A stretch of DNA of 58,212 nt, counting the filler, from Stramenopiles sp. TOSAG23-6 (Eukaryota), in the NCBI GenBank assembly GCA_900128565.1. It is 8 parts of 8 records of this genome, joined end to end, with 100 filler letters (N's around TTAATTAATTAA, not from the genome) between each part and the next. Parts side by side here need not be neighbours in the genome. Positions count along the whole stretch, not along the records: positions 1 to 7,208 come from LT636593.1; positions 7,309 to 14,511 come from LT636594.1; positions 14,612 to 21,814 come from LT636595.1; positions 21,915 to 29,110 come from LT636596.1; positions 29,211 to 36,397 come from LT636597.1; positions 36,498 to 43,683 come from LT636598.1; positions 43,784 to 50,960 come from LT636599.1; positions 51,061 to 58,212 come from LT636600.1. One strand, written 5' to 3'. Below are positions 1 through 58,212 of this stretch, piece by piece (the first letter of the stretch is position 1; each line of letters starts with the position of its first letter). The translations under genes were made by a program, and so were the position numbers. Under the pieces are notes generated by a model, which worked only from the letters and a program-made list of their open reading frames with translations, was not told where the DNA came from and made no database searches.

Positions 1-8
1 TGACTACT

Positions 9-3000
9 ATGACTACTATGACTACTACTTCTTCTAGTAGTGTTGCTGCTGCTTCTAGTAGTAGAAGTTCTTCAACTGCCTCTCATGATATTGCTGCTTC
101 TAGTAGTAGTAGTTCTTCAACTGCCTCTCATGATATTGCTGCTTCTAGTAGTAGTAGTTCTTCAGCTTCTAGTAGTAGTAGTTCTAGTATTGCTAATGCT
201 AGTGTTGCTAATGCTAGTGGTGGTGGTGGTGGTGCAAGTGTGTCTACTACGACTAAAAAAAAGACTGAATCAAGTGAAGAGGAAGAAGAAGATCTTTGGC
301 AAGGAATATATATCTGTAATGGAAGAAAAAAGCTTTATCAAATCGCGAGAGAAGTAGGAGTCTCATATAAAGATTTAATTAAACACAATCAAGGTTTGAA
401 TTTACAAAGAAGTTCAGGAATGAAGCTGAGAACTCGTCTTTGGATTCCTAAAGACAAAGAAAAGAGTAAGAAAAAGTCAATCGGAATGAGTCAAGCGCAA
501 GAAGACGAAATCAAAANACAAATTTCGGAAATTGAAGNGAATAAAAAATTACAAATTCAACGTGAAGAGGAACAGACAAATNCAATGAAGGCAGATTTTT
601 CTCGACAACGTTCANTGATNTACCAAAAGCATNCAGAAAAAATTAAAAAACATGAAACGGGTGCAACAAATTATTTTTCAAGTCAATTCACAAATGAAAA
701 ACAAAAACTTTCATNGGNTCACAGACGCGAGGTTGAACAATTTGAAAAAACAAAGAAAGAATTACTACAAAACATACGATCTTCTTTGGATGCGGCATAT
801 AAAAAATGTTTGAGTGAAAAAANAACATTACAATCACAATTTGAGAAANAAAAGAAGACATTGGNAGAGAGTCATCAAAAAGACGTACTGAAAAAGAAGG
901 AACATCATTCTGCTATTGTTATGGAACTAGTACAAAAAANGCATGATCTTGAAACACAAATTATTAACGCCAAGTCCAAAGTGGTAGAAGATACAGAAAA
1001 GATTCAAAAACTTATGGCAGCAAAGAAAGNTCTCGATGAGAAATATGAAGTTGATAAGAATGCAATNGTACAATCAATCAAAGACAGTGAAGGTAAATAT
1101 ATCGCTGATGTAAAAGCATTGGAAGGANAACTTTCTAAAGTCAAGGNAGAGATTCAAGAATGTTTGAACAAAAAACAAATCAGTGAAGAACAATTAAAAA
1201 GTGAANAGCAAAGTATCGATCAACAACGTTCTGAATTAACTTCTAAACATNAAAANGAAATGGNTCAACAGTCTGAGGAACATCAGAGNATAATATCAAA
1301 AGGAGTTNAAAAATCTAAAGATGNGTTGCTTAANGATCATAAGCTTGAACTGAAAAAATTTNATGAAAACGTANAAAGAGAAATTTCTAAATTACAAAAC
1401 TCATTTCAACAATTTGATGAATCAAAATTAAACAGACTGAAACAACAATTACAACAACAATTAAAAAAAAAACTAGAAAAAGAAAAACGTAAAAGTCGTA
1501 AAAGAAGAAAAGATACTAGTAAACCAACTAGTACTGATTTGCGTCGGAATGTCCGTAGAGCAGTTCGTGGTTCTAATAAACAACAAAACCCCCCTTCCAA
1601 AGAAACCCGAATTGGTACAGAATACCAAGCCCGAATTGGTACAGAATACCAAGCGCAAGTTCCTCCTCTAGGTCATCCAACCCCAATGGAAGAGTCTGAA
1701 ACTTCCGTTGAATTCAGGCAAAACATTTCAAAAAGGATTCAAGATATTGAAATCCGTGCAAAACAAATGAAAGATCAATGGTTACCTTTGAGTGCAACTG
1801 AAAAAAAAGCAAAACAAAGGCGAGACCGAAGGCGACATGCNGCACATTTAAAAAAAGAATACGGAAGAAAGCAAATAAACCAAATTGAAATGATTAAAAA
1901 TCTTAAAAGAAAACGAGAACTAAGTACATCAAAAAAGAGAGCAAACGATAAAAGATCGAAAAAACAAAAAAAGAAAAAAGGACAAAATACGCCGTCTTCT
2001 GTACCACCTGTTGCACCTCGTAGAACTGCTCAATCTGTACCACCTGTGGCACCTCGTAGAACTGCTCAATCTAGTACACAGTATGTACACAATACTTCTG
2101 GATCATTTCATTTAAATGCAAAAGTATTTGCAAATTTCAAAGGTCAAGGAATATTTTTTCCAGGAAAAATTGTTAAAATTCATTCTGATGGAACATTTGA
2201 TATTCGATATGATGATCGTGATTTTGAATCTAATGTACATGAAACAAACATACAGTACCAGCTTCAAGAAGGTTCAAAAGTATTTGCATATTATCAAGGG
2301 GAAAGTATAATTTATCCTGCGCAAATTAAGAAAGTACTTCGTAATAATTCATATACTATTATTTATGACGATGATGGAATACAAGAATCTTTACCCGCAC
2401 ACTTGATGTATGTTTTATTTTTTTTCAATTTTTTGTCTACATTGCTTTTTCATACGAAATTTTGTATCTAACGATTGTTTTTTGAAATATTTTTCATAAT
2501 ACATACGCATTGGTAAATGCATTAAAGATATTGACGAAGAATCATTTGATTTTGTATTTGCTGAAACGCAAGGTAAATTTTCTATTGGTTCAATATCAAA
2601 GGCTCAGAAGACTGGCAGAGATTTTTTATATGATATTAAATATGATAAAGATGAAATTGAAGACGAACAAAACGTTCTGTCAAATAAGATACGTATTCCT
2701 GTACCTATATCATCACTTCGATATCAAGATATTCATCTATATCCTGATATAAAAGTAATGACAGCAACATCTACTACATTGAGTGAAGAGGGAAGATCTG
2801 CAAGCCATCATTCTCCAAATGGAGGTGGAAAAGGTGGAGGTAGAGGTGGAAAAGGTGGAGGTAGAGGTGGAAAAGGTAAAGGAAGAAGTAGAGGTAGAGG
2901 TAGAGGCATCCAAGGTAGTGTATACCATGGGTATCCTCAACAATCAGCATCATCAACAACACAATTACATCCATTACCAACCTTGGAAGAGTTTCACAGT

Positions 3001-3798
3001 GCAAGAGCAGAACTGCTTCGTCTTCAAGAAACACCNCNATTTAAAACGAAAGTCAAAGTTGTGAAAATACACAACAAACGAAATTCTTTNGGTCTTCGTG
3101 CAACTAAACAAATTANGAAAGGTGAAACAATTGCTTTTTATAATGTGAAATTATTTGATACTAAAGATTCTAAAGATTTACATCCTGAATTGAAGAGTTT
3201 TAATGTTGACCCTCATGATGATGTGTTGGATCCATCGATGTCTTCCATTGATTTAGAAGGANTAATGTATGTCCAAGATATCACAAAATCGGGAAATGCA
3301 TGGAACAAAAACATTTCGTATTCTGGAGCTTTNGCCAATGAACCCAATCCTCACGAGGTACCAAATGCTGAATTGTTTTATGGCCATCATCAACGAAAGA
3401 AAAAACGATTGAGAAAACATGGTATTTTACGATATGAACTTCATGCATCACGAGATATTAAAATTGGTGAAGAAGTGTTGTGGTGTTATAAAGGTAATTA
3501 TCAGAGAGATTACGAGACTCCATGCAGTGGATTTATTTCACCAGCAGCCCGAGATATTGATGAAACAATGTATACATTGGAAGACAGAAAAGCACTCGTT
3601 GGTTATCAAGTCACATCTCCCGCAGGTGCTTTAGTTCATCAATATAATCNTGGTAAAGAAGGATTGGGTTTAGACACTTGGATCATTCGAAATCCAGTGG
3701 ATAAAAGAGAAAATGTTCTTCAGTTGAAGCAATTACTTTCTGTATTAAAACATGATGAAAANAGCCAAGCAAAGTTTGAATCTGCAAAAATACATTAA
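9..3798 (+). CDS. LysM / coiled-coil / ELM2-like / 3x Tudor-like / RGG / SET-domain protein, join(9..2407,2505..3798), about 1230 aa; 5' end may be truncated
   Basis: LysM-like LYQIAREVGVSYKDLIKHNQGL; ELM2-like TRIGTEYQAQVPP; Tudor-like FFPGKIVKIHSDGTFDIRYDDRDFESNV; SET motifs GLRATKQI.KGETIAFY, ANEP, ASRDIKIGEEVLWCY...Y. Removing 2408..2504 joins ORF 9..2471 to the frame of ORF 2758..3798 through an open stretch encoding a third Tudor-like repeat. Confidence 0.8.
2408..2504 (+). other. Non-canonical GT-AT intron (97 nt, phase 2)
   Basis: TTG AT|GTATGT...CATACGAAATTTTGTATCTAAC...TTTTCATAATACAT|A CGC gives PAHL-I-RIGK in frame. Confidence 0.85.
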
Positions 3799-4434
3799 AA
3801 TTGTGTTTGAATAATGATTAGAACACATCTGACAAAACAAATTGAGTAATGAAAAACATGGATGAACAAATGAACAAATGAACAAATGAACAAAATAATA
3901 TGAGCATTCATGAATCATTATTACATGAACTTTTTTAAATTAAAGAACATTTTAATTACTGTTATTTTATACAACGTAAAAAACAATAATAAATTTATTA
4001 CTGATTTTGATCATTTGCACTATTACAATATTTCAAATACAATCGACAGAAAATAGACAAACCATAGCTTAATTTATTCTGAAAATGTAGAATGTCANTT
4101 AGCTCTTGATTAATTTGCACGCGTTTCGAGATAACTACAACTATTGATGAGGTAGAGAGTAAAATATATGAAAATTTGTATTAAAGTCTGCAGGTTTGTG
4201 CCGTTTATTATTTTTTTNGANGNAAAGAATCGAGAANGACANCATGNANCTGTTAAAAAAAAATACAGCCTACTACTACAGGTACCATACGTACAAAGTA
4301 GGTATATATAGGGTATTACCACACGACACAAACCTTTTAATTTCTTGGATTNAAGGATATATTGGAAAGAAAGCACACAGTTGTATATTGTAATGTAATA
4401 GCAGATACATAGTATTTATAAAAGTAAAGTAGAA

Positions 4435-5199
4435 ATGTCTCGAAAACATCGTTCTTTGCATCAAAATTCTAGAAAAAAAATACCAATTGCAGTTGAGTAT
4501 GAAACTTCAACAACTGTTCGACAAAAAAAGACGGACACTATTTTACATTCAGTAGATAGCGTAAGCCAACGTGAAGAATTTAGTCCTTNTGATTATCATT
4601 ACGGTTGGAAAGTTGCAATCGTTGGGTCATCTGGTGTAGGGAAGAATACANTATTATCTTCAAAAGTATCAACACGTGAAGAGAAGCATTCAGGATCACC
4701 GTATATAAAGCAGCAGATATACAAAGTGCTAAATATATCATATCAAGTACAATACTGGTGTTGTCCTGGTTCTCGTCATAGTTTATCGATTCTTCCNGCT
4801 AACTTAGTCGGAGCTGCAGCTTATATCATTGTCTTTGATGTGACACGTCGTAGTACGTTTTTAGATGTCGNAAAATGGTTAGAGTACATATCAAACATAA
4901 ACTCTACTTTGACTACGCAAGTTATTCTTGTTGGGAATAAGATCGATTTGTATACATCACGTATTGTAACAACAAAAGAGGCGAAAACATTTGCTGATTC
5001 AAAAGGTATTTCTTATATTGAAACGTACACCTTGGAATCCGACGATACTACAAATACTGCAGAGGTTTTCAGAATGTTATTGTATAAAGTTGTTGCCCAA
5101 TTTCCATCACACCCTAGACCAGAAAATTTACTTGGTTTGAATATTCGTATGGGTTCATTAGCNCTTTTAGATATCGAAGCAAAAGAACGTACTACATAA
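4435..5199 (+). CDS. Divergent Rab/Ras-like small GTPase
   Basis: KVAIVGSSGVGK, IIVFDVTRRSTF, ILVGNKID, EAKTFA..GISYIET; G3 motif degenerate. Confidence 0.85.
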   Translation: MSRKHRSLHQNSRKKIPIAVEYETSTTVRQKKTDTILHSVDSVSQREEFSPXDYHYGWKVAIVGSSGVGKNTXLSSKVSTREEKHSGSPYIKQQIYKVLNISYQVQYWCCPGSRHSLSILXANLVGAAAYIIVFDVTRRSTFLDVXKWLEYISNINSTLTTQVILVGNKIDLYTSRIVTTKEAKTFADSKGISYIETYTLESDDTTNTAEVFRMLLYKVVAQFPSHPRPENLLGLNIRMGSLXLLDIEAKERTT

Positions 5200-5289
5200 A
5201 TTATAGAGTATTTTTAGCATACAATTATTTTTTGAATCATAATAAATTGTTACAGTCCNTTTATTATTATANACTTTATACAAATACCA

Positions 5290-7005
5290 TTATACTCTTA
5301 CTTTCCATACTTTACCTTGAGTCAAACCATAGTTAGAGTCACCTACAGATTTTGGTAGATCANATGAATCCAATTCTTCGAGCCAATCATGAGGATTAAG
5401 AAATTGTCTTTGTGGGTCTCCGACTATAACNAGTGGCTTACCAGGTAACTGTGCTATTTTNGTCAGGAANGATCTCACTAAGAAGGAAAGATTTTCTTCA
5501 TATGCAACATCACCTGCAAGAACGACACCGCCTGTAGTCATCTTTTGTTCAGTCATTGTGTTTATTATACCTAAAGCAGAGAATAAATTATCATTTTTGT
5601 TGTCTTTTTTTACATTTTGTTTTTGTAAAAAATTATACTTTGTTAATGAGAATGATGGACTTAATACCTTAATTTTTGATGTATCATTTTTGTCTGCATT
5701 ACATTGTACATTATCAGATTCATAATTTGTACTATTCATAAATATGTTACAATTTGAATCAACATCAAAATTTGAATCAAAATTCAATTTGTAATTTGAT
5801 TCTATAGCAAGTATACTATANGGATCTATATCATTACATAATACATGTCGCGCACCACATTGATGAGCACATAAACCTGCTATTCCACAACCAGCNGCAA
5901 AATCTAAAACNAANTGATTTTTGAACATTTGTGGATTTTTTTTTATATATTGAGCAATAGCAAATGAACCTGGCCAAACAAAGCCCCAATATGGATCAGA
6001 AAAAGGTAAATGATCAATATTTGTTGCAGTATATAAAGGAGTATTTGGTGTAATAAGATGAAGTTTCAGATTACAAATAGAAGTGACTTCAGTATTTTCA
6101 GTGATTATTTCATATCTTTTGTTGAATGCTTTGATAGTTTCAATATTTGTTTGTTTTTTTATAGTTGGATTTTGTTTTNCTTGCTTATTATCAGAATAGA
6201 CACTACTCAAAGAGCTCAATGAACGATGATGATCCAGATGATATTTTGATGTTTTACAACTGATATTTGTTGTACTTGACTGTAGTGTTGGTTTCAATAC
6301 TGAAGATATTTGTACATGTAAAACTGTACCAGAAATAGAAATTTTAGATTGTATACATTTTTTCTCACTTAATTGTGTAGTGATGTGTCCCGCTTGAGTA
6401 TCATCACAACAAAGCATCAAACAATCACCTCTCTCAAGATCAGTAGTCTGCCCTTTATAGTTATTTTTAATTTGCACTTGTNCGGCAAGAGCGAAAAGAA
6501 TATTTATTTTAGATTTATTTGGTTCAACTGTAAAGACACAACTTTCAAGTTTTTGCACAGTGGCAGAGCCATATTCTNGATGAACCATACAATTCAAAAC
6601 ACGACTTGATTGACCTATTGTACTCGTTGTGTTGTCGTCACCAGAAAAGTAAAAAGGTNGACCCAATTTCAACTNAGTATATGTTTCTGATTCACCGATA
6701 GCAGANAGTGACACTTCACCACCAGTAAGAAGAGTAATTATACGCTCATAACCTGGAAGACTACTAAATGGAACCCCTGGAGGTTCTAATGACGCAATCG
6801 ATATTCGCCAATCAAAATTATTATGAGCTTCTGTAGAAAGACTATTTCTATACACAGCAACTTCATGAGTTGTTCCGAGACCATTCTTCCAAGGTTTTTT
6901 AATAAAGTCTTTCTGCCTCAAAATATATCCTTTGTGAAAACGTGATGAAAAATAACGTGAGCGCATATAAATAGAATTTATGATATTTACATTATAATGT
7001 TGCAT
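5290..7005 (-). CDS. HutD/Ves-like cupin fused to an ETFB-lysine-methyltransferase (METTL20)-like class I methyltransferase
   Basis: N-terminal PWKNGLGTTHEVA, FDWRISIA, FSSLPGYERIITLL (HutD); C-terminal PYWGFVWPGS, VLDFxAGCGI, LAGDVAYE, VIVGDPQR. Confidence 0.8.
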   Translation of the reverse strand: MQHYNVNIINSIYMRSRYFSSRFHKGYILRQKDFIKKPWKNGLGTTHEVAVYRNSLSTEAHNNFDWRISIASLEPPGVPFSSLPGYERIITLLTGGEVSXSAIGESETYTXLKLGXPFYFSGDDNTTSTIGQSSRVLNCMVHXEYGSATVQKLESCVFTVEPNKSKINILFALAXQVQIKNNYKGQTTDLERGDCLMLCCDDTQAGHITTQLSEKKCIQSKISISGTVLHVQISSVLKPTLQSSTTNISCKTSKYHLDHHRSLSSLSSVYSDNKQXKQNPTIKKQTNIETIKAFNKRYEIITENTEVTSICNLKLHLITPNTPLYTATNIDHLPFSDPYWGFVWPGSFAIAQYIKKNPQMFKNXXVLDFXAGCGIAGLCAHQCGARHVLCNDIDXYSILAIESNYKLNFDSNFDVDSNCNIFMNSTNYESDNVQCNADKNDTSKIKVLSPSFSLTKYNFLQKQNVKKDNKNDNLFSALGIINTMTEQKMTTGGVVLAGDVAYEENLSFLVRXFLXKIAQLPGKPXVIVGDPQRQFLNPHDWLEELDSXDLPKSVGDSNYGLTQGKVWKVRV

Positions 7006-7154
7006 GTCTAAAAAGACACTAAAGTTTCTTCTTTTTTCTAAAATTATACTCTTTGTAAAAGTTGAAGTCGACTGTCAAAAAGAAATATATATTAAATTGC
7101 TACCATGATACCCGGTACACAATAAAGGTTCCGAAAAAAATAATTATTTGGTAA

Positions 7155-7208
7155 CGCCCACCGTGGGACTCGAACCCACGACCACCAGATTAAAAGTCTG
7201 GCGCTCTG
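7155..7208 (-). tRNA. tRNA-Lys(UUU), 5' part cut off by contig end
   Basis: Reverse strand reads CCAGA-CTTTTAA-TCTGG anticodon arm, GTGGG-TTCGAGT-CCCAC T arm and GGTGGGCG 3' acceptor strand, followed by a T run (7134-7140) that could be a Pol III terminator. Confidence 0.92.
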
Positions 7209-7308
7209 NNNNNNNNNNNNNNNNNNNNNNNNNNNNNNNNNNNNNNNNNNNNTTAATTAATTAANNNNNNNNNNNNNNNNNNNNNNNNNNNNNNNNNNNN
7301 NNNNNNNN
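7209..7308. other. Artificial contig spacer (N-TTAATTAATTAA-N)
   Basis: 100-nt all-frame-stop linker repeated identically seven times. Confidence 0.97.
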
Positions 7309-7363
7309 AGGTACGAAATTTCGTATGAAAAAAAAATAAATTAGAAATTCATATAAAACATAC
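7309..7363 (-). other. Family intron, 5' half (contig breaks in the branch-point motif)
   Basis: CTA CAA|GTATGT...TTTTCATACGAAATTTCGTACCT then contig end. Confidence 0.75.
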
Positions 7364-8639
7364 TTGTAGTAGGCATAAAAACAATATACCTACAAGCCTA
7401 CAGTATTGCCAAATATTGACATTCAATGTAGCATGAGTAGTATGTACAAAAATTTCATTAAATACATCATATCCAAGAGGTTTCCAAAAACTTAAAGTGA
7501 ATAAAAACGGCCCAATTAAACAAATATGAGTGATATATTTTGATAATTTTGAATTTGTCGATATTTGAATTCGTTTTTCTTCACTTTGACAAATAGTTGA
7601 AGGTATCAATATTGAAACGTAAGTCCTGGCAAAACGAAATGCAAAGAGAACAGTTACAAAAGACCACATTGAACATAGTAGAGAGACTGTAATAATGTAT
7701 TTTGCAAAAATATTTCAAAAACAATTTATTAGGTACAAAATTTCGTACGAAAACAAAATTCTAATTTGAAAAAAAATAAAACATACATGACATGCCATTT
7801 CAACGTTTCAGTATCGCTCAAATTTTCATGAGTTTTACTTTGTACCATGTATTGTGAAAAAAATGAGAAATTCGAAATTGGTGAAAAAATAGTACGTACG
7901 AAATTTTCTATGAAAAAAAAAATGTAGATAAAACATTTTGTAGGAAAAAAACCTACATTGATGAATTATTCAGAAAGCCATTTATCGCATATAAACTATT
8001 ATGTATATGTCTAGATAGGTCACTGGCGACGTAAAGCAAATTAAATTCGAGAAGATTCGCTGGGGCCACAGCAGATGCAAAAGAAAAGATAAAACCAAAA
8101 CATCCTGCAAAACTACACAAATAAAGGTTTCCTCTCTTTCCACTAAAAATAGGCAAAGAAAGTCTAAGGATAAGATATACACAGTAAACGATGAGAAAGA
8201 ATACAATGAGTATGAATGATTTGCCGTCCCCCTTAATAGTAAAAACATTGTGCAAAATACCGGAAAATAAGGCACACAATAACGTGACAGGGACAAGGTC
8301 AAATAGCAACTGATATTCATCTGAAAAAAATAGTCCATCGACTGTATTGGCATAAATACCTTTACGTTTGTCAAATTTGTAAAGATAGCTTGAATTTTCA
8401 CGAAGCAATTCCGCAACTCTGACAGGCAGTATGCTTTCTATTAGACGTTGCTTTTCGCCAATCGCTTTTTCTCTCTTGTGCACTGGTGGTAACATTTTCT
8501 CTAACTGAGCAGCTGATGGTGGCAAATAAAAACGTAATCCTTGTAAAAGCCAACTGGATAAAGAGAACACTGAAGAGACTTTTTGAAAAATCACCATTGT
8601 AACCGCGAATATAATTAATTCAGGAGGAAATAATGCCAT
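7364..8639 (-). CDS. TMEM161: TMEM161-family membrane protein, 3' partial; exons 8639..7957, 7846..7787, 7694..7364
   Basis: N-terminus MALFPPELIIFAVTMVIFQKVSSVFSLSSWLLQGLRFYLPPS and FFSDEYQLLFD resemble TMEM161; two GT-AT introns join three open exons. Confidence 0.75.
7695..7786 (-). other. Non-canonical GT-AT intron (92 nt, phase 2)
   Basis: GTC AT|GTATGT...TTTTCGTACGAAATTTTGTACCTAAT...GCAAAATACAT|T ATT ACA, in frame with ORF 7349..7669. Confidence 0.85.
7847..7956 (-). other. Non-canonical GT-AT intron (110 nt, phase 2)
   Basis: TCA AT|GTAGGT...CATAGAAAATTTCGTACGTAC...TTCACAATACAT|G GTA CAA, followed by an open 60-nt exon. Confidence 0.8.
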
Positions 8640-9028
8640 TGCATTAAGTATGTCAAAACGTTTAAATAATGCCTAAGTTTTGCAAAGATGAAAACTATCT
8701 TAGGTAGTCCAGGATTCAATCCCAATCCCAAAGTGTCGTCGCTTCTGTCAACGCATTTGATTTTTCGTTTTTTTTTTTTTAGTTTGAGCCAGTCACGAAA
8801 TCTGAAAATATAAAGCAGTGAAATAGGAACTAATGCAATGCAATGCGCCATGCATAGAAAATGTTCTTCATACGATAATACGACGTGCTATGATTTATTA
8901 CACACGAAAATTTAATCAATCGTAGAATAAATCTTCTAATAAGGCGTGACTTAATTTATGACCACAATTGGATGTCCCTTATCAATTATAACTAATATAT
9001 TTTAATACTTTTATATTAAAGAAAATAC

Positions 9029-12000
9029 TTATCCAAATCTATTGAGGGTTTCTGTAATATGAAATGGTGCATATAATGCCATCTCATCTTCTTCGCTAAT
9101 GTCATCACCACTGTCTTCTACAAGCACCGTCTTAGTAAATGCTTTCTTTGCTACTTCAGGAGTCATAGCTAACCTTGCAAGACTTGATACCTGTGATTCT
9201 TCTGATGGCATATTGGGGTGCTTTCGTATTGGTGAATCTATGCCAAGTTTTGGAGAATCAAGGTCGGATGTAGTGCGAGCCCTTGTTGATCGAGCACGGC
9301 AAAGCGCTGGGTACATTTGTAAAACAGCAGCATTAAATTGATTTAATACTTCTGTCTCATTTGCAAATTCGCCCGCACCATCTACACGAAAAGCACGTCT
9401 TATTTGTGGGGGCAACTCGTTTTGTTGTTTATTCCATACTTTAGAGAAAATGACAAACGCATCAGGATCATCCATAATCTGAGGAAATAGCTTCAACGTA
9501 GGATGGGATACGACTGGGTTGCCACCTGCGGCACCTAGTTGTTGAGCATCTGCGAGGACTGAATACGTGAGTTTCCGGTAAAGAAGAATACTAGGTAAAT
9601 ATTGAAGTGGTGCAAGAATCGTGTGTGGCAAATATTGTGAGTGTGCTTGAACCGTCCGTGAAAGTCGTTGAAATGGTGTAACTCGGAATCTAAAAAAGGT
9701 AGATTCTTTCTTCTTGGATGCACCAATTGCTCGTTTACCTGCCCGCCATCCATTCCGTCTAGACAAAATATCATCAGATGTTATTTCCACAGGAGCATGC
9801 AAAGTTCCACCCATACACTTTAATTTGAATTCTTTCTTATTTTCAAGTGCATTTAAATCTGATAATTTTACACGGCACCATCCACAGCTCATATCAAGTA
9901 TTCTTTGTTCTCCTTCACTGTCAGTTGTATCCATTTGTGCAGTTAGTTCAAAGATTATCCACATATGATCCCATGGAGATGAAGATTCAGCCATGTGGGG
10001 ACTTCTTGTCAATGGGGCGTCTGTTCTAAGTAGAAAAGAATTTTCACATCTAGAAGATCTAGTATTGAAAGACCAAATATCTTCTGTAACAGATCGCCAG
10101 TTGCATTCAACAATGTGCTGATTTCCGACATATTCTGCTGAACCAGTTTCACTGGCTTTAATATCTGCCCAAAGGCAACAACGTACCGTTCTTCTACGAA
10201 TCTTGTCTCTTCCTTCGTCATCTTCTGGCACAGGAACTCCTTTGGCATCAAGTAATTCAAAATGAACATTGACAAATTGATTACGCTCTAACTTTCGAGA
10301 CCATTGAATTGTTCTCTGTGGTAAACGTATTCCATGTGTACTATCACTCGGTGTATTGATTCGTGTTGTGTCTACACCACTTACATCTGCACTTTTACCG
10401 ACATCCGTAATATCTTCGAAATGTGTTCCGCATTCACGAGAAAATTTGGGCTCCAACATTACTGATAGCTTATGTTTTGGAAGGTTATCCAAATTTGTGA
10501 GCAAAGATCTTCGATAGGTCGATGGTAACCCTGATAAAGATTGAAGATATTGCAATGGATCTGGTAATGCACCTCTAGCAATCTTGCGAAAGGCGTTTTT
10601 ACGGAGTGTTGTGGCGAGACCACCATCATCTTCGCTATCTTCATCTTTGCCATCTCGAATGTATGTAAATATCCTACAAAAATCAAAGAAAGATATTTCA
10701 TTTTTCTTGTTTGGGTCAATGAATTTCATTACTGCTTTGGTCTCTCCATCACTCATATCAATTTTGAGATGTTTGCACATAAGATAAGTGACTTGAGACC
10801 TTGTCAATATACCATGTTTGTGTATATCAAAATCTACAAATGCTTGACGAAAAGATTCATATGTAGCTGGTTTCACTGATGTTTGTTCGTCCATCTCATT
10901 TCTAATGAATTGAAAAAATTCATCAAATTCAATACTACCACTTTTGTTTGAATCAAGAGAAGCGATAATTACTTTTATCTCATCCTCTGTTGGATCGCGA
11001 CCCAATGCTCGCAAGCAATGACCCAGCTCGTCGACGTCTAATGTTTTGCTGCCGTCCGCGTCAAGAAAATCAAAAGCTTTTCTACTTTCTATCAATAATC
11101 TTTTTGTGTATTCTTCCTCCATTTTGTTCAACTTCTTTGCAATATGTTTTGGTAGTTTACGTCGAGACGTTTTTTTCCCGTAAGCGCCACCTCCAGCTTT
11201 TCGAGTGTTTTTTATTTTTTGTGCTGTAACTTGAGCGGAGCGGATACTCTCCATCATCTCTACATAGTTTAGCTTGCCATTAGCTTCCTTGCTATATCTT
11301 TCTGTCAGCCCAAATAATTCACCAGAATTAAGAGGGATACCCCGTTGGGTAAAAACTTTTCTAAATGCTTCACGCGAAATCAAACCGGCACCTTTCGAAT
11401 CATACTCCTTGAAAAGCATTTCAAATGCACAATTTGACAGTCTCTCATAAACTACAATAATCGATAATAATTTTCTTTCGGTTCTATCAGTATCTGTATT
11501 TGGCTCGACAAATGCAACAAACTCAGAGAACTCTATACAGCCATCTCCATCGCGGTCAAACTTTGTAATTATCAATTTCTCCTCCGAAGGCAATAATTTG
11601 ACAAATTTTAATTTACGCAAAGAATCAGAAAATTCTTCGGGGGTCATTCGACCAGTACCATCTGTGTTAAATTCGTCAAACAAAGCACGAAGATCAAGTT
11701 TTTTGCCTTTTCCAAATCTTTTATTCATTTGCTTTGAATTATATTTCTTGAGTTCTAATCTAAGTCTATCAGCAACAACGTGAAGTTCTTCGTCATCCAA
11801 GTCTGAAGATGCAAATGCAACAAACTCATTATAGTCAACCGTGCCGGAACCATCGAAATCGAAACAATCAAGAAGTAATTCAGTTTCTTCATCGTCAATA
11901 TTCAAACGTAATCTACTAGTGATGCACTTTCGGAAATTCTTTCGAGAAACAAAACCCATTCCATCTATATCAAACTCTGCGAAGGCTGAAGCAAATGCAT

Positions 12001-14511
12001 CGTCCTCGTCTTCGTCATCATCCATGTTGCTAGATTCTCTAAATTCACGCACAGAATTTAGAAGCCTCTGTCGTAGTTTTGTCTTTACTAAAACAAACCC
12101 CCGTTGTTTCTTGGATAATTTGATTTTTCCTTTGGCACTACCACGACCATGTTTCGCAAATTTAACAAACTTTTCATATTCAATTCGACCAGAGCTATCA
12201 GGATCAAAATGTAGAAGAACGGCGTATATATCACTAGATGTTAACGGTAATCCTAAGTTAGTCATTGCCATCCGAAATTTATTCAAAGGTATTGTTCCTC
12301 TATTTTTCTTATCGTATTTAGTAAATGCTTCAGATACTCTTAATTTAGTAATTTTCTGCGCGCGCATCACGCTGTTTAAGCGACGCTCAATTCTATCTAT
12401 TTCTGGATTTGGACAAACAAACTTAGCAAACGTAGAGTAGTCCAAAGATGCTTTTGGGTTCGGTAGTAAATATTCTAAAACCTCGTCAAGTTCGCCATTA
12501 TCCAATGAGATATATGTCATACCCCTTACGGTAGATCGAAATTCGGATACAGTAACATTACCACTACCGTCTTTATCTATATTTCTAAAGCTCTTCATTA
12601 GATTTGCTTTTGCTGTTTCAGAGTCATCAAATTCGTTGCGAATTGCTTCCCTGATCTTATACGCAACTTTTTCGACTTCTTCGGGACAAGCTTCTGTATA
12701 GAAAAATGCTAGAAATTCTTTATAATCAATCATGCCGTCACCATCAAGATCAAGACAGGACATTATATACAATTCTTCCGATTCTTTTAGGTTCCATTTT
12801 AATTTGGTCTTCAGACATTTAATAAAGTTTTCCGTGGATAACTTAGTACTTTCATCGGAAACTACTTCATCGGTTTCACTTACATAAGATTGGAAAAGCA
12901 GTTTAAGAGCATTGATTTTACTACCACCTCTTGCAGAAAGAGTCTTAGCCTTTTTACGAAATTTTTCTCTAATTTGCGAAATAATCATTGAACTTTCAGC
13001 ACTTTTCTTTTCTGTTTTTGTTTTTCTTCTAGCTTGAACGGTCCTAACTCTTTCGCATAATGCAACATAATCAATTTCATCCGAATCAGTCGTAAATCTT
13101 TCACACATCTGAAGCAATTCTTCTCTTCTTAGTGGAAATCCAACATCTTGACAACATTTGATAAAAACTTCGCGACTAAGTGTTTCATTGCCATCTTTAT
13201 CAACATTACGGAAAATACTTTCTGCTGTATTCTTTTCATTTTTCTTCTTTGTAGATTTTGATTCTAAATTACCTGTATCTTTGTCTTCACTAGAGCTACT
13301 GCCCTCCTCGTCTGGGGTTTTCTTGGCTGTACTATCATTTTTATGGTCAGTTGATAACATTATATAATCNACAACACCAAATATAGATGCCATTTTTTCT
13401 TCCGCCAAATCTGCATCAGCATTAGGCTGTAGAAAAGTGACGAATTCGGAGAAAGCGATAATGCCATCGTCATCGCGATCGAAAAAATTCAAGAGTTTTT
13501 TTCGTTCTTCCGATTTTAAAGTTACAAAACTAAGTTTTTTCAAAGCTTTATTCAACTCATCGATATCAACACCTCCGTCTTTGTTGCGGTCCAGTTTCTT
13601 GAATGCTACGCGAAGATCAAACTTTTCTTCTTTCATTTTTTTAATAATATCCATTCTTAATTTGTCGGCAAGTACATGTATTTCATCTTCTTCCAGTCCA
13701 CGAGANGCAAATTCGCTAAATTCTTTTACATCTACCAGCTCATCGCCATTTAAATCAAAACATCGCATCAAAATATCAAGGTCTTTTTCGCTCACTTTAA
13801 GTTTAAGCTTATTTAGAAGCACTGTCTGCATTTCCTGGAAGGTAATTTCTTCTGGATTTTCAAATTGGGCAAACAAGTGTGCAAAAGCTCTCCGACCTTG
13901 TACACCGCCTCTTCCTGATACATTTGCTATTGTTTCCATCATTTGCTCACGGAGCTCTGCTTTGATTAACACAAAATGAGATGATTTCCCTGATAATTTT
14001 AAACGCTTCTCATGACTATTAATAGATGAAGCTGAATCATCGGAATCTGCATTGCTCTCACTGTTAGATTCTGAAGTTGAACCACCATCACTTTCACCTT
14101 TTTCTTTCTTAATATTTTTACGCTTTGCTCGTATAAACTCTGCTCGAACTTTCTTTTCAACTTCGCCGTCTTCATAGACAACATCATATGTACCATCACC
14201 GCGTTTGCGTTTGATATTTGAGCTTACCCATTTACTACCACCATCATATTGGGTTTCAACGGATTGTTTCAGTTCAAAAACACCCGAAGCAAGAGAATCA
14301 TCGCTCTTTGGCTTTAATTTCTTCTTTTTAACATATTTACGCTTAACATGCTTTTCCGCTTTATACTTACTATTATGATAAATAATATCAAATGTTCCAT
14401 CATGTCTAACCTTTGTAACTTTACATTTAAGCCATTTAGATTTCCCTCCATATCTAGCTTCAATCTTATCACCCTCTTCAATTTCAGCATCATCATCAGT
14501 GACCATTTCAC
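9029..14511 (-). CDS. NPHP1: Nephrocystin-1-like protein with N-terminal Tudor-like repeats and many EF-hands, probably 5' partial
   Basis: Many EF loops (DLNGDELVD, DRNKDGGVD, DKDGSGNVT, DADGSKTLD). C-terminal RRTVRCCLW..GNQHIV..W..W.F, IFEL, SCGW, GGT, LP..I..YR, SHPTLKLFP, PFHITE follow the NPHP1 C-terminal domain in order. Frame is open to the contig end. Confidence 0.75.
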
Positions 14512-14611
14512 NNNNNNNNNNNNNNNNNNNNNNNNNNNNNNNNNNNNNNNNNNNNTTAATTAATTAANNNNNNNNNNNNNNNNNNNNNNNNNNNNNNNNN
14601 NNNNNNNNNNN
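14512..14611. other. Artificial contig spacer
   Basis: N-TTAATTAATTAA-N. Confidence 0.97.
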
Positions 14612-14662
14612 CGAAATTTTGTACCTAACGATTTTTTTTTGAAATATTTTTCCAAAATACAT
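14612..14662 (+). other. Family intron, 3' half ending CAT
   Basis: CGAAATTTTGTACCTAACGATTTTTTTTTGAAATATTTTTCCAAAATACAT|. Confidence 0.8.
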
Positions 14663-15071
14663 GATTCCACAGGGCGAAAAAGAAACACTGACAAAAATTC
14701 AGACTATAAAAAGACAAATATGTGACGATGGATTAGATGAAGCTTGTGAGCTTTTGGGATGGCCTCATCCTCTAGATTATCGTATTGTACAGCAAAAGTA
14801 CATAAAAGAGTATAACAGAAATAATCGTCTTAAAATTGGACTTGGCAACAAACAACTAAATGGCGTCCCGCGTAAGTATGCAAGTGGTAGCACAGCTGTC
14901 AGAAAAACATTTAGTTATCAAAAAAGTGAATCAAGTGGTAATTCATATGCATCTTCTTCGAGACGTTCGCCGCATTCCCCATCTAGATCACCATCTAACA
15001 AAGGGGATTCATATAGGATGTCAACAAAAGCGGAAACAACAGAAAAAATACAATACAAAAGTCACACATAG
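14663..15071 (+). CDS. Terminal exon of an unknown protein
   Basis: Open frame after the intron acceptor; the ORF-track ATG overlaps the intron's CAT|G boundary. Confidence 0.6.
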
Positions 15072-15208
15072 ACTTCTTACATTATTGGGGAATAAAATAG
15101 GAATAGAGTCATATGTGAAAAAAATATGAAAGCTTTTATATAATACATTATAAATTATATGGCTTTTTTTTAGTTGTTTTATTTCTTTTTGTTATTTTTT
15201 TAATGATA

Positions 15209-16087
15209 TCACACATAAAGCATTCTATTATTATCTCGTCTCTTGTTAGGTGTTTCGGACAGGATATTTGAAAAATTCAAAGTCATTTCATCATCAATGG
15301 ATTCATCGGTGGCACTATTATAGTCTTTATAGCCTATGTTATATTCAGTTGAATTATCATGTACTTTCTCAAGTGTCCTCGGATTAAAGTTAGCAGGGTT
15401 AGGGTTATTTACTTTTGTCGAAGGGTTAGGGTTGCTTTGGTTTCTTATATAGAACGTTTTAACTATTTGTTCAAGAACCTCAATTCGTTTATCTTTTATC
15501 TTGAGTAGTTTATTCAATAGTTCTATTTGATTATTATACGCTTTCATTTCAGAGTTTTTTATGTACTGTAAAAATATATGTCAAATTAGAAATTTGTTAG
15601 GTATAAAGTGTAGTACAAAAAAAAAAGTTCGAAATTGATTAGGGTTAGGGTTAACATACATAGAAAGTAATTCACGAGAGTTAGATATGACAGCTTCCTT
15701 TTCTACTATAAGTTCATTATTTGCGTCTCCCAATGCGTTTAATTCAACTACCTTACGCAATAAATTGTGAGTTTCAAAACGTGGATCATTAAGCAGAGAC
15801 AAATTCAGTTCACTCTGAATAAGTTCGATTTGTGTCTGCAGAGATTTAAAATTCTTTTTGCCTATTGGACGTTTTCGCCATTTTTTACTCTTCTGCAATT
15901 CTTTAGATGCCATGTTTGCGTTGTAGCTTATTTGCGCGTGTAGACCAATATACTCAGCCTTTTTCGCACTAATATATGGATTACTTAGTCGTGTTTTCAA
16001 TTTTCTGAGTTGTTTTACGTCTTCAAAAGTCGATCGCACAATCGTTTGTAGTTCTAAAGTTTTGTTCTTTATCTGCATTGACGACAT
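15209..16087 (-). CDS. Hypothetical coiled-coil protein; exons 16087..15660 and 15560..15209
   Basis: Two ORFs joined in frame (ELLS-I-KNSEMKAYNNQ) by removing 15561..15659. Confidence 0.7.
15561..15659 (-). other. Non-canonical GT-AT intron (99 nt, phase 2) containing (AACCCT)2
   Basis: TCT AT|GTATGTTAACCCTAACCCTAA...ATACCTAAC...TTTTTACAGTACAT|A AAA AAC; using the CAG 5 nt upstream gives ATT ACA TAA (stop). Confidence 0.8.
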
Positions 16088-16407
16088 TATTTTCCAGGAG
16101 GTTAGAACATAAGAGTATTGTGTATATAGAAGTTATTTTATATCATTGTTGTTGAAGTCTCTCAGAGAACTTTCATAATTTTATTGATGAACCTGATCTG
16201 ATCCTAACTTTTATACCGTTTTTTTCGAAAAAAAAAACGAAAGAAAAAAACGTTTCAACATCAAAAAATCAAGGATTATTTGACTTGTATCATACTACTA
16301 CTAGTTACAATCATGTCTTAGTTAGGTAAAAAATGTTTCCACTATACTGAAAAGTATTGCAATACACATTAAAGATTATTTCTGGATACTAGCATATTAG
16401 TCTAGGA

Positions 16408-18798
16408 ATGGACGAGGGGTGGTTATTTTCTGGATATTTGGATAAAAGAACGTCGGGTATTCGAAAAAAGTGGATTCAAAGATTCTTTGTGTTGAAGCAT
16501 GACGTGGTACCGACAGTTTCGTCACCTAAAAAACAAAAAAAATTGAAACCACCAGAAAAGAGTGTAATACGGGGTCGAAATGATCACTTACAGCTGCAGT
16601 GGTTCCGTGGCGCTCATGAATCTCACAGTGGATCTAATCCTAAAGGATCATTTTTCTTATGTAAGGACACTACAATAGTTGAATCTGTTGAGCTGAGCAA
16701 TGCATCGATATACTCGCGACCGTACTGTTTTGAGATCAATTTTAAGGGAAAAGAGGAGCGAAGACTTATTTTATCTGCTCATACAAAAGATGAACGATAT
16801 CGGTGGATTCAATCTGTACAAAATATTCTTACAAATGTTAATGGGGGTGAACTCCACAAAGCAAAAATGAAGTCAAAAAAACAAGAAAATATAAAAAAAC
16901 AACAAAATATACGTAAAAGATTAAATACTGAAAATGTAAACACGTCCAAAATAGAAAAACAACAAAACAATGATTCTTCTTCTATTCTACTAGACAGTAC
17001 AATACAGGCTTTAGACCCTACACCGGACCATATTCCTAATCCTCTAGAGACAAAGAGCACTACTTCTACAACATCTCTAGATAGCACTATTGCAACCGAA
17101 AAAGGTCAACAATCACCACAGACCAAATCAATTTTGTCTGTTGAAACCAAAACTGAATGTACCAAATCAATTTTGTCTGTTGAAACCAAAACTGAATGTA
17201 CTGGTAGTAATGAACAAGTCATCCATCCTCTATATACAATAAATGAAAAAATTTTGTGTTTTTATAAAAAGAGATGGTATGATGGAATCATTAAACAATT
17301 CAAATGTGTACATTCAAATTTTACTACCATGAAGGCTAATTATCGATGGTGTAGTGCAAAAGATGGTGGCTGGACAAGATCCCCAATGTATATTAAAAAA
17401 TGGATATTTTGTGTAGAAATTGTCAATTTTGTGGGTACATCCAAAAGTTTTACAATAGAAAATGTGGAGGAAGGTTCTCTACGTAAAACTCAAAATGACA
17501 TTTTCCATGGTAGTCAAATACATAAATTCACAAAATCTATACTAAGGACAATAACATCAACAAATACTGATACGAATAAGAACACGAAATCTCGTGAAGA
17601 GCCTATACTAAGGACAAATACTGATACCCCCTCCCCTACGAGTAAGAACACGAAACCTTTTGAAGAACATGAGACAATACAAGCTAACAAACTATCTAAA
17701 ATACAATCGATAACGAGAAGCGAAAATCCAATATATAAAAAAGGGAATTCTGTACGATTATTAGACTATACTACTACTACATACGGCATTGTTCATTCTA
17801 TAGTGTATCGACAGCAATCAACGAAAACACCTCATAAAAAAACACCATATAACAATATTTCTTATAATGTTGAAATCTTTACGAATAATCTTTCTAATGA
17901 ATTATATACAAAACAAAATAGCACAATAGTAACCTACATTCATGAAAAGCGAATAATGCCAGTAGACATATACTACGTGAATGATATTATTTTAGGTAAT
18001 TATAGAGGCGATGATGAATTTTACCTTGGCAAAGTTGTTCAAAAACATAATTACGCTAGATACCCTTTTAATACTAAATACGATATTCAATATGAAGATG
18101 GTGTCATTGAAAAATATGTGTCATTAGATAAAATACTATATTTTGGAGAGTTACACAAAGGTGATACAGTACAAGCATATTTACCAAAGCTACTTCAGTG
18201 TGACGACCAGGGCTGGTGTGATGCAACTATAAAACATATATACGAAGGGAATATATATGACGTGACTGTGAAGAATAATATAGCAAATATGCAAAGTGTA
18301 GTTGTAACTACTAGTGCCAGGTACATACGTACAAATAGTTTCAAATTAATGCTTCAAAGATCTAAACAATATACCCAGAAACAAAAAAATATCAAAAATG
18401 AAAAATATCAAAAAAAACAATCGACACAGAAAAATAGTAAATGTAACATTGAAAGTTCCATTTTTTGTATTAGTGATAAAGTTTGCGTAATAAATCCGAA
18501 TAAAAACAACAAGTCAAATAATGAGAAAAGACGTGGAACAATATATAAAGTCCATAGAAATGATAAAGAAGAATTTCATGTGAACAACCCGTGTTTTACC
18601 ATATTGCTTGCAAATGGGAAAATATTGACCAATGTTCCAATATTATGGATAAAACATGATGCTAACGATGTTGATGATGATGCTGATGTTGATGATGTTG
18701 ATGATGTTGATGATGTTGATGATGAGGATATATACAATAAACTATTGAATGAGGAAGAGATCGGCTACAAGAGATGGTTGGAGTTCAATATGAAATAA
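16408..18798 (+). CDS. PH-domain protein with C-terminal Tudor-like repeats
   Basis: SGYLDKRTSGIRKKWIQRFFVL...RPYCFEI...LILSAHTKDERYRWIQSVQ (PH); GNYRGDDEFYLGKV...YDIQYEDGVIEKYV (Tudor-like). Confidence 0.8.
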   Translation: MDEGWLFSGYLDKRTSGIRKKWIQRFFVLKHDVVPTVSSPKKQKKLKPPEKSVIRGRNDHLQLQWFRGAHESHSGSNPKGSFFLCKDTTIVESVELSNASIYSRPYCFEINFKGKEERRLILSAHTKDERYRWIQSVQNILTNVNGGELHKAKMKSKKQENIKKQQNIRKRLNTENVNTSKIEKQQNNDSSSILLDSTIQALDPTPDHIPNPLETKSTTSTTSLDSTIATEKGQQSPQTKSILSVETKTECTKSILSVETKTECTGSNEQVIHPLYTINEKILCFYKKRWYDGIIKQFKCVHSNFTTMKANYRWCSAKDGGWTRSPMYIKKWIFCVEIVNFVGTSKSFTIENVEEGSLRKTQNDIFHGSQIHKFTKSILRTITSTNTDTNKNTKSREEPILRTNTDTPSPTSKNTKPFEEHETIQANKLSKIQSITRSENPIYKKGNSVRLLDYTTTTYGIVHSIVYRQQSTKTPHKKTPYNNISYNVEIFTNNLSNELYTKQNSTIVTYIHEKRIMPVDIYYVNDIILGNYRGDDEFYLGKVVQKHNYARYPFNTKYDIQYEDGVIEKYVSLDKILYFGELHKGDTVQAYLPKLLQCDDQGWCDATIKHIYEGNIYDVTVKNNIANMQSVVVTTSARYIRTNSFKLMLQRSKQYTQKQKNIKNEKYQKKQSTQKNSKCNIESSIFCISDKVCVINPNKNNKSNNEKRRGTIYKVHRNDKEEFHVNNPCFTILLANGKILTNVPILWIKHDANDVDDDADVDDVDDVDDVDDEDIYNKLLNEEEIGYKRWLEFNMK

Positions 18799-18977
18799 TA
18801 AATTGCAAATTCAATTCAATTTTTTTTTTTAAATCAGTTAAAATACCGTTAAAATACCGTTATAATTCATACGTACCTTAAAAACTACTACTACATCTAT
18901 CTAGCTAGCCTTTTGTTTATCTTTCAATGCACAAATGTTACAACATAAATTAGGATGGACTTCTAATAAATGAAATC

Positions 18978-20501
18978 ATGAAGTCATACAAATGGCTACT
19001 ACTAGTTCTATTCCTATTGCACGGAATAACTATAGATTGTAGTCATAATAGTCGTGAGAAACATCCTCCAAAGCCTTTAACCTGGATTGAAGTTACTCAA
19101 TTTGAGGTCATAAGAATACTTCTTGCAGTAAAATATGTGACATTTAGATGGGGAAGAAGTCACATTCGCCATGGTTCCTCAATATATTCTGGTAGTAATG
19201 GACTCGCTCTTTTGCAAACCGTTAATTCAAAAGTTTACTTAGGAGATGATATAGTCGACAGTGACGAAACTAACGATGAACCTTGGGATGAGATATGTCC
19301 AAGTTATATTTTTGGACTTCAAATGCGTGTGCTGAAACAAAAAAGACAACTATCCGATGCGACGAAGAAAGTGAATACAGCTATCGAAAATCTCAATGTA
19401 TTTCATAGAAAAAATAACCCTAAGGATGTAGCAACAGCTCAAAAAATGTTAGTTGAAGCTTCCGAAGCCGCATTTACCGCTCAACTTGAGGTAGCAGAAG
19501 CTACAGAACTTTTCGAGAAAGAAAAAACCGTGGAATTAATGTATGCCATGAATACAGCTCAACAGCGCACAAAAACATTTATCGAAGCTGAAGTTCAAGC
19601 TAGAGCCAATGCAATGATTGCTGCTAAAGCCACCCTTGCAGCACAAACCGCAGGATTTGACGAAACTATAGCTAGTGCTAAACTTAAAGAACTCGAAACA
19701 ATAAAAATTCACGCCTCGGCGACAAAACAAGCTGTAAAATCCAAGGAAGTCGCTTTTGAATCTAAGAAAAAATTCAACCAATCTTGTGAGGCAGTAGCTG
19801 ATTTAGAAATGTCGAATGCAAAAGAAGCTGTCAAAGTAGCAGAAAATTCGAATCGATTTTATACAAAGAAAGCTATGGAAATTAGTGAGAAAGCCACACT
19901 AACGCTGCAAAAGGTAAATAAAACAGTAGCTAAGCTGAAAGTAACTTGCAAGGATGCATATGAAGCTATAATCAAATCATACGCAGATTACAAATCGGCT
20001 GTCAAAGCTAGAAAAAAAGCTGATGAATCTGCTAAAGCTAAAAAAAAAGCGGAAGATGATGCCAAAGATGCAAATGGAGTCGCTAGAGCTACAAAAAAGG
20101 CTAAAGACGATGCAAAAAATGCAGATATCGCTGAAACAAAAGCAAAGATAAGCGCTGAAGCTGAAATTGCAGCAATTAAAAAGAGACAAGAGTTTTGTAA
20201 TTTTGAAGTGAAGAGCGAGCCAACGTTTAAAATGCATTATCAAATTTTGAAGTTATTCTCATTGCTAAGAAGTGTGAAATCTCAAATCGAAACTGATGGG
20301 AGTTGTAGTCAAGATGAAACGAGTCGGTCTTTCTTATTTGACTATGGAAGTTCAATATTTTTGATGTCTACAGTAGATGGAAAGGTCTTTATAGAAGATG
20401 AGAATGTTGGTACTTTAAATAGTGACGAGAATGACAATAGTAGTCAAAATAATAGTAGACAAAATAGTGATCAAAATAATGCTCTTCTACGATTACAATG
20501 A
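18978..20501 (+). CDS. Secreted Ala/Lys-rich coiled-coil protein, function unknown
   Basis: Signal-peptide-like N-terminus MKSYKWLLLVLFLLHGITIDC and a long helical Ala/Lys/Glu region. Confidence 0.65.
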   Translation: MKSYKWLLLVLFLLHGITIDCSHNSREKHPPKPLTWIEVTQFEVIRILLAVKYVTFRWGRSHIRHGSSIYSGSNGLALLQTVNSKVYLGDDIVDSDETNDEPWDEICPSYIFGLQMRVLKQKRQLSDATKKVNTAIENLNVFHRKNNPKDVATAQKMLVEASEAAFTAQLEVAEATELFEKEKTVELMYAMNTAQQRTKTFIEAEVQARANAMIAAKATLAAQTAGFDETIASAKLKELETIKIHASATKQAVKSKEVAFESKKKFNQSCEAVADLEMSNAKEAVKVAENSNRFYTKKAMEISEKATLTLQKVNKTVAKLKVTCKDAYEAIIKSYADYKSAVKARKKADESAKAKKKAEDDAKDANGVARATKKAKDDAKNADIAETKAKISAEAEIAAIKKRQEFCNFEVKSEPTFKMHYQILKLFSLLRSVKSQIETDGSCSQDETSRSFLFDYGSSIFLMSTVDGKVFIEDENVGTLNSDENDNSSQNNSRQNSDQNNALLRLQ

Positions 20502-20624
20502 AAGAATACAAAAAAGCAAAAACAAAAAAACAATTGCTACAAAATATTTTACATGAATACATCAACATTCAAAACCAAATTATTAAGTACAACGTTTATT
20601 GTGAAAACAAAAAAAAATTAAATA

Positions 20625-21760
20625 TTATTTATTTCTATTTTTCCATTGTTCACACAAAAAACGTTGTTCCAATTTTGTGTCTCTACCATGAAAATGTTTT
20701 CCTCCATCTGACTGATGCTTCAAAATTTCTCTTAATTCATCACAAATCTCCAGAACTGATTTTTTCATAGCTTTAGCATCATTCTGATTACAGTCTAGTA
20801 TAGTTTGTCTAGTTATAGCTCTGAACTCTTGCAAAATTTCTAAAAATTTATTATCCTGTACATCATTCATAATAGAATGATTTGTAGTATTGGTTTCGGA
20901 ATGAACCAATTTATCAAACATATTTGGATCAATAATCTGTATGCCACCAATGCAACGCTCTGATATATATTGTAAAACAATAATTCAAAAATTTGATTCG
21001 TTTTGTTAGGTACAGAATTTTCTATAAAAAAAAAATGAAAATAAAATGAAAACATACAAACCCATAACAGATAATATTGAATGTATCTGTGCTCTTGCTG
21101 CCAAAAGTAATTCTATATTTAAATCTATATTTGAGGCATTTGGCAAATTTGAAACTGTTTTTTCCGTACTTAATTTCGTATCTAACGAATTTCGAATTTC
21201 TTCATGACATTTTATATATTTATGTGTAGTTTTTATTGTATTTCCTAGTATCGACAAAACCTTTGGTGTATCGAAATCGTTTCGAAATGCTTCTTTGATT
21301 TCATTATTTGATGTTGTAATTATCGAAAACAACATATTATCATTGGAACAAAATTGTCTGTTTTGTGGACCATTTCGTTTTTTCTGTTCAAGATGAGCTG
21401 ACTTTATTGTTTCTTCAGTAATATTTAAAAATGTTGTCATCTTTTTTAAAATAATTGAAGCTTCTTTCATACTTTCTATAGAGTAGTGTACATCACTACT
21501 GTATTTATGTATTTTGGAAAAATATTTCAAAAAAAATTCTAAAAAATTTGTTAGGTACAAAATGTCGTACGAAAAATAAATTCGATTTTTTTGTTTGAAA
21601 AAAAAATAAAACATACATGTTGTAAACACCATATGCGAAATGTATCTGCACAAATTTCTTTTGTCTCCGAATCTGAAAATTTGTGTTTTGATTTTAATAA
21701 GTTCTGAATAGTGATAAAATTTTTTAAAGACTTTGACATTTTCATTCCTTTAATATGAAC
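20625..21760 (-). CDS. CARS: Cysteinyl-tRNA synthetase, C-terminal part (5' partial); exons 21760..21617, 21506..21058, 20964..20625
   Basis: VHIKGMKMSKSLKNFITI (KMSKS), spliced FRIWCLQH|KYSSDVHYS..SM.EA, DFDTPKVL, ILSVMGL, FR..TR, ICDELR. Confidence 0.88.
20965..21057 (-). other. Non-canonical GT-AT intron (93 nt, ends TAT, phase 2)
   Basis: GGT TT|GTATGT...AATTCTGTACCTAAC...TTTTACAATATAT|A TCA GAG. Confidence 0.8.
21507..21616 (-). other. Non-canonical GT-AT intron (110 nt, phase 0)
   Basis: CAA CAT|GTATGT...TTTTCGTACGACATTTTGTACCTAAC...CCAAAATACAT|AAA TAC restores the CysRS motif. Confidence 0.9.
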
Positions 21761-21814
21761 ATGTATTTTGGAAAAATATTTCAAAAAACAATTTCAATTT
21801 GTTAGGTACAAAAT
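21761..21814 (-). other. Family intron, 3' half ending CAT
   Basis: ATTTTGTACCTAAC...GAAATATTTTTCCAAAATACAT|GTT CAT ATT AAA GGA ATG AAA ATG TCA AAG. Confidence 0.85.
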
Positions 21815-21914
21815 NNNNNNNNNNNNNNNNNNNNNNNNNNNNNNNNNNNNNNNNNNNNTTAATTAATTAANNNNNNNNNNNNNNNNNNNNNNNNNNNNNN
21901 NNNNNNNNNNNNNN
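21815..21914. other. Artificial contig spacer
   Basis: N-TTAATTAATTAA-N. Confidence 0.97.
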
Positions 21915-21980
21915 TTTCGTACGAAATTTTGTACCTAACAATTTTTAGTTTTTTTTTTGAAATATTTTTCCAAAATACAT
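21915..21980 (+). other. Family intron, 3' half ending CAT
   Basis: TTTCGTACGAAATTTTGTACCTAAC...GAAATATTTTTCCAAAATACAT|GGC GGT. Confidence 0.8.
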
Positions 21981-24299
21981 GGCGGTAGTCGAAACAAAAT
22001 AACTTACAACAACGCGCGAGGAGAAGATGGCTCAACAATGCTTCGTATTTTAAATACGAAAGCATGCAATCATGGTACGATGTATGCTGCATTAGTACAT
22101 CGGATTGATTCATTTCGTCATTCGTCTTTTCGTGACAACGATGGAATTTCAATTAAAAATGATTATTTTTTTGATTTTTCAATACGTTGTATTGGCGGCC
22201 GTGGCGAAACATATTCGTCTCACAATGCCTATAATTTCACCAAAACAATTCAAAGAATGGAAACCTCTGGCGTACCCGTGATGCTTGCAGCGCAAAGTCC
22301 AGTCGAACATGAAAAAAAAGATCTGACAATCCTGGGTCTGCATTTATCAATATCTTTGACAACAACTCGTAGGTTTTTTTTTTCAAATTTAAAAAAATGT
22401 TTTTTGTACGAAATTTTGTACCTAACATTTTTTTTTTTTTATTTTTTTTTTCACAATACATGCTACGAAAATCTTGGAGATGACAAAGATGTTGACATGC
22501 AAAATGTAATTCGATACGGCATGGTATCGATATCGCAAAAGCCAACGCGTAATGTCCAAACGGATCAGATTGAAAAAATGAAAAACAAGAATGTGACAAA
22601 TTTAATTGTTTTCGATGGTGAAAATACCGGGAAAATTGAAGGATCTATTGGTATGAATGTTTTTAAGGTTGCCTTGTGTGCATCTCTTGTTCGCGTCGCT
22701 TTAAAGAAAAAAATAGATAGAAAACATAGAAAACGACAAGATTATTCTCTTAATGATAGTGAAAATGATGTAAAGGATTTTGCAAAATTGGCGATGGTAT
22801 CATTAGGCTTGAATGAGAATGAATCTGTGGAAGTTCCAACAAAACTTAAAGTACGTTTTAAANTTTCCATTTTTTTTTTATTTTATTTTTTTCATAGAAA
22901 ATTCTGTACCTAACGATTTTTTTATTTGATATTTTTTTTTTTACATGACGAACATCAGAAACGTATCAATGCCAAAACATTAACTTCAATCCCAAGTGCC
23001 CATTTGGAAATAAAGGCAGGCTATTTTGCATCTACTGCGTTAGGGGCGACGATTCATTATGATAAACAAAATCAAGAAAATGGTTATATAAAAAAACCAT
23101 TTCCATCGTTATGTCGTGTTGATTCGATTGAATACAATTTGATCGAAAAAATCAGCAGGGAATTTACTAACCCTAAAGGTAAAGTAAAAGCGGCAATGCT
23201 CATCCGATTAGTTGGATTGGAGCCATTCTATTTGGAAAATGATGATTTGGAAAGTGATGATTTGGAAAATGATGATTTGGAAAATGATGATTTGGAAATT
23301 AATGATTGGGAAGTTGGCGTCAAAAACATTGTAAAAAAAATCCAAAATGTTGGTCAATTTCAATGTCATCGTGCAGCGCATGATGTTCGGTATTTTTCTC
23401 AAATCCGATTATATCAGGATAATAAAGAAAAATGTGAAAATGTGATCAGTCATATAATTCGTGTTGTAGATGATGAGACAATCGATAATCTGCAATCGAT
23501 CGAATCAATCAATGATTCTGTGGACAATATCTGTGAAAACTTGGAAATTTGTGGTAATAAAGTAAATAATTTAGAGAAGTACCACATAGCTGCCGATTTG
23601 GCAAAAGTTTTTGGTCTGAAATATGATCGACCTGATAAAGTCTATACGCAAACTTTTCGTGCTAATCGTGGTGAAGGACGAGGTTTTGCTGCAATATCTG
23701 CAACGCTTGCTCGGTATTATGAGAATGATATGAATGGTTTCCCAGGTTCTTCTCTTGGTCTTGCAGGCGAGCGAACTATGTTAAAAGATACTGCCGAGGC
23801 ATTGAAAAGTGTATGTGATGTAGCTTTGGCAAAAAATAAAAATGGTAATGAAAATCATAATGATACTGATGATACTGATGATACTGATGATGATATTAAT
23901 AAAGACAATCCAACAAATCGTGATTATATTGAGAAAGCAATAGAATCACATTTATTGATTGTTGACGATTTTATGGATATTACTGAATATTTGTGTGCTG
24001 TATGTTATGGATTATTTAATGCTATATGTACAATGCATAGATTAACCAAAAATGATAATGACGATGATGATGAAAATGACGATGATGATGAAAATGATGA
24101 TGAAAATGATGATGATGATAATACCAAATTTCTTCCTTTCTGTAAAAAGAATCGGATGATTCATAAAATTATTTCCTTTGATTTTGCAAAAACATATTAC
24201 GATAAATACTATAAAGTTCGTAAAGAAGTTCAAAAGCGTAGTCGTGAAAGTCCTAATGTTGTTGAAAATGGTTCAAAACGTGCTCGTATAAATAGGTGA
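21981..24299 (+). CDS. Hypothetical protein with acidic tracts, 5' partial; exons 21981..22368, 22462..22850, 22947..24299
   Basis: Long open exons joined in frame by two family introns; no recognised domain. Confidence 0.7.
22369..22461 (+). other. Non-canonical GT-AT intron (93 nt, phase 1, stop-free)
   Basis: ACT C|GTAGGT...GTACGAAATTTTGTACCTAAC...TTCACAATACAT|GC TAC; read-through gives an implausible poly-Phe peptide. Confidence 0.8.
22851..22946 (+). other. Non-canonical GT-AT intron (96 nt, phase 0)
   Basis: CTT AAA|GTACGT...CATAGAAAATTCTGTACCTAAC...TTTTACAT|GAC GAA; contains an in-frame stop. Confidence 0.82.
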
Positions 24300-24588
24300 A
24301 ACATTTCTTTTACAATGACATTATGTCATTTTAATCTTTTAATAAAAGATTTTATTTTCATTTACACATTTTTATATTTTTTTAAATTCTAAATTTGGTA
24401 TTATTTTTTATACATGGCTCAAATAAAATTGAGAAAATCATGCTACATTTTTATATGCACCACGTCATTTACTTTTATCAGTAAAATTTTATAAATATTA
24501 TTTTGTAAATTTCCATGTGTATAGTGTAGTATGATACACTTTTATCAATACAACGCGTCATAGTTACTATCAATTTGAAATTTTTTTT

Positions 24589-26092
24589 CATACGAAATTT
24601 CGTATGTAAAAAAAANTTNCAAAAAAAAANGTAANTTTTTTTTTCGAACGAAATTAAAAAAAATAAATATTTCTTTTGTAATGATACACAAACATAAAGT
24701 CACCAAAATGTTAAACATTAAACAAGAAATTTGAAAGAAATCAATATAATGTTTATTAAAAGGTGGACTGTATCTATGTTAGGGTTAGGGTTATTTTTTC
24801 TTATCAAAAATTCTGAAAAAATAAATACAAAGATTTCGTGTAATATTCAAAAAGAATATCGATTTGAAAATTATTTTTTTAAAAAAATAAAAATTTTATG
24901 TTTTTCTGACAATGAACCAATGCTGTTCTATATCCATGCTCAGTATTGATAATAAGCCACATTGTGTCAGTTAAAAATTTTCAACATTTAACGGCTAGAA
25001 AATTCGTTGTCATTGCATCAAGATGAATAATAATATACCTAGGATTAGTTTTTTTTTTTTTTTCATACCTAATTTTGTACCTAACGATTTTTTTTTTTCT
25101 ACGGTTGTTAGGGTTAGGGTTTGATTTTTTTTTTTTTTTTTTTAGGGTTAGGATTTGATTTTTGATACGAAACGATTTGTTTTTTCAAATAAATTTCACA
25201 ATACACATCATCATACGCTATTAGTGTATCAATATTCCCTTCAATGATGCATTTTTGGTTTGTGTGCTGATCATAAAATGTTATTTGTTTAGTATTTGTT
25301 TTTTTTTCATACGCAATGTTGTACCTAACGATTTTTTTTAAAATATGTACAAAATTCTCTATGAAAAAAAACTAACTAGGATATTTCTATTTCAAAGATG
25401 ATGAATTACATCGGTATAGATAAAAAGAAATTTATTGAACAAAACTTCAAGATTGTATAAATAACAACCGTATCTTCAAATTGAAAAAAAAAAAAAAAAA
25501 ATTATGTATTAACTAGGGTTAGGGTTGCTATTCTTTGTCTAATTATAATCAATTGAATTAAAATGGAACAATATACATCATCTATCAAATAAATTTCATT
25601 CATGATATAATCAATCAAATTACTCTTTATACCAATAAAACGACGGAAAAGCATCAATTCAAAGCATTTCAAAAAAAATTATTTTCATACGAAATTTCGT
25701 ACCTAACAAGAAAAAAAAAAATTATCTAACAATTTTTTTTTTTTTAGGGTTAGGGTTAGGAAAATTTGTAACGATTTGTTTTTGATATAAATTTCACAAT
25801 ACACATGATAGAAACTAAGAATGTATCTCAATTATTTTTACAAAATATTATTTTTTTGTAATGTCTTAGGATTGTAATGTATTAGGAAAATGTCAAATTT
25901 TTTTTTTTTTTTTTTTTTGATTTCATACGAAATGTTGTACTTAACGATTTTTGTTTTTTTCGTACGAAATGTTGTACCTAACAATTTTTTTTTTTTTTAG
26001 GGTTAGGGTTAGGAAAAAAAAAAAAAATAATACCATACAAAAACATTTCATTTAACCAATATTTTTTTTTGATTTTTTTTTTCACAATACAT
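24589..26092 (+). repeat. Cluster of intron-family core motifs interleaved with (TTAGGG)2-3 and poly-T
   Basis: Core-motif copies near 24589, 25063, 25308, 25686, 25924 and 25961; TTAGGG tracts near 24779, 25108, 25142, 25514, 25744 and 25997; ends with acceptor TTCACAATACAT at 26092. Confidence 0.65.
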
Positions 26093-26902
26093 GGAATCGT
26101 TTGGCAGAGGGGGGTTGGATTAAAACAATATCAACGGCTTCATCATCAAGTGGAGGGGAAAAAGGAAATCGAATACTTACCACAACAGTAAACCCTAACC
26201 CTAATGATTCTCGAGTTGGAGATAAAAATACATCAAAGTTTGGATGCACTCCATGTGCAGATGAAACTGCCGACTCTAGTCAAAGTCTATTGAAAAAGAA
26301 ATCAATGCGAACCCCTAACCCTAATGATTCGAAATCAACAAATGATCAAAGTATATGGGTGTATCGAGACCCCAAAAAATGTTTAGGTTCCAAACGTAAA
26401 TCAAGTGACTCTTTGAGTAAAGCATTAGCTACGAAAAAAATCGGATCAGGGTTAGGGTTAGGCGAAATTTCTTCTTTAGTAGAAAACCAAGGTTTAAACC
26501 AAGGTTTGGAAAATCAAATACCAACACTTTTCAGACATAGAAGTAACCCAGGACAAAATGTACATATACATCAGAGAGTTCGATCTAGTAGGTTTCCATC
26601 ATAAAATTTCGATTTTTTTTTTGAATTTCAACTTTAATTCTTTTTCTTACGTGCATTTCATACCTAACAAAAATAGTTTTACTAAAAACATATCTTCACA
26701 AACTACATGCAGTATGCCAATTAGACCTGTTTTACAACAAACAATACTAAATACAAACCCTAATCCTAATGCATATCAAAGGCAACACAGGACATCAAGT
26801 GTCTGTAGTCGTGATAGTGAGTGTGCGAGCCCTGGGACAACTGCTCTTGCTTTTATTCTCACAAACATGGCTCAACCTCCAATTCCACCAATGAACATTT
26901 GA
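26093..26902 (+). CDS. Low-complexity hypothetical protein, last two exons (26093..26587, 26709..26902); upstream exons unresolved
   Basis: ORFs 26101..26604 and 26558..26902 are joined in frame by intron 26588..26708. Confidence 0.55.
26588..26708 (+). other. Non-canonical GT-AT intron (121 nt, phase 1)
   Basis: TCT A|GTAGGT...TTTCATACCTAAC...CACAAACTACAT|GC AGT ATG. Confidence 0.72.
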
Positions 26903-26973
26903 ATGAACATTTGAATGAACATAACATTTGAATGAACATAACATTTGAATGAACATAACATTTGAATGAACAT
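26891..26973 (+). repeat. Tandem ATGAACAT(AACA)TTGA minisatellite at the gene end / 3' UTR
   Basis: Visible 12- and 17-bp units. Confidence 0.8.
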
Positions 26974-27406
26974 TTTGACTACGATCAACGCACGAATATT
27001 ATTATTACTCAATAAACTACTAATAATAAAACAACTTCTTTTATAAATTGTTAAGAACTAAAATTCCTTTGAAAGCATATTTTTTCTAAAGGAAATACAA
27101 ACTACAATATAAAAATTAATAACAATACAATTAAATTTGATTTATTCCATAAACATACTTACAATGATTATCTTTTTCATTACAATACTAGCCAGCTATT
27201 CACTTATTCTTTAAATCCTTAAAAAATTATAAAAAGATGAGAGTTTTTTGTCTTTTCTCGTATCAAATTTTGTAGCTGACGATTTTTTTAGTAATATACA
27301 TTATATATTAATAATAGATGCTTGCTCATGCACTTGAGCTTCTGCTAAAAATACCCGATGATGCCAACAATGTGTAACACAAATATGCGATTCATCTCAA
27401 ATCATC

Positions 27407-28646
27407 TCATGATTGTATTAAACAAACAATATTGATTTTCGAGTTTGAAAAAACATTTTCTTTTGTTTGCATTAATAAATGAAAATTTCTTTGAATTCCC
27501 AATTTTATACCTTTTGATTTCGGTGCTATGATAATACGGATTTCTTCTAACGTTTTACTACTTAGCATTGCATGAATAGATTCCAAAGATAATGGACGAC
27601 GATGGCAGTTATCTATTGTCAAAATACGAAGTTTTGACAATTTTAAATGATGTATATTATTTAATACATATTTTTGTGTAAGCGTCAAAGGAATCCTTAA
27701 AATCTCCAAATTCGTAAAAATTTCGAGCCAACTGCCAATGTTCGCACGTGGAAAGTCGACTTTAAAATTGTTGGTTACTAAAAAATCAAGTTGTAAATGT
27801 TTAAGTTGTGGGGCTAGTGTAGCAACATGCTGTAAAAACCGTTCTGTATTAGCAATCTTTTGAGGTAACGGCGTCCTATTCCATTTTAATTCAAATTCAA
27901 AATCATAGAACCATTTAACATAAAGTTTTTCCAATTGTCCAAAAGATTTTAAGCAAGATATTAAGTTTCCAAAAAGACCTTTCAGCACTCCGTCAGGTGA
28001 AATAGTAACTTTCTTGATAGACTTAAAATTATATCTTCTGTCTAACATTTTTTCAAATTTAGGCGTCCCAGATAGACCACTCAAATCGATTTCATCTACA
28101 CATGCTAATTTATTCAATGCTGACAAAACAATGTCAGTGAGTATAACACCAGGCATTTTTATGGTAGTTACATACTGATACCTAGGATGACTAACTAAAC
28201 GAGAAAAATCACAGGAACTCTTCACATTTTGGGGAAATGGATCAAGAGAACGTTTAAGAACTGAAATGACACCAGGNATTAACACGTTCTGCGCGAACAA
28301 TTTCTTAGTGACTTTCAAAAGAAAGAATATGCAAGAGTACTTCTGTTGGAATAAAAAGATCTTGACCAAATTTTACGTTTGCGTGATGTTCTTGCATTAT
28401 TTTTTTCTGAATTAGAATGGATTCTTCATGGGCTTTCTGCTCAAGAATAACAGCTGCGTCTTGAAGAAGTTGACATTCTTGCACAGTTAAGCGTCTATTA
28501 ATGCTCTTTGAAAAGAAATGAGCAATGTTTTTTGTTTGTTCTTTTTTCGAACGACTCGAAGTTAGTGCGTCTTCAAGAGAAGATGATATCGAAGATGATT
28601 TCCTCTTCATTTTCTTAACCAATTGACCAAAGTTTCTTTGATACAA
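27407..28646 (-). pseudogene. F-box / LRR-like gene disrupted by an in-frame TAA and a frameshift
   Basis: IPTEVLLHILSFESH*EIVRAERVNxW reads as one F-box; the LRR-like body (LACVDEIDLSG, LEKLYV, LKHLQL, LEILRI, LRILTIDNC) is in another frame. Confidence 0.55.
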
Positions 28647-29110
28647 TAGAAAAACGAAATCTCACTAGATAGTTTGTTTTGTCTCACGTTCAATACGATT
28701 AGATTTGATGACTGACTAATTTCATGGATTTCCAGATAAGTTCGGTTGAACTGGTCAACTGGGAGCAATGACATTTTGCTGTTATATAAAACTCCGATAA
28801 TCATTTTTTTCTCAGACATTAGGGTTAGGGCTCGTTCTTTAATTTTCATGGTAAAACCAAAATTGTTTCATGGTTAAAATGCCATAAGAAGAAGATTTGT
28901 CCTACTTATTAGCAAAGTAGTGAAACACGAGCGTACCAAAGTATCAATATTAGAATATCGCCATAGTAGAATTAGGATTATAATTTTCAAGCAGTGCACG
29001 TCAAACTAACACTCCTGATTTTTTATCAATCCTTTGTGTATTTTCCATGCGATTTACTTCTTCAACTTCAGTACAACGTCGCAAATGATGCCATACCATC
29101 AATCCTATAC

Positions 29111-29210
29111 NNNNNNNNNNNNNNNNNNNNNNNNNNNNNNNNNNNNNNNNNNNNTTAATTAATTAANNNNNNNNNNNNNNNNNNNNNNNNNNNNNNNNNN
29201 NNNNNNNNNN
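29111..29210. other. Artificial contig spacer
   Basis: N-TTAATTAATTAA-N. Confidence 0.97.
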
Positions 29211-29211
29211 C

Positions 29212-32200
29212 CCTAAAGATGGCATTGTTTACGATTTTTACTGGGAAGAAGAAACATCCTCTTGGCAAAAGTGGATGAAACTAGCAAACCCATATGTGCA
29301 CGACACACGACTTTCATTTTCAGAGATTACTGTGGCAACAACAGATTCCACAAGATATACTTGGATTCTAGATACATTGATCACTAATGGAAAGCATGTT
29401 CTTATGTGTGGTCCAACAGGGACCGGGAAAACAGTAAATATTAACAAACACTTGCAAACTGGAATGACGAAAGAGTATATACCATTATGCTTTACCTTTT
29501 CAGCCCAAACTTCTGCAAACCAGACTCAAGATATTATAGATAGTAAATGCGACAAGCGTCGTAAAGGTGTATATGGTCCTATGGCGGGTAAGAAATATGT
29601 TATTTTTGTAGATGATGTTAATATGCCACAACGAGAAATATTCTTTGCCCAACCTCCAATAGAACTCTTGAGACAGTGGCTCTGTTCAAGTGGGTGGTAT
29701 GATCGCAAAACCCTGAAATGGAAGACAATTATAGACTCCCAATTAGTTATTGCTTGTGGCCCTCCAGGAGGTGGTCGTAATCCGGTTACACCGAGATTTT
29801 TTCGGCACTTCAATTACGTTTCATACACTGCTATGGAAGATGATGTGATGTACACTATATTCAATAGTATACTTGAGAATTTTTTGATTATGGGAAAATT
29901 CGACGAGTCCTTAGCCCCTCTTGCAAACAGTATTGTATGGTCATCCATTGAGGTGTATAACCAAACATTAAACGAACTTTTGCCTACACCAGATAAGCCA
30001 CACTATACATTTAATCTTCGTGATCTGGGAAAGATTTTCCAAGGAATGCTCATGGCAAATAAAACAAAATTGACAGAGCCCCTCCAGATTGTTCGTATGT
30101 GGGTTCATGAGACTTTGCGTGTATTTGGTGATCGACTTACTAATCCAAAAGATCGTACATGGTTCAGTGACAGACTTAGAGAAAAGGTTGAGACTAGAAT
30201 GAAAACATCATGGTCAGATTGTATGACAAATGACGTTCTTCTCTTTGGAGATTATATGATTCCTGGTGCAGACCCCAAAGTTTACTGCGAGGTTACACAA
30301 ACTGATCAGATACAGCCTATCTTTGAAGAGTACTTAGCTGATTATAATGCAGAGACAAAGACACCAATGAATCTTGTGCTCTTTTCAGATGCTATTCAGC
30401 ATGTCAGTCGTATTTCGCGTGTGCTTCGCCAACCTCAGGGCAATGCATTGCTCTTTGGTGTTGGTGGTTCAGGTCGCCAGTCTTTGACAAGATTAGCAAC
30501 TTCAATGGCTGAATATGAATTATACCAGGTTGAAATTGCGAAGGGCTATGGGCAGGCAGAATGGCGCGAAGATTTGCGCCAATGTTTATTAAAAGCTGGA
30601 GTAGAAGATACTCCTGTAGTATTTCTTTTTGTGGATACTCAAATCGTGTTTGAAGGAATGCTTGAGGATATTAATAACATTTTAAATTCAGGCGATGTTC
30701 CAAATCTTTACGGTCCAGAGGAAATGGACCAAATTGTAACGACATGCCGTGCTGAGTGCACAAAGAAGCGCCTCCCTCCCACAAAAATCAATATATATGC
30801 ACAATATATCATTCGGGTTCGGCGAAATATCCACATGGTTATTGCCATGTCACCCATAGGTGATGATTTCCGTCGTCGTTTACGTATGTTTCCTTCGTTA
30901 GTAAACTGTTGTACAATTGATTGGTTTTCCGAGTGGCCAGACGAGGCTTTGCTTTCAGTGGCACGAAATGCTATGACAATAGAAGATATGATGCTGGGAG
31001 AAAGTATAGATGGTGTCGTAGAATTTTTCAAAACAATTCACCAGACTGCGGCCGAAGTTTCGAAAGATTTCCTTAGTGAGCTTGGACGTTATAACTATGT
31101 TACCCCAACATCTTATCTTGAATTATTAGATACATACAAAAAAATCATTAAGAAGAAGCGCGTTGAGGTTGGTGACATGAAATTTAAATTACAAAATGGA
31201 CTTGACACTATGGCAAGCACAGAAGAAGAAGTTGGTAAATTACAGGCACATATTATTGAGATGAAACCAGTATTGTTAAAAACAAGCCAAGAAGTTGCAG
31301 ATATGATTGAGAGTATAACAAAGGATAAAGCAGATGCAGCTATTGTAAAATCAGCGGTCGAAAAAAGTGAAGCAGAAGCAAAGATTCAGGGTGCTGAAGC
31401 TAAAGCTATTGCCGATGATGCACAACGTGATCTTGACGAGGCTTTGCCAGCGCTTGATGAAGCTGTCAAGTGCCTTTCACTGCTAAAGAAAAGCGATCTG
31501 GATGAAGTTCGATCACTAAAGACTCCACCATCGGGGGTAAAACTTACGATGGAAGTTGCATGTGTCATTTTTGGCATTAAACCTGTCAGAGAAAAGGACC
31601 CAAATAATTTAGGAAAGAAAATTAATAATTATTGGATATCTGCAAAGGCAAAATTGCTCAACAATCCAAAGAAATTATTAGAGATGCTTATTGAATATGA
31701 CAAAGATAATATGGAAGAAGCAGTAGTAGAAAAAGTTAAGGTTTATTATGAAAATCCCGANTTTTTACCAAAACAGATCGAAAAGGCTTCGAAGGCATGC
31801 ACAGCGATATGTATGTGGGCTCGAGCAATGTACAAATATAGCTGTGTTGCTAAGGAGGTTGAGCCAAAGAAGAAATTATTAGCAGAAGCACAAGCTTCTC
31901 TGGAGGTTACAATGGGTGTTTTAAAAGAAGCACAAACAAAGTTAGCAGCTGTAATGGCGAAGCTAGCGAAATTGGAAAAAGAACTTGCGGCAGCTGTAGC
32001 CCAAAAAGAAGATTTAGAAGCCCAAATGAAACTTGCCGTTGAAAGACTTGAACGAGCAGATGTTCTAATTAGTGGTTTAGGCGGAGAGAAAGCTCGATGG
32101 AAGATAACAGTTGTAAAATTGACTTCTGCTTTTGAGAACCTTATTGGGGATGTACTTGTTGCTGCATGTACTATATCTTACCTAGGATGTTTTACCCCTG

Positions 32201-35200
32201 CATTTAGGTCNCGCATTGTGAAATTACTCTTGAGCAAGCTCGAGGACCTCAAAATAGTCCCATTTTCTGAGGGTGCTTCGATTCGTTCAGTACTTGAGGA
32301 CCCTGTTCTTGTTCGCCATTGGATAATTACAGGACTACCAACGGATACACATTCAGTTGAGAATGCAATTGTTATGTCATATGCTCGACGATGGCCATTA
32401 TTTATTGATCCACAGCAACAAGCGAATCGCTTCATCAAAAATCTAGGGAAAACAGAGGCAAAGAATGGAATCGACTTAATTAAGCTCACAGATGCAAACT
32501 TTCTTCGCACACTTGAAAATGGTGTACGTTTTGGCAAGTGGGTATTACTAGAGAATATTTTGGAGACACTTGATGCATCACTCGAGCCTTTGCTTCAACA
32601 ACAAAAATTCAAGCAAGGTGGTTCATTAATGATTAAGATTGGTGACTCTACTATTCCGTACAATGACAATTTTAAATTTTTCATGACCACAAAACTACCA
32701 AATCCTCATTACCCACCTGAGGTTTGTGTGAAAGTGACACTTTTAAATTTCACCATTACACCGACAGGCTTAGAAGACCAGCTTCTTGGGGTTGTAGTTG
32801 TCAAAGAAAAACCAGAACTCGAAGAACAAAAGAATGCACTTCTTGTTGCAAATGCACGCATGCAAAAGCAGCTCAAAGAAATAGAAGATAGTATTTTGAA
32901 ACTTCTTGCGGAAAGTACTGGAAATATTCTAGATGATGTTGAATTAATTCAAGCACTTGCTGATTCAAAGAAAGTATCTCGAGAAATCGAAGACAAAGTA
33001 AAGGAGGCAGCAGAGACTGAACTTGTTATCAATGCTGCTCGAGAAGGGTATCGTTCTGTAGCTTTTCGAGGATCACTTTTATATTTCTGTATTGCTGATC
33101 TCGCGCTTGTTGATCCGATGTACCAATATTCCCTACAGTGGTTTGTTGCTCTTTTTACCAAGGGAATAGAAGAGGCTGAAAAAAACGAAGATCTTGAGAT
33201 TCGCAAGCAAACTCTTATAGATTATTTCACCCTAAAACTTTACATAAATGTTTGCAGATCACTGTTCGAAAACCACAAGCTAATTTTCTCGTTCCTGAAG
33301 TGTATTGCTATTCTCAGAGGCTATGGTAAGATTGACCCCTTGGAATTTAAATTCTTAACATTGAGNCAAGCTGAAGCATTCAAAGAAGCACCTAATCCAG
33401 CTCCTGAGTGGCTCGTGGCACGTGCATGGACTGATATTTGTACTCTTAGTTCACTTCCTGCTTTTGAAGGATTTGAGATCGACTTTGCCACAAATATCAC
33501 AAACTGGCGGGGATACTTTGATTCTTTGACTCCTCAAACCGAGAAATTTCCAGAGGCTTGGGAAGCCAAGCTTAACTCTATGCAAAAGATGTGTGTTTTA
33601 AAATGTTTGCGCCCGGACAAGTGCGCAGATGCTATCATGAACTATGTAATCGAAAATATGAGTCAAGAGTTCGTGGAACCACCCCCATTTGATCTCAGCA
33701 AAACCTTTGCAGATTCAAGTTGTACAACACCACTTGTATTTGTACTCACCGCCGGTTCAGATCCAACTAAAATGTTTAATCAGTTTGCTGAGGATATGGA
33801 AATGGGGAAGAAAACGAAAGGAATATCACTAGGGCAGGGTCAAGATGTAATTGCAGAGCAAATGATACGTGATGGTATAGAAAAGGGCACATGGGTATAC
33901 CTTCAGAATTGTCATCTTTATGTGTCTTGGATGAATACACTTGAACAAATGTGCGAAAATATCGATCCCGAAAATTGCCATCGAAATTTCAGATTATGGT
34001 TGACATCAATGCCTTCCAAAGCATTCCCCGTTGCGATATTACAAAATGGAATTAAAATGACTATAGAACCACCCAAGGGTCTCAAGGCCAATTTGAAGAA
34101 TGCTTATTTTAAGCTTGATGATACAAAATTAGAAAAAACGGAAAAACCTAAANAATACAAGAAGTTACTTTGGGCACTTTCGTTCTTCCACGCAATAGTT
34201 CAGGATAGACGAAAGTACGGAGGATTGGGATGGAATATTCCTTACGAGTTTAATGATACAGACCTCGCAATTTCAAAGACACAGCTTGAAATGTTTCTTG
34301 ATACTTATGATGAAACACCATACAAGCAACTCATTTTCTTGATTTCGTATATCAACTATGGAGGTCGTGTCACAGATTACATTGATTTAAGAACAATTGA
34401 TGTTCTTCTTCGGGATCTTTATGTGCCAGAAATTATGACAGATACCTATAAATTTTCTAGTTCAGGGCTTTATTACTCTATACCAGTTGACCCAGAAACA
34501 CCACATAAAAAATATATGGAATTTATTGACAAAATGCCTCTTAATTCTGCCCCTGAAGCATTTGGTATGCACGAGAATGCCGCTATCATTTGCGCCGAAA
34601 CAGAAACATCAGCTATATTTGAAATAGTTGTGAAATTGCAAGCAAAATCGGGTTCTGGTGCAGGAAAAACATACGAGGAAATTCTTGATGAGGCAGCAGG
34701 CAAAATTCTTGATACGGTTCCAAAACCATTTAAAATCGACGAAGTTGCTATGATGTACCCACTTACTTATAGTGAGTCAATGAATACCGTTCTCATACAG
34801 GAACTGATGCGATACAATAATATCATTATAGTTATTCGAAAAGAATTACCAACAATGCGAAAAGCCCTAAAGGGACTTGTCGTGATGTCCGTTGAACTTG
34901 AGGCTACAGCAAATGCAATATTTACACAACAAATTCCTCCAAGTTGGGATGCTGTTGCTTATCCATCTCTAAAAGCATTATCAGCTTGGAGTGACGAACT
35001 TGTCGAGCGCCTTGAATTCCTCCAGAAATGGATCGATGAGGGAATTCCTCCTTCATTTTGGGTCCCTGGATTCTTCTTCCCACAAGCATTTTTTACTGGC
35101 ACTCAACAAAATTTTGCCCGTAAGTATCAGTTACCGATTGATACATTGACATTTGATTANATCATGCTCAAGGAAGAAGGTAGTAGTATTACTGAAAAGC

Positions 35201-35550
35201 CTGAAGATGGGTGTTATATATACGGTTTATATTTGGAAGGAGCTCGATGGAACTCTGACAAAATGACACTTGACGATTCAAAACCAAAACAATTATATAC
35301 ACACGCGCCAGCAATGCATTTATTACCAGTGAAGGATCGAGAGAGACCAACGACGGGTATATATCGCTGTCCAGTGTACAAGGAGCTGCGCCGAGCGGGA
35401 ACCTTGAGTACAACTGGTCACTCAACAAATTTTATCATGTGGTTGGAAATTCCTGGAGGTCGATCAGACATCAGGAACAATTTGGAGCTTCCAGATCAAG
35501 ACTATTGGATCAAAGCAGGTGTTGCAATGTTCTGTGCCTTGCGATATTAA
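29212..35550 (+). CDS. DNAH1: Axonemal inner-arm dynein heavy chain (DNAH1-like), AAA3 to C-terminus, 5' partial, no introns
   Basis: GPTGTGKT (AAA3), GVGGSGRQS (AAA4), stalk, RRWPLFIDPQ, LQNCHL, NYGGRVTD, GTLSTTGHSTNF, WIKAGVAMFCAL; dynein is certain, the paralog assignment is tentative. Confidence 0.92.
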   Translation, partial: PKDGIVYDFYWEEETSSWQKWMKLANPYVHDTRLSFSEITVATTDSTRYTWILDTLITNGKHVLMCGPTGTGKTVNINKHLQTGMTKEYIPLCFTFSAQTSANQTQDIIDSKCDKRRKGVYGPMAGKKYVIFVDDVNMPQREIFFAQPPIELLRQWLCSSGWYDRKTLKWKTIIDSQLVIACGPPGGGRNPVTPRFFRHFNYVSYTAMEDDVMYTIFNSILENFLIMGKFDESLAPLANSIVWSSIEVYNQTLNELLPTPDKPHYTFNLRDLGKIFQGMLMANKTKLTEPLQIVRMWVHETLRVFGDRLTNPKDRTWFSDRLREKVETRMKTSWSDCMTNDVLLFGDYMIPGADPKVYCEVTQTDQIQPIFEEYLADYNAETKTPMNLVLFSDAIQHVSRISRVLRQPQGNALLFGVGGSGRQSLTRLATSMAEYELYQVEIAKGYGQAEWREDLRQCLLKAGVEDTPVVFLFVDTQIVFEGMLEDINNILNSGDVPNLYGPEEMDQIVTTCRAECTKKRLPPTKINIYAQYIIRVRRNIHMVIAMSPIGDDFRRRLRMFPSLVNCCTIDWFSEWPDEALLSVARNAMTIEDMMLGESIDGVVEFFKTIHQTAAEVSKDFLSELGRYNYVTPTSYLELLDTYKKIIKKKRVEVGDMKFKLQNGLDTMASTEEEVGKLQAHIIEMKPVLLKTSQEVADMIESITKDKADAAIVKSAVEKSEAEAKIQGAEAKAIADDAQRDLDEALPALDEAVKCLSLLKKSDLDEVRSLKTPPSGVKLTMEVACVIFGIKPVREKDPNNLGKKINNYWISAKAKLLNNPKKLLEMLIEYDKDNMEEAVVEKVKVYYENPXFLPKQIEKASKACTAICMWARAMYKYSCVAKEVEPKKKLLAEAQASLEVTMGVLKEAQTKLAAVMAKLAKLEKELAAAVAQKEDLEAQMKLAVERLERADVLISGLGGEKARWKITVVKLTSAFENLIGDVLVAACTISYLGCFTPAFRXRIVKLLLSKLEDLKIVPFSEGASIRSVLEDPVLVRHWIITGLPTDTHSVENAIVMSYARRWPLFIDPQQQANRFIKNLGKTEAKNGIDLIKLTDANFLRTLENGVRFGKWVLLENILETLDASLEPLLQQQKFKQGGSLMIKIGDSTIPYNDNFKFFMTTKLPNPHYPPEVCVKVTLLNFTITPTGLEDQLLGVVVVKEKPELEEQKNALLVANARMQKQLKEIEDSILKLLAESTGNILDDVELIQALADSKKVSREIEDKVKEAAETELVINAAREGYRSVAFRGSLLYFCIADLALVDPMYQYSLQWFVALFTKGIEEAEKNEDLEIRKQTLIDYFTLKLYINVCRSLFENHKLIFSFLKCIAILRGYGKIDPLEFKFLTLXQAEAFKEAPNPAPEWLVARAWTDICTLSSLPAFEGFEIDFATNITNWRGYFDSLTPQTEKFPEAWEAKLNSMQKMCVLKCLRPDKCADAIMNYVIENMSQEFVEPPPFDLSKTFADSSCTTPLVFVLTAGSDPTKMFNQFAEDMEMGKKTKGISLGQGQDVIAEQMIRDGIEKGTWVYLQNCHLYVSWMNTLEQMCENIDPENCHRNFRLWLTSMPSKAFPVAILQNGIKMTIEPPKGLKANLKNAYFKLDDTKLEKTEKPKXYKKLLWALSFFHAIVQDRRKYGGLGWNIPYEFNDTDLAISKTQLEMFLDTYDETPYKQLIFLISYINYGGRVTDYIDLRTIDVLLRDLYVPEIMTDTYKFSSSGLYYSIPVDPETPHKKYMEFIDKMPLNSAPEAFGMHENAAIICAETETSAIFEIVVKLQAKSGSGAGKTYEEILDEAAGKILDTVPKPFKIDEVAMMYPLTYSESMNTVLIQELMRYNNIIIVIRKELPTMRKALKGLVVMSVELEATANAIFTQQIPPSWDAVAYPSLKALSAWSDELVERLEFLQKWIDEGIPPSFWVPGFFFPQAFFTGTQQNFARKYQLPIDTLTFDXIMLKEEGSSITEKPEDGCYIYGLYLEGARWNSDKMTLDDSKPKQLYTHAPAMHLLPVKDRERPTTGIYRCPVYKELRRAGTLSTTGHSTNFIMWLEIPGGRSDIRNNLELPDQDYWIKAGVAMFCALRY

Positions 35551-35694
35551 GAGACTTGGTGAAGTAAAGTATGAATTAAGAAGTTTCAAATAATTTAGTT
35601 TAAAAAAATAAAGATAGAATATTCTTATCAAATTACAAAATGTCATTTTATTTTTTAAATTCTGGTGTTTTGAAGATTCGAAAGTTCAGTAGTT

Positions 35695-36344
35695 TTATGC
35701 TCTGCCATACTCTTTTGCAAGTTCATATTGTTTAACCATATCCATAGGTTTCAGTTGCGTCGCATTTCTGTCAAAAAACATAGAATAATCAAAGAAATGA
35801 AGCGATTTTCGGAGTCTTACTTGTGCATCCACCACTTTCACATTTTCATCCTCTACGTCTTTTTCGTCACGAAGTTTCGATGATTCTACGTCTTTTTCGT
35901 CAAGAAGTTTCGATGATTCCATATTACTCGACCCTTCACAATTATCCTCATTTATAACGCTCTTATTTTTAAGATTTCCTGTATCATTATTTTGCAAAGT
36001 CAGGTCAGAATGAATTTCAGTCACTGCATAATTGAGATTGAAAATTTTATCAAAAATAATATTTGAAACTTCTCTAGACGAGCGCAATGTTCCTTTTGTG
36101 TTATACATAAAATTAACTGCACGTACAATACCCATGGAGGCAGTTACTTCCAACCAATATTTTGCATGTGTTTCTATTTGTGCAGCAGAGTCATCCTTAG
36201 AATCATTCATACCTGGTAACATCTCATCCTCAGAATCATTGATCATTGCACAAGTGGTAATCAACTCAATCATCTGCTCATGAGTGTCAACGTCAGCATT
36301 ACTCAAAAGACTTGATCTTGGTCTGTGACGCGAAAGTATGTACA
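35695..36344 (-). CDS. Terminal exon of an unknown protein
   Basis: Open frame downstream of a family acceptor CCAAAATACAT|TG TAC. Confidence 0.65.
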
Positions 36345-36397
36345 ATGTATTTTGGAAAAATATTTCAAAAAAAATCGTTAGGTACAAAATTTCGTAC
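36345..36397 (-). other. Family intron, 3' half ending CAT
   Basis: GTACGAAATTTTGTACCTAACGATTTTTTTTGAAATATTTTTCCAAAATACAT|, nearly identical to 14612..14662. Confidence 0.82.
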
Positions 36398-36497
36398 NNN
36401 NNNNNNNNNNNNNNNNNNNNNNNNNNNNNNNNNNNNNNNNNTTAATTAATTAANNNNNNNNNNNNNNNNNNNNNNNNNNNNNNNNNNNNNNNNNNNN
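36398..36497. other. Artificial contig spacer
   Basis: N-TTAATTAATTAA-N. Confidence 0.97.
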
Positions 36498-39400
36498 CAG
36501 AGAGAGCATTGAGTTTGAAGAGTGTCTCTCCCACTAAGCTTTTCAAGTGGAACATACGCGAGTGATGTGGCATCATAACTACTCAGGGGGATATTCGTTG
36601 TAAACTCTTTTTTACCCAAAACTTCATCTTTTAAGAGTATTAAATGTCCAAAGTATGATGAAGGGCAATCACATCGACTCTGTGTGTTATCACCAAGTAT
36701 GAGTGTGTCTCCAGGACATTCAGTAGCAACATAAGAACCTTCTGCACAAAATTCGCTCCCCTTACAAGCAACTTTTACTGCAGAATTAGCACATCTATGA
36801 TTTGCTGGGCATATACTTATTGAAGATACACCTTCTGCACAATATACAGCTAATGTATTTGTCACTCCCGCGGCTGGTTCACAACTTTGTTTTACTCTCG
36901 AGTCAATACAATATGATCCAGCTGAACACTTTTGTGGATTATGAGATCCGGCGGGGCAGAAATAGGCCACTTCCTTTGCATCTGTGATGGGATTTTCAGA
37001 ATCTTTTGGTTCATCAATTTCAGGAAAATCACAATTATATTTGTGTTTGCCATCCTTGCAGTAATACCCAGCAGGACATTTTATAGGTTGGGTCCTCTTT
37101 GGGGGACAATACCATGCAACATCAGCTGATTCCAAATTTACATCATGATTTTGAGAATCCCATATACAAGAATGTTTTGTTGATACAGTTGGACAGTAAT
37201 ACCCCGCTTCGCAACCTGGATTAGTTTTTACAATGGTAGTGACTGTTGGTTCTTCTACAACAAGTTCTGCCATTTGAAAACCAACAGTGACGATCACAGA
37301 TTGAACAATTTTCAATATATTTGCTACACTGAAAGTGTCAGCAGCGTTATTGCCATCATTTGTATTGCCATCATTTGTATTGCCATCATTTGTATTGCCA
37401 TCATTTGCATTCCCATCATTTGTATTCCCATTACTTTCGTCTTTGACATTCGTGGCTATTATTTTAAAATGATGTAATGATTCTGCGCAGGATACATGCA
37501 CACAATCATCTATAAGTGCAGGGCTTTTACACCAGCCAATGAAATCAGCAATCCATTGGTCAACTCCAGTGTCATCACATGCTGCTGCTTCAAGTCTACG
37601 CCGACGACTCGTTAACATTGTTAATGTTGTGGGATATTCCCTACTTTCAATTTCCACAGCCTTCCCTGTTTTCGTTCCTGCCGGACAGTATTCATCCTCA
37701 GAACATGGATCTATCTTTGAAGCGTCACTACACTTAAATCCTTCTGGGCATAATATTACAGATGTCCTAGAAGTTCCTTCTTGGCAATATGGCTGTTTTC
37801 CTGGATATTCAGCAAGTACATTAGGACAATCTGTGGAGTCATCAGAATCACAAGGATGTGGGGAGTCAGCAGAATCACAAGTATATGGAAGATCTGAGTC
37901 ACCAGAATCACAAGGGAATTCATTGTAACCACCATCACAAAAACATCCCGCTGTACACTTTCTTTTGGTACTCTGATCATCTACTAATTTACAAACCCAT
38001 CCCGTGTCTTGTGATTCGAGGAATGTCATTTGTTCATCTAATGGTTGATTCGAAATCCAAACGCACCTTTTCTTTTCTGTTGACTTGGGACAATAAGATC
38101 CATTCGGACACAACTGGGGTGATTTTGATCCTTCTTCGCAATAATATTTCCCATCATCACATTTTACAGGTTGATCGGTTATAATCGCACAGTAATGCCC
38201 TACAAGACACAGTACAGCCCTCAGTGATCCTGCTGGACAATAGTAGCCTAAATTCTGATCATCATCATTATGAAGAGCGCAATCTGCTATCTCCCTCGAT
38301 GTTGCACACATTTTTCCTTCGGGGCAATCTTCTTCTTTCGCTGTTCCAAGTGGGCAATAACTTCCAGGATCACATTGAATTGCTTTAAATGAACCTTCTG
38401 GACAATGGTAGCCAATTGGACACTCTTCCTTTTGAGCTGCGGTTTTACATAAATACCCTGCTGGACAAGGTACGCTTTGTTTTGATCCTAATCCGCAAAA
38501 ATCTCCGTCAACACAATCTGTTGGCTGATCACTTATGGTAGGACATTTTTTTCCGGCCGGACACTCCACTGCCTTCGTTGATCTTACCGGACAGTAATAG
38601 CCTTTGGATCCAGCATCGCTAGGATAAGCACAATCGTTTTTTTCACTTGGTGTCGGACACATATAATTTGCTGGACAGTCGTCTTGAACTGCACTTTCAA
38701 CTGGACAATAGCTACCGGGAAGACATGTTTCTTCTTTAAATGAATATTGTGGACAATAGAAACCACTTCTACATGTTGTCTGAGTACTCGGTGTTGGACA
38801 GTAAGATCCCGCACTGCATGGAATTTTGTTTTTTGTCCCTGCAGGACAGTAATACGCAGACTGGGCATTTTCGCATGGATTTCTAGTCTCTGGATTGGGA
38901 CATTCGTAATTAACGTCACAAATAGCGTCAACCAGGGTATTGAATACATTCCCTAGGGGACAATAAATTGCTTTACCATCCACTGGAACACACTTTTCAC
39001 GTGTTGTTCCGTATAAGTCACCAATTTTAGGACAATAATGCCCTGCAGGACATTTATTTTTCGATTTACTTCCTTCTGGGCAATAATAACGATATTCTAC
39101 ACAATCTTCGCCTTCACAACCCTGTTCCTTACTTGGAACACACGCCTCACGATGTTGACTTGTTTTGCAAAAGTAACCCGCATCGCAAAGATCGCAGTCA
39201 GCATTTGAATCACCAGTGTCAAACTTTCCGGGGCCACACGTTTCACAATAGCCGCAATCTACCAGTTTAGAATGATCTGTCATATCGACACTGCATTTCT
39301 CCACAGTGGCTTCGTTTGGCACACACGCTAAAAATAATTTCCATTCACATCCTTGAGTATCAGTACAATCACTTGTTGTCAATTTTTGCCCGCATGACAC

Positions 39401-42400
39401 CCCCCCAGACTGACGACATCTACTAGTATCTTGATTCCATGAACATCCTTGAGTATTATTACAAGTTGTTTCCGTCGAGTTGTCCGCGCAAATTCCAACA
39501 CAATAACCTTGATTCCATTTACTATCAGATGGTTTATCTTCACAGGCTTCATCAGTGACGAATTGTCCATCGACCTTTTTGCATAGGTTAGTTCTCCAGT
39601 TACAATTATTAGCATTATTGCAATCTCCATTTTTGTCTTTAAAGTTGAAACAACTTTCATCATAACCTGTTTCTTCATTACTACACCCCCACCATTTACA
39701 ATGCTCAGTGGGACAATCATTCTCCGTTGTGAAGGACATACATGGGACCATTTGATTGCCTTTACCACAACTTTCATCTGCTGTTTTGTCACATCTTGAG
39801 CCTATATATCCTAAATCACAGACACAAAATGCTGTGGTTTTTCCATTCGTAGTGTCCTTCATGCACAATCCATTACCATTACAATAATTATCATCCTTCT
39901 CACATTGTGTACAAGAATCATATAAATTATATTCTGGAGTACAACTTATTGTCATGTCGTTGTCCTTTTGACATTTTTTACCTTCACCTACAGGTCGGAC
40001 AGATATTGAATATTGCCTTTCGCAGCTATCATCACATAAAGTATCTTGTGAGTCCACACAATCCCTGTTACAGATTGCTTTATAAGGTTCCTCTTTTGTT
40101 CTGTCACAATGTTGGTCTGTAGCCGTACAAAAATCAGGATCTGTTATACATCTATGACAATTATCTGACGTTATTGAGTCTCGTAATGCATCACTACATT
40201 GTCGTGTGGGACAACGTTTTCCTCCTCCTTGTTTTGTTTGTGTTATCTTAGAACCTTGTATGCAATCATGGTAATCATTTAACCAGTCTTTAGGATCTTC
40301 AGGACCACACGAATCTAGCCATTCAACTTCACAATCTCGATTACTACAATTAGAACCCCACCATGGGCTCTCACAAATACATTTTGCAACACCTTGCGGA
40401 GATTTACCACATTTCGCATTTTCTAGATCATCACAGTTTAAGCTGTCACAATCAATACAATCATCGTACAGGGATTCACCATGATTACATGTCCCAGAGT
40501 ATCCGTCCTCGTAATCACAACTTCTACCACTTCCAGTTTTTTCTTTGGTGATAATAAATGTTTTTTTACACTCATTATCACAAGGACTCCAATGACCAAC
40601 ACAATCATTTTCTTGTGTACAATTTGGGCCCACATATCCTTCTTCACATTTACAATGTGATAATCCATCTTCAAGGACACATTCTCCTTTACCATTGCAG
40701 TTGTCAAATTTTTTACAATTGGCTACGGAAATAGGTTCCCTCACACTACTACAAATTGTCTGTCCTTGATATAGAACACATTTTTCGCCTTCCGAGGTAC
40801 ATTTATCGCAATCCCAATTTGGTATTGTTTCACATAAATACTTATCAGTAGCGTCCCGGGCATCACAACCCATTTCAGTAATACCACCCCTTGCAAATGT
40901 ATTTATGGCTCTTTTATAAATGCGGTGATTATTTGCACTTGTTGGATAGCATTTAGTTTCACGTTTAAAACAGCTACATTTTCCTTGATTGTTGATGGTA
41001 AAATAATGTGACATTTCGCATGATGAACGACAGTATTTATCACATTCAACGCTCAGATTTTTCCAGTACAAATCATCTGGGTCAGAGCTACTTTCAAACG
41101 TCTTAAATTGATCAGGGTTTACGTTGTTACATTTTTTATCAATATTATCAGGTTCTAACAGAGGCTCCAATGTCATAGTTCCTGGCTTGTTAAGTTTTAG
41201 ACATTTTTTCGTGTCGTCATCATTGAGTTCGATATTGCGTTTAGGTTGCCATAAAGAAGTTGATACTTTCGTTGCGTCAAGCATAGTAAAGTTTTCTTCT
41301 TCAGAACAGTTAGAGCTACATTTCCCTCCAATCCATGTTCCAAAGCTGGTTAGAGATTTATTTGTAACCACAGACATTTCAGAAATCTCATTTTAGTTGT
41401 GTGGAACTGCTAATTGCATTCCCCTCAGTTCACACTCTTCTTTTGCCGAATCCCAAGACACCAGTGGTCGTTTTTTGAAACGATTCACTGACCCGGATTC
41501 ATAGAAATAAAGTTCATCAAAAATTATACCAACATAACCCAAATCAAGATAACCAATACCAGGTCGCCACTGCCTCCAATTGTAATTGTAGCCGTTTCTG
41601 TTTAGTTCTACATACATCATCTGAATTGTCGCAGGGGGATCAAACCTTTTTGACCAAACTGAGCCATGAAAATACCATTCTTTATACATACTTGGATTTA
41701 TCCATTCTGAAGTATACGACTCCTCCTCTGAGTTTGATATCTCAGGAACTACAACGCGAAATTTCCACTTCCCAGTAGTTTGAGACCCATAGCCAGCACC
41801 TTCACCTGTTGGTCGCATTTTGATGAAATTTATGCTCCGAGGATTGTCAAATGTAACCTTAAGTTTGAAGGTTTGATTATAACTATTCCCGAAATTAACA
41901 TAATAATTTTTGTAATCTGTATGTACGCCGTTTTGAACATGACACTTTGAGCCATCAAAAGCGTGTGTTAAATCTTTACCTTGATTAGGTTCAGTTACCA
42001 CAGTAACGACATCCGGGATTCTGTATTGATTGTTACTCCAACAAGTATTGCCTCCAGTGGGGCATTTTAAGTCAATCATTTTATTCCCGGCGATATATTC
42101 ATAGAATTCAATTTCATCAAGATAGTTACCTTGAGTAAGGCTTATTACTGCATTTATTGTTGGGCCAACTTCAACAGGCTCACCTTCTTCATTTATGATG
42201 TCTAAGTTCCATTCGTTGTTCACTTGACCCGTATTACCACTCAGGAATGCATTTGTCAGTTTTCTGCCATTCCATGTTTTAGAACCAATTGTTAGTGAAG
42301 GTTGTATTGTAGATCTGTGTGCTATTCTTGTTGGATATCCAAATGAATAGTCAACTACTTGACCGGGGGTCCAGTATCCACATCGAACCTTAGCTGCTCC

Positions 42401-43644
42401 AAACAAATATTTTCTCTTAAATTCAAATTTAAATGAAGATTCGTAGTTGATGGTTCCACTCCTGCCATTTGCGAACGGATTCATAAAAACGTTTTGATAC
42501 CACCAACTGCCCCCCGAGAACGAAGCGCCATAATTAGATTGATTAAAAAGCCCTTGCATAAGCCAAAAATACATCCCATTATCAAACCAATTCCAATAGC
42601 CACCGGTATATTGATAAACATCTGTATAAGAAATCAATCTATCTGGGGTCACCACGATACCCCACTCGGTACCAGCTTCCACCTCAGCTTTGGAGGGATA
42701 ATAGTAAACTTGTGTTGCTTCATCATTAAACCTCATAGGTCTGGCATAACCCCCACATTTCGCATGAGCCATGCCATATCGAAATTCAGGGTATCCCCGT
42801 GGGCAGTGGCATGCCATATCAAGTAGTACAAGATCTGTTTCATCATCTTCTTCTGAAAGTCTACGCCGCCTACTTGCAGCAGTATCGATTTTTTCAACAC
42901 CTTCATATATTGAAATCTCCTCCAATATTGGCCCAAATGTACCCGATTTTTTCACTGTAACTGTAATTGTTTCAACACTTACCACTTCGTTAAATTTCTT
43001 AGTCCATACGTACCCAAATTTTTCATTGTCTTTTGTTTCAGTTGAAGATATGTACTCGCTACCCACCTGAATTTGAAAAGAATTTCCATTAGTATTACCA
43101 GACCTACCAACTGGTCGCACACCAACTTCCTTAATATTGCGAGCCTCTGGAAATGTAATCGTCAACGTCACATCAGTGTCATTCTGGTTCTCTTTCATAG
43201 ATATATTAACAATTTCAGGTTTTGTCAAATCATCGTTATACACTCGCACGTCTGATAAAAATCCTTTATAGCAACCATATTTTTCTATGAAGCTATCTGT
43301 ATCATCATTATTGTCTTTGGTATCGTCATTACAAAATGATATTCCCAAGTGATTTGTTTCATGAGTTCCATCGTTACTGATATTTTTGCTTCCTGACACA
43401 GAATTCTGACCTTTCAATACACCATCAACATACAGAAACATACTTGAACCATCATATACTCCACAATAATGATGCCATTCATTTATATCTATAGATTTAA
43501 TATCAGCTTCAACGACGTTCATCCCGGTTGTATATATACCAAATTTTATTGTATCACGATTGACAGGTTGTAAATAGAAAATATTCCTAAAATCCGAGTT
43601 GAGTTTAACCCACTTATTGATCCACATTGGATTGTCGTTACCCC
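36498..43644 (-). CDS. Giant Cys-rich extracellular protein (LamG/pentraxin-like, C-type-lectin-like, EGF, TSP1-like and C-P-x-G-x-Y-C repeats), partial at both ends, with one in-frame TAA at 41393..41395
   Basis: EWHHYCGVYDGSSMFLYVDG (LamG); SWDSAKEECELRGMQLAVPHN*NEISEM...WIGG (CTL); CNGKGEC..CKCEEGYVGPNC (EGF); DCVGHWSPC (TSP1); dozens of CPAGxYC repeats. The two ORFs are in the same frame. Confidence 0.8.
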
Positions 43645-43683
43645 ATTTATTTTGGAAAAATATTTCAAAAAAAAATCGTTAGG
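43645..43683 (-). other. Family intron, 3' half ending AAT
   Basis: CCTAACGATTTTTTTTTGAAATATTTTTCCAAAATAAAT|GG GGT AAC. Confidence 0.78.
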
Positions 43684-43783
43684 NNNNNNNNNNNNNNNNN
43701 NNNNNNNNNNNNNNNNNNNNNNNNNNNTTAATTAATTAANNNNNNNNNNNNNNNNNNNNNNNNNNNNNNNNNNNNNNNNNNNN
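43684..43783. other. Artificial contig spacer
   Basis: N-TTAATTAATTAA-N. Confidence 0.97.
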
Positions 43784-44217
43784 AAGAAACATCCTTTCAC
43801 TATGATCATTCGCCATTATCAAGTCAACGGAGATTGAAGGATGGGGCGAAAAAAAAAACCAGGTCTCTAACAAACACGCCTGGTTCGAATGACTGCAATA
43901 CATCACAAATGTCAAGCCAACCTTGTGAGAAAGGAGGAGGGTCATTAATGGTGAAACTGTTAAATACTAAAAAACGATTTACTGAGACATGTCAAACTTC
44001 GACATCGACTGCATCATCGACTGCAACACCAACTGCATCACCAATAGCCACACCAACTGCATCACCAATAGCCACACCAACTGCATCACCAACTGCACAA
44101 CCAACAGCTACACCAACTGCACAACCAACTGCACAACCAACAGCCGCACCAACAGCCGCACCGACTGCAACACCAACAGCCGCACCAACAGCCGCACCGA
44201 CTGCAACACCAACTGCA
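43784..44217 (+). repeat. 434-bp direct terminal repeat of this contig, copy 1 (copy 2 at 50527..50960)
   Basis: Appears identical by eye at offset 6743; includes unique sequence plus PT repeats. Confidence 0.9.
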
Positions 44218-45793
44218 GCACCAACAGCCGCACCGACTGCAACACCACCTCCTCCATCAACACCAAAACAGAATCATAAAAATCATATATTAAATGAGAC
44301 CCCAGAAAAAGAAGAAGATAATTTAAATTCATTGCGATATCAACTACAAGAAATCAAAACTTTAGCAGCAGAACAAAGTAAACATCTACAAAACACGAAA
44401 TCAGATAGAAATTTGTTATTGGAAGATAATGAAGCTTTAGTTGAACAACTAAGTCGTTTACAGATATCCGTATGTATGTTTTATTTATTTATTTATTTTT
44501 TTTCGTTTAAAAAAAAAAAAAAAAATGTTGTACCTAACAAATGTTTTAGAATTTTGTTTTGAAATATTTTTCCAAAATACATGTACAGCGAAAGATCGAA
44601 GTGCTCAAAAAAAACACGAATTTCATTCACTTAAAAAAAAAAGTAGAAACAGAGACAAAAATTTGGGAAATATGTATGTATTTATTATTCATTTTGTTTT
44701 TAAACAATTGAAATTTTGTATAAAAATTATAAAAATTTCCCTTTTATTCTTCATATGAAAATTCCGTACGTACAACCCCATCATGAATGACGAATGAATT
44801 TGTGAAAACTCAAAACAAAATTCAAAATTGACATATTTTTATAACATTTCATGGAAATTGCTCTCATGGAGTTTCAAATGCTACATCGAGAAGCAGTTGT
44901 AAAGCATCAATCTGAAATAAAAAATATGCAAAGTCAAATTGAATCAAAGACAAATTTAATTATTGAACTTCAAAATGAAATTAAGACCTTTAAAAAACCG
45001 ATGATGGCAAAAATTCAAAGTGTTTCAAATGCTGCTAGTCATAGATTTTTTGGCTCACCCGCCATAGTATGTTTATATTTTTTAAAATTGATTTTTTTTT
45101 TTTGGTTTGTTAGGTACAAAATTTCGTATGAAAAAATATTTTTTAAAATTGATTTTTTTTTTTGGTTTGTTAGTTTACAACATACTATTCAATACAATTC
45201 TGAACAACATCCTCTTTTGTTTTGTTTTTACTATTTTTTGTTGTACTATTTGTTTTTACTATAATGAAAAATGTGTACTAATTAGCCAACAAAAACAACA
45301 TGAAACATATTTCTTCACAATACTTGCTAAACCAATTCGAGGGAAAGACACAATGACAATCAAGACAGTAGATGGAACTGTACCAATGACTAAAATTATA
45401 AAAAAACGTACATTTGGAGATATTTTTTCTAGTGCTTTAAGTCGAGTGACGAAACGAGTCAGCGATCATTTGGTAAAATCACCGGAAAATAAAGAAAAAA
45501 AAATGAATACTGAACAAAATTATCAAAAAGATAATCAACCTCCTCCGGTACCAAACAATAAACCAATAATTGATGATGAGTATAAGAAATATCTAGATGA
45601 TAATAGTAGTATACCTGATGAGAGAGATAATTTTTGTACACCAAGTCAGGATTTTGTGAAAGATGTACATGACATTATACCTCCTTTTCCTGAAGAACAA
45701 TCTGATTTTGTGAAAGATGTACATGACAGTATACCTCCTTTTCCTGAAGAACAATCTGATATTCCTTCATTTCGTGTAAAAGTGAGTAAATGA
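43784..45793 (+). CDS. PT-repeat plus coiled-coil protein, 5' partial, with three family introns
   Basis: TPTA/APTA repeats then a coiled coil; approximate exons ..44473, 44583..44673, 44850/44853..45066, 45326..45793; frame of the second exon is ambiguous. Confidence 0.55.
44474..44582 (+). other. Non-canonical GT-AT intron (donor at 44474 or 44470)
   Basis: GTATGT...TGTTGTACCTAAC...GAAATATTTTTCCAAAATACAT|. Confidence 0.78.
44674..44852 (+). other. Probable family intron (acceptor 44852 CAT or 44849 TTT)
   Basis: AT|GTATGT...CATATGAAAATTCCGTACGTAC...GACATATTTTTATAACATTTCAT|G GAA; no AG anywhere near the acceptor. Confidence 0.6.
45067..45325 (+). other. Non-canonical GT-TT intron (259 nt, phase 0) with an inverted core motif inside
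   Basis: GCC ATA|GTATGT...TTCTTCACAATACTT|GCT AAA CCA. Confidence 0.62.
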
Positions 45794-45932
45794 GATGTTT
45801 TTTTTATTATATAGACTTTGTTTTTATTATATAGAGATTATTTTTTGTTTTCATATATATAATAAACAAAATGTTTATAATTTTGCTTAACATAGAAAAT
45901 ATATATAATAAAAAACAATGAAAACAAAATGT

Positions 45933-48379
45933 TTATAATTTTGTTTGACGTAGATATTTTCTTTGGTAAAGCATAATAAAGTATACGACAATCATAACAC
46001 AAGAGACATCAATCAGAATAAACCATTGTAAAGGATTCCAATTGTGTTTTTCAATATTCAATGTTTTTACGAGGATAGATGAAACACTGCCTCGAATGGA
46101 AGTTCCTACTGTATTTTCTCAATATTTTGGTTTTACATTTGTTAGGTACGGAATTTTTATACAAAAAAAAAAAAAAATGAAATGAATGATGAAAATTTAC
46201 ATTGAGACATTGACAAAAATATCGCATAAAAAACTGATATTGGAATACTTTGTGTTTCATTACTATTTGTTTTTGCATCGCTACAAGGTAAAATTCCATC
46301 ATTGAATATTCGATTTGTATCCAAATTATAATTCAAAAGCAAAGCTTCATTATTATAATTATTATAATTATCATTATTATCATTATTATCATTATTATAA
46401 TTATCATTATTATCATTATTATAATTACTATTGATCATATTATTATAATTACTATTGGTTATATTATTATCATTATTATAATTATTATTATTATCAGTAT
46501 TATAATTACTATTAGTAGTAGTATCATTCTTTTCATTGTCGTTTGTTGACATTTTATTCGACCATATAGTAGCAAACACCACAGTTGGAACGAGAGCCAA
46601 TTGAGAAGCAACACTACATATCCAACTAACTCCAATCAAATACGATTCAACACTAATAAAAAATCTACGAAATTTTTCACTTGATGTAATTGCTGGAATG
46701 TACAATAGCCGAAGACTTGAAACAATAATTGATGTTATCCCTATAAATAAAAGTGTTGTTTGACTATCCATTTTTTGAGAACATTTGTTTTGAAGAAATA
46801 TTTCAATTCTTTATTTTTGAAAAATGTAGAATATAAAAACAATTAAAAATCGTCGGAATAGGTATGAAACATAAACACAAANAAAAAATAAAAAAAAACA
46901 CAAATAAAAATAAAAAAAAACGTACAGGTATTCATAAATATGATAAAAATAAAAAAAAACACAAATAAAAAAAAACGTACATGTATTCATAAATATAATA
47001 CTTCCAAGCATTGCACCAAGAGAATTAGCCACGCCAAGTTTCTGTATTGAACAAGTTGAATTAGCAGATGCCCAAAGAGAGTCCACAAAGTAAGAATATA
47101 AAGTATCACTTGACGAAGGAGTTGCATTAATTAATATTAAGACTATAGACGGAAATGTTAGTTGCCGAATTAAAATTTTAAAATTGTGTAGAAAAGAAAA
47201 CACTTTTGGTTGATTTATAGTATTATTATTATTATGAATAGTATCATGTGCTATAGTATTATTATTATGAAGAGTATCATGTGCTATAGTATTATTATTA
47301 TTATGAATAGTATCATGTGCTATAGTATTATTATTATTATGAAGAGTATCATGTGCTATAGTATTGTAATCATCCAACAATGCTATTGTATTTGTATTTG
47401 TTTTTAGAGGTGTAGATAGTGTAGATAAAACAGCACTATCACTTTTTCCAAAAGCAAATTGTAGTTTTCTATATATATATCTCCATGAACAAAATGTTGA
47501 AAGAATAATAATAAAACCGAGTACAAATAGTACAATGAAAAGACCTAAAATATACAAATGATAAAATTGGCCTTTTGTTCCTTGTGATAAAATTCCAAAA
47601 TTTACAACAAGTAAAATAACTTCTACAATAAATACAAAGACTCCAACACAACCAGCTATTTTTTTTCGATCGATTTGATTAAGATGCGAACCATCATTGT
47701 ATATATTTTCATTCGTTTTCACATTATTGTATATATTTTCATTCGTTTTCAAATTGTGTATAGATAATTCTGGGAGATATGATGCTACATATGTAGATAT
47801 AAGTGGTATGAGTGCAGTATATGCAATAAATTGACGAGGTTGAACATTATCACTACAATATAATGGTAACATTGCTAGTGTACAAGTAACTGTTCCGAAC
47901 GATCGAATGCTCGAAGCTCCACTTTGCAAGACAGTAGCACTATATGAATCACTTATATTGTTTTTAATTTTACTATGTCTAGATACAATATCAACTAATG
48001 TTGCATCAAGTAACAGTTCTGAAAAAGCATTAAATGTTTCATTAACGACTTTCACGACAAAAGCACTACAAATAGACGTGACAAAAAAACCTGTAAGTGC
48101 GTAACAAATACAAGAACCAAAACTGCAGATTATAATATACGATTTACGGTGGTATCCAAAAATAGGAAAACGATGAGACAGCCATGCATAGAATGGTTTT
48201 AGTGACCATGGAATCAGTCCTGCAGTATAATATAAAACGACAACTTCAGGAGACATGGACAACTCTTTATTGATCCAATGTGTATAGGCAGACATTGGGA
48301 ATGCTAGTTCCCAAGTATTCAGTAAATACAGAAGGGCTAAGGGTAAAGGAATGAGCGATGCCCCATAAAAACATTTCAT
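45933..48379 (-). CDS. BT1 folate/biopterin transporter family (MFS); exons 48379..46981, 46782..46201, 46108..45933
   Basis: IPWSLKPFYAWLS..FPIFGYHRKSY, AFSELLLDATLV, NATPS; the spliced C-terminus FYAIFLSMSQ-L-GTSIRGSVSSILVKTLNI...W..L..FILI is not in the ORF track. Confidence 0.85.
46109..46200 (-). other. Canonical GT-AG member of the same intron family (92 nt, phase 1)
   Basis: CAA T|GTAAAT...AAAAATTCCGTACCTAAC...GAGAAAATACAG|TA GGA. Confidence 0.82.
46783..46980 (-). other. Non-canonical GT-AT intron (198 nt, ends AAT, phase 1)
   Basis: ACA T|GTACGT...TTTCATACCTA...GAAATATTTCTTCAAAACAAAT|GT TCT CAA AAA ATG. Confidence 0.75.
47213..47367 (-). repeat. Coding minisatellite (N)nTIAHDT[L/I]H x4 in a BT1 loop
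   Basis: 36-39-bp tandem units. Confidence 0.85.
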
Positions 48380-49019
48380 GGGTTAAGAATTGTAATATTG
48401 ATGACTGCTGCTTGCACAAAATTGCAAGGTACAATAACATAAATTATGTGTTATTTTAGCTCAGCTAGTGTTGGCCTACTGTTGACATCATTAGCTATTT
48501 ATCCAAGGTAGCAATTCGAAGAAAATACTGACATATTTCGTGTTTGTACCGTTTACCCGGTTTACCAAACAAGGACTTTGTTTTTTATTTAAATTCATTA
48601 TCTACAGTCTTACTATGATTCAGCAACATAGAATGATATATGTTTTATTGTATATATAATGAGTATATAATTGTATGAAATGCAATGTCAATATTTTCAA
48701 ACTTTATATCTGAGATCGTTAAAAATATCTAACGAATTTCGTGTTCAAAAATTTTTTTTTTTATTCAAATTTGAATTTGAATTTGAATTCAAATTTTTTT
48801 TAAAAAAATTAGGTTTTTAAAAAAAAAATTTGAATCCCAAGTGTCGAACGAAGTTTCGCGCCTCCCCCTACGTATGCGTTGTGTATATAAGTAATTTGAA
48901 TTTTTGCATCGAAAGTTCTTAATAATTTCCTCAAGTCTTCTTCGGTAAGTGCAATACTTATTCAAAAAAAAAAGGATTTATTTGTATTACCTAAACAAGT
49001 ATACTATTTTAAAAGAAAT

Positions 49020-50960
49020 ATGTTCGTTTTTGGATTTTCTAAACACCATTCGAAAAAGAGAAATTACACAACGGACCATGAAACAAAGGCAACCAAACAA
49101 GTAAACCCTATTGCTATTGGTATAGCTTCAAAAGATAAAGAACCGAAATCAAATGTGACGCTACCAGTAACCCAAAATGAAAAATCATCGTCAGATTGTC
49201 CGCAAGATCTGAGTAAAGCATCTACTTGTATACTATGGTCAATATTCAAGGATGCCATCGGGCCAACGAACGCTGTACGCGCATTTGATGTAATACTTGT
49301 ATTTTCAGAAATGTTGATATATGCTCAATTTTGGCCTGTTGCTATTATTTTTGCTAATTTGCTACACAAAGAATTTGCTAGTGGAAACTTGGAATTCCAA
49401 GGTCCAGTAAGAACGACACCTCTCATTGCATACACTTTTCTGTTTTTATCTGCAAATGTTATCTTACAAGTTCACTTTCAATACTGGTCATATCAACGTG
49501 GACAATGCTTTAAGAGAATCGCCAAGCCAATTATTTTATATGAAATCGACGCGTCAGATGAGGAACTTTTGATGTCAGCAACTGATGATATTAATAAAAC
49601 ACAACACACGTGTTTTTGTCTATTTCCACATTGTGTACAATCTGTTGTTGTAATTATAACCTTGTTGATTTTTGTGTATTTTCGAAACTGGGAATTTATG
49701 CTATATCTTTTATGTTTAGTAATTATTATGATTGTTCTTTCAATTCTATCAACAAGAAGTACAATGAAACATAATGAAGAACTTTTGAGGTTAGTATCAA
49801 GTATGAATGGTGAAAATGAAACTATGTATGGTGAAAATGAAACTATGAATGCTGAAAATGAAACTATCAATGTAGAAAATATGTCACCTGATGAGCAGTA
49901 CTTTTTATCATTGGCAACGCAACAGCATCCAAACATATATCAACTTTTGATATCTGTAGTTGAAGTTGTATCCTTGCCTGTATCATTTCACGTAACTGAG
50001 TATATAATTGACGATAATGAGAGGATGTTTGACTCTATGCTTGAAGATATACTTTGTTATGGCGCTGTTATCTATAATGCAAATGCATTTACTACATCAT
50101 TGGATAGAATTATCAAGAATTCAATTGTAATGCGGCGGGTTCGAAAATTATATCAAAAAAGTAAAGACAAAGTGCAAAATATTCCAAAGAATGATAAAAC
50201 AACTTGTAAGAAACAGATTATTTACACTTTTGTAATTTTAATATTACTCGTTCCTGTGGGAGCTTTGGTATACTACATCTTGAGTCTTCATATATGTGAT
50301 GAGAATATCAAAGTTAAATGCACATATGAAAGTATTGATGAAAGTAAGATTGTAAATACTAGGTGTGATTCTATAACAGTTACTCAAAAGTTTAATATTG
50401 ACAATACTCTATGCCAACTGGATTTAAGTCAATCAGAGATACTTGAAAAATGTAGAGAAAGCTGTAACGTAACAGTTGACACAAAAGTTATTGCAGCTGT
50501 TGAAAATACCATTGGTTTAAAACTACAAGAAACATCCTTTCACTATGATCATTCGCCATTATCAAGTCAACGGAGATTGAAGGATGGGGCGAAAAAAAAA
50601 ACCAGGTCTCTAACAAACACGCCTGGTTCGAATGACTGCAATACATCACAAATGTCAAGCCAACCTTGTGAGAAAGGAGGAGGGTCATTAATGGTGAAAC
50701 TGTTAAATACTAAAAAACGATTTACTGAGACATGTCAAACTTCGACATCGACTGCATCATCGACTGCAACACCAACTGCATCACCAATAGCCACACCAAC
50801 TGCATCACCAATAGCCACACCAACTGCATCACCAACTGCACAACCAACAGCTACACCAACTGCACAACCAACTGCACAACCAACAGCCGCACCAACAGCC
50901 GCACCGACTGCAACACCAACAGCCGCACCAACAGCCGCACCGACTGCAACACCAACTGCA
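49020..50960 (+). CDS. Multi-pass membrane protein with a Cys-containing region and PT repeats, 3' partial (may continue at 44218 if the contig is circular or tandem)
   Basis: Several hydrophobic segments, then RRL and TPTA repeats; the last 434 nt equal the contig start. Confidence 0.7.
50527..50960 (+). repeat. 434-bp direct terminal repeat, copy 2
   Basis: Matches 43784..44217. Confidence 0.9.
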
Positions 50961-51060
50961 NNNNNNNNNNNNNNNNNNNNNNNNNNNNNNNNNNNNNNNN
51001 NNNNTTAATTAATTAANNNNNNNNNNNNNNNNNNNNNNNNNNNNNNNNNNNNNNNNNNNN
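50961..51060. other. Artificial contig spacer
   Basis: N-TTAATTAATTAA-N. Confidence 0.97.
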
Positions 51061-51061
51061 G

Positions 51062-52003
51062 TGGACATGGTGTAAGTGGCGAGGTACCTTTCATATATTG
51101 TTACGAGAGGAAGATTCTAAAACTCATGCCATTGATAAAGACACCTGGAATATCGAACAAGAAACAAAGGCTAAAGAACACGCTTGTTATGTACTACATA
51201 AAACCCTGGTGATATCGGTGAATCGACAATTGTGGTCAGCTTGGTCAACTTGGAGGGGGACCTTTTATATATCAAAAACCCAAGAAATAGAACTAGTAGC
51301 GCAAGCAAAGAAAGATGAGCTTCAAAAAAAACACGCTTCAAAACTCATTTATAGAAGTTTACTCGTGATTTCTCAGCTACGGTTATGGCGTGCATGGAGT
51401 TCATGGAGGAACAAGTTTCATTTGTGCAATATAGAAATCGAAACTAAGATATACAACAAGAAAACGAAAGAACAATCATTACATATCCTTGGACTTGTCT
51501 TGAGGCGTTTTTTACATATGAAAATGAGCAAAAGCTTTAGATCGTGGGTGCTCAGTTTGTATCGTGATGATATTGTGTGGTGTTCTATGGCAAGTAAACG
51601 TACATGTATAGCACATGTTGACCGTATATTGAATCATTGGCTTGATCGTGTTACATCCAACGCATGGAATACATGGAAATTATATTGTACTTCATTAGCG
51701 ATTGAAAGTCAAGTGGAATACCGATTTGGCAGCCGGCATATGTTATATACGGCTTGTCACTTCCAAAAATCTTACATTAAGTTGTTTCTAATTGCGGCGT
51801 GGCGGACATGGCGCTTGAAAATTGGTAAACATCAGCCATGGAACTATGCAATTTCAATCTCTTCCTCTGATATTTCGGATTCATTATCAAATGATGAAGT
51901 GGAAGTATCAGATGAAGAATGGGAAGAACGCGAAAATTTGCGAAGGACATCGATTCTTAAGATAGATGAAAGAGTTGAGATGGCATTACAATGTTTACAA
52001 TAA
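51062..52003 (+). CDS. Sfi1-like repeat protein (putative centrin-binding), 5' partial
   Basis: Periodic L..AW..W[RK] motifs (LWSAWSTWR, LWRAWSSWR, MSKSFRSWV, TSNAWNTWK, IAAWRTWR). Confidence 0.6.
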   Translation, partial: WTWCKWRGTFHILLREEDSKTHAIDKDTWNIEQETKAKEHACYVLHKTLVISVNRQLWSAWSTWRGTFYISKTQEIELVAQAKKDELQKKHASKLIYRSLLVISQLRLWRAWSSWRNKFHLCNIEIETKIYNKKTKEQSLHILGLVLRRFLHMKMSKSFRSWVLSLYRDDIVWCSMASKRTCIAHVDRILNHWLDRVTSNAWNTWKLYCTSLAIESQVEYRFGSRHMLYTACHFQKSYIKLFLIAAWRTWRLKIGKHQPWNYAISISSSDISDSLSNDEVEVSDEEWEERENLRRTSILKIDERVEMALQCLQ

Positions 52004-52150
52004 AGTTTGTGTATTTTCTAAAAATTAATATATAGACAAAATACTACAATAAATATATGAAATTACCAAGACAGTCTGGTTACATCTGAGACTGATAGGT
52101 TGAAACGTAAGGAATATTATTACAATAAATTTAGGTAACATTTACTGAAT

Positions 52151-55100
52151 TTATTGTTTTGCGTTTTCTGCTTTTTCCCTAGCAATTTGACGCTTTGTTC
52201 GCTTTCCACGAGTTACTACTAAATGATTATTTGTCTTTGTCGGACCAGGAGTTCGCTTTCTCTTTTTCTTCATTTTCTCTTTTTTAAGCTTTTTTATTGA
52301 GAGAGTCTGTGTTTGTACACCTCCAACAACATTCTTTTTACCTACGGTTTCCTTCATAACATGTCTACCATTTGCTTCTTTATTAGCATCATTATCATCA
52401 TTAGCATCATTTGTGTTTTTACTACTCTTTTCTTCTACGTCGCTTTTGATTACACTTTCCGGTTCTCCTTCTACACCATCGGTCATCGCAGATAAGGTGT
52501 ATTCCACAAGACAAGCAGTTTGACAAAGTTGAGAAATACGCTTAAAATGACGCTGAGAATATGCTAATTGGGCTTCGGCGATGGAGTTTATTCCAGGTAC
52601 AGTAGCTAGTCGATCATGAGGAACATTTTGGAGTACAAATTGGATAACTTGCTGTGCCAATGCGCTGTGTCGAGAATTCATATTCCAATCTCGGGCATAT
52701 TTCAACAACCGATATAAGTACTCTTCTTTATTGTCATCTTCTTCTTCCTCGACATCCTCATGATTTTCAATTTCGGAATCCAAAATATGACCGTACTTAT
52801 CAGTCTTAGCAGACGGTTCCAATATAGTGCTCGTAGCGCCACCACCTGCCGATGGCGTGACACAATCTTTACCAACTTTATCAGGAGATTTAGCTATTAC
52901 CTTTGGACGTATATTGATGAGAGTATTCAGAGCCATATGAAATCGTTTTTGGCTTGCTATAATCTGTTTATCATTGTTACTTCTAGATTTTTCCACATAA
53001 CTTTGTTCAGCAGCAGCTGCCATCATTATATCCAATAAGTTACGCAATTGCTGAGGTTTATCCAATTCCAGAGCCATTTTCGCAGCTCGGAGATTTTTCT
53101 TTTTATAGACTAAAGTCATCAACTTCTGCTCTTGAAGCAATTCTTCTTCTCTTTCTTTNACTACATTATCATCTTCTTCAATTGTACAGTCTTCCCACAC
53201 TTTTAGAGATGAATCAGCACCACCGGTAATGATTTTTTTTCCATTTTTTGAAATATCCAATGCCCAAATTTTATCATCGTGAGCTTCAAAGGTGTTTGCA
53301 CATTCGTTAGTTTTAAGAGTCCATAATTTCATGAGTCCATCTGCACCAGTAGAAACAATTTGCATACCAGCATTGAAAAATTTAACTCGCAAAACAGAAG
53401 AGGTGTGTCCTTCGAATGTCGCAATACAAGGGTACTGCCCTTGCATTGACCAAACTTTAACAGTTCGATCGGCGCTACCGGATACAAGACAACGGTCAAT
53501 CGGGGAGAATTGAGCCGCCCAAATACCACGTTTGTGTCCTTTTAAAGTAGCAAGTGATTCACCTCTTTCAATGCACCATATTTTAATACTTTTATCCTGA
53601 GATGCAGACGCTATAATTTTATCGTTTGGAGCAACTGTGATTGCATTAATATCTTTTTCATGGGCGATTTGATTGAACATTGTATTTAATTTCAAAACAT
53701 TATTGAAAACGTCGACTTCCGTAGGTGTTTTCGTAATGCCATTCTTTACATTTTCCCTTAATTTCCTTAATTTATCCATTTTATCTTGTTGAGATATAAC
53801 AGATCTCAAATCCCATAATTTTAGGGTTAAATCTTTACTTCCAGTAGATAACCAGGCACTCGAACTAGATACGCTTGTGATTCGCGAAGGAAACGATACT
53901 GCACCTACTGCATCTGTATGACCTTCACATATTGCCACACAACGTCTTGAGAAAACATCCCACACCCGTGCTGAGTGATCTTTCGATGATGTCGCTACTA
54001 ATCGACCACAAGGTGAAACTGAGACTGCGAGCACAACATCACTATGACCACTTAATAAAGCACAGTCAAATGTATCAGATGACAAGATTCGTGCATTTAC
54101 ACTATTAGTTGCCATAACAATCATGTTTGATTGTGTTTTGGGATTAGGATTAGGGTTAGGTGGAATCATCTTTATATCAATAATTTCATCATTAAAACCA
54201 ACAAATTGCTTTTTCAAATCCAATGATGGTAACTGCAGATCATTAGGGATAGGGTTAACAGCCGCGGGTTTGATATCCATTGACATAAACATTTGATCTG
54301 AAGTGACTACAACAATTTCGGCTGCGTTTGTACGACAGAATAAATTAGTATATTCTACTTTATATTTTCTTTTTCTCTGATTTTTTTCACTTTTGTTGTC
54401 AGATTCATTCATAATCATTTTACATCTCCACCTGGCACCTTCAGGATATAAAGACCACACTTTTAGTATGCCTTTTTCACCCGCAGTGACAAATTGAATG
54501 TCTCGTTTTTTTGTCTTTTTTTTGTCAGAGATTTGCTTAAGGTTAGGGTTAGGAGGTAGCACATGTATACCTTCGAGAACTTCATACATTGGTACAGTTT
54601 TAAGTAACGAAAAGTCACGAAGGTTCCATACATTTACAACTTTATCGCGACCAGCAGTAAGCATGGTATATCCATCATTAGAGAATCCAAGAGATGTGAC
54701 TGAGCTCATGTGAGAACGCAAGACAGCGACACATTTGTAAGTGACGAGGTCCCAAATTCTTACGGTGCAATCATCAGAACAAGTAAAAAGTTGGAGGCGT
54801 CCTGCTATAGGATGAAATTTTACAAGGGATATGATTCCAGAATGTCCAACAAATTTATGAGTACAGTGTCCCTTGGCGAAATCATGCACTAGAACAACTT
54901 TATCTGATCCACCAGTTGCAATAAGTGTTCCACTTGGATCAAAATCCATAGAAAGTGCTGGACTTTTATGTGCTTTGAAACTGTTTGTACATTTCTTTTC
55001 AACTAAATCCCAAGAACGTATCAATAAATTGCGACTCGCAGTCACTAACTCACGATTATTTGGACTTAATGCAAATGTCATTAATTCTTCAGCTTCCACT

Positions 55101-55303
55101 GCCTTGTCCATGGCCTTAATAGACTGAGTAACTAGGCCCGTGTTCCAATCTAATAGTTTCACGTCTAAGTTGCATTGAGAGGCCAAGAATTCTTCATTAT
55201 TAGATACCTCGACTTTACCACCAGTATATGCAGATACATGCTGTTTTTGTATACGCCAAGATCGAGACAGACCTTTGTCTTTGACCTTGGTTAAATGCGA
55301 CAT
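52151..55303 (-). CDS. TBL3: U3 snoRNP WD40 protein UTP13/TBL3; probable start MSHLTK at 55303
   Basis: YTGGKV, GHCTHKFVGHSG, GFNDEIIDI, AHEKDIN, LKGHKRGIW, AHDDKIWAL, EQKL, WNMNSRHSALAQQV, YSQRHFKRI. Confidence 0.92.
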   Translation of the reverse strand: MSHLTKVKDKGLSRSWRIQKQHVSAYTGGKVEVSNNEEFLASQCNLDVKLLDWNTGLVTQSIKAMDKAVEAEELMTFALSPNNRELVTASRNLLIRSWDLVEKKCTNSFKAHKSPALSMDFDPSGTLIATGGSDKVVLVHDFAKGHCTHKFVGHSGIISLVKFHPIAGRLQLFTCSDDCTVRIWDLVTYKCVAVLRSHMSSVTSLGFSNDGYTMLTAGRDKVVNVWNLRDFSLLKTVPMYEVLEGIHVLPPNPNLKQISDKKKTKKRDIQFVTAGEKGILKVWSLYPEGARWRCKMIMNESDNKSEKNQRKRKYKVEYTNLFCRTNAAEIVVVTSDQMFMSMDIKPAAVNPIPNDLQLPSLDLKKQFVGFNDEIIDIKMIPPNPNPNPKTQSNMIVMATNSVNARILSSDTFDCALLSGHSDVVLAVSVSPCGRLVATSSKDHSARVWDVFSRRCVAICEGHTDAVGAVSFPSRITSVSSSSAWLSTGSKDLTLKLWDLRSVISQQDKMDKLRKLRENVKNGITKTPTEVDVFNNVLKLNTMFNQIAHEKDINAITVAPNDKIIASASQDKSIKIWCIERGESLATLKGHKRGIWAAQFSPIDRCLVSGSADRTVKVWSMQGQYPCIATFEGHTSSVLRVKFFNAGMQIVSTGADGLMKLWTLKTNECANTFEAHDDKIWALDISKNGKKIITGGADSSLKVWEDCTIEEDDNVXKEREEELLQEQKLMTLVYKKKNLRAAKMALELDKPQQLRNLLDIMMAAAAEQSYVEKSRSNNDKQIIASQKRFHMALNTLINIRPKVIAKSPDKVGKDCVTPSAGGGATSTILEPSAKTDKYGHILDSEIENHEDVEEEEDDNKEEYLYRLLKYARDWNMNSRHSALAQQVIQFVLQNVPHDRLATVPGINSIAEAQLAYSQRHFKRISQLCQTACLVEYTLSAMTDGVEGEPESVIKSDVEEKSSKNTNDANDDNDANKEANGRHVMKETVGKKNVVGGVQTQTLSIKKLKKEKMKKKRKRTPGPTKTNNHLVVTRGKRTKRQIAREKAENAKQ

Positions 55304-55553
55304 TTGGTCTCTGAAGTAGTTGCAAAATCTTTCAATTACGACTACTATGCTAAGTTGTGTGTGCGTTGTTTTCACTTTGGTTTCACTGACTATTTCTGGT
55401 TTCAGAAACACGAAATATAGCCGAAATATATAAAAAAAATCCTAACCGTTGTTTTTTAGGATCTCATCATCATCTCATATCTCGAAATCTCAAACTCAAA
55501 CACACGCTTTTTTCATCTTGTTTTGGCCCTAGGTTACATTGTTAATTTAAAAG

Positions 55554-55940
55554 ATGGCTGCCCCACAAAGTATGTGGAAGAAAGGTCTATTTGGATGTTG
55601 TGATCTTGGGATAGAACAGATCCTTTGTTTATTAATGTGTGCTCCCTGCGCGTATGGAAAGGTAATGGAGCGCCTCCAGATTGGGTCGTGTCTTGGTTGT
55701 TGCATTGGTGGTTTCTGCTGTTCGTGCTGCAACAGAGGTAAAATACGAACCATATACAATATAGCCGAAGAGCCTAGTGACTCCGTAGCTTGCCTATGTT
55801 GTCCTTGTGCCTTCTTACAGGAAATGCAAGAAGTAAAGATCAAAGAGCAGCTCAAATTTGGATTATTCGGTGCGATAACAAAGGAAAATGGTCAACCATT
55901 AGAACCACCAAAGGCAGTATTTTCTGGTTTTTCACGTTAA
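55554..55940 (+). CDS. PLAC8-family Cys-rich protein
   Basis: WKKGLFGCC, CAPCAYG, RGKIRTIYNI, CLCCPCAFLQEMQEV. Confidence 0.88.
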   Translation: MAAPQSMWKKGLFGCCDLGIEQILCLLMCAPCAYGKVMERLQIGSCLGCCIGGFCCSCCNRGKIRTIYNIAEEPSDSVACLCCPCAFLQEMQEVKIKEQLKFGLFGAITKENGQPLEPPKAVFSGFSR

Positions 55941-56259
55941 AGATATTTTTTTGATTATTTCCTAGCTCGGAATTGGTGAATTTTTAATAGCGCTTTATTT
56001 ATTTCATGGAGAATTCAATATAAAGCCTCTGAAGCGAACCAAATTTTTTCTCATATTTTACTGTTTTATATTTTTTATTGAACCCTAACCCTAGAATGAA
56101 AAGTGAACATTCGTCAGTTCATTCAAAAACCGAGCCGAGCTCGCCTCGACACAACAGAAATTGACATATATCGATAAAATTTAATTCATGAACTGTGTCT
56201 GCTGATAGGTAGCTATCTAGAGTCGCTACTACAATTAGAGCTATCTACTGTAGTTACGT

Positions 56260-56480
56260 GTGAGTGCACAGGCATTAGCTATCCTGTTCGATTCTCTGGA
56301 AGCTAATAAAAATGAGGACTCTGTGACTGATAGTATTAGAACTATGACGGGTTGCTGTCCAGGAACTTGTCGCTGTTGCCAGTGCATGAGTTCAAATGTG
56401 AGTGCACAGGCATTAGCTCTCGTGGTCGATTCTCTGGGAGCTAAAGAAAAGAGTGACTCTGTAAGTGCCAATAGCCTATT
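56260..56480 (+). repeat. Diverged 138-bp-period duplication at the sulfotransferase 5' end
   Basis: GTGAGTGCACAGGCATTAGCT...CGATTCTCTGG.AGCTAA...GACTCTGT at 56260 and 56398. Confidence 0.75.
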
Positions 56481-58159
56481 ATCATTAATTTCAGATATCA
56501 AAGAAACACAAAATAGGCATTCAAAGGCTAAGCAATACTCTACTATACATTTGAACGAAGAAATTTCAATTGAAAAAATGTTGAAAAAAGCTAAATCTGA
56601 GGTTTGGCAAGAGGGCTATGACCCCTGGGCTTTTTTTCCACGTGATTTTGAGCGTTTTCTTGTTACAGGAAATTTCCCTTCTTGGAAGACTCTTACGGCC
56701 ACTACGCCTCCAATTGCAAATAAAAGCTTTGACGTTGATATGTGTTTTATTATAGGCTGTGGTCGTTCTGGAACAACTCTTTTAGCTTCATTGTACGTTG
56801 TCCACTTTCAATTTCAATTTTTTTACATTTTCGTACGAAATTTCATACCTAACAAAAAAAATCAAAAAAAAAATATATTTTTTCACAATGCTTACTATCG
56901 ATGTGGAAAAAAGTTCTTTTTATAAATGAACCAAGACTTCTTTGGCTCTCTGCAGGCTTCCCAGAAATAGATGTATGGTCAACTTTATCAAACAAAAGAC
57001 GAGGTCGCTTGCAATTTTTGCCATGTTTAACATCAAGAAATCTTGTTGCAATTGATAAGCTAAAAATGATATATCAAAATGTTGTGACTGCTGCGAACTC
57101 CAACCATAACCCCAACCCTAGTAATGACTCACCAGTGAGAAGGATGATTGTAGAAAAATTCCCTGAGCATTCCTTTCGAGTGCCGTTTCTGTCAAAATGT
57201 TTCCCTCAAGGATATGTCATCGTTATGCTAATTTTACCTATTTTTTTGTTTTTACCGAATTGTTTTTTCGTTTTTTCATACGAAAATTTGTACCTAACAA
57301 AAAAATCAAATTTGACATATTTTTTCACAATGTATACGGTTTATTCATATAATCAGATCTCCCATGAAGGTTATTCGTTCAATATCTAAATTTTCATCAT
57401 TTGCCTGGTATGTAGGTTTTTTCAAAATTTCATTTTTTGGTAGTATATTTCGTACCTGACAAGAAAAATCAAATTTTTAAAATTTTCTTCAAATATCTTT
57501 TTTTTACATTTCAAAATTTCATTTTTTTTTCGCCTAAGAATTTTCTATACATATCAAATTGTAAATGTAATATATTTTTCACAACGCATGGAGCGACAAA
57601 CAAAAAGTGGCAAGAATTGCGTCTTCTAGCACTGACTTTTGGTTTCTCTGAATCAGATGTATGTTTTAGGGTTAGGGTTATTTTCGATTTTTTTTTCGTA
57701 CGAAATTTTGTACCTAACGAAGATACATTTTTTTTAAACGAAAAAAAAAAATATTTTCCTAAAATAAATCTCTCTCGCCTTGAATCTGAAGCTTCGAATA
57801 GAGGTAAGGCAGAGGTCGAATGGACCGTATCGATACTCTCAATTTTGCGACAGTTCAACCAGTTCAACGTCATACAAAATGAAAACTCTAACCCTACATA
57901 TTTTTTTTTGAAATACGAAGATTTAATTACCAAACCTATAGAGACTATGAACAAAGTTGCTACATTTTTAGGCTTGCTAAAGCCTAATGAGGAAATTATT
58001 CATCAAATTCAAGCCTTTATTTATAACCCAAATTCTTCAAATACAAAAATGAAACAAACAATCCCTGAAGGTTCAGTGTGTCATATATACAAGAATATAT
58101 ACAAGAGAGAGTGGCATCGATTAACGTTACAAGTGATGAAAACGTTTGGATATTGTTGA
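56386..58159 (+). CDS. P-loop sulfotransferase; exons 56386(or 56344)..56792, 56894..57211, 57336..57411, 57590..57658, 57770..58159
   Basis: Spliced GCGRSGTTLLAS-L-LSMWKKVLFINEP, VEKFP, FPQ-G-RFIHIIRSP..VIRS, LKYEDLITKP..TM.KV..FLGL, M..FGY. Confidence 0.85.
56793..56893 (+). other. Non-canonical GT-TT intron (101 nt, phase 2)
   Basis: TCA TT|GTACGT...TTTTCGTACGAAATTTCATACCTAAC...TTCACAATGCTT|A CTA TCG; the intron contains no AG. Confidence 0.82.
57212..57335 (+). other. Probable AT-AT intron (124 nt, donor ATATGT, phase 2)
   Basis: CAA GG|ATATGT...TTTTCATACGAAAATTTGTACCTAAC...TTCACAATGTAT|A CGG gives FPQGRFIHIIRSP; exact donor uncertain. Confidence 0.65.
57412..57589 (+). other. Non-canonical GT-AT intron (178 nt, phase 0)
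   Basis: TGG TAT|GTAGGT...TTTCGTACCTGAC...TTCACAACGCAT|GGA GCG. Confidence 0.75.
57659..57769 (+). other. Non-canonical GT-AT intron (111 nt, ends AAT, phase 0) with (TTAGGG)2
   Basis: TCA GAT|GTATGTTTTAGGGTTAGGGTT...TTTCGTACGAAATTTTGTACCTAAC...CCTAAAATAAAT|CTC TCT. Confidence 0.78.
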
Positions 58160-58212
58160 TTAAAAGGTAAAATAAAATAGGATAATTGGAATTTTATTAT
58201 TTAATATTACCC

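Follow-up and report, generated by a model that had tools for sequence, protein, structure and literature searches.

A repeat family of introner-like introns in Stramenopiles sp. TOSAG23-6 that probably end in AT instead of AG

AG is the near-universal 3′ end of introns, which raises the question of what kind of element is represented by 18 intron-like intervals in the genome of Stramenopiles sp. TOSAG23-6, 17 of which end in T, and of how their 3′ ends could be chosen. These intervals lie in a stretch of 58,212 nucleotides (the window) consisting of eight contigs, with linkers of N44, 12 nt and N44 between them. The assembly is fragmentary, and N's are scattered through the sequence.

The intervals are copies of one repeat family

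Alignment revealed that the 18 proposed intervals are copies of one repeat family of ca. 100 nt, laid out as GTAxGT, T-runs, a (C/A)GTACGAAATTTTGTACCTAAC core, further T-runs, and a terminal ..AATACAT (Table 1). The GAAATTTTGTACCTAAC core occurs 23 times in the whole window with at most three mismatches (versus 0.4 occurrences expected by shuffling), and a search with a profile built from 14 copies gave hits, to whole copies or parts of them, on each of the eight contigs, so that both the 18 complete introns and the distribution given in a preliminary description of this DNA were borne out. Copies are interrupted at 6 of the 16 contig ends, and the long members (44674–44852, 45067–45325, 46783–46980 and 57412–57589) proved to be composite or to carry internal duplications. 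Summed contig depth over the core amounted to 485,709 in run X1, versus ca. 12.7 in single-copy bins nearby, and to 27,504 versus ca. 7 in run X3. The intron family is one of introner-like mobile elements, with thousands of copies in the genome, a point not raised in the preliminary description.

Within genes, all 18 complete copies are in the sense orientation, as are all four (of six) contig-end copies that adjoin a frame. An inverted family copy survives only within another intron, and family fragments in mixed orientation are restricted to non-coding DNA, where the last fragment of 24570–26095 has an end (..CACAATACAT) that adjoins the first ATG of the next frame.

Table 1. Copies and fragments of the intron family in the window
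Position	Strand	Feature	Evidence
2408..2504	+	family intron GT..AT, 97 nt, phase 2	alignment, nhmmer E 2.9e-14
7309..7366	-	5′ half of family copy, truncated at contig start; donor GTATGT at 7366	profile
7695..7786	-	family intron GT..AT, 92 nt, TMEM161AB-like gene	frame, profile
7847..7956	-	family intron GT..AT, 110 nt, TMEM161AB-like gene	frame, profile
14612..14662	+	3′ half of family copy at contig start; end ..AAAATACAT, then + strand open frame	profile
15561..15659	-	family intron GT..AT, 99 nt; AG 5 nt before end would shift frame	frame
20965..21057	-	family intron GT..AT (..ATATAT), 93 nt, Cys-tRNA synthetase gene	P0121 alignment
21507..21616	-	family intron GT..AT, 110 nt, Cys-tRNA synthetase gene	P0121 gapless conserved block
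21761..21814	-	3′ half of family copy at contig end; next exon begins at KMSKS region, Cys-tRNA synthetase	profile
21915..21980	+	3′ part of family copy, truncated at contig start	profile
22369..22461	+	family intron GT..AT, 93 nt; exon ends TC, without direct repeat	profile, frame
22851..22946	+	family intron GT..AT, 96 nt	profile, frame
24570..26095	.	non-coding; at least 8 family fragments, both orientations, interspersed TTAGGG repeats	motif and profile
26588..26708	+	family intron GT..AT, diverged, 121 nt	profile, frame
36345..36397	-	3′ half of family copy, truncated at contig end	profile
43645..43683	-	3′ end of family copy (..AAAATAAAT), truncated at contig end	profile
44474..44582	+	family intron GT..AT, 109 nt	profile, frame
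44674..44852	+	intron GT..AT, 179 nt, longer and diverged; family profile match partial	profile, frame
45067..45325	+	composite intron GT..TT, 259 nt; inverted family core at 45104-45137	motif, profile
46109..46200	-	sole GT..AG member (..AATACAG), 92 nt, BT1-family transporter gene	alignment
46783..46980	-	intron GT..AT, 198 nt; tandem 55-nt duplication repeating exon-intron junction	sequence, frame
56793..56893	+	family intron GT..TT, 101 nt, sulfotransferase-like gene; exon ends TT = direct repeat	profile, frame
57212..57335	+	family intron drawn AT..AT, 124 nt; uncertain 5′ boundary	profile, frame
57412..57589	+	intron GT..AT, 178 nt; partial family matches 57411-57490 and 57513-57593	profile, frame
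57659..57769	+	family intron GT..AT, 111 nt; TTAGGG repeat right after donor	profile, frame

Reading frames and a homologue support the proposed cuts

Removal of the intervals at the given cuts left 30 stop-free codons on both sides in 18/18, so that the earlier claim that cutting after the terminal T restores the frame could be upheld, with the AG member included. Moving the 3′ cut by ±3 or ±6 nt kept 17–18 of the 18 open, other shifts only 1–4. Retention would bring in an in-frame stop in 14 intervals and shift the frame in two more, with potential read-through only for 22369–22461 and 57659–57769. The open flanking exons measure 32 to 150 codons, open frames reach 2127 codons under the standard code, and GC content is 0.20 within the introns versus 0.335 in the flanks.

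Three exons of the Cys-tRNA synthetase gene were joined computationally and aligned to residues 302–578 of its relative P0121 (60% identical), yielding a gapless alignment across two junctions that was best at the proposed cuts. Specifically, for intron 21507–21616, the junction of which lies inside a gapless block, the score was 464 at the proposed acceptor versus 453 (–3) and 448 (+3), while for intron 20965–21057 it was 464 versus 455 and 458 for the alternatives. This homologue locates the two junctions to the residue. Moreover, the exon past the partial copy 21761–21814 can be aligned, beginning with the very first residue, to Cys-tRNA ligase 9yru, whose structure is solved, and positions 2–207 and 231–326 of the TMEM161AB profile are collinear, flanking two introns.

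The introns carry U2-like signals up to the last base

The terminal dinucleotides of the 18 introns are AT (15), TT (2; 45067–45325 and 56793–56893) and AG (1; 46109–46200), in line with the T and AG endings of the preliminary description, and the final three bases are CAT (11), TAT (2), AAT (2), CTT (2) and CAG (1). At the 5′ side, 17/18 start with GT; the exception, 57212–57335, starts with ATATGT as originally drawn, making its 5′ boundary uncertain. Conservation is strong at the donor (G+1 17/19, T+2 18/19, A+3 19/19, G+5 17/19, T+6 18/19), and at the 3′ side (C–3 18/24, A–2 21/24, T–1 22/24, exon +1 G 14/24) it defines a consensus end, CAT|G, that equals the canonical CAG|G save for the final base. 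The first exon base is a purine in 15/18. These splice-like signals are near-invariant despite a median pairwise identity among copies of 0.60. In the lone CAG member, the AG occupies the alignment columns of the AT (ACAT) of the others, and the frame is restored at the same cut. The GTA[T/C/G]GT donor, T-rich tract and CTAAC branch-like motif reported earlier were all recovered, the donor being U2-like, and a U12 donor is absent from the 18 introns.

Short direct repeats typically mark the target duplications of transposons, as well as nonconventional introns that are removed without a spliceosome. The last two exon bases equal the last two intron bases in 12/18 (AT/AT 11, TT/TT 1; P ~6e-9 against a background of 0.095), and since such a repeat allows the cut to slide by up to 2 nt with the mRNA unchanged, the boundaries given in the preliminary description are correct in sequence but ambiguous by up to 2 nt in these 12. 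Among the 16 of 18 introns that were scored, the end ranks, in the median, 6th among the ATs and 3rd among the YATs that follow the putative branch A, and an AG lies between branch motif and end in 7/16 (6/15 of the T-ending ones). A plain switch from AG to AT therefore cannot set the end; any removal machine would need to ignore these AGs, and since AT is too frequent in such AT-rich introns, the end must be marked by more than a dinucleotide. The terminal AUACAU is complementary to exon AU plus GUAU, and minimum-free-energy folds pair both ends in 11/18. Fold energies are not unusual versus shuffles (z –1.9 to +1.6), the end helix has just 4–6 bp in variable register, and the +4 base, which varies, showed no covariation.

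Metagenomes and metatranscriptomes

The same intron-bearing sequence is present in an independent 2024 seawater metagenome at a depth equal to that of its flanks. This recurrence means that the sequence is not the product of a systematic G>T error as envisaged in the preliminary description. In run X3, which is independent, contigs spanning 56860–57300, 57284–57696 and 57694–58212 show 6, 3 and 9 differences, respectively, and none of the differences listed alters a terminal dinucleotide. The four introns in 51061–58212 were not spanned by any contig of metatranscriptome runs X6 and X8, and no joint fell at an intron boundary among the 15 of 121 joints listed. In both runs the core of the intron is deeply covered (5167 versus ca. 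3), which could stem from unspliced RNA or DNA carry-over. Removal by the spliceosome is thus something that we infer. Rfam found no snRNA in the window.

Proposed origin and removal, and alternatives

We judge the chances slightly better than even that the introns descended from one introner-like element and are cut from the donor G to the last T, most likely by the U2-type spliceosome. The ancestor would have been one short non-autonomous mobile element of ca. 95–120 nt, every copy of which would supply its own splicing signals: a strong GTAxGT donor from its first base, a T-rich tract, a putative CTAAC-type branch motif 33–52 nt upstream of the end in typical copies, and a terminal (A)ATACAT. 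Excision from the donor G through the final T would regain the original coding sequence, the major (U2-type) spliceosome most likely joining exons after C-A-U instead of C-A-G. The interpretation in the preliminary description, a major spliceosome that has lost or relaxed the terminal-G requirement, is partly supported. The end would most likely be set by the terminal motif in its extended form, or by base pairing between this motif and the donor region (AUACAU with exon AU plus GUAU). However, shared descent could partly account for the conservation of donor and branch motif.

The same family could also be removed non-spliceosomally, with paired ends, direct repeats at the junctions and a circle instead of a lariat. 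Such a route has been proposed for the nonconventional introns of euglenids and discussed for the non-canonical ones of hemistasiids and Amoebophrya; we consider it unlikely here, though less so than the other alternatives. The 2-nt repeats at 12/18 junctions, the complementarity of the ends and their pairing in 11/18 folds, and the failure of scanning for AG or AT to locate the end all point this way. So do the purine that starts the next exon in 15/18, as demanded by the Euglena code, the 5′/3′ spacer offset resembling that code (N3 versus N5–6; both according to parts of PMC12501133), and the direct and inverted repeats reported for Amoebophrya non-canonical introner ends (in part of PMC7789003). 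Nevertheless, the introns studied here have conserved borders, a perfect U1/U6-type GTAxGT, a T-tract and a CTAAC motif, features that nonconventional introns are described as lacking in the relevant parts of PMC6221363 and PMC11282704. The unexceptional fold energies, the short helix of varying register and the lack of covariation at +4 further argue against this route, and the dynein heavy chain clusters with sequences of SAR type rather than with Euglenozoa.

Among U12-type introns, rare variants with GT..AT termini are known, and variation at the 3′ end is tolerated. As 11/18 exons end in AT, sliding the cuts by 2 nt (ATGTATGT...ATAC) yields an identical mRNA, so that most members could be read as AT..AC introns taking a U12-like minor or a rare U2-type AT–AC route; ACCTAAC, moreover, loosely resembles the U12 branch consensus. 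Such a reading appears improbable, since 7/18 cannot be so drawn and the slid donor ATGTAT fits neither the U12 (RTATCCTT) nor the U2 donor, whereas the unslid GTAxGT is perfect. U12 introns have a short, fixed branch-to-end distance, unlike the 33–52 nt with an intervening T-tract seen here. About as improbable, if marginally less so, is that the segments stay in the RNA, as insertion-dead pseudogenes, targets of ciliate-like somatic DNA excision, or assembly artefacts. The lack of spliced RNA for the four introns of 51061–58212 in X6 and X8 and the fragmentary, N-containing assembly are compatible with this, but exact frame restoration in 18/18 and strict sense orientation are unexpected of dead insertions or orientation-blind elimination; the open exons alongside the introns, the long standard-code frames and the flank-level depth in the independent metagenome argue likewise. 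Ordinary GT–AG splicing at overlooked nearby sites seems hardly credible. Some frame-keeping GT/GC–AG pair exists within –45/+90 nt for 14/18, but nearly all of these pairs use arbitrary weak donors and remove coding sequence, and 4/18 have no such pair in this range. With the conserved donor retained, only 5/18 (the AG member being one) have an in-frame AG within 90 nt, lending little support to the use of nearby AGs that the preliminary description had raised, and other removed lengths worsen the P0121 fit at both synthetase introns.

Comparison with known intron systems

The intervals are genuine intervening sequences, and the GT..AT family probably is a new non-canonical form of transposon-derived introns. 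Introners, known from Micromonas, Aureococcus and many aquatic eukaryotes, are transposon-derived spliceosomal introns, and like the present family they come in hundreds to thousands of related short genic copies that are sense-oriented, carry their own splice signals without coding capacity, and show short junction duplications and short terminal inverted repeats (parts of PMC11282704, PMC7789003). In contrast, described introners have canonical splice sites, and the repeat here is just 2 nt and missing in 6/18. The Aureococcus elements have canonical motifs (in part of PMC7789003), and a large introner survey dropped families with unfamiliar sites unless RNA-supported (in part of PMC12130899).

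Amoebophrya, a parasitic dinoflagellate, is likewise a protist of SAR type from the sea, and its intron families, too, are repeated, with direct repeats across the exon–intron boundary and inverted terminal repeats (in part of PMC7789003). However, its introns are without preferred terminal dinucleotides, its inverted repeats form hairpins of 8–20 nt, and its U1 went undetected, whereas the family here has uniform GT..AT ends, inverted repeats of 4–6 nt and a U1-like donor. Euglenid nonconventional and hemistasiid diplonemid non-canonical introns share the non-GT-AG ends, the junction direct repeats and the purine opening the next exon, and are also suspected of deriving from MITEs, but are described as without conserved borders, U1-complementary donor or polypyrimidine tract (parts of PMC6221363, PMC11282704), the opposite of the situation here. 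They also depend on extended end pairing, unlike the present introns, and the host does not look euglenozoan. In the larvaceans Fritillaria and Oikopleura, the major spliceosome is thought to handle introns that break the GT–AG rule, as proposed here, and a MITE origin of these introns is likely (parts of PMC12621601, PMC7789003, PMC11282704, PMC13326754). Larvacean introns vary chiefly at the 5′ end, with AG-A(N) patterns (in part of PMC7789003), whereas the family described here has a canonical donor and departs from the rule in the last base alone.

Intron ends and restoration of the reading frame

The sequences of all 18 intervals delimited as introns in the preliminary description were confirmed, and removal of each of them restored the reading frame, leaving 30 or more codons without a stop on either side. 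When the 3′ cut was shifted by 3 or 6 nt in either direction, 17–18 of the 18 frames were still open, as against 1–4 for any other shift. If retained, 14 of the introns would bring in an in-frame stop and 2 more a frameshift, leaving only 2 that can be read through. The GC fraction was 0.20 within the introns vs. 0.335 in their flanks.

U2-type introns combine a GT donor with a CTRAY branch site and a pyrimidine tract 18–50 nt from the end, and terminate in YAG. The donor had been called U2-like, and the U1/U6-complementary extension of GT was indeed present (GTAxGT in 17 of 18 introns; over 19 donor ends, G+1 in 17, T+2 in 18, A+3 in 19, G+5 in 17, and T+6 in 18). The proposed GT start applied to 17 introns, the exception being 57212-57335, which starts with ATATGT as drawn. 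The equally U2-like branch motif was recovered in the core (i.e., the short conserved family motif) of 16 of the 18 introns (CTAAC in 12, CTAAT or CTGAC in 2, and GTAC-type in 2), located 33–52 nt from the end in 14 of these 16 and 79 and 130 nt from it in two long introns. A T-run occupied positions –16 to –12 in 19–23 of 24 ends.

It was at the 3′ end that the U2-type pattern (YAG, as the first AG after the branch site) failed, only 1 of the 18 introns ending in AG; the others end in AT (15) or TT (2), as originally described. Across 24 ends the consensus reads C-A-T|G (C–3 in 18, A–2 in 21, T–1 in 22, and exon G+1 in 14), which is the canonical CAG|G at all positions save the last. The edges of conservation are sharp, beginning at G+1 and ending at T–1 of the intron, with exon positions from +2 onward being random. 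The sole AG member (46109-46200, ending ..AATACAG) aligns column for column with ..AATACAT in the other copies, and the same cut restores its frame, so that this copy calibrates the 3′ boundary of the family by the canonical rule.

An AG is present between branch site and end in 7 of the 16 introns scored (or 6 of the 15 T-ending ones), and the AG of 15561-15659, 5 nt ahead of the end, would shift the frame if used. Moreover, over the same 16 introns the terminal AT is in the median the sixth AT and the third YAT after the branch A. Given this late rank and the upstream AGs, the site cannot be selected by a "first AG" or a "first AT" rule, implying that an extended motif or complementarity of the ends is involved. 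Most likely, the 3′ site is marked by the extended motif AAUACAU or by its complementarity to exon AU plus GUAU.

In 12 of 18 introns, the two bases that close the upstream exon are repeated as the final two of the intron (AT/AT in 11, TT/TT in 1; P ~6e-9 against an AT background of 0.095 taken from five long coding regions), and the 6 introns without such a direct repeat include 22369-22461, 22851-22946, 26588-26708, and 45067-45325. As a result of the repeat, the cut in these 12 introns may be moved over as much as 2 nt with the mRNA unchanged, and 11 of them could formally be written as AT..AC. This junction repeat, the likeness of CAT|G to CAG|G, and the failure of a simple AG or AT rule had been missed in the preliminary description. 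In a minus-strand gene, a 55-nt tandem duplication (46888-46997) copies the exon–intron junction of 46783-46980, in which GTACGT occurs twice and yields two candidate donors.

Junctions compared with homologous proteins

The junctions of introns 20965-21057 and 21507-21616 were fixed with a Cys-tRNA synthetase homologue from EukProt (P0121, 580 residues), which in a protein search was 60% identical to exon 21617-21760 (48-residue query). No other near relative was found for the intron-bearing genes of the window. The three synthetase exons, joined by script, align to P0121 residues 302–578. The junction left by 21507-21616 falls in a gapless, strongly conserved block, in which the one exon ends with ..WCLQH and the next starts with KYSSD.., and the fit to P0121 was 464 at the proposed cut vs. 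453 at –3 and 448 at +3. For 20965-21057, the corresponding values were 464 vs. 455 and 458. The exon beyond a partial copy at a contig end matches the solved Cys-tRNA ligase 9yru from its first residue, in the KMSKS region; exon 21060-21506 had no match in PDB.

Per-exon Pfam scans revealed a coarser colinearity in two other genes: TMEM161AB profile positions 2–207 and 231–326 follow in order, flanking two introns, and in the sulfotransferase-like gene exon 1 ends with the P-loop and exon 5 covers profile positions 152–215. This exon 5 had no match in two protein searches.

A single high-copy repeat family

Fourteen copies align over their full length (GTAxGT, T-runs, (C/A)GTACGAAATTTTGTACCTAAC, a spacer, and TTGAAATATTTTTC(C/A)AAATACAT), with a median pairwise identity of 0.60 and a maximum of 0.87. 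A 17-nt version of the core was found 23 times in the window with at most 3 mismatches (0.4 expected), and with the family profile each of the eight contigs yielded copies or fragments. At 6 of the 16 contig ends the sequence breaks off within a copy, which fits a high-copy repeat interrupting the assembly. In X1, the probable source run, the summed contig depth over the core at 57683-57720 was 485,709 vs. ~12.7 in neighbouring single-copy bins, and in X3, an independent 2024 seawater metagenome, it was 27,504 vs. ~7; such a depth sum is no copy number, yet these values point to related copies in the thousands.

All 18 complete copies are in sense orientation, as are 4 of the 6 contig-end copies (i.e., those with the adjoining frame in view). 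An inverted core is kept only inside another intron (45104-45137), and family fragments in both orientations cluster in the non-coding stretch 24570-26095. Outside this genome, the 22-nt core had no match in public genome contigs, and the 17-nt core matched 6 viral and 64 metagenome loci, all of them chance matches lacking the family context.

The possible signs of transposition consist of the 2-nt repeat and of GTAT/ATAC termini of only 4 bp, which look like the small target duplication and short inverted repeat of a transposon; no autonomous partner element was seen. The start of the core (e.g., 57685-57694) is a perfect 10-nt palindrome, TTCGTACGAA, and two core subfamilies, CGTACGAA and CATACGAA, are represented by 10 and 9 of 24 listed cores. 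A hairpin GUACGA/UUGUAC beside the branch motif, which the palindrome could form with the UUGUAC after it, was considered and dropped for lack of covariation, the matching double change being present in only 2 of 9 A-variant copies.

Read and RNA evidence

A systematic G-to-T error had been named as a possible source of the AT ends. The X3 contigs over 56860-57300, 57284-57696, and 57694-58212 differ from the window at 6, 3, and 9 positions, and none of the differences listed (36 further rows standing outside that list) affects a terminal dinucleotide. Since the AT ends are thus kept in an independent metagenome, they are not such an error.

In the two metatranscriptome runs (X6 and X8, both with small shares), none of the four introns in 51061-58212 was spanned by a contig. 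The RNA contigs cover only exon or intergenic pieces (51.1–55.8 kb and 57941-58097) and repeated intron cores, and the high RNA depth over the core does not distinguish between DNA carry-over, unspliced RNA, and stable introns. From the genomic sequence, we infer that the family introns are removed at the RNA level.

Candidate routes of removal and known systems

Ordinary GT-AG splicing does not account for the set. Only 5 of the 18 introns (one being the AG member) offer an in-frame AG within 90 nt with the conserved donor, and for 4 the range tested contains not a single GT/GC-AG pair that would preserve the frame. U12-type introns carry the donor RTATCCTT and a branch motif ~10–20 nt from the 3′ end, without a pyrimidine tract. 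The family has G and T rather than C and C at +5 and +6, in agreement with the earlier remark that the U12 donor is absent, and its branch motif lies at least 33 nt from the end next to a T-tract. Internal eliminated sequences of the ciliate type are TA-bounded, orientation-blind, and absent from somatic DNA, whereas the present segments have an AT-type repeat and a strict sense orientation, and are found in all DNA runs compared. Translational bypassing and RNase III-type excision were considered and set aside, as the helix between the ends is too short at 4–6 bp and neither route has other support. In euglenid-type nonconventional introns, a stable structure brings the ends together (+4 to +6 with –8 to –6). 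The predicted folds of the present family were of unremarkable stability (z between –1.9 and +1.6), and the ends pair in 11 of 18 introns, but in a varying register.

With introners the family has in common its many related copies across unlinked genes, their sense orientation, and the frame restored on removal. Introners are described as introns that derive from transposons, bear short duplications and inverted repeats, and normally have canonical sites (PMC11282704, PMC7789003), and one introner survey dropped families with unfamiliar sites that lacked RNA support (PMC12130899). Amoebophrya introners are non-canonical, with no preferred ends and with long hairpins (PMC7789003), larvacean introns vary mainly at the 5′ end (PMC7789003), and the non-canonical introns of euglenids and hemistasiid diplonemids are without conserved borders (PMC12621601, PMC12501133, PMC6221363). 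The euglenid nonconventional introns also have no U1-complementary donor, whereas the borders of the present family are conserved. The family resembles known systems in its transposon-like spread and junction repeats, but is set apart by its uniformity and by the combination of a canonical donor, branch site, and T-tract with one deviant base, the last. No GT-AT intron or introner system was described in the titles and abstracts searched; a 2016 single-cell diplonemid study, outside this comparison, may describe comparable predicted introns. The family is provisionally best filed as a new, non-canonical form of transposon-derived introns.

The preliminary interpretation, a GT-AT-dominant class removed by a major spliceosome with a lost or relaxed terminal-G requirement, is partly supported. 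In its extended form, it would hold that in a free-living marine SAR-like protist the major spliceosome shifted its 3′ rule from CAG to CAU for about all introns, ignoring any AG between branch and end and finding the end by the extended terminal motif or by pairing with the donor, and that this change is linked to the expansion of a single introner family supplying nearly every intron seen. We put this forward tentatively, at somewhat short of an even chance. A U2 snRNA with GUAGGUA would then pair with UACCUAAC, and U1 with AU|GUAUGU.

Few features of eukaryotic gene expression are as constant as the terminal G of introns, which is read directly in the catalytic centre at the second step. 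If the CAU rule holds, a lineage with a textbook donor and branch site and a U end would be a natural experiment on this step, in which a mobile element appears to have set the splicing rule of a genome. It would also bear on the open question of whether a relaxed-rule spliceosome comes before or after introner invasions. In practice, standard gene finders built on GT-AG will give wrong annotations for all genes with introns in this organism and in its relatives in ocean metagenomes.

Affinity of the organism and other features of the window

The window (GC ~33%), in which linkers of N44, 12 nt, and N44 join the eight contigs, comes from a eukaryote and has very long open frames under the standard code. 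In comparison with PDB, the dynein fragment scored 937 bits with Chlamydomonas DHC2 and ~860 with mammalian DNAH1, vs. at most 740 with chains bearing kinetoplastid-style names. Its best database relatives are 58–66% identical (the best named ones being a brown alga at 59% and Symbiodinium at 54%), and a single-gene tree (FastTree, without support values) placed it among SAR-type sequences. Furthermore, strand switches occur within the 7-kb contigs, unlike the long co-oriented gene clusters described for Diplonema (PMC10161547). Together, these data argue against a euglenozoan and suggest, as only a lead, that the organism belongs to SAR.

Genes, coding stretches, and repeats located in the window
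Feature	Position	Strand	Remark
Axonemal dynein heavy chain	29212-35547		Long open frame, 2112 codons; no family copy
Coding stretch	9029-14511		1827 codons; no family copy
Coding stretch	36498-43678		>2300 codons; no family copy
WD40-repeat protein	52151-55441	minus	~1096 codons; WD40 families matched
BT1-family transporter			
TMEM161AB-like gene			
Sulfotransferase-like gene			
Cys-tRNA synthetase			
Identical 300-nt stretches	43784-44083, 50527-50826		100% identity
Single N	517-6706		67 in first contig
TTAGGG-type repeats (examples)	15639-15650, 24779-24790, 25108-25119, 25744-25761, 25997-26014, 26446-26463, 28819-28830, 54144-54161, 54537-54554, 57666-57677		
TTAGGG-type repeats (examples)	26193-26204, 26313-26324	minus	

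Rfam revealed no RNA genes, snRNAs included, in the whole window. Intron density is very uneven, small genes having 2–4 family copies each vs. none in three very long coding stretches. The single Ns of the first contig stand amid clean sequence, far above the number in other contigs, and may be ambiguous or heterozygous calls of the source assembly. The first 300 nt of the seventh contig recur near its end, both stretches being followed by a repeat with a 12-nt period coding T-P-T-A; either a gene duplicated in tandem or a circularised path in the assembly could account for this. Finally, telomere-type repeats (2–3 TTAGGG units, at most 1 mismatch) were found 22 times in the window (0.06 expected), in introns, non-coding DNA, and coding frames (there read as N-P-N-P-N or G-L-G-L-G). 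The branch motif of the family, CCTAAC, is a permuted form of the C-strand unit of this repeat.

What the first reader, a model, noticed from the sequence alone, without database searches (positions are those of the whole stretch)
14612..43683. The introns form a repeat family with a palindromic hairpin next to the branch point (introner-like)
Unrelated genes share near-identical 40-50-nt blocks, for example CGAAATTTTGTACCTAACGATTTTTTTT(T)GAAATATTTTTCCAAAATACAT at 14612 (+) and 36345-36394 (-), with close variants at 21915, 21761, 43645, 44529 and 7695. The core has two overlapping palindromes, TTTCGTACGAAA and GTACGAAATTT[C/T]GTAC (the C/T variant keeps a G-U pair), running directly into CTAAC. 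Six of the 14 spacer-adjacent contig ends (7309, 14612, 21814, 21915, 36397, 43683) break inside this motif, as expected for a high-copy repeat. Inference: either a recently mobile intron-generating element, or an unusually long cis-signal that substitutes for AG recognition.
Basis: partly seen in the sequence, partly recalled or inferred. Interest (0 to 1): 0.82.

Follow-up and report, generated by a model that had tools for sequence, protein, structure and literature searches.

The report
Transposon-like introns ending in AT
In this compact genome of a marine protist, apparently every intron is a copy of one short repeated element that looks like a small transposon and ends in AT instead of the near-universal AG.

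Summary
A profile of the element finds 29 copies in 58 kb. Six of the 14 contig ends next to a spacer break inside it. In the source DNA run, 3,080 short contigs pile onto four copies.

The copies are introns. Cutting each at its consensus ends (GTATGT ... ACAT) joins the flanking reading frames in 16 of 17 cases. It also gives gap-free protein alignments at six junctions. The next AG would fit in only 5 of 14. So the termini are GT-AT, not GT-AG.

The ends are imperfect inverted repeats flanked by AT. Copies in unrelated genes share arbitrary spacer indels. Degenerate copies lie outside genes, and one antisense fragment sits in an exon. This favours a transposon-derived "introner" family.

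The proposed RNA hairpin gets no support: there is no covariation and folding is weak.

Two genes place the host among stramenopiles, not animals. Known parallels are Fritillaria, Amoebophrya and Aureococcus. No RNA read confirms a junction yet.

The parts
2408..2504 (+). Intron A, 97 nt, GT..AT, in a Tudor+SET gene
   Evidence: Joins the 801-codon and 430-codon ORFs in frame. nhmmer E=5.7e-12. Has an 11-nt terminal inverted repeat.
7309..7363 (-). Intron K, 5' half only, cut by the contig end inside the core palindrome
7695..7786 (-). Intron B, 92 nt, GT..AT, in a TMEM161AB-like gene
   Evidence: The frame fits. Terminal inverted repeat of 9 nt plus TTTCAAA/TTTGAAA. Flanking exons match Pfam Tmemb_161AB positions 2-207 and 231-326.
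7847..7956 (-). Intron J, 110 nt, GTAGGT..ACAT, same gene
   Evidence: The frame fits: 2 leftover bases upstream and 1 lead base downstream.
14612..14662 (+). Intron L, 3' half, starts at a contig end
15561..15659 (-). Intron R, 99 nt, GT..AT, diverged core, carries a CCCTAA repeat just after the 5' end
   Evidence: The frame fits, with flanking ORFs of 157 and 116 codons.
20965..21057 (-). Intron S, 93 nt, GT..AT, in the cysteinyl-tRNA synthetase gene
   Evidence: Gap-free alignment to orthologue P0001 across the junction.
21144..21199 (+). Fragment V: core plus CTAAC, antisense, inside a coding exon of the cysteinyl-tRNA synthetase gene
   Evidence: nhmmer E=3.2e-4. It coincides with a 22-residue insertion relative to P0001.
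21507..21616 (-). Intron C, 110 nt, GT..AT, in the cysteinyl-tRNA synthetase gene
   Evidence: P0001 aligns without a gap over ..CLQH|KYSS... Has 30-nt terminal arms that are 70% complementary.
21761..21814 (-). Intron O, 3' half at a contig end, directly before the KMSKS exon
   Evidence: The exon begins exactly where PDB chain 9yru_A starts to align, at chain residue 308.
21915..21980 (+). Intron M, 3' part at a contig end
22369..22461 (+). Intron D, 93 nt, GTAGGT..ACAT
   Evidence: The frame fits.
22851..22946 (+). Intron T, 96 nt, GTACGT..ACAT, from the subfamily with core ATAGAAAATTCTGTAC
   Evidence: The frame fits, with flanking ORFs of 304 and 450 codons.
24571..26092 (+). AT-rich non-coding stretch holding at least 6 degenerate partial copies (core plus CTAAC, mostly with no 5' splice site), interleaved with TTAGGG repeats
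   Evidence: nhmmer hits at 24571, 25056, 25298, 25680, 25921 and 25955. Sequence read.
26592..26708 (+). Intron W, diverged member, 5' boundary unresolved
   Evidence: nhmmer E=1.8e-3. The 5' end I guessed does NOT fit the frame.
36345..36397 (-). Intron N, 3' half at a contig end
43646..43683 (-). Intron P, 3' part at a contig end, ends AAAT
44474..44582 (+). Intron E, 109 nt, GT..AT, 5' half of the core replaced by an A-run
   Evidence: The frame fits.
44674..44852 (+). Intron E2, 179 nt, GT..AT, diverged member
   Evidence: Found by eye. The frame fits. It falls below nhmmer E=0.01.
45064..45185 (-). Copy Q, 122 nt, complete ends, no long flanking ORFs (UTR or intergenic), internal duplication
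46109..46200 (-). Intron Y, 92 nt, family member ending ATACAG (GT..AG) at the position where the others have ATACAT
   Evidence: The frame fits.
56793..56893 (+). Intron G, 101 nt, GTACGT..GCTT (GT..TT), in a sulfotransferase gene
   Evidence: The 14 homologues printed, of 29 aligned, fit only the 101-nt length.
57212..57335 (+). Intron H, 124 nt, ATATGT..GTAT (AT..AT)
   Evidence: Gap-free junction ..FPQG|RFIHIIR...
57412..57589 (+). Intron I, 178 nt, GTAGGT..GCAT
   Evidence: Gap-free junction ..AWY|GATNKKW...
57659..57769 (+). Intron F, 111 nt, GT..AT, with a TTAGGG repeat after the 5' end
   Evidence: Gap-free junction ..SESD|LSRLE...

Best explanation
This is a very high-copy family of 90-180-nt non-autonomous, transposon-like elements ("introners"). 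It has colonised the genes of a compact, intron-poor, AT-rich marine stramenopile. It now supplies all 22 introns I could recognise in the window.

Each copy brings its own splicing signals:
- a yeast-like 5' site, GTATGT;
- a U-rich body;
- an invariant box, TTTC-GTACGAAATTTYGTAC-CTAAC, whose CTAAC is the likely branch site;
- a second U-rich tract;
- a conserved 3' box, ..AAUACAU.

The ends are imperfect inverted repeats (ATGTAT(G)TTTT ... AAAATACAT) flanked by AT. I infer that the spliceosome removes the element plus one AT, cutting after ..ACAT, 33-52 nt past the branch A. That restores the reading frame, so the introns are GT-AT rather than GT-AG.

Shown here: family membership, exact intron limits by frame and homology, non-AG ends, inverted ends, AT preference, sense bias, high copy number.

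Inferred: the DNA-transposon origin, CTAAC as the branch point, and removal by a U2-type spliceosome that tolerates U in place of G at the last position.

The central palindrome is most likely an inherited DNA feature of the element, not a selected RNA hairpin.
For: Family and copy number:
- nhmmer finds 29 window hits at E<=0.01, plus one in an unrelated metagenome contig, L001. Nine of these 30 built the profile.
- 6 of 14 contig ends lie in the core.
- In DNA run X1, 3,080 contigs were laid on 7.2 kb. Summed depth is 43,730 to 485,709 over three of the four bins that hold the intron copies (8,779 in the fourth), against about 12.7 for unique DNA. A seawater metagenome from another study shows the same pattern, and its contigs break at the same cores.

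Intron limits:
- Consensus ends join the longest flanking ORFs in 16 of 17 copies.
- Six junctions (C, S, G, H, I, F) align without gaps.
- The first AG at or after the consensus end fits the frame in only 5 of 14.
- The last two bases are AT in 22 of 24 copies; the others are one TT and one AG.

Transposon-like features:
- Terminal inverted repeats of 7-30 nt in 4 of 4 copies examined.
- AT lies directly upstream of the 5' end in 9 of 16 copies, against a background of 0.10, p=6e-6. Adding E2 and Y gives 11 of 18.
- Arbitrary spacer features are shared by copies in unrelated genes. C and E share TTTTAGAATTTT. A, J and L001 share TCTACAT. L, N and P share CTAACGATT.
- The 5' type co-varies with the 3' type. 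GTATGTTTTA goes with CCAAAATACAT-like ends in 5 of 6 copies. GTAGGT goes with CACAA..CAT ends in 3 of 3.
- 7 of the 29 copies lie in non-coding DNA and are degenerate. One antisense fragment coincides with an insertion relative to the orthologue.
- 21 of the 22 genic copies are in sense orientation.
Against: - No RNA read or contig bridges any junction, so splicing is inferred, not seen.
- Full copies are only 42-81% identical, median 62%. Most assembled copies are therefore old. The pattern of conserved blocks with free spacers is also what selection on splice signals would produce.
- AT is its own reverse complement. It cannot be told apart from part of the inverted repeat, from a target preference or from an exonic splice-site preference.
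- The 4-bp complementarity of the termini shows no covariation: 50 of 60 cells are paired, against 49.5 after shuffling.
- No transposase domain appears in the 32 ORFs scanned. No whole genome is held. No empty-site allele was seen.
- The non-coding copies all lie on the same strand as the neighbouring genes, so they could be transcribed UTR introns.
- One copy (W) did not fit the frame with the 5' end I guessed.
Confidence: 0.6

Rival explanations
1. Constraint, not mobility. The lineage is intron-poor and its spliceosome demands unusually long signals: GTATGT, a GTAC-CTAAC branch box and an AAUACAU 3' box that stands in for AG. Unrelated, vertically inherited introns look alike because only such sequences are spliced.
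For: - Conserved blocks are separated by fast-diverging spacers, and whole-copy identity has a median of 62%.
- All 22 recognised introns carry the signals.
- GTATGT and CTAAC are the strong consensus signals typical of intron-poor eukaryotes (recalled, not tested here).
- One member ends in AG at the very same position.
- AGs that lie 12-15 nt after CTAAC in C, E and M would break the frame if used.
Against: - Arbitrary spacer indels and motifs are shared by introns of unrelated genes.
- The 5' type and the 3' type co-vary.
- Degenerate copies with no 5' splice site lie in non-coding DNA, some in tandem.
- An antisense fragment sits inside an exon.
- The ends are inverted repeats.
- A conventional U2 pairing would not explain a 16-nt palindrome upstream of the branch site (inference).
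Confidence: 0.2
2. An intron family that spreads at the RNA level. An excised intron reverse-splices into other transcripts at ..AT| sites. Reverse transcription and recombination then fix it in the genome.
For: - Genic copies are almost exclusively in sense orientation (21 of 22).
- The boundaries are exact.
- There is a preferred AT "proto-splice site" upstream.
- No transposase was seen.
Against: - Inverted ends.
- An antisense exonic fragment.
- Partial and tandem copies in non-coding DNA.
Confidence: 0.1
3. DNA-level excision, as with ciliate internal eliminated sequences. These are short, AT-rich, dinucleotide-bounded elements with inverted ends that are cut out of the DNA of an expressed nucleus.
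For: The elements are short and AT-rich, have inverted ends, keep one copy of a flanking dinucleotide and interrupt ORFs in any phase.
Against: - The strong sense bias, the canonical 5' splice site and the branch motif are not expected for eliminated DNA.
- The elements are abundant in RNA-library contigs.
- None of the 15 DNA joints listed removes an element exactly, though 106 more were not shown.
- Stramenopiles are not known to have nuclear dimorphism (recalled).
Confidence: 0.03
4. An artefact of amplification, a linker or the assembly.
For: The motif is palindromic and sits at contig ends.
Against: - The same copies occur at the same loci in a seawater metagenome from another study.
- A copy occurs in a separate public metagenome contig.
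- Copies interrupt conserved proteins at frame-exact positions.
Confidence: 0.01

Closest known systems
Introners of the stramenopile Aureococcus anophagefferens and the green alga Micromonas pusilla. I read passages only, in review PMC11282704 and PMC7789003. The primary paper, Huff et al. 2016, is recalled and was not read.
   Same: Short non-autonomous DNA-transposon-like elements that are spliced as introns. They form families of many similar introns in unrelated genes, with inverted ends and a flanking duplication that takes part in a splice site. Both hosts are marine protists, and one of them is a stramenopile.
   Different: Those families use canonical splice motifs, as PMC7789003 states for Aureococcus. 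Here 22 of 24 copies end in AT and only one in AG. The flanking repeat is 2 nt, against 3 nt reported for Micromonas. This family has a conserved central palindrome fused to CTAAC.
Non-canonical introns of the larvaceans Fritillaria borealis and F. pellucida. I read sections 4 and 21 of PMC13326754 and passages of bioRxiv 10.1101/2025.08.15.670264. Henriet et al. 2019 is not held in the library.
   Same: - 3' AT is the commonest intron end there (44% and 34%).
- A YAY triplet forms the last three intron bases and often precedes the 5' site. Here YAY is at the 3' end in 20 of 24 copies and upstream in 7 of 18.
- A U-rich tract precedes the 3' AT.
- The splice sites correspond to the inverted repeats of non-autonomous transposons.
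   Different: The host here is a stramenopile, not a tunicate, so any likeness is convergent. The 5' ends here are GT in 17 of 18 copies, whereas AG/AC and AG/AT dominate in F. borealis. Here one family dominates, rather than highly diverse termini.
Introner elements of the parasitic dinoflagellate Amoebophrya (PMC7789003, passages read)
   Same: Repeated non-canonical introns in a marine protist, with inverted repeats joining the intron ends, short direct repeats at the borders and no internal transposase.
   Different: Amoebophrya shows no clear dinucleotide signature and may lack U1. Here the 5' site, branch box and 3' box are highly uniform and look spliceosomal.
Extended, near-invariant splice signals of intron-poor eukaryotes, such as budding-yeast GTATGT/TACTAAC and the Trichomonas/Giardia 3' motif (recalled, no call)
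   Same: Few introns per gene, with GTATGT and CTAAC nearly invariant.
   Different: Those introns end in AG and do not form a high-copy repeat family with inverted ends or non-genic copies.

Membership tests
Introner (transposon-derived spliceosomal intron family) | Introns of unrelated genes align as one sequence family | tested here: met
   29 window hits at E<=0.01, plus one in L001, using a profile built from 9 copies. The genes include a cysteinyl-tRNA synthetase, a sulfotransferase, a TMEM161-like gene and a Tudor+SET gene.
Introner (transposon-derived spliceosomal intron family) | The copies are removed exactly, restoring the coding sequence | tested here: met
   16 of 17 copies are frame-consistent. 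Six junctions are gap-free against homologues. This is by inference only: no RNA junction was seen.
Introner (transposon-derived spliceosomal intron family) | Terminal inverted repeats | tested here: met
   Terminal arms of 7-30 nt at 70-100% complementarity in 4 of 4 copies examined. They are short, AT-rich and show no covariation.
Introner (transposon-derived spliceosomal intron family) | Target-site duplication | tested here: inconclusive
   AT precedes the 5' end in 9 of 16 copies (p=6e-6) and ends 22 of 24 copies. AT is palindromic, so it could equally be part of the inverted repeat, a target preference or a splice-site preference.
Introner (transposon-derived spliceosomal intron family) | Copies outside genes, or insertion polymorphism | tested here: inconclusive
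   7 of 29 copies lie in non-coding DNA and are degenerate. One antisense fragment matches an insertion relative to orthologue P0001. No empty allele was seen.
Introner (transposon-derived spliceosomal intron family) | An autonomous partner element with the same ends | not testable with these tools
   No genome is held. No transposase domain was found in the 32 window ORFs scanned.
Fritillaria-type non-canonical U2 introns | 3' AT with YAY as the last triplet, preceded by a U-rich tract | tested here: met
   YAY forms the last three bases in 20 of 24 copies. Copies are 29-60% T, with Q the low outlier and the other 14 at 39% or more. The rule is as described in PMC13326754.
Fritillaria-type non-canonical U2 introns | The host is a fritillariid larvacean | tested here: not met
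   In the dynein tree the window falls in a clade with SH-aLRT support of 100 that holds all 8 named stramenopiles, while animals fall elsewhere. The best named Utp13 hits are oomycetes.
U12-type AT-AC introns | 5' ATATCCTT and a TCCTTAAC branch site close to the 3' end (motifs recalled) | tested here: not met
   The 5' ends are GTATGT, GTAGGT or GTACGT. CTAAC lies 33-52 nt from the 3' end. An AT-AC register fails for copies D, G, I, S and T.
Conserved structured RNA (hairpin) | Base pairs kept through compensatory change | tested here: not met
   Central stem: 80.2% paired against 80.7% after shuffling, with 421 of 500 shuffles as high. The TTTC/GAAA stem gives only a weak signal, 10 of 500. 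Fold z-scores for 9 copies run from -2.74 to +0.45. Rfam gives no match.

The most novel reading that the evidence does not exclude
In this stramenopile lineage one introner family has replaced essentially the whole intron complement. The spliceosome has shifted its 3' splice-site rule from AG to AU: the A at -2 is kept and the G at -1 is replaced by U. The 3' site is found through a conserved AAUACAU box at a set distance from an extended GUAC-CUAAC branch box. The 16-nt palindrome would then be a working cis-element, either a binding site for a dimeric protein or a pairing partner of a co-evolved snRNA. This would be a second, independent case alongside Fritillaria of a genome-wide escape from the AG rule, and in a protist.
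Probability: 0.3. Interest if true: 0.85.

Novelty: new variant of a known kind. Interest (0 to 1): 0.68.

Why it matters
The GT-AG rule is one of the most conserved features of eukaryotic genes. Large-scale exceptions are few: Fritillaria, Amoebophrya and the euglenids. Each one shows how far the spliceosome can bend and how transposons create introns.

Here the introns keep textbook 5' and branch signals and change only the last base. That would isolate the 3' splice-site step cleanly. If confirmed, it would also mean that a single element family can rebuild the intron set of a genome.

There is a practical point too. Gene finders that assume GT-AG will mis-predict most intron-bearing genes of this organism and its relatives in marine metagenomes.

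My eight literature searches found no description of such introns in stramenopiles. Subscription papers and supplements were not searchable, so it may already be in print.

Tried and rejected
- **RNA evidence.** Two metatranscriptome runs (X6, X8) were laid on 51061-58212. No contig bridged an intron and the sulfotransferase exons were barely covered. This says nothing either way about splicing.
- **More copies from public metagenome contigs.** The 22-nt 3' box gave 0 hits. The core plus CTAAC gave one contig, L001. That is too few for a copy phylogeny.
- **Whole genome.** None is held, so there is no genome-wide census and no search for an autonomous element.
- **snRNAs.** Rfam and ARAGORN found nothing in the window, so complementarity to the organism's own U2 could not be tested.
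- **First working idea: a larvacean tunicate host.** I took this from the animal-looking Pfam hits and the Fritillaria literature. The dynein tree and the Utp13 hits rejected it.
- **AT-AC register** (both borders shifted by 2). Rejected because it fails for D, G, I, S and T.
- **Downstream AG as the 3' site.** Rejected (alignments).
- **Pfam continuity test for the TMEM161-like and cysteinyl-tRNA synthetase junctions.** Too coarse to fix a boundary. Replaced by alignment to P0001.
- **PDB search with the exon after intron C.** No hit.
- **Henriet et al. 2019.** Not held in the library.

Full report
**What the window is.** It is eight contigs joined by N44-TTAATTAATTAA-N44 spacers. It is AT-rich, with GC of 0.23-0.41. 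The genes are eukaryotic and have very few introns. A dynein heavy chain reads open for 2,112 codons and an EF-hand protein for 1,826.

I first took it for an animal, but two genes say otherwise. In a tree of the dynein C-terminal 1,000 residues, the window groups with two unnamed proteins (SH-aLRT 100). That group sits inside a clade (support 100) holding all eight named stramenopiles. Animals, fungi and a nucleariid-like row form a separate clade. The Utp13-like protein has its best named hits in oomycetes at 38-44% identity, and animals come far down the list. Seawater metagenomes hold the stretch. The host is therefore a marine stramenopile-like protist.

- The core GTACGAAATTTYGTAC occurs 28 times (strand matches, up to 2 mismatches), against 0.13 expected.
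- A profile built from nine full copies finds 29 places in the window at E<=0.01, and one more in an unrelated public metagenome contig, L001.
- Six of the 14 spacer-adjacent contig ends lie in or beside the core.
- When contigs of four public runs were laid on 51061-58212, unique DNA had a depth of about 12.7 in run X1. Three of the four bins holding intron copies summed to 43,730-485,709 (8,779 in the fourth), and 3,080 contigs were laid.
- A seawater metagenome from another study (X3) shows the same picture. It carries the same four introns at the same places, and its contigs break at the same cores.
- Summed depth is not a copy number. It does show a family of at least thousands of near-identical pieces.

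**Anatomy.** A typical copy reads, in order:
1. (C)AT|GTATGTTTTA(T)n-CAAA
2. a variable spacer
3. TTTC-GTACGAAATTTYGTAC-CTAAC
4. a U-rich spacer
5. GAAATATTTTTCCAAAATACAT| or TTTTTTCACAATACAT|

Lengths run from 92 to 179 nt. Copies are 29-60% T on the sense strand; Q is the low outlier and the other 14 are 39% or more.

**They are introns, and they end in AT.** I cut each copy at its consensus ends and asked whether the longest flanking reading frames then join.
- They join in 10 of 10 copies, in 4 of 4 further ORF-flanked copies, and in 2 of 3 more. That makes 16 of 17, where one in three is expected by chance.
- The miss is W, whose 5' end is not family-like and was my guess.
- Q has no long flanking ORFs and was left out of the count.

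Homology fixes six junctions exactly.
- The gene on the minus strand at 20600-21814 is a cysteinyl-tRNA synthetase. It matches the KMSKS region of PDB chain 9yru_A at E=1.8e-4 and Pfam tRNA-synt_1e.
- Its orthologue P0001 aligns without a gap across introns C and S.
- A spliced model of the sulfotransferase gene aligns without a gap at all four junctions (G, H, I, F) in the 14 homologues I printed, out of 29 aligned. For G, only the 101-nt length fits.
- The first AG at or after the consensus end would fit the frame in 5 of 14 copies, which is the chance rate.
- AGs lying 12-15 nt after CTAAC in C, E and M would break the frame.

The last two bases are AT in 22 of 24 copies. G ends in TT, and Y ends in AG at the same position. 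The first two bases are GT in 17 of 18 copies; H begins with AT. Where AT or CAT is repeated at both borders, the cut could be shifted by 1-3 nt without changing the mRNA. No register gives GT-AG, and only GT..AT is shared by nearly all copies. No RNA contig bridged an intron, so all of this rests on frames and homology.

**Mobile element or long signal?** The following points favour descent from a mobile element.
- The ends are inverted repeats: 9 nt plus 7 nt in B, 30 nt at 70% in C, 11 nt in A, and 7 nt in the L001 copy.
- AT lies directly upstream of the 5' end in 9 of 16 copies, against a background of 0.10, p=6e-6. With E2 and Y it is 11 of 18. Removing the element plus one AT restores the gene.
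- Copies in unrelated genes share arbitrary spacer features. C and E share TTTTAGAATTTT after CTAAC. A, J and the L001 copy share TCTACAT in the 5' spacer. L, N and P are nearly identical over 38-51 nt.
- The 5' type goes with the 3' type. GTATGTTTTA pairs with CCAAAATACAT-like ends in 5 of 6 copies, and GTAGGT pairs with CACAA..CAT ends in 3 of 3.
- Seven of the 29 copies lie in non-coding DNA. Six of these are degenerate partial copies, two of them 37 nt apart, in the AT-rich stretch at 24.5-26.1 kb.
- One antisense fragment (V) sits in an exon of the cysteinyl-tRNA synthetase gene, exactly where the window has 22 extra residues relative to P0001.
- Of the 22 genic copies, 21 are in sense orientation. 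This fits selection for the spliceable orientation.

The following points count against it.
- Whole copies are only 42-81% identical, median 62%. The youngest copies are probably the ones that broke the assembly.
- No transposase domain appears in 32 ORFs.
- No empty-site allele was seen.
- AT is palindromic, so it is ambiguous as a target-site duplication.
- The non-coding copies are all on the strand of the neighbouring genes.
- Conserved blocks with free spacers are also what strict splice signals in an intron-poor lineage would give.

I put the introner reading at 0.6, signals without mobility at 0.2, and RNA-level spread at 0.1.

**The hairpin.** Both palindromes exist in the sequence, but as an RNA structure they find no support.
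- On 22 aligned cores the 6-bp central stem is paired in 80.2% of cells, against 80.7% after shuffling. 421 of 500 shuffles score as high, and covariation is 0.106 against 0.108.
- The TTTC/GAAA stem gives a weak signal (10 of 500), within what relatedness alone can produce.
- Nine full copies fold at -3.7 to -20.5 kcal/mol, with z-scores from -2.74 to +0.45.
- The 4-bp pairing of the intron ends is present in 50 of 60 cells, but shuffles give 49.5.
- The sample is small, so the hairpin is unsupported rather than disproved.
- A conventional U2 would pair only with CUAAC, which leaves the conserved GTAC box unexplained (inference). No snRNA lies in the window.

**Comparison with what is known.**
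- *Micromonas and Aureococcus.* Introners are established in both, with canonical splice motifs (passages of PMC11282704 and PMC7789003).
- *Fritillaria.* Transposon-derived introns with non-canonical ends are known here. 3' AT is the commonest end, and a YAY triplet closes the intron and often precedes it (PMC13326754 sections 4 and 21; bioRxiv passages).
- *Amoebophrya.* Non-canonical introners are also known here.
- *This family.* It shares the YAY/AT rule with Fritillaria: 20 of 24 copies at the 3' end and 7 of 18 upstream. It differs in sitting in a stramenopile, keeping GT at the 5' end, and being one uniform family.
- *Literature.* Eight searches found no report of such introns in stramenopiles. 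In the single-cell stramenopile paper PMC5778133, a search for intron terms found only methods text. Henriet et al. 2019 and all supplementary files, including the border-rule figure of PMC13326754, were not seen and may bear on this.

**Verdict.** The feature is real and striking. I file it as a new variant of a known kind: an introner family with GT-AT termini in a marine stramenopile. It still awaits RNA confirmation.

Noticed in passing
Whole window, e.g. 15639, 24779, 25108, 25744, 25997, 26193, 26313, 26446, 28819, 54144-54554, 56083, 57666: Short telomere-like blocks, (TTAGGG)2-3, are scattered everywhere: 22 matches against 0.06 expected. They lie in non-coding DNA, just after the 5' end of introns F and R, and in frame inside ORFs, where they read PNPNPN, NPIPN, PNPN or GLGLG. 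In the Utp13-like ORF all 3 sites coincide with gaps in orthologue P0152, so they look like lineage-specific insertions into coding sequence. The cause is unknown; telomerase acting at repaired breaks is one idea.
   Followed up: partly
21144-21199 (+), inside the minus-strand cysteinyl-tRNA synthetase exon: An antisense fragment of the intron element (core plus CTAAC) is read through as coding sequence. It matches a 22-residue insertion relative to the orthologue. It may be an unspliceable insertion tolerated in a variable loop.
   Followed up: partly
24571-26092: An AT-rich stretch (GC 0.23) between two plus-strand genes. It holds four or more loosely repeated units of core-CTAAC, T-run, TTAGGG repeats and ..AAATTTCACAATACA(C)AT. 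All are on the plus strand and most lack a 5' splice site. It could be an element graveyard or a multi-intron 5' UTR.
   Followed up: partly
41390-41400 (-): Two long minus-strand ORFs (761 and 1,631 codons) are separated only by TAA-A-ATG. The genes are either extremely closely packed or co-transcribed.
   Followed up: no
7140-7208: The contig ends in what looks like a truncated tRNA gene on the minus strand. ARAGORN reports none. This could be another repeat-induced assembly break.
   Followed up: no
1-7208: The first contig carries 67 of the window's 82 single-base Ns. Its sequence quality is lower than the rest.
   Followed up: no
46109-46200 (-): One family member (Y) ends ..ATACAG instead of ..ATACAT and fits the frame as a GT-AG intron. 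G and U thus seem interchangeable at the last intron position.
   Followed up: partly

Follow-up and report, generated by a model that had tools for sequence, protein, structure and literature searches.

Few signals of eukaryotic genes are as constant as the 3' AG of introns. In the spliceosomes that have been studied, its terminal G is needed for the second step of splicing, and a lineage with U as the main form at that position would be unusual. Introns with AT-AC ends are handled by both the major and the minor spliceosome, and in the large-scale departures from the usual ends that are known to us (in Amoebophrya, some tunicates and euglenids), either both ends are changed or no fixed rule applies.

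Introner elements, which are transposon-derived families of introns, have been described from Micromonas, Aureococcus, dinoflagellates and other organisms (PMC9860276, available text). Functional GT-AT introns of both the U2-type (DGCR2) and the U12-type are on record as single cases (PMC1557818, available text); in Physarum, the same pair accounts for 17% of non-canonical U12-type ends (10.1101/2020.10.12.336362, accessible part). The introner elements of Amoebophrya carry direct repeats of 3-5 nt over the boundary along with inverted repeats of 8-20 nt, and no U1 snRNA was detected in that organism (PMC7789003, accessible part). For a lineage released from the GT rule as well as the AG rule, the accessible portion of the work links the change to altered U2AF and to snRNA modification.

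The stretch of DNA analysed here (‘the window’; 58,212 nucleotides of the Stramenopiles sp. TOSAG23-6 assembly GCA_900128565.1) chains together unlinked contigs of about 7.2 kb. In one of them, a CysRS gene is interrupted by a 110-nt segment that is probably a spliceosomal-type intron of a high-copy, transposon-like introner family, removed with a non-AG 3' end. Like introners, the family consists of numerous short introns, nearly identical to one another and lodged in unrelated genes of a marine protist; they have putative inverted ends and a putative short flanking repeat, are richer in AT than the exons, and restore the reading frame when removed. In contrast to introners, for which the available text mentions only rare GC or GA 5' sites beside canonical ones, almost every copy of the family has AT at its 3' end (the canonical GY-AG sites of described introner families give way to AT ends in all defined copies but one), and the apparent target duplication of the family measures 2 nt (AT, once TA) as opposed to 3-9 bp (PMC9860276).

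With Amoebophrya the family shares repetition, a direct repeat over the boundary, complementary ends, non-GT-AG introns on a large scale and a marine protist as host. However, no dinucleotide pair dominates in Amoebophrya according to the accessible part of that report, whereas GTATGT and an internal box are strictly kept here and GT-AT fits all copies; furthermore, the inverted repeats of the window family are short (6 nt perfect) and lost in old copies (PMC7789003). The lineage that escapes both rules is similar in having non-AG 3' ends throughout, as far as its accessible description goes, whereas the window family keeps its 5' GT. Where GT-AT introns form single cases in animals or a minority class among Physarum minor introns, AT is the commonest end in the window (PMC1557818 and 10.1101/2020.10.12.336362, available parts). 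The Physarum introns are alike in their proposed transposon origin, inverted ends and TA duplication, but the window family has a 5' motif that lacks their TATCC core (10.1101/2020.10.12.336362, accessible part).

The CysRS gene and its introns

The features of the locus are as follows (a slash, here and below, marks an exon-intron boundary):

21761..21814, minus strand: 3' part of the upstream CysRS intron, a family member ending CCAAAATACAT, cut by the contig end
21617..21760, minus strand: CysRS exon A, 48 codons, VHIKGMKMSKSLKNFITI...FRIWCLQH, with the KMSKS motif, assigned by homology
21617..21620, minus strand: ACAT ending exon A, repeated as the final four bases of the intron (21507-21510)
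21507..21616, minus strand: 110-nt CysRS intron, GTATGTTTT...TGTACCTAACAA...CCAAAATACAT, whose removal gives the best of 1136 in-frame products
21611..21616, minus strand: 5' splice-site hexamer GTATGT of the 110-nt intron
21548..21559, minus strand: conserved branch-site-like box TGTACCTAACAA of the 110-nt intron, an exact motif match
21539..21540, minus strand: first AG past the branch box (TTTTAG) in the 110-nt intron, use of which leads to a stop after three codons
21058..21506, minus strand: CysRS exon B, KYSSDVHYS...ILSVMG plus 2 nt, placed by tblastn with P0001 and alignment A2
20965..21057, minus strand: diverged member of the family, third of the CysRS introns in view, GTATGTTTT...TGTACCTAACAA...ACAATATAT
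20628..20964, minus strand: last CysRS exon, ..SERCIGG...EQWKNRNK, with the stop at 20625-20627

The identity of the gene rests on several comparisons. Exon A is 60% identical to its closest relative, P0001 (its sole match among longer proteins), finds CysRS chains in the PDB at E 1.8e-4, and reaches 23.5 bits with the Pfam family tRNA-synt_1e, which lies under the 27-bit cut-off for this fragment; its first residue, V, corresponds to the L of a conserved HLHI (alignment A2). Exon B matches DALR_2 weakly (15.9 bits) and finds no match among longer proteins, while the three exons, joined, score 165.3 bits against the CysRS profile and contain no stop and no frameshift across 310 codons. The gene resembles class I CysRS in its KMSKS loop and colinear C-terminal domains, the loop and the helices that follow it aligning with 16 homologs without indels, and stramenopiles predominate among its named relatives (oomycetes, pelagophytes, diatoms and brown algae). 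Its C-terminal domain is just 26% identical to P0001.

It differs from a complete class I enzyme in that only the C-terminal ~310 codons lie in the window: tblastn with P0001 recovers residues 291-578 of that protein and, within the window, no N-terminal catalytic half (HIGH motif, Zn site). The contig end cuts the gene inside its upstream intron; past the N-linker stands an unlinked contig with a different gene on the opposite strand. A long terminal inverted repeat spanning the N gap (21815-21914) was considered and rejected, because each of these two unlinked contigs ends in the family copy of its own, different gene. Since P0001 is a short form (580 aa) without the C-terminal extension found in 8 of the 16 aligned homologs, the window gene may be one of two paralogs. 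The preliminary description of this DNA had assigned the insert to an essential, conserved CysRS; the assignment to CysRS stands, whereas the argument from an essential gene is weakened by the short form of the closest relative.

What has to be removed

The 110-nt intron runs from a donor G at 21616 (caacat/GTATGTTTT) to a final T at 21507 (CCAAAATACAT/aaatacag), with the coordinates and sequence given in the preliminary description confirmed. Its GC content, 0.18, is lower than that of the adjoining 100-nt stretches (0.29 and 0.24). When exactly 21507-21616 is excised, the translations of the two exons fall in adjacent columns of alignment A2, with neither gap nor overlap against 16 homologs. 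The proposed product ADTFRIWCLQH/KYSSDVHYSIESMKEA is colinear with P0001 and 15 further CysRS without an indel, and alignment to the homologs calls for exactly this junction.

When all combinations of 75 x 85 boundary positions were tried, 1136 distinct stop-free in-frame products resulted; they were scored with a profile built from 15 CysRS homologs, P0001 being left out. Removal of the 110 nt ranked first, at 160.9 bits, compared with 53.4 for the unspliced reading; the best GC-AG pair reached 137.1 bits, the best GT-AG pair 128.1 and the model using the first AG 57.4. The 110-nt segment must be cut out exactly if a normal CysRS is to be made, presumably from the RNA.

The segment has the features of a U2-type intron at its 5' end and in its interior, where a GTRNGT-like 5' site, a putative branch box and a T-rich tract are all present; at its 3' end it has ACAT in place of the terminal AG. 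The second-to-last A of the box TGTACCTAACAA, which we take to be close to the yeast-type branch site TACTAAC, lies 45 nt from the first exon base. As had been proposed, use of TTTTAG (first exon base 21538) would read AAT TTT TTT TGA, the first stop falling at codon 52 of the model. Seven AGs are listed from the branch box to 21460, all of them out of frame with the GTATGT donor, and there is no in-frame AG within 91 nt of the box; the eighth listed, at 21440, is in frame, 111 nt beyond the branch A.

The two other introns visible in the gene also end in AT, as the earlier reading of acceptors at 21761, 21507 and 20965 had it. The diverged copy at 20965..21057 reads TTT/GTATGT...ATATAT/ and is in frame with its ATAT end only; its canonical alternative (donor GTTTGT at 21061, CAG ending at 20960) loses a conserved Gly-Leu and scores 9.1 bits lower.

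A family of introns across the window

The same plan (GTATGT start, TGTACCTAACAA box, T-rich tract, ATACAT end) recurs throughout the window, a fact that the preliminary description, whose interpretation is partly supported overall, had missed. With up to one mismatch, the TGTACCTAACAA motif has 19 matches where 0.33 are expected, and a profile of the family likewise gives 19 matches at E<1e-3. Copies of the family sit as introns in unrelated genes, the young ones among them being near-identical; at 6 of the 14 internal contig ends, the contig breaks off within a copy. The copies outside CysRS, together with one further intron, are:

2408..2504, plus strand: family intron in a Tudor/SET gene, AT/GTATGT...ATAATACAT/
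7309..7363, minus strand: 5' part of a family copy (GTATGTTTTAT...CGTACCT) at a contig start
7695..7786, minus strand: family intron in a TMEM161-like gene, CAT/GTATGT...AAAATACAT/
7847..7956, minus strand: diverged family intron in the same TMEM161-like gene, AAT/GTAGGT...CACAATACAT/
14612..14662, plus strand: family copy cut off by a contig start, with its 3' part remaining
15561..15659, minus strand: family intron with (CCCTAA) repeats past its 5' end, ending ACAGTACAT/
21915..21980, plus strand: family copy whose 3' part opens the following, unlinked contig, an intron of a different plus-strand gene
22369..22461, plus strand: diverged family intron, GTAGGT...CACAATACAT/
22851..22946, plus strand: diverged family intron, GTACGT...TTTTTACAT/
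26588..26708, plus strand: diverged family intron, GTAGGT...AAACTACAT/
36345..36397, minus strand: family copy cut off by a contig end, with its 3' part remaining
43645..43683, minus strand: family copy cut off by a contig end, with its 3' part, ending AAAATAAAT, remaining
44474..44582, plus strand: young family intron, TAT/GTATGT...CCAAAATACAT/
44678..44847, plus strand: diverged intron, TAT/GTATTT...TTATAACAT/; of its two overlapping donors, the second is in frame
45067..45185, plus strand: antisense family copy in a plus-strand gene, GTATGTT...AACATAC, with TA flanks on both sides
46109..46200, minus strand: family intron that ends canonically, GTAAAT...CGTACCTAACAA...GAAAATACAG/, in frame
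46809..46925, minus strand: GT-AG intron, GTACGT...AAATAAAG/, in a BT1-family gene
57659..57769, plus strand: family intron with (TTAGGG)2 past its 5' end, ending AAAATAAAT/

The start hexamers of these other family introns are GTATGT or one of GTAGGT, GTACGT, GTAAAT and GTATTT; from box to intron end the distance is 34-46 nt, and the GC content is 0.15-0.25 in the introns and 0.22-0.47 in their flanks. The putative inverted ends read ATGTAT and ATACAT, with TTTCAAA and TTTGAAA further in and a direct repeat of 1-4 nt over the boundary, all of these repeats being short. Among copies that can be assigned to a host open reading frame (by eye, from lists of such frames), all are in the sense orientation save the one at 45067-45185.

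No spliced protein form was found in protein collections; in JGI metagenome contigs, the peptide patterns of exon B found no relative and a 21-nt intron core had no match. The gene read through at 21981-22850 had no match among 1.84 billion representatives, and its two diverged introns are consequently not pinned by homology; in the TMEM161-like gene, the Pfam coordinates are too loose to fix the junctions. Pfam searches of the reading frames near an in-frame TAA and near the antisense copy gave nothing useful. Three metatranscriptome runs contained 6-9% of the words of 15100-24400, which is evidence of neither expression nor habitat. A literature search turned up no stramenopile for which a family of GT-AT introns has been reported, although supplements could hold such data, and the accessible part of a paper on stramenopile single-cell genomics (PMC5778133) has nothing on splice-site types.

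Frame and ends of the copies

Open reading frames under the standard genetic code extend to 2127 codons. Given a GTANGT or GTATTT donor and long flanking reading frames, the ACAT end is in frame in all 10 testable copies (first exon bases 2505, 7846, 7694, 15560, 21506, 22462, 22947, 26709, 44583 and 44848), with a chance of 1/3 for each; two further copies, ending in ATAT (first exon base 20964) and AAAT (57770), are also in frame. The next AG past the ACAT end, by comparison, is in frame in 4 of 9 copies (22480, 22959, 44589 and 7837; the copy ending at 44847 is left out), which is about what chance would give. These in-frame AGs include one 18 nt downstream of 22369..22461, a CAG 12 nt downstream of 22851..22946 and an ACAG 6 nt downstream of 44474..44582. 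No in-frame AG is found among the three listed for 2408..2504 (within 102 nt of the branch box) or the three listed for 26588..26708; the ACAG that lies 8 nt beyond 7695..7786 is out of frame, as is that of 15561..15659, where ACAT is in frame.

In-frame AG ends belong to two introns, 46109..46200 and 46809..46925, the other defined family copies ending in AT. The latter of the two was recovered neither by the family profile nor by the motif search, and has an upstream ACAT followed by an in-frame stop. One family member with ATACAG at the homologous position is in frame there, which argues that AT and AG ends share a single site in the element.

The preliminary description counted three frame-preserving insertions as evidence against a pseudogene. 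On its own, an intact frame is no proof of splicing: the family is transposon-like, and a recent insertion that duplicates its target is expected to restore the frame. With a 2-nt target duplication, taking out the element together with one duplicate does so by construction, and the frame test on young copies thus proves little alone.

Mechanism and alternatives

In the compact, AT-rich genome of this protist, which its CysRS relatives mark as marine and stramenopile-like, each copy would bring three signals with it: the GTATGT 5' site, the 12-nt branch-site box TGTACCTAACAA and the T-rich tract, followed, 34-46 nt beyond the box, by the end ...ATACAT. The pre-mRNA would be cut ahead of GTATGT and ligated after the final AT, yielding a GT-AT intron, a rule that fits every testable copy. 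We infer that removal takes place in RNA and by the spliceosome, and that GT-AT is the register used. At 21507-21616, ACAT is common to the exon end and the intron end, so that GT-AT, TG-CA, AT-AC, CA-TA and AC-AT all give the identical product and the cut position is not readable from the sequence; the GT-AT assignment in the preliminary description accordingly gains from the junction and from the three AT ends of the gene, while its register for this copy is ambiguous, AT-AC being equivalent.

It is this equivalence that sustains the strongest alternative, which we nevertheless consider unlikely: that the same intron is cut in the AT-AC register (/ATGTATGT...AAAATAC/) by the major or the minor (U12-type) spliceosome. 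An AT stands directly before the donor in 8 of the 14 tabulated introns, giving the arrangement AT/GT...AC/AT. The resulting 5' end GTATGTTT and the box ACCTAAC are loosely like the U12 motifs [G/A]TATCCTT and TTCCTT[G/A]AC, and the Physarum GT-AT ends, with their proposed transposon origin, offer a parallel (10.1101/2020.10.12.336362, accessible part). At the branch motif, TACCTAAC agrees at 6 of 8 positions, counted by eye, whereas GTATGTTT departs from the U12-type 5' site; the box, at 34-46 nt from the end, is at the edge of the U12 range quoted in the part of that source available. Moreover, the consensus hexamer would fall 2 nt inside an AT-AC intron, the diverged copies begin GTAGGT, GTACGT or GTAAAT and not TATCC, and Rfam and tRNA scans of the window returned nothing, including any snRNA gene. 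There are, in addition, four diverged copies (donors 22369, 22851, 26588 and 21057, the last being the third CysRS intron) in which no AT precedes the donor and which are in frame at their AT ends: for these, AT-AC is excluded.

The inverted ends and the flanking direct repeat of 1-4 nt would also suit a removal guided by those features instead of by splice signals, either as DNA excision or as a hairpin-guided excision of RNA like that proposed for Amoebophrya, whose elements bear comparable repeats (PMC7789003, accessible part). The antisense copy speaks for such a process: taking out the element (GTATGTT...AACATAC, flanked by TA) plus 2 nt joins two long reading frames, a removal of 121 nt that has no ACAT end. 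Terminal pairing of AUGUAU with AUACAU closes the predicted fold in 4 of the 7 copies folded (one further copy was dropped for containing an N). The fold z-scores, however, are weak, at +0.41 to -2.09, and RNA structure is not a convincing guide to excision; being so weak, it neither supports nor excludes another mechanism. If orientation were irrelevant, as in the elimination of ciliate IES-type sequences, the strong sense bias would not be expected, and neither would a strand-specific 5' hexamer and branch box be conserved, or diverged copies that have lost the flanking repeat and the terminal pairing still be in frame. Guidance by inverted ends is, on this evidence, rather improbable.

Harder still to credit is a retained insert, in which a recent mobile element would have broken this copy of the gene, or be present in some of the pooled cells only, with a working CysRS elsewhere. 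Any fresh insertion with a target duplication restores the frame, the young copies are almost identical, only half of the gene is visible, the closest relative is short (a second CysRS may hence exist), and the assembly is in fragments and contains many single N. Yet the half gene would carry three insertions, and about 20 occur in coding regions over 58 kb, nearly all in sense orientation, a load and a bias that are incompatible with unselected, unspliced insertions; diverged (old) copies, too, still join intact reading frames, and the CysRS exons remain free of stops and frameshifts. Least credible of all is ordinary splicing elsewhere to a shorter or altered CysRS: stop-free products do come from a GT-AG pair at 21629/21499 (an in-frame exception to the earlier claim, otherwise upheld, that AG acceptors fail) and from a GC-AG pair at 21636/21539, but they fall short of the 110-nt product by 32.8 and 23.8 bits, rely on poor donors (GTGTTT and GCATAT) beside a perfect GTATGT, and delete residues nearly identical to P0001 and conserved in other homologs, WCLQHKYS in the GT-AG case.

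Implications for intron recognition and gain

Beyond the probable excision of the 110-nt segment as a GT-AT spliceosomal intron lies a broader proposition, on which we are evenly divided: that the main spliceosome of this marine stramenopile-like lineage routinely ligates after a 3'-terminal AU while a yeast-like GUAUGU and a rigid branch box are kept, a miniature transposon that duplicates 2 nt of its target having carried a GT-AT class through coding regions, so that a natural, genome-wide relaxation would affect the 3' AG rule alone. If this is true, the combination of a textbook 5' site and branch box with an expanding, AT-ended family would isolate the 3'-site step, and would bear on how the site is chosen in the second catalytic step. 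Gene callers that admit canonical sites only would split genes of this genome, the half synthetase gene in three places, and a search for introners that takes annotated GT-AG introns as its starting point would miss a family of this kind. The family would also add a case of transposon-like intron gain in a heterotrophic marine protist.

The cysteinyl-tRNA synthetase gene and its focal junction

The cysteinyl-tRNA synthetase (CysRS) gene is found on the contig at 14612-21814, where three exons can be followed on the minus strand:

21760-21617, minus strand: exon A, carrying KMSKS, with a Pfam tRNA-synt_1e match (23.5 bits) and matches to PDB CysRS chains
21506-21058, minus strand: exon B
20964-20628, minus strand: last exon, followed by a stop

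The sole close relative that was found is P0001 (580 aa, EukProt), whose residues 291-352 and 352-578 were matched by tblastn to 21793-21617 and 21509-20628, respectively; residues 1-290 had no match in the window, from which it follows that the contig end truncates the gene within an intron. Beyond the adjoining linker lies a different gene, on the plus strand, the first visible exon of which is also preceded by a copy of the intron family. Among the named relatives of P0001, stramenopiles predominate (oomycetes, pelagophytes, diatoms, brown algae and a raphidophyte). P0001 and the CysRS reading frame of the window share the same end point, without the C-terminal extension present in 8 of 16 aligned homologs; judged from this end, the gene may be a short-form paralog.

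A preliminary description had placed a GT-AT intron of 110 nt (21507-21616, minus strand, starting GTATGT and ending ACAT) between exons A and B, and had read all three acceptors of the gene as ending in AT. In both CysRS alignments (A1, and A2 with 16 homologs), the translation of exon A (...FRIWCLQH) stops one column before that of exon B (KYSSDVHYS...) starts, such that the exons abut and no different junction is required. P0001 reads ...FRIWCMQYKYSSDVHYS... at this point, and the other 15 homologs show no indel there. Alternative joins were scripted from window coordinates and scored against a CysRS homolog profile, built from all 16 homologs and also with P0001 left out.

Scores of alternative joins, in bits (16 homologs; P0001 left out)
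Originally described join, 110 nt and 93 nt removed: 165.3; 160.9
Third intron swapped for a GTTTGT...CAG alternative: 156.2; 151.8
Sole in-frame GT-AG pair for the focal intron: 131.9; 128.1
First AG past the branch box as acceptor: 59.1; 57.4
Unspliced reading: 54.1; 53.4

An exhaustive scan of 75 exon-A ends against 85 exon-B starts gave 1136 distinct stop-free products, among which the 110-nt removal ranked first (the best GC-AG product reached 137.1 bits). The observation and its junction stand as described, colinear with 16 homologs, and the accompanying interpretation is borne out in part: the 110-nt junction holds, and we infer, as the most economical reading of the sequence, a GT-AT register with the insert taken out of the RNA. 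The acceptor at 21761 is pinned by the conserved H-L/V-H-I ahead of KMSKS, and the third junction by a conserved Gly-hydrophobic pair after ILSxx, which would be lost with the canonical alternative.

A family of related introns

The box TGTACCTAACAA, allowing up to one mismatch, occurs 19 times in the window versus 0.33 expected, and a profile of the core and 3' part recovers 19 copies with E<1e-3. Four parts are common to the aligned copies: GTATGTTTTATTTTTTTT(C)AAA, the palindromic TTTCGTACGAAA, TTTTGTACCTAAC(A/G)A, and TTTGAAATATTTTTCCAAAATACAT. The palindrome is a perfect 12-nt one, directly upstream of the branch box, at 21548-21575 and in other copies, and several contigs break there or close by. 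Of the 14 internal contig ends, six lie within a copy; the family must thus be frequent enough to break the assembly. GC content is 0.15-0.25 in the introns versus 0.22-0.47 in the flanking 100 nt. Telomere-like TTAGGG/CCCTAA repeats directly follow the 5' end of family introns at ~15640-15652 (minus strand) and ~57667-57680 (plus strand), and a 1-kb stretch free of ORFs (25060-26000, plus strand) contains degenerate element cores, at least six in number, with TTAGGG repeats after each one.

All ten copies that combine a GTANGT or GTATTT donor with long ORFs on both sides are in frame at their ACAT end; two further copies end in frame with ATAT and AAAT. Among the first 9 of these ten, 4 have an in-frame AG as the next one past the ACAT end, approximately the chance rate of 1/3; for donors 2408, 15659, 21616 and 26588, every AG listed is out of frame. 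AG ends occur too, as two in-frame cases indicate:

46200-46109, minus strand: family member ending ATACAG, at the homologous position
46925-46809, minus strand: intron ending AAAG, missed by the motif search and the family profile

Within the first 12 exon nucleotides, an exonic ACAG lies 6-10 nt past the AT end in 4 of 17 copies (7694, 14663, 21506 and 44583, all young), compared with a rate of 3.4% for 12-nt windows taken from long ORFs (binomial P = 0.002); it may reflect a preference for certain targets or serve as an aid to splicing.

Genomic setting

The window, of 58,212 bases, comprises eight contigs sorted by falling size (7208 down to 7152 nt), joined by linkers of the form N44-TTAATTAATTAA-N44:

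7209-7308, 14512-14611, 21815-21914, 29111-29210, 36398-36497, 43684-43783, 50961-51060: linkers

Contigs that meet at a linker therefore have no physical linkage, and gene order across it is meaningless. Single Ns are frequent, and dense at 500-7000. The sequence is AT-rich (GC 0.23-0.41 per 2 kb) and gene-dense, uses the standard genetic code, and carries ORFs of up to 2127 codons; its genes include a dynein heavy chain, a giant EF-hand protein, a Tudor/SET protein, Ras, a TMEM161-like protein, a BT1 transporter and a Utp13-like WD40 protein. Between 92 and 94% of sampled words from 15100-24400 are present in DNA runs, and up to 50% in seawater metagenomes; these shared words would place the organism in the sea.

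Two long ORFs in the same frame (36446-41392 and 41396-43678, ~2400 codons in total) are separated by a lone in-frame TAA (41393-41395, minus strand). Nothing resembling an intron surrounds this codon, and Pfam gave no match on either side; a sequencing error, a nonsense allele or read-through could each account for it. The end of the first contig (~7150-7208) looks by eye like the 3' half of a minus-strand tRNA gene truncated at the contig end; ARAGORN reported no tRNA there.

Proposed mode of removal

Five registers (GT-AT, TG-CA, AT-AC, CA-TA and AC-AT) yield the identical top product, because exon A and the focal intron both end in ACAT. One of them, AT-AC, possibly handled by a minor spliceosome, is an unlikely rival. 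Removal steered by the inverted ends, at the level of either RNA or DNA, appears improbable. The ends form inverted repeats (ATGTAT...ATACAT), and a predicted 6-bp terminal helix closes the intron in 4 of 7 copies, with fold stability not clearly above that of shuffled sequences.

We attach a small probability to an insert that is not removed. AT directly precedes the donor, matching the terminal AT, in 8 of 14 tabulated introns, and AT on both sides resembles a 2-nt target duplication flanking an element GTAT...ATAC. For a fresh insertion with such a duplication, taking out the element and one duplicate will necessarily restore the frame, spliced or not; the frame test is therefore informative mainly for diverged copies without the 5' AT, and all four of these (22369, 22851, 26588 and 21057) keep the frame at their AT end. 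Unspliced insertions fit poorly with the copy load (~20 in coding regions within 58 kb, three of them in a single half synthetase gene), with the intactness of the exons and with the sense orientation. Every assignable copy is sense to its host gene except one:

45067-45185, in a plus-strand gene: antisense copy, ends GTATGTT...AACATAC, TA flanks on both sides, internal tandem duplication

Removing 121 nt here would connect the upstream ORF with one of ~200 codons downstream, removing 117 nt (GT to ACAT) would give a 27-codon tail, and the unremoved frame stays open through the copy for 39 codons. Canonical splicing to a shortened CysRS protein is very improbable, the in-frame GT-AG product scoring well below the 110-nt removal.

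In published work, introner families with canonical ends are well documented (PMC9860276); the repeated non-canonical introns of Amoebophrya show direct repeats at the boundaries, inverted ends and no fixed dinucleotides (PMC7789003); GT/AG has been given up in some tunicates (PMC13326754); single GT-AT introns are on record in animals (PMC1557818); and in Physarum, whose minor introns may derive from a transposon with TA duplication, GT-AT makes up 17% of the non-canonical ones (10.1101/2020.10.12.336362). A search of published articles turned up no family or lineage with GT-AT as the prevailing form. For the present family we lean towards a reading in which the spliceosome would assemble in the ordinary way on the 5' hexamer and branch box, and the exons would then be ligated after the terminal AU.

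Follow-up and report, generated by a model that had tools for sequence, protein, structure and literature searches.

A GT-AG intron in a stramenopile BT1-family transporter gene looks like a diverged copy of a repeated, AT-ending intron family

Introduction

An AG terminates nearly every spliceosomal intron, and models of exon ligation are built on its G. The tunicate Fritillaria borealis, which Henriet and colleagues are said to have described in 2019, reportedly carries numerous non-GT-AG introns linked to small transposons, and an adapted major spliceosome was proposed for it. Introner elements, which are transposon-like repeats that generate introns, are described in the parts of the literature we drew on from Micromonas, Aureococcus, Symbiodinium, Chrysochromulina and other organisms (Gozashti et al. 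2022, PMC9860276; PMC11282704). Invasive non-canonical intronic elements are described for Amoebophrya in the sections of the report that we used (Farhat et al. 2021, PMC7789003), and rare GT-AT and AT-AA subtypes of minor (U12-type) introns exist and are spliced, according to the portion consulted of a further study (10.1101/2022.09.24.509304).

Here, we analysed a stretch of 58,212 nucleotides, filler included, from Stramenopiles sp. TOSAG23-6 (assembly GCA_900128565.1), which consists of eight parts of eight records joined end to end and is hereafter called the window. It contains a family of repeated introns whose sole AG-ending member, at 46109..46200 on the minus strand, is the target of this study. 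Literature searches, with supplements outside their scope, returned no paper joining 'GT-AT' and 'introner' and no description of such a GT-AT intron family. An article on gene prediction in uncultured stramenopiles (PMC5778133) leaves splice-site ends unmentioned in the passages covered.

Results

Host gene

The target lies in a predicted member of the BT1 (folate-biopterin transporter) family, read from the minus strand. The first long exon (46981..48379) matches Pfam BT1 with E=2.9e-17 (PF03092, 62.9 bits, cut-off 22), over profile positions 9-231 of 432 only, and it has 692 homologues at E<=1e-3. It is followed by the upstream intron (46783..46980, 198 nt, GTACGT...GAAATATTTCTTCAAAACAAAT) and by the middle exon (46201..46782), which is matched in tblastn by P0001 and P0003 and carries a long Asn-rich low-complexity insert. 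The last exon (45933..46108, stop codon included) begins with two nucleotides of codon 661 and encodes a conserved G-x-S-x-x-G block and the last membrane helix; its hydrophobic stretch is WFILIDVSCVMIVVYFIMLY.

Exons 2 and 3 alone gave no Pfam match, and word-indexed protein searches with exon 1, with residues 1-210 of exon 1 and with the last exon were empty, so that no close orthologue or RNA-derived protein fragment came from them to show residue 661. The C-terminal half is alignable to the family, as 36 homologue stretches span each junction of the gene. In these stretches G662 is conserved in 34/36, S/T664 in 32/36 and G667 in 24/36. A profile of the C-terminal segments of 35 homologues matches the ORF at 45936-46118 (minus strand) with E=2.6e-13, the runner-up among 1239 ORFs reaching 0.13.

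Sequence and predicted product of the target

On the minus strand, positions 46200..46109 read GTAAATTTTC...AAAAATTCCGTACCTAACAAATGTAAAACCAAAATATTGAGAAAATACAG over 92 nt, with the layout GTAAAT...AATTCCGTACCTAAC...AAAATACAG and a final ACAG, exactly the coordinates, family motif and ends that the original prediction had given. The donor GTAAAT (46195..46200), with exonic 'at' just before it, has 2 mismatches to GTATGT as against 0 or 1 in the other 14 complete family members; it had been called the weakest donor, and it is, even if an association of AG ends with weaker donors is a case of n=1. The family motif AATTCCGTACCTAAC is matched exactly at 46141..46155 and includes CTAAC, the presumed branch site, with 32 nt between the motif and the 3' end, while the terminal AG (in CAG, 46109..46110) occupies the position of the siblings' AT. 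These three features, a GT start (GTAAAT), CTAAC at that distance and a CAG end, are those of a canonical major (U2-type) GT-AG intron. AAAATACAG occurs twice in the window, in the target and at 4260 on the plus strand, where it belongs to no family member.

Removal of the target from GT to AG gives FLSMSQ-L-GTSIRG in an open frame of 718 aa and restores the frame and the conserved BT1 protein. This product, together with a final transmembrane exon behind it, had been predicted, and both are borne out by the open frame and by the homologue profile match to the last exon. Retention leads to a stop after 16 codons, and a GAG 9 nt upstream of the terminal AG would bring a stop codon if chosen as acceptor. 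Moreover, in the ungapped alignment of the 36 BT1 stretches, from Y652 to beyond L687, exactly one residue stands between Q660 and G662, and the removal of exactly 92 nt is therefore required. GT..AG is the only register of the target with both a standard donor and a standard acceptor. RNA depth is 0 over the bin 46091-46303, and no contig crosses the target junction in the four RNA runs compared (X1-X4). Judged from its sequence, the target is confirmed as a real intron with canonical GT-AG ends.

The repeated intron family

The window holds 15 complete copies of the family and 6 three-prime halves, and their 21 three-prime ends comprise 20 AT and 1 AG. For AATTCCGTACCTAAC with <=2 mismatches the window has 13 hits where 0.05 would be expected, a number reached in 0/100 shuffles. 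The 10 occurrences of a 22-mer 3' consensus with <=4 mismatches all fall at family ends, whereas 20 shuffles gave 0-1, and six copies are identical across it; AAAATACAT likewise has 10 occurrences, of which 7 mark 3' ends of the family. The similar copies, located in unrelated genes, are too numerous to be due to chance, which makes the family a genuine repeat. Assembly gaps adjoin several of its copies, and the host protein at 22369 and 22851 belongs, on reading, to no obvious conserved family. Rfam gave 0 matches on the window. A metagenome scan with GAAATTYYGTACCTAAC returned at least 115 loci, and among the matches listed only L087 is a family member (E=7.4e-10). The other listed loci, with E of 1e-5 or worse or with no score, look like chance matches and were set aside.

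The family layout runs from a GTATGT-type donor through a T-rich stretch, a CGTACG palindrome, the branch motif AAATTYYGTACCTAAC and an A/T-rich tail to ...AAAATAC and a last AT, which often duplicates an AT directly before the donor. The final AT indeed equals the 'at' before the donor in 8/14 siblings, and the consensus has short inverted ends, in which GTATKTTTT pairs with AAAATAC. The donors of the 15 complete members are GTATGT (8), GTAGGT (3), GTACGT (3) and GTAAAT (1).

With cuts at the family-aligned ends, the longest flanking frames become continuous in 12 of the 15 complete members; among the AT-ending complete copies, 11/14 are flanked by long open frames whose in-frame joining depends on removal of the element. 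The other three complete members, at 21057, 56793 and 57408, are out of frame at these ends. At 21057, an ATAT end 4 nt further on restores the frame; at 56793 the frame is off by one base, through a different cut or an assembly error; and at 57408 the short upstream exon is uncertain.

An RNA joint at the neighbouring intron

Seawater RNA contigs from the four runs were compared with the N-free part of the window at 44600-50960, so that the four family introns at 56793-57769 lie outside this comparison. One contig of 201 nt from a poly(A) metatranscriptome (run X2, record 11) carries the joint 46780/46979 with 0 mismatches, has arms of 166 nt and 35 nt, and has a depth of 2.3. It skips exactly 46783-46980, the intron adjacent to the target in the same gene. 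The registers compatible with this joint are AC..GT, TA..TG, GT..AT, TG..AA and AT..AA, none of them AG-ending and none AT..AC; as AT stands at both ends, GT..AT and AT..AA are inseparable by the contig. In the GT..AT register, the upstream intron ends exactly at the family consensus end, with an 18/22 match to the 3' consensus.

Within the upstream intron lies a tandem duplication of 56 nt, and the second donor that it carries, at 46925, is unused. Moreover, a canonical in-frame AG (TTATTTATAG) lies at 46741..46742 (minus strand), 42 nt downstream of the AT end, which would allow a 240-nt GT..AG alternative, ending at 46741 and also in frame. This AG is unused, the contig reading 46615-46780 of the middle exon as exon, and the 14 codons that it would delete have counterpart residues in the two best homologues. 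The contig thus shows that the neighbouring AT-ending intron is removed from RNA without any AG, in a single instance whose joint transcription of an empty allele could also give.

Relationship of the target to the family

An HMM built from 12 siblings only matches the target at 46178-46134 (E=5.8e-5) over the central 45 nt, branch motif included, a match that a shared splicing signal could explain instead of common descent. When the target is aligned globally with 13 siblings, the scores exceed those of shuffles by z=2.0 to 5.7. Furthermore, CTAACAAATGT is common to the target and the copy at 44474, 8/9 bases of the target end agree with the AAAATACAT end, and the AAAATACA end is common to the target and siblings. 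The tail of 32 nt is that of the copies at 2408 and 22851, the length of 92 nt that of the copy at 7786, and the 'at' before the donor recurs in 8/14 siblings. The palindrome of the target is degenerate (TGTATA), its agreement with the 22-mer 3' consensus is 14/22 (counted from the sequence), and its ends pair at only 6/9 positions, with an AG end despite the 'at' before the donor. The target looks like an old, diverged copy of this repeated intron family of ~100 nt. The correspondence claimed between the siblings' terminal T and the target's G holds, as end-anchored alignments put the last G of the target at the last T of the siblings.

Splice register and alternative explanations

According to the original prediction, the AG of the target fixes the splice register and thereby favours GT-AT over AT-AC. 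The register is not fixed in this way: when both cuts are moved 2 nt 5', an AT..AC intron of 92 nt results, which is also in frame (Q-V-G) and whose sole change is L661 to V, and since column 661 of the homologues contains F13, L8, I5, A3 and V3 of 36, it is undecided between L (GT..AG) and V (AT..AC). The mRNA joint is predicted to read ...TCTCAAT joined to TAGGAACT under GT..AG and ...TCTCA joined to AGTAGGAACT under AT..AC. The preference for GT-AT does have support, in evidence other than the target's AG: the GT-first register is supported by GT at the aligned first position in 15/15 complete members, against a directly preceding AT in 9/15, and by the RNA contig of the neighbouring intron, whose joint admits no AT..AC. 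It is very unlikely, in our opinion, that the introns instead take the AT preceding GTATGT as their start and stop 2 nt short of the last AT of the family, with the target AT..AC, the siblings AT..AC or AT..AA, and the target G an exonic L-to-V substitution. Minor introns have the donor consensus [AG]TATCCTT and the branch motif TCCTTAAC ~10-26 nt before the 3' end; this donor consensus is absent from 15/15 complete members, and the family branch motif TACCTAAC, with a tail of 24-69 nt (32 nt in the target), does not correspond to that branch signal in spacing either. An AT-first cut would be followed by ATGTATGT instead of the minor-intron ATATCCTT, which 0/15 members match, and in 6/15 complete members, where tt, tc, aa, ta, tt or tg precedes GT and which include those at 22369, 22851 and 26588, the intron would start without a known donor. 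With the cut at the aligned first position, the donors GTATGT, GTACGT and GTAGGT are of the standard major type. What such a register has in its favour is the AT before the donor in nine members, the in-frame Q-V-G cut with V in 3/36 homologues, the compatibility of the RNA joint with AT..AA, and the occurrence of AT-AA and GT-AT as rare minor-intron ends in the sections used of 10.1101/2022.09.24.509304.

Two further explanations concern descent and splicing itself. The target might be an ordinary GT-AG intron that arose independently and has only the organism's splicing signals in common with the family, namely the T-rich tract, the extended branch motif and ACA before the cut, in which case its AG would be uninformative on where the family ends lie. 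The sibling-only HMM, which aligns the branch-motif region only, and the poor conservation of the palindrome and most of the tail are in keeping with this, and long, uniform branch-site and 3' signals are known in intron-poor eukaryotes, as far as the part seen of PMC2483917 goes. No motif-free intron was found in the window, so that motif and family are inseparable there. However, an exact 15-nt motif exceeds the usual branch-site signal in length, and beyond it the target has in common with the family CTAACAAATGT, the AAAATACA end, the 92-nt length, the 32-nt tail and the 'at' before the donor, with end-to-end alignments up to z=5.7; we consider an independent origin unlikely. The AT-ending elements might also be unspliced, the RNA contig coming from a strain without the element or from excision at the DNA level, and the genes with AT-ending copies being disrupted or read through. 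In keeping with this, the spliced product would look the same as an empty site with one AT, the whole evidence consists of one contig of low depth, and the RNA runs contain several strains, as their other contigs show 1-2 differences from the window per 100-260 nt. Set against this, the contig agrees with the window at 201/201 positions and comes from a poly(A) RNA library, the 11/14 AT-ending copies between long frames are in frame only if removed, the elements have a donor and branch motif in sense orientation, and a BT1 protein whose conservation otherwise extends over its length would be interrupted by the element at 46980..46783. We regard an absence of splicing as very improbable.

Discussion

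Our preferred reading is that the target is probably an old, diverged copy of a mobile-looking intron family, itself removed from GT to AG, its siblings being cut at the same place with an AT end. A short mobile-looking intron (of a ~90-120 nt family) would thus interrupt the BT1 gene just before the last membrane helix; the major (U2-type) spliceosome would excise it at a length of exactly 92 nt, in all likelihood from GT to AG, with a branch at CTAAC and a cut after CAG 32 nt downstream. The siblings would be cut at the same relative place, behind AT. The last base of the target most likely changed from T to G, which would have turned the family's AT end into a standard AG and left the mRNA unchanged. 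We infer the exact register of the target, its descent from the family and the use of a single spliceosome for both endings. Both endings appear to be accepted in this cell, and one machinery for the two is plausible, given the same donor type and branch motif within the same gene. The target itself, canonical by sequence, is the less surprising half of the observation, and its value is that of a within-family control.

A more general proposal, for and against which we see about equal weight, is that the major spliceosome of this protist can do without a G at the final intron position. Its cut would come after ...A-C/A-A-[T or G], where the element itself supplies the end, past earlier AGs and past the in-frame AG 42 nt downstream, and a single T-to-G change would switch between AT and AG without affecting the mRNA. 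If so, the family is a natural AT/AG allele series for testing 3' splice site choice, and it could serve to test whether the contact between first G and last G in exon ligation is dispensable. If the whole family is cut GT..AT, a major-type spliceosome is able to run on another last base, and the weight of this point is increased by the presence of a GT..AG copy in the same gene as an AT-ending copy removed from RNA. Gene models of such organisms would also miss many introns, since gene finders assume AG, and the conversion of newly inserted mobile introns into ordinary ones could be studied directly in the family.

When compared with known systems, the family resembles introners, as far as the sources consulted describe them, in its many near-identical short copies in unrelated genes, nearly all in sense orientation, in what look like short inverted ends (GTATKTTTT and AAAATAC here), in the apparently duplicated border dinucleotide (AT here) of most young copies, and in that removal restores the frame and leaves mRNA length unchanged. 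Unlike introners, which in these sources are GY..AG with only rare GC and GA donors, it has AT at 20/21 ends in the window, the target being the one copy whose end reads AG. In Fritillaria the ends are reportedly diverse (e.g., AG-AC), whereas here the GT donor is kept and the last base is T for G, and the host is a protist with a yeast-like signal set of GTATGT and CTAAC. The terminal dinucleotides are identical to those of the rare minor subtypes, as these are described in the portion used, whereas the minor donor consensus is lacking in 15/15 members and a differing branch motif stands 24-69 nt from the end; moreover, in animals and plants those subtypes amount, in that portion, to a handful of conserved introns, as against a repeat family here. 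With Amoebophrya the likeness is by description only, in the sections used: the host in both cases is a marine protist, the intronic elements are repeated and their splice ends are non-canonical.

The AG-ending intron of the BT1-like gene

The intron at 46200..46109 (-) lies in a BT1-like transporter gene, whose first long exon, 46981-48379 (-), matched Pfam BT1 (E=2.9e-17); in the representative library this exon drew 692 homologues with E<=1e-3, led by P0001 (2e-39, 42% identity). The encoded protein has a long Asn-rich low-complexity insert in a loop (~80 residues of N/D/Y repeats, 46300-46560, -), and exon 1 holds a second repeat, NTIAHDT[LI]HNNNN x4 (47220-47370). Base counts gave a G+C of ~34% in the window, and each of four seawater metatranscriptome runs contained one or two contigs >=99% like it.

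The coordinates, family motif and AG end of the original prediction were confirmed (GTAAAT...AAAAATTCCGTACCTAACAAATGTAAAACCAAAATATTGAGAAAATACAG, 92 nt), as was its splice product: joining 46201 to 46108 gives ...FLSMSQ-L-GTSIRG... in an open frame of 718 residues. This junction is spanned gap-free by 36 homologue stretches (domain E<=0.01), with conserved Y652 (29/36), L656 (29/36) and S657 (28/36) before it, then a single variable residue, 661, followed by conserved G662 (34/36), S/T664 (32/36) and G667 (24/36). Moreover, a profile built solely from the 35 segments of homologues that align with the last exon found ORF 45936-46118(-) at E=2.6e-13, a result somewhat favoured by the selection of these segments via alignment to the BT1-like gene itself; the match begins at the G of GTSIRG, and the runner-up among 1239 ORFs reached 0.13. 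If retained, the intron brings a stop after 16 codons. An earlier GAG was ruled out as acceptor, as it gives an immediate stop. These comparisons indicate that this is a real intron, whose length must be exactly 92 nt.

A repeated intron family with AT ends

The 15-nt family motif occurs 13 times in the window with <=2 mismatches, against 0.05 expected. The family comprises 15 complete members, including the AG-ending intron, and 6 three-prime halves, mostly cut by assembly gaps; the assembly was evidently broken by the intron repeat. Members open with a GTATGT-type donor and a T-rich stretch; a CGTACG palindrome comes next, then AAATTYYGTACCTAAC, an A/T-rich tail and finally ...AAAATACAT. A 22-mer 3' consensus (<=4 mismatches) occurs 10 times, always at family ends, compared with 0-1 in 20 shuffles. 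The longest flanking frames are joined at the aligned ends in 12 of the 15 complete members, failing for copies 21057, 56793 (one base off frame) and 57408. The final dinucleotide is AT at 20 of 21 ends, AG being found in the BT1-like intron alone. The 3' end lies 24-69 nt past the branch motif, and in 7/14 siblings AGs within the tail would be bypassed. Donors are GTATGT (8), GTAGGT (3), GTACGT (3) and GTAAAT (1); the last, unique to the AG-ending intron, is the weakest, as had been claimed.

A profile of 12 siblings, with the AG-ending intron left out, matched its core at E=5.8e-5, over just 45 nt, and end-to-end alignments with siblings scored z=2.0-5.7 above shuffles. In these alignments its final G falls where the siblings have their final T, bearing out the proposal that this T occupies the place of the canonical G. 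The intron reads as an old, worn copy; a less probable rival is that it resembles the family through shared splicing signals alone. Judging from its sequence, it looks canonical within a family that is not, and is useful as a within-family control.

Other copies showed further peculiarities. Copy 45067-45186 (+) is antisense to the surrounding plus-strand gene; its plus strand again begins GTATGT and ends ...GTTTGTTAGTTTACAACATAC because the element ends are inverted repeats. A sulfotransferase-like gene (P-loop GCGRSGTTLL) holds four family introns within 1 kb, among them 56793-56889, 57263-57331 and 57408-57509 (plus), and two of its family introns end ...TTTTTTCACAAT. Telomere-like TTAGGG repeats lie within or beside copies at 25050-26100, 57665-57680 and 15640-15655: at 25-26 kb, degenerate copies are clustered together with (TTAGGG)n, and TTAGGGTTAGGG and CCCTAACCCTAA come after the donors at 57659 and 15659, respectively. 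Among the matches listed (at least 115 metagenome loci), the sole true family copy is L087:262-365 (-), on a 3.2-kb contig (...aacat/GTATGT...CGTACGAAATTTCGTACCTAAC...CACAATACAT/gg); it is AT-flanked and AT-ending, and TTAGGG-like repeats are nearby too. At least six copies are cut at scaffold joins (7363-, 14662+, 21761-, 21980+, 36345-, 43645-), at gaps 7209, 14512, 21815, 36398 and 43684 (44 N + TTAATTAATTAA + 44 N). The translation just past gap 43784 (43784-44250) recurs just before gap 50960 (~50490-50960) (+), with ETSFHYDHSPLSS...TPTA repeats; either the piece 43784-50960 has an end-to-start self-overlap, or the pieces were joined in the wrong order.

RNA support for a non-AG end and the splice register

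Four RNA runs were placed on 44600-50960 and yielded one joint, at the neighbouring upstream intron, 46783-46980 (-); none of their contigs spanned the junction of the AG-ending intron. Record 11 of X2, a poly(A) RNA-Seq library, is a 201-nt contig (depth 2.3, the single contig supporting the joint) that follows 46615-46780 and then 35 nt from 46979 with 0 mismatches, skipping 198 nt. By recount the joint has an ambiguity of 4 (the alignment output gave 3), that is, five equivalent registers: AC..GT, TA..TG, GT..AT, TG..AA and AT..AA. None ends in AG or is AT..AC. In the GT..AT register the intron starts GTACGT and ends exactly GAAATATTTCTTCAAAACAAAT, matching the family 3' consensus at 18/22 positions. 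The product, FMNT-C-SQKMDSQ..., is in frame, and alignments to the two top-ranked homologues run on across it. With the in-frame canonical acceptor TTATTTATAG at 46741, the intron would instead be GT..AG and 240 nt long; since the contig has this region as exon, that AG is unused. Formally, the intron could also be AT..AA, as the flanking AT repeat gives the same product; moreover, an allele that never bore the element would be expected to yield the identical sequence. Non-AG excision with RNA support, beside the AG-ending intron, is a more important result than that intron itself. At 46925-46995 (-), the RNA-supported intron carries a 56-nt tandem duplication that repeats the last 15 exon bases and donor (tatttatgaataca/ctGTACGTTTTTTTTT...); in the contig the first donor (46980) is used and the second (46925) is not.

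The original prediction further held that the AG fixes the register, and here it went too far, although its underlying observation was confirmed. If the 92-nt excision is moved two bases in the 5' direction, the intron becomes AT..AC and the frame is kept, with Q-V-G replacing Q-L-G, and homologue column 661 is mixed (F13, L8, I5, A3, V3 in the 36 stretches). Given that Q660 and G662 are intact under both readings, the argument from AG is weaker than stated. In 15/15 complete members the aligned intron opens with GT as part of a major-type donor, but AT precedes this GT in only 9/15 (the remaining six having tt, tc, aa, ta, tt and tg). The GT-first register is thus better supported by these starts and the RNA joint than by the AG.

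Proposed mechanism and known systems

What is proposed here for the first step and for exon ligation draws on yeast-type splicing and on ligation-stage structures. Most likely, the strong donor and long branch motif would allow the first step without AG; exon ligation would retain A at position -2 and tolerate G or T as last base. The cut site would be the ...ACA[T/G] end supplied by the element, 24-69 nt past the branch motif, tail-internal AGs being skipped on the way. In the BT1-like intron, a last-base T-to-G change would have produced a textbook CAG, leaving the mRNA unaltered.

Our literature search found no paper in which 'GT-AT' and 'introner' occur together. In the accessible text of the sources, GT-AT is a rare minor-intron subtype (10.1101/2022.09.24.509304) and introner ends are described as GY..AG (PMC9860276, PMC11282704). 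Unlike minor introns, the family lacks the minor-type donor and branch spacing; its closest known kind is the introner elements.

Follow-up and report, generated by a model that had tools for sequence, protein, structure and literature searches.

The window analysed here, a stretch of 58,212 nucleotides from Stramenopiles sp. TOSAG23-6 (assembly GCA_900128565.1) in which parts of eight records are joined end to end, closes with a contig (LT636600.1, positions 51061-58212) that is bounded by N-runs and the TTAATTAATTAA spacer and is AT-rich, with a G+C content of about 34-38%. Three-frame translation of positions 55400-58212 revealed five open stretches on the plus strand that can together be read as one protein, and these make up a sulfotransferase gene of five exons (56344-58159, plus strand) encoding 433 residues followed by TGA. 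With all four introns removed, the spliced model comprises 1302 bases and is free of internal stop codons. Exon 1 (56344-56792), with a predicted start codon, is defined by its frame and by two overlapping RNA contigs (56286-56543 and 56443-56669) that leave no gap from 56286 to 56669; it ends, at 56792, with the PAPS-binding loop GCGRSGTTLLAS and two bases of the following codon. Exon 2 (56894-57211), reading …LSMWKKVLFINEPR … EKFPEH … CFPQG, is backed by 32 homologues and an RNA contig at 57050-57211. Exon 3 (57336-57411; RFIHIIRSPMKVIRSISKFSSFAWY) is covered by an RNA contig at 57336-57381, its 3′ end being placed by profile score and the W-[YF]-G motif, and exon 4 (57590-57658; GATNKKWQELRLLALTFGFSESD) by an RNA contig at 57590-57656 and by homologues. 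Exon 5 (57770-58159) carries the C-terminal sulfotransferase region and the stop codon TGA at 58157-58159; three RNA contigs (57768-57862, 57788-57963 and 57838-58029) cover it from 57768 to 58029. The G+C content of the introns is 21-23%, as compared with 37.5% for the exons. All of these features lie on the plus strand. Rfam and tRNA scans of the whole window gave no match.

The identity of the protein is indicated by several matches. Exon 5 alone scores 31.6 bits against PF00685, over the cut-off of 22, and belongs to this Pfam family on that measure; the P-loop of exon 1 scores 13.8 bits against PF13469, which is under the cut-off of 27. A search of 1.84 billion representative proteins with exon 2 retrieved 32 homologues at E ≤ 0.001, with a top identity of 48%, and the 26 of them that were inspected resemble sulfotransferases, range in length from 285 to 525 residues and carry the same motifs in the same order. 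Two of these motifs, GCGRSGTT at the close of exon 1 and IIRSPMKVIRS in exon 3, are common to 29 of the 32 homologues; we take the former to be the 5′-phosphosulfate-binding loop (GxxRSGTT) and the latter to be the downstream R...S motif. Close relatives and spliced peptides were sought with the exon 2 peptide, which gave no candidate at near lengths and 93 candidates, none of them significant, at longer lengths; with the exon 5 peptide, none of the 88 candidates at longer lengths was significant. A metagenome scan for relatives returned only two distant loci, 30% and 55% identical to the query where parts of it aligned; these loci were left out of the comparisons.

Four inserts interrupt the coding sequence, and not one of them ends in AG. 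Intron 1 (56793-56893, 101 bases) runs from GTACGT to CACAATGCTT and is bounded by GT..TT; no AG is found in it, and a branch-site-like box TACCTAAC lies at 56846-56853, just after the family palindrome TTCGTACGAA. Intron 2 (57212-57335, 124 bases), likewise lacking AG, begins with ATATGT and ends with CACAATGTAT, its terminal pairs being AT..AT, and has the box TACCTAAC at 57291-57298. Intron 3 (57412-57589, 178 bases), GTAGGT...CACAACGCAT, is GT..AT; its box, TACCTGAC, lies at 57453-57460, and a degenerate second box, CCTAAG, at 57533-57538. Intron 4 (57659-57769, 111 bases), GTATGT...CTAAAATAAAT, is also GT..AT, with the box TACCTAAC at 57711-57718 and TTAGGG repeats at 57668-57681. In other words, a 5′ GT is present in three of the four introns (GTACGT, GTAGGT and GTATGT), a CTAAC-like box, whose use as a branch point is putative, in all four at 38 to 130 bases from the end, and a 3′ AG in none, the final AT of introns 2 and 4 being given by RNA and the TT of intron 1 and AT of intron 3 by homology.

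The RNA evidence comes from public sequencing runs. Among the 15 runs listed in a search with positions 56250-58212, 14 held at least part of this sequence, and six of these 14 are recorded as RNA. Contigs from four polyA metatranscriptome runs, three of one study (X6, X8 and X9) and one of another (X7), were aligned to positions 53160-58212; the RNA comes from environmental samples and is represented by assembled contigs with a depth of 3.9 to 7.3, and the intron letters are those of a single assembled DNA sequence, from which the cells that supplied the RNA may differ. Across intron 2, the joint 57211 to 57336 skips 124 bases, with one base common to both sides. It is found in X8 record 21 (162 and 46 bases on the two sides, no mismatches) and in X9 record 24 (120 and 28 bases). 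The joint may be read as AT..AT or, after a slide of one base, as TA..TA; because the upstream exon ends in GG, it does not allow the two-base slide that would give an AT..AC reading, and the register is fixed. Across intron 4, the joint 57656 to 57768 skips 111 bases, with two bases common to both sides, in one run (X8 record 22; 67 and 95 bases, with 0 and 1 mismatches); it corresponds to removal of 57659-57769 as GT..AT or, equivalently, as AT..AA or TG..AA. Both joints restore the reading frame and recreate FPQ-G-RFIH and SESD-LSRL, as found in homologues such as P0004, P0007 and P0010. Precise removal from the transcript is one of the marks of an introner, and introns 2 and 4, two of the four, are precisely excised from polyA RNA. 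Their joints are the first RNA-supported junctions for the intron family to which they belong.

For introns 1 and 3, no RNA joint is listed among the contigs of the four polyA runs. X8 record 22 terminates exactly at 57590, the first base of the predicted exon 4. Contig ends are a weak hint of a splice edge; X8 record 21 stops at 57381, inside an exon. Positions 53160-56200, which comprise part of a WD40 gene, a PLAC8 gene and spacers, attracted no contig from the four RNA runs, an observation that carries no weight either way. Apparent joints from 57298 to 57688 and from 57301 to 57691, which skip 389 bases and have foreign letters in between, were rejected, as they fall in the repeat cores of introns 2 and 4 and stem from other family copies; so were short contigs over 56850-56883, 57271-57305 and 57687-57721, whose one to four mismatches and loose ends mark them as other copies or low-complexity sequence.

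The boundaries of introns 1 and 3 were placed with a profile built from 24 of the 32 homologues, chosen for the presence of GRSG and a length of 280 residues or more (P0002, P0009, P0012, P0017, P0020, P0023, P0029 and P0032 were left out), against which every in-frame, stop-free removal was scored for each intron. Continuity of the reading frame alone allows thousands of donor/acceptor pairs and leaves the placement undecided. For intron 1, removal of 56793-56893 (GT..TT, giving ASLLSMW) had the top score, 285.3 bits, followed by 56789-56889 (CA..AT) with 283.2 bits, 2.1 lower, 56792-56889 (TG..AT) with 279.9 bits and 56793-56890 (GT..TG) with 279.0 bits. The top score was also given by two slid placements that yield an identical mRNA (56792-56892 and 56791-56891) and by three synonymous ones. 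The spacing from GCGRSG to [NDH]EPR provides a second constraint: it amounts to 23 residues in 27 of the 29 homologues carrying both motifs (24 in one, 31 in another), and only the GT..TT removal, or its slid or synonymous equivalents, combines this spacing with the top score. In addition, the family alignment puts the end of intron 1, CACAATGCTT, in the same column as the RNA-proven end of intron 2, CACAATGTAT, and the CACAATACAT of other copies.

For intron 3, 1429 in-frame candidates were scored. The best, 57412-57589 (GT..AT, FAWYGATN), reached 288.1 bits, ahead of 57408-57585 (GT..AC, W-H-G; 285.3 bits, 2.8 lower), 57416-57593 (GT..AG, W-Y-V; 281.2 bits) and 57409-57589 (TA..AT; 276.6 bits); equivalents obtained by sliding start at 57410, 57411 and 57413. 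A W-x-G motif is present at this point in 25 of the 32 homologues, x being Y in 16, F in six and H, S and P in one each. The GTAGGT donor recurs in a family copy at 22369, and AT directly precedes the donor, as in most family copies. The exact boundaries given here for introns 1 and 3 are inferred from such comparisons with homologues.

It could be argued that introns 1 and 3 are cut elsewhere, at 56789-56889 (CA..AT, with the usual AT end retained) and at 57408-57585 (GTATGT..AC) or the canonical-looking 57416-57593 (GT..AG), respectively. The scores are indeed close (283.2 versus 285.3 bits for intron 1, 285.3 versus 288.1 for intron 3), the W-H-G of homologue P0004 is what the GT..AC model of intron 3 predicts, and GTATGT at 57408 is the consensus donor of the family. 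We nevertheless consider such cuts unlikely. In the CA..AT version of intron 1, the cut would precede the donor hexamer by four bases, which is the case for none of the other three introns, and a Cys would be introduced that is found in none of the 28 homologues read at that position. The GT..AC version of intron 3, which had been modelled on P0004, was outscored in the full enumeration and stops four bases short of the end of all other family copies. The GT..AG version replaces by V the G of W-x-G, which is G in all 25 matched homologues, at a cost of 6.9 bits; moreover, X8 record 22 shows 0 mismatches to the genome over 57590-57593, where the GT..AG product would differ.

With the preferred boundaries in place, most of the preliminary description of the gene stands. 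It had proposed a sulfotransferase interrupted by four non-canonical inserts, and all four are real at the positions it gave. Its GT..TT intron within RSGTTLLAS-L-LSMW is borne out by homologue spacing and profile score, its ATATGT intron at FPQ-G-RFIH by the RNA joint in two runs, and its CAT end of intron 3 by the enumeration. The proposed test, that cDNA might use the GT at 57216 as the donor of intron 2, was decided by the same RNA joint, which leaves this GT unused. The introns are not all different as it had claimed; there are three terminal pairs, since introns 3 and 4 are both GT..AT.

A second, very unlikely, alternative is that the joined contigs do not reflect splicing but derive from the DNA or RNA of an intron-less allele or strain, or from template switching while the libraries were prepared. 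The libraries are environmental, DNA can be present in them, and polymorphism for intron presence is known in introner families (PMC9860276). Yet the intron 2 joint is identical in two runs, albeit both of one study, and the bases common to both sides number just one and two, when typical template switching needs more. Each joint keeps the frame and rebuilds motifs conserved in the protein, contigs and exons agree at 99 to 100%, and, among the records listed, all contigs over unique gene sequence lie on exons. A ciliate-type excision at the DNA level, in which TA is kept at the junction, was also considered and rejected: the junction of intron 2 reads GG/AC, with no TA.

The inserts are copies of a family element of about 100 bases. 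Its core, TTCGTACGAAATTTNNTACCTAAC (24 bases, at most three mismatches), occurs 15 times in the whole window, as compared with none in 100 shuffles, so that the many similar copies characteristic of introners are present within the window itself. Three of the four inserts hold this core, and intron 3, which looks like a complete element with an additional 3′ half behind it, has the shortened form TTTCGTACCTGAC. When aligned, the copies show a GTATGT-like start, a T-rich stretch, the palindrome and CTAAC box, and a T-run with a terminal block. In copies at other places of the window this block is CAAAATACAT or CACAATACAT, and the aligned 3′ ends read ...AATACAT. The 3′ word TTTTTCACAAT was not enriched (15 matches versus 9.75 expected; four of 100 shuffles reached 15). 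A two-base AT repeat, a possible target-site duplication, flanks most copies. Introns 3 and 4 and the copy at 2408 have AT before the donor, their boundary sliding by two bases; that of intron 1 slides by two on the letters TT, and intron 2 is without such a repeat. Taken as a whole, the reading of a transcribed five-exon sulfotransferase gene whose introns, one of them compound, are copies of a short AT-rich, mobile-looking family and are excised precisely at the family's own 3′ end has, in our estimation, a probability of roughly 78%.

What sets the 3′ end of these introns may be approached through the letters around it. The ten bases from -10 to -1 are CACAATGCTT, CACAATGTAT, CACAACGCAT and TAAAATAAAT in introns 1 to 4, respectively. 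The terminal letter is T in all four, while position -2 is A, A, A and T and position +1 is G, A, G and G. Introns 1, 2 and 4 each contain five ATs between the CTAAC box and the end that is used, and intron 3 contains 17; since these earlier ATs are skipped, the dinucleotide cannot be the sole 3′ signal. Downstream of the four ends, the nearest AG is 20, 21, 4 and 22 bases away, and it is unused in the two RNA-proven introns. All four introns share a 3′ block consisting of a T-run, CACAAT, CACAAC or TAAAAT, and four further bases, and all four end at an equal offset within it. The distance from the box to the end is 41, 38, 130 (52 from the degenerate second box) and 52 bases, and 33 to 44 bases in four other copies. 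The preliminary description had noted a near-constant last T with a variable position -2 and possibly a variable position +1, in line with the letters given above, and had suggested that a motif or a distance rule might fix the 3′ site; the motif part of this suggestion is favoured by the fixed block offset, and the distance part is disfavoured by the spread of 38 to 52 bases or more. The pattern supports a 3′ end that may be set by a motif-like definition or that may be just the element's own end. As the copies are young relatives, the conserved 3′ motif may be a matter of inheritance and does not prove that the block is read.

A mechanism can be outlined that would accommodate these observations. 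Each copy supplies a yeast-like donor (GTATGT, GTACGT, GTAGGT or ATATGT), a palindrome with a CTAAC box, and a T-run with a T-ending block. Removal falls precisely at the element's own 3′ end, AT in three introns and TT in one, with one intron beginning with A. The donor and the CTAAC box suggest that the cuts would be made by the U2-type (major) spliceosome, which would accept a terminal U recognised together with the surrounding 3′ block of the element. Ordinary introns have their first and last G in contact during the second splicing step, and an A at +1 is tolerated where the last base is C. Here, the +1 purine would perhaps pair with the last U, as G-U or A-U, which would fit both +1 letters. 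If the element duplicates AT on insertion and is excised together with one copy of it, the mRNA would be unchanged, which is the principle of introners described in PMC9860276. We put forward, as a tentative proposal with somewhat less than even odds, that the major spliceosome of this lineage may have exchanged AG for a terminal U as its 3′ site, recognised within a block that the element carries (T-run, CAAAAT-like box, four further bases), this U pairing with the +1 purine, and that an AT-duplicating transposon could then leave the transcript as a perfect intron, its spread through the genes being explained in this way.

The least probable of the alternatives considered, and one that we hardly credit, is that the inserts are removed without the major spliceosome, by U12 splicing or in a structure-guided manner as proposed for euglenid introns and Amoebophrya introners: intron 2 does start with AT, the ACCTAAC box loosely resembles the U12 box TCCTTAAC, and intron 2, with an inverted repeat of eight bases close to its ends, is predicted to fold more stably than shuffled versions of it (z -2.74), but the donors are GTATGT-like or ATATGTCA rather than ATATCCTT and do not match the U12 donor [AG]TATCCTT, the box and the 3′ end are 38 to 52 bases or more apart as against about 10 to 15 in U12 introns, the z-scores of whole-intron folds (+0.45, -2.74 and -1.64) and of end duplexes (-2.5 to +1.9) are inconsistent across copies, and no terminal inverted repeats of 8-20 bases are common to all copies. 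The complementarity of the intron ends, like their folding, is weak and uneven and lends no support to a mechanism of the Amoebophrya or euglenid type.

The AG end is among the most constant signals of eukaryotic genes, and the catalytic centre of the spliceosome reads it directly. A family of introns with a textbook donor and branch box and an AT end, in which TT and an A at +1 are tolerated, amounts to a natural experiment on site choice in the second step, and it illustrates the mutual fit of a mobile element and the splicing machinery of its host. There is also a practical side, since gene predictors and introner surveys that are limited to AG or AC acceptors would mis-model such genes and miss such families. 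The 2025 introner survey (PMC12130899) took AG and AC as the only 3′ sites, and families whose sites were unfamiliar were kept there if RNA supported them and otherwise discarded. The single-cell stramenopile paper (PMC5778133) mentions introns in its methods only. In a search of the full text of articles, no description of a GT..AT intron family was found for stramenopiles or other protists.

The closest parallels are the introners of Micromonas, Aureococcus, dinoflagellates and others (PMC9860276, PMC12130899 and the review PMC11282704), which are many near-identical short introns in unrelated genes and also in extragenic positions, as are the copies described here. The likeness extends to a G+C content lower than that of the exons, an AT repeat, here a putative duplication, flanking many copies, precise removal and an unchanged mRNA length. 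The introner families described so far, however, are bounded by GT, GC or GA..AG or by AT..AC, whereas the 3′ end is AT or TT in the present family. Amoebophrya, another marine protist, also has repeated, transposon-like introns with borders other than GT-AG and with RNA support (PMC7789003); its introns, as described there, show no preferred terminal dinucleotides and carry inverted repeats of 8-20 bases and direct repeats of 3-5 bases. The present family differs from them in its conventional donor and branch-like box, in the dominance of GT..AT and in having no consistent terminal helix.

In Fritillaria borealis, as summarised in the review PMC11282704, introns are transposon-derived and removed by a modified major spliceosome, as may apply here, and AG-AT is among the terminal pairs; the 5′ end is also non-canonical in that species (AG-AC, AG-AT), whereas here it stays GT-like and is followed by ATGT. 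The U2-type AT-AC and rare non-AG introns of animals (PMC1557818 and PMC4176328) show a change of the +1 G to A that the major spliceosome tolerates, as is proposed here. In animals, the A at +1 goes with a last C and the cases are isolated; here, it goes with a last T, and a whole family is concerned. Transposon-like introns with non-canonical borders are a known phenomenon, of which the AT and TT 3′ ends are a new form.

Intron 3 of the sulfotransferase gene (57412-57589) has a compound appearance. A full-length family element takes up the first ~98 bases and finishes in ...TTTTTTTTACAT near 57509; it is followed by a second 3′ half with a degenerate box, CCTAAG (57533-57538), its own T-run and a CACAACGCAT end. 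The frame is restored by the outer ends of the intron only. Intron 2 contains a perfect 8-base inverted repeat, ATATGTCA / TGACATAT (57212-57219 and 57313-57320), with one arm at the 5′ end of the intron and the other at a site about 15 bases upstream of its 3′ end. In this intron A at +1 is accompanied by T at -3, positions that in the family are occupied by G and C, respectively. As a single case, this pattern may have arisen by chance.

The family core (57271-57305 and 57687-57721) was matched by hundreds of short RNA-run contigs, including 371 in X9, one of the four polyA metatranscriptome runs aligned to this region. These contigs carry 1 to 4 mismatches and continue into unrelated sequence, which implies that polyA libraries commonly contain unspliced or excised family copies derived from other loci or from relatives. 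Perhaps they are captured there via the A-runs of the introns.

In the exon 1 region, some 111 bases are duplicated in tandem (56266-56450), so that the translation contains a pair of similar segments, VSAQALAILFDSLEANKNEDSV... and VSAQALALVVDSLGAKEKSDSV...; the earlier segment precedes the inferred start codon, yet RNA contigs extend back to 56286. The neighbouring genes, each reading as one uninterrupted open frame, are a PLAC8-family ORF (55554-55937, + strand; 40 bits, cut-off 34.4) and a gene (52154-55441, - strand) whose 1096-residue product is a WD40 protein carrying a Utp13 domain.

The window consists of contigs strung together, with spacers of the form N44-TTAATTAATTAA-N44 between them (7209-7308, 14512-14611, 21815-21914, 29111-29210, 36398-36497, 43684-43783 and 50961-51060), and two of these spacers cut into family copies, one at 21916 and one at 36400. 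Telomere-like TTAGGG repeats occur within intron 4 (57668-57681). They also adjoin several family cores in a cluster at 25.0-26.0 kb (about 25100-26010), which is apparently non-coding.
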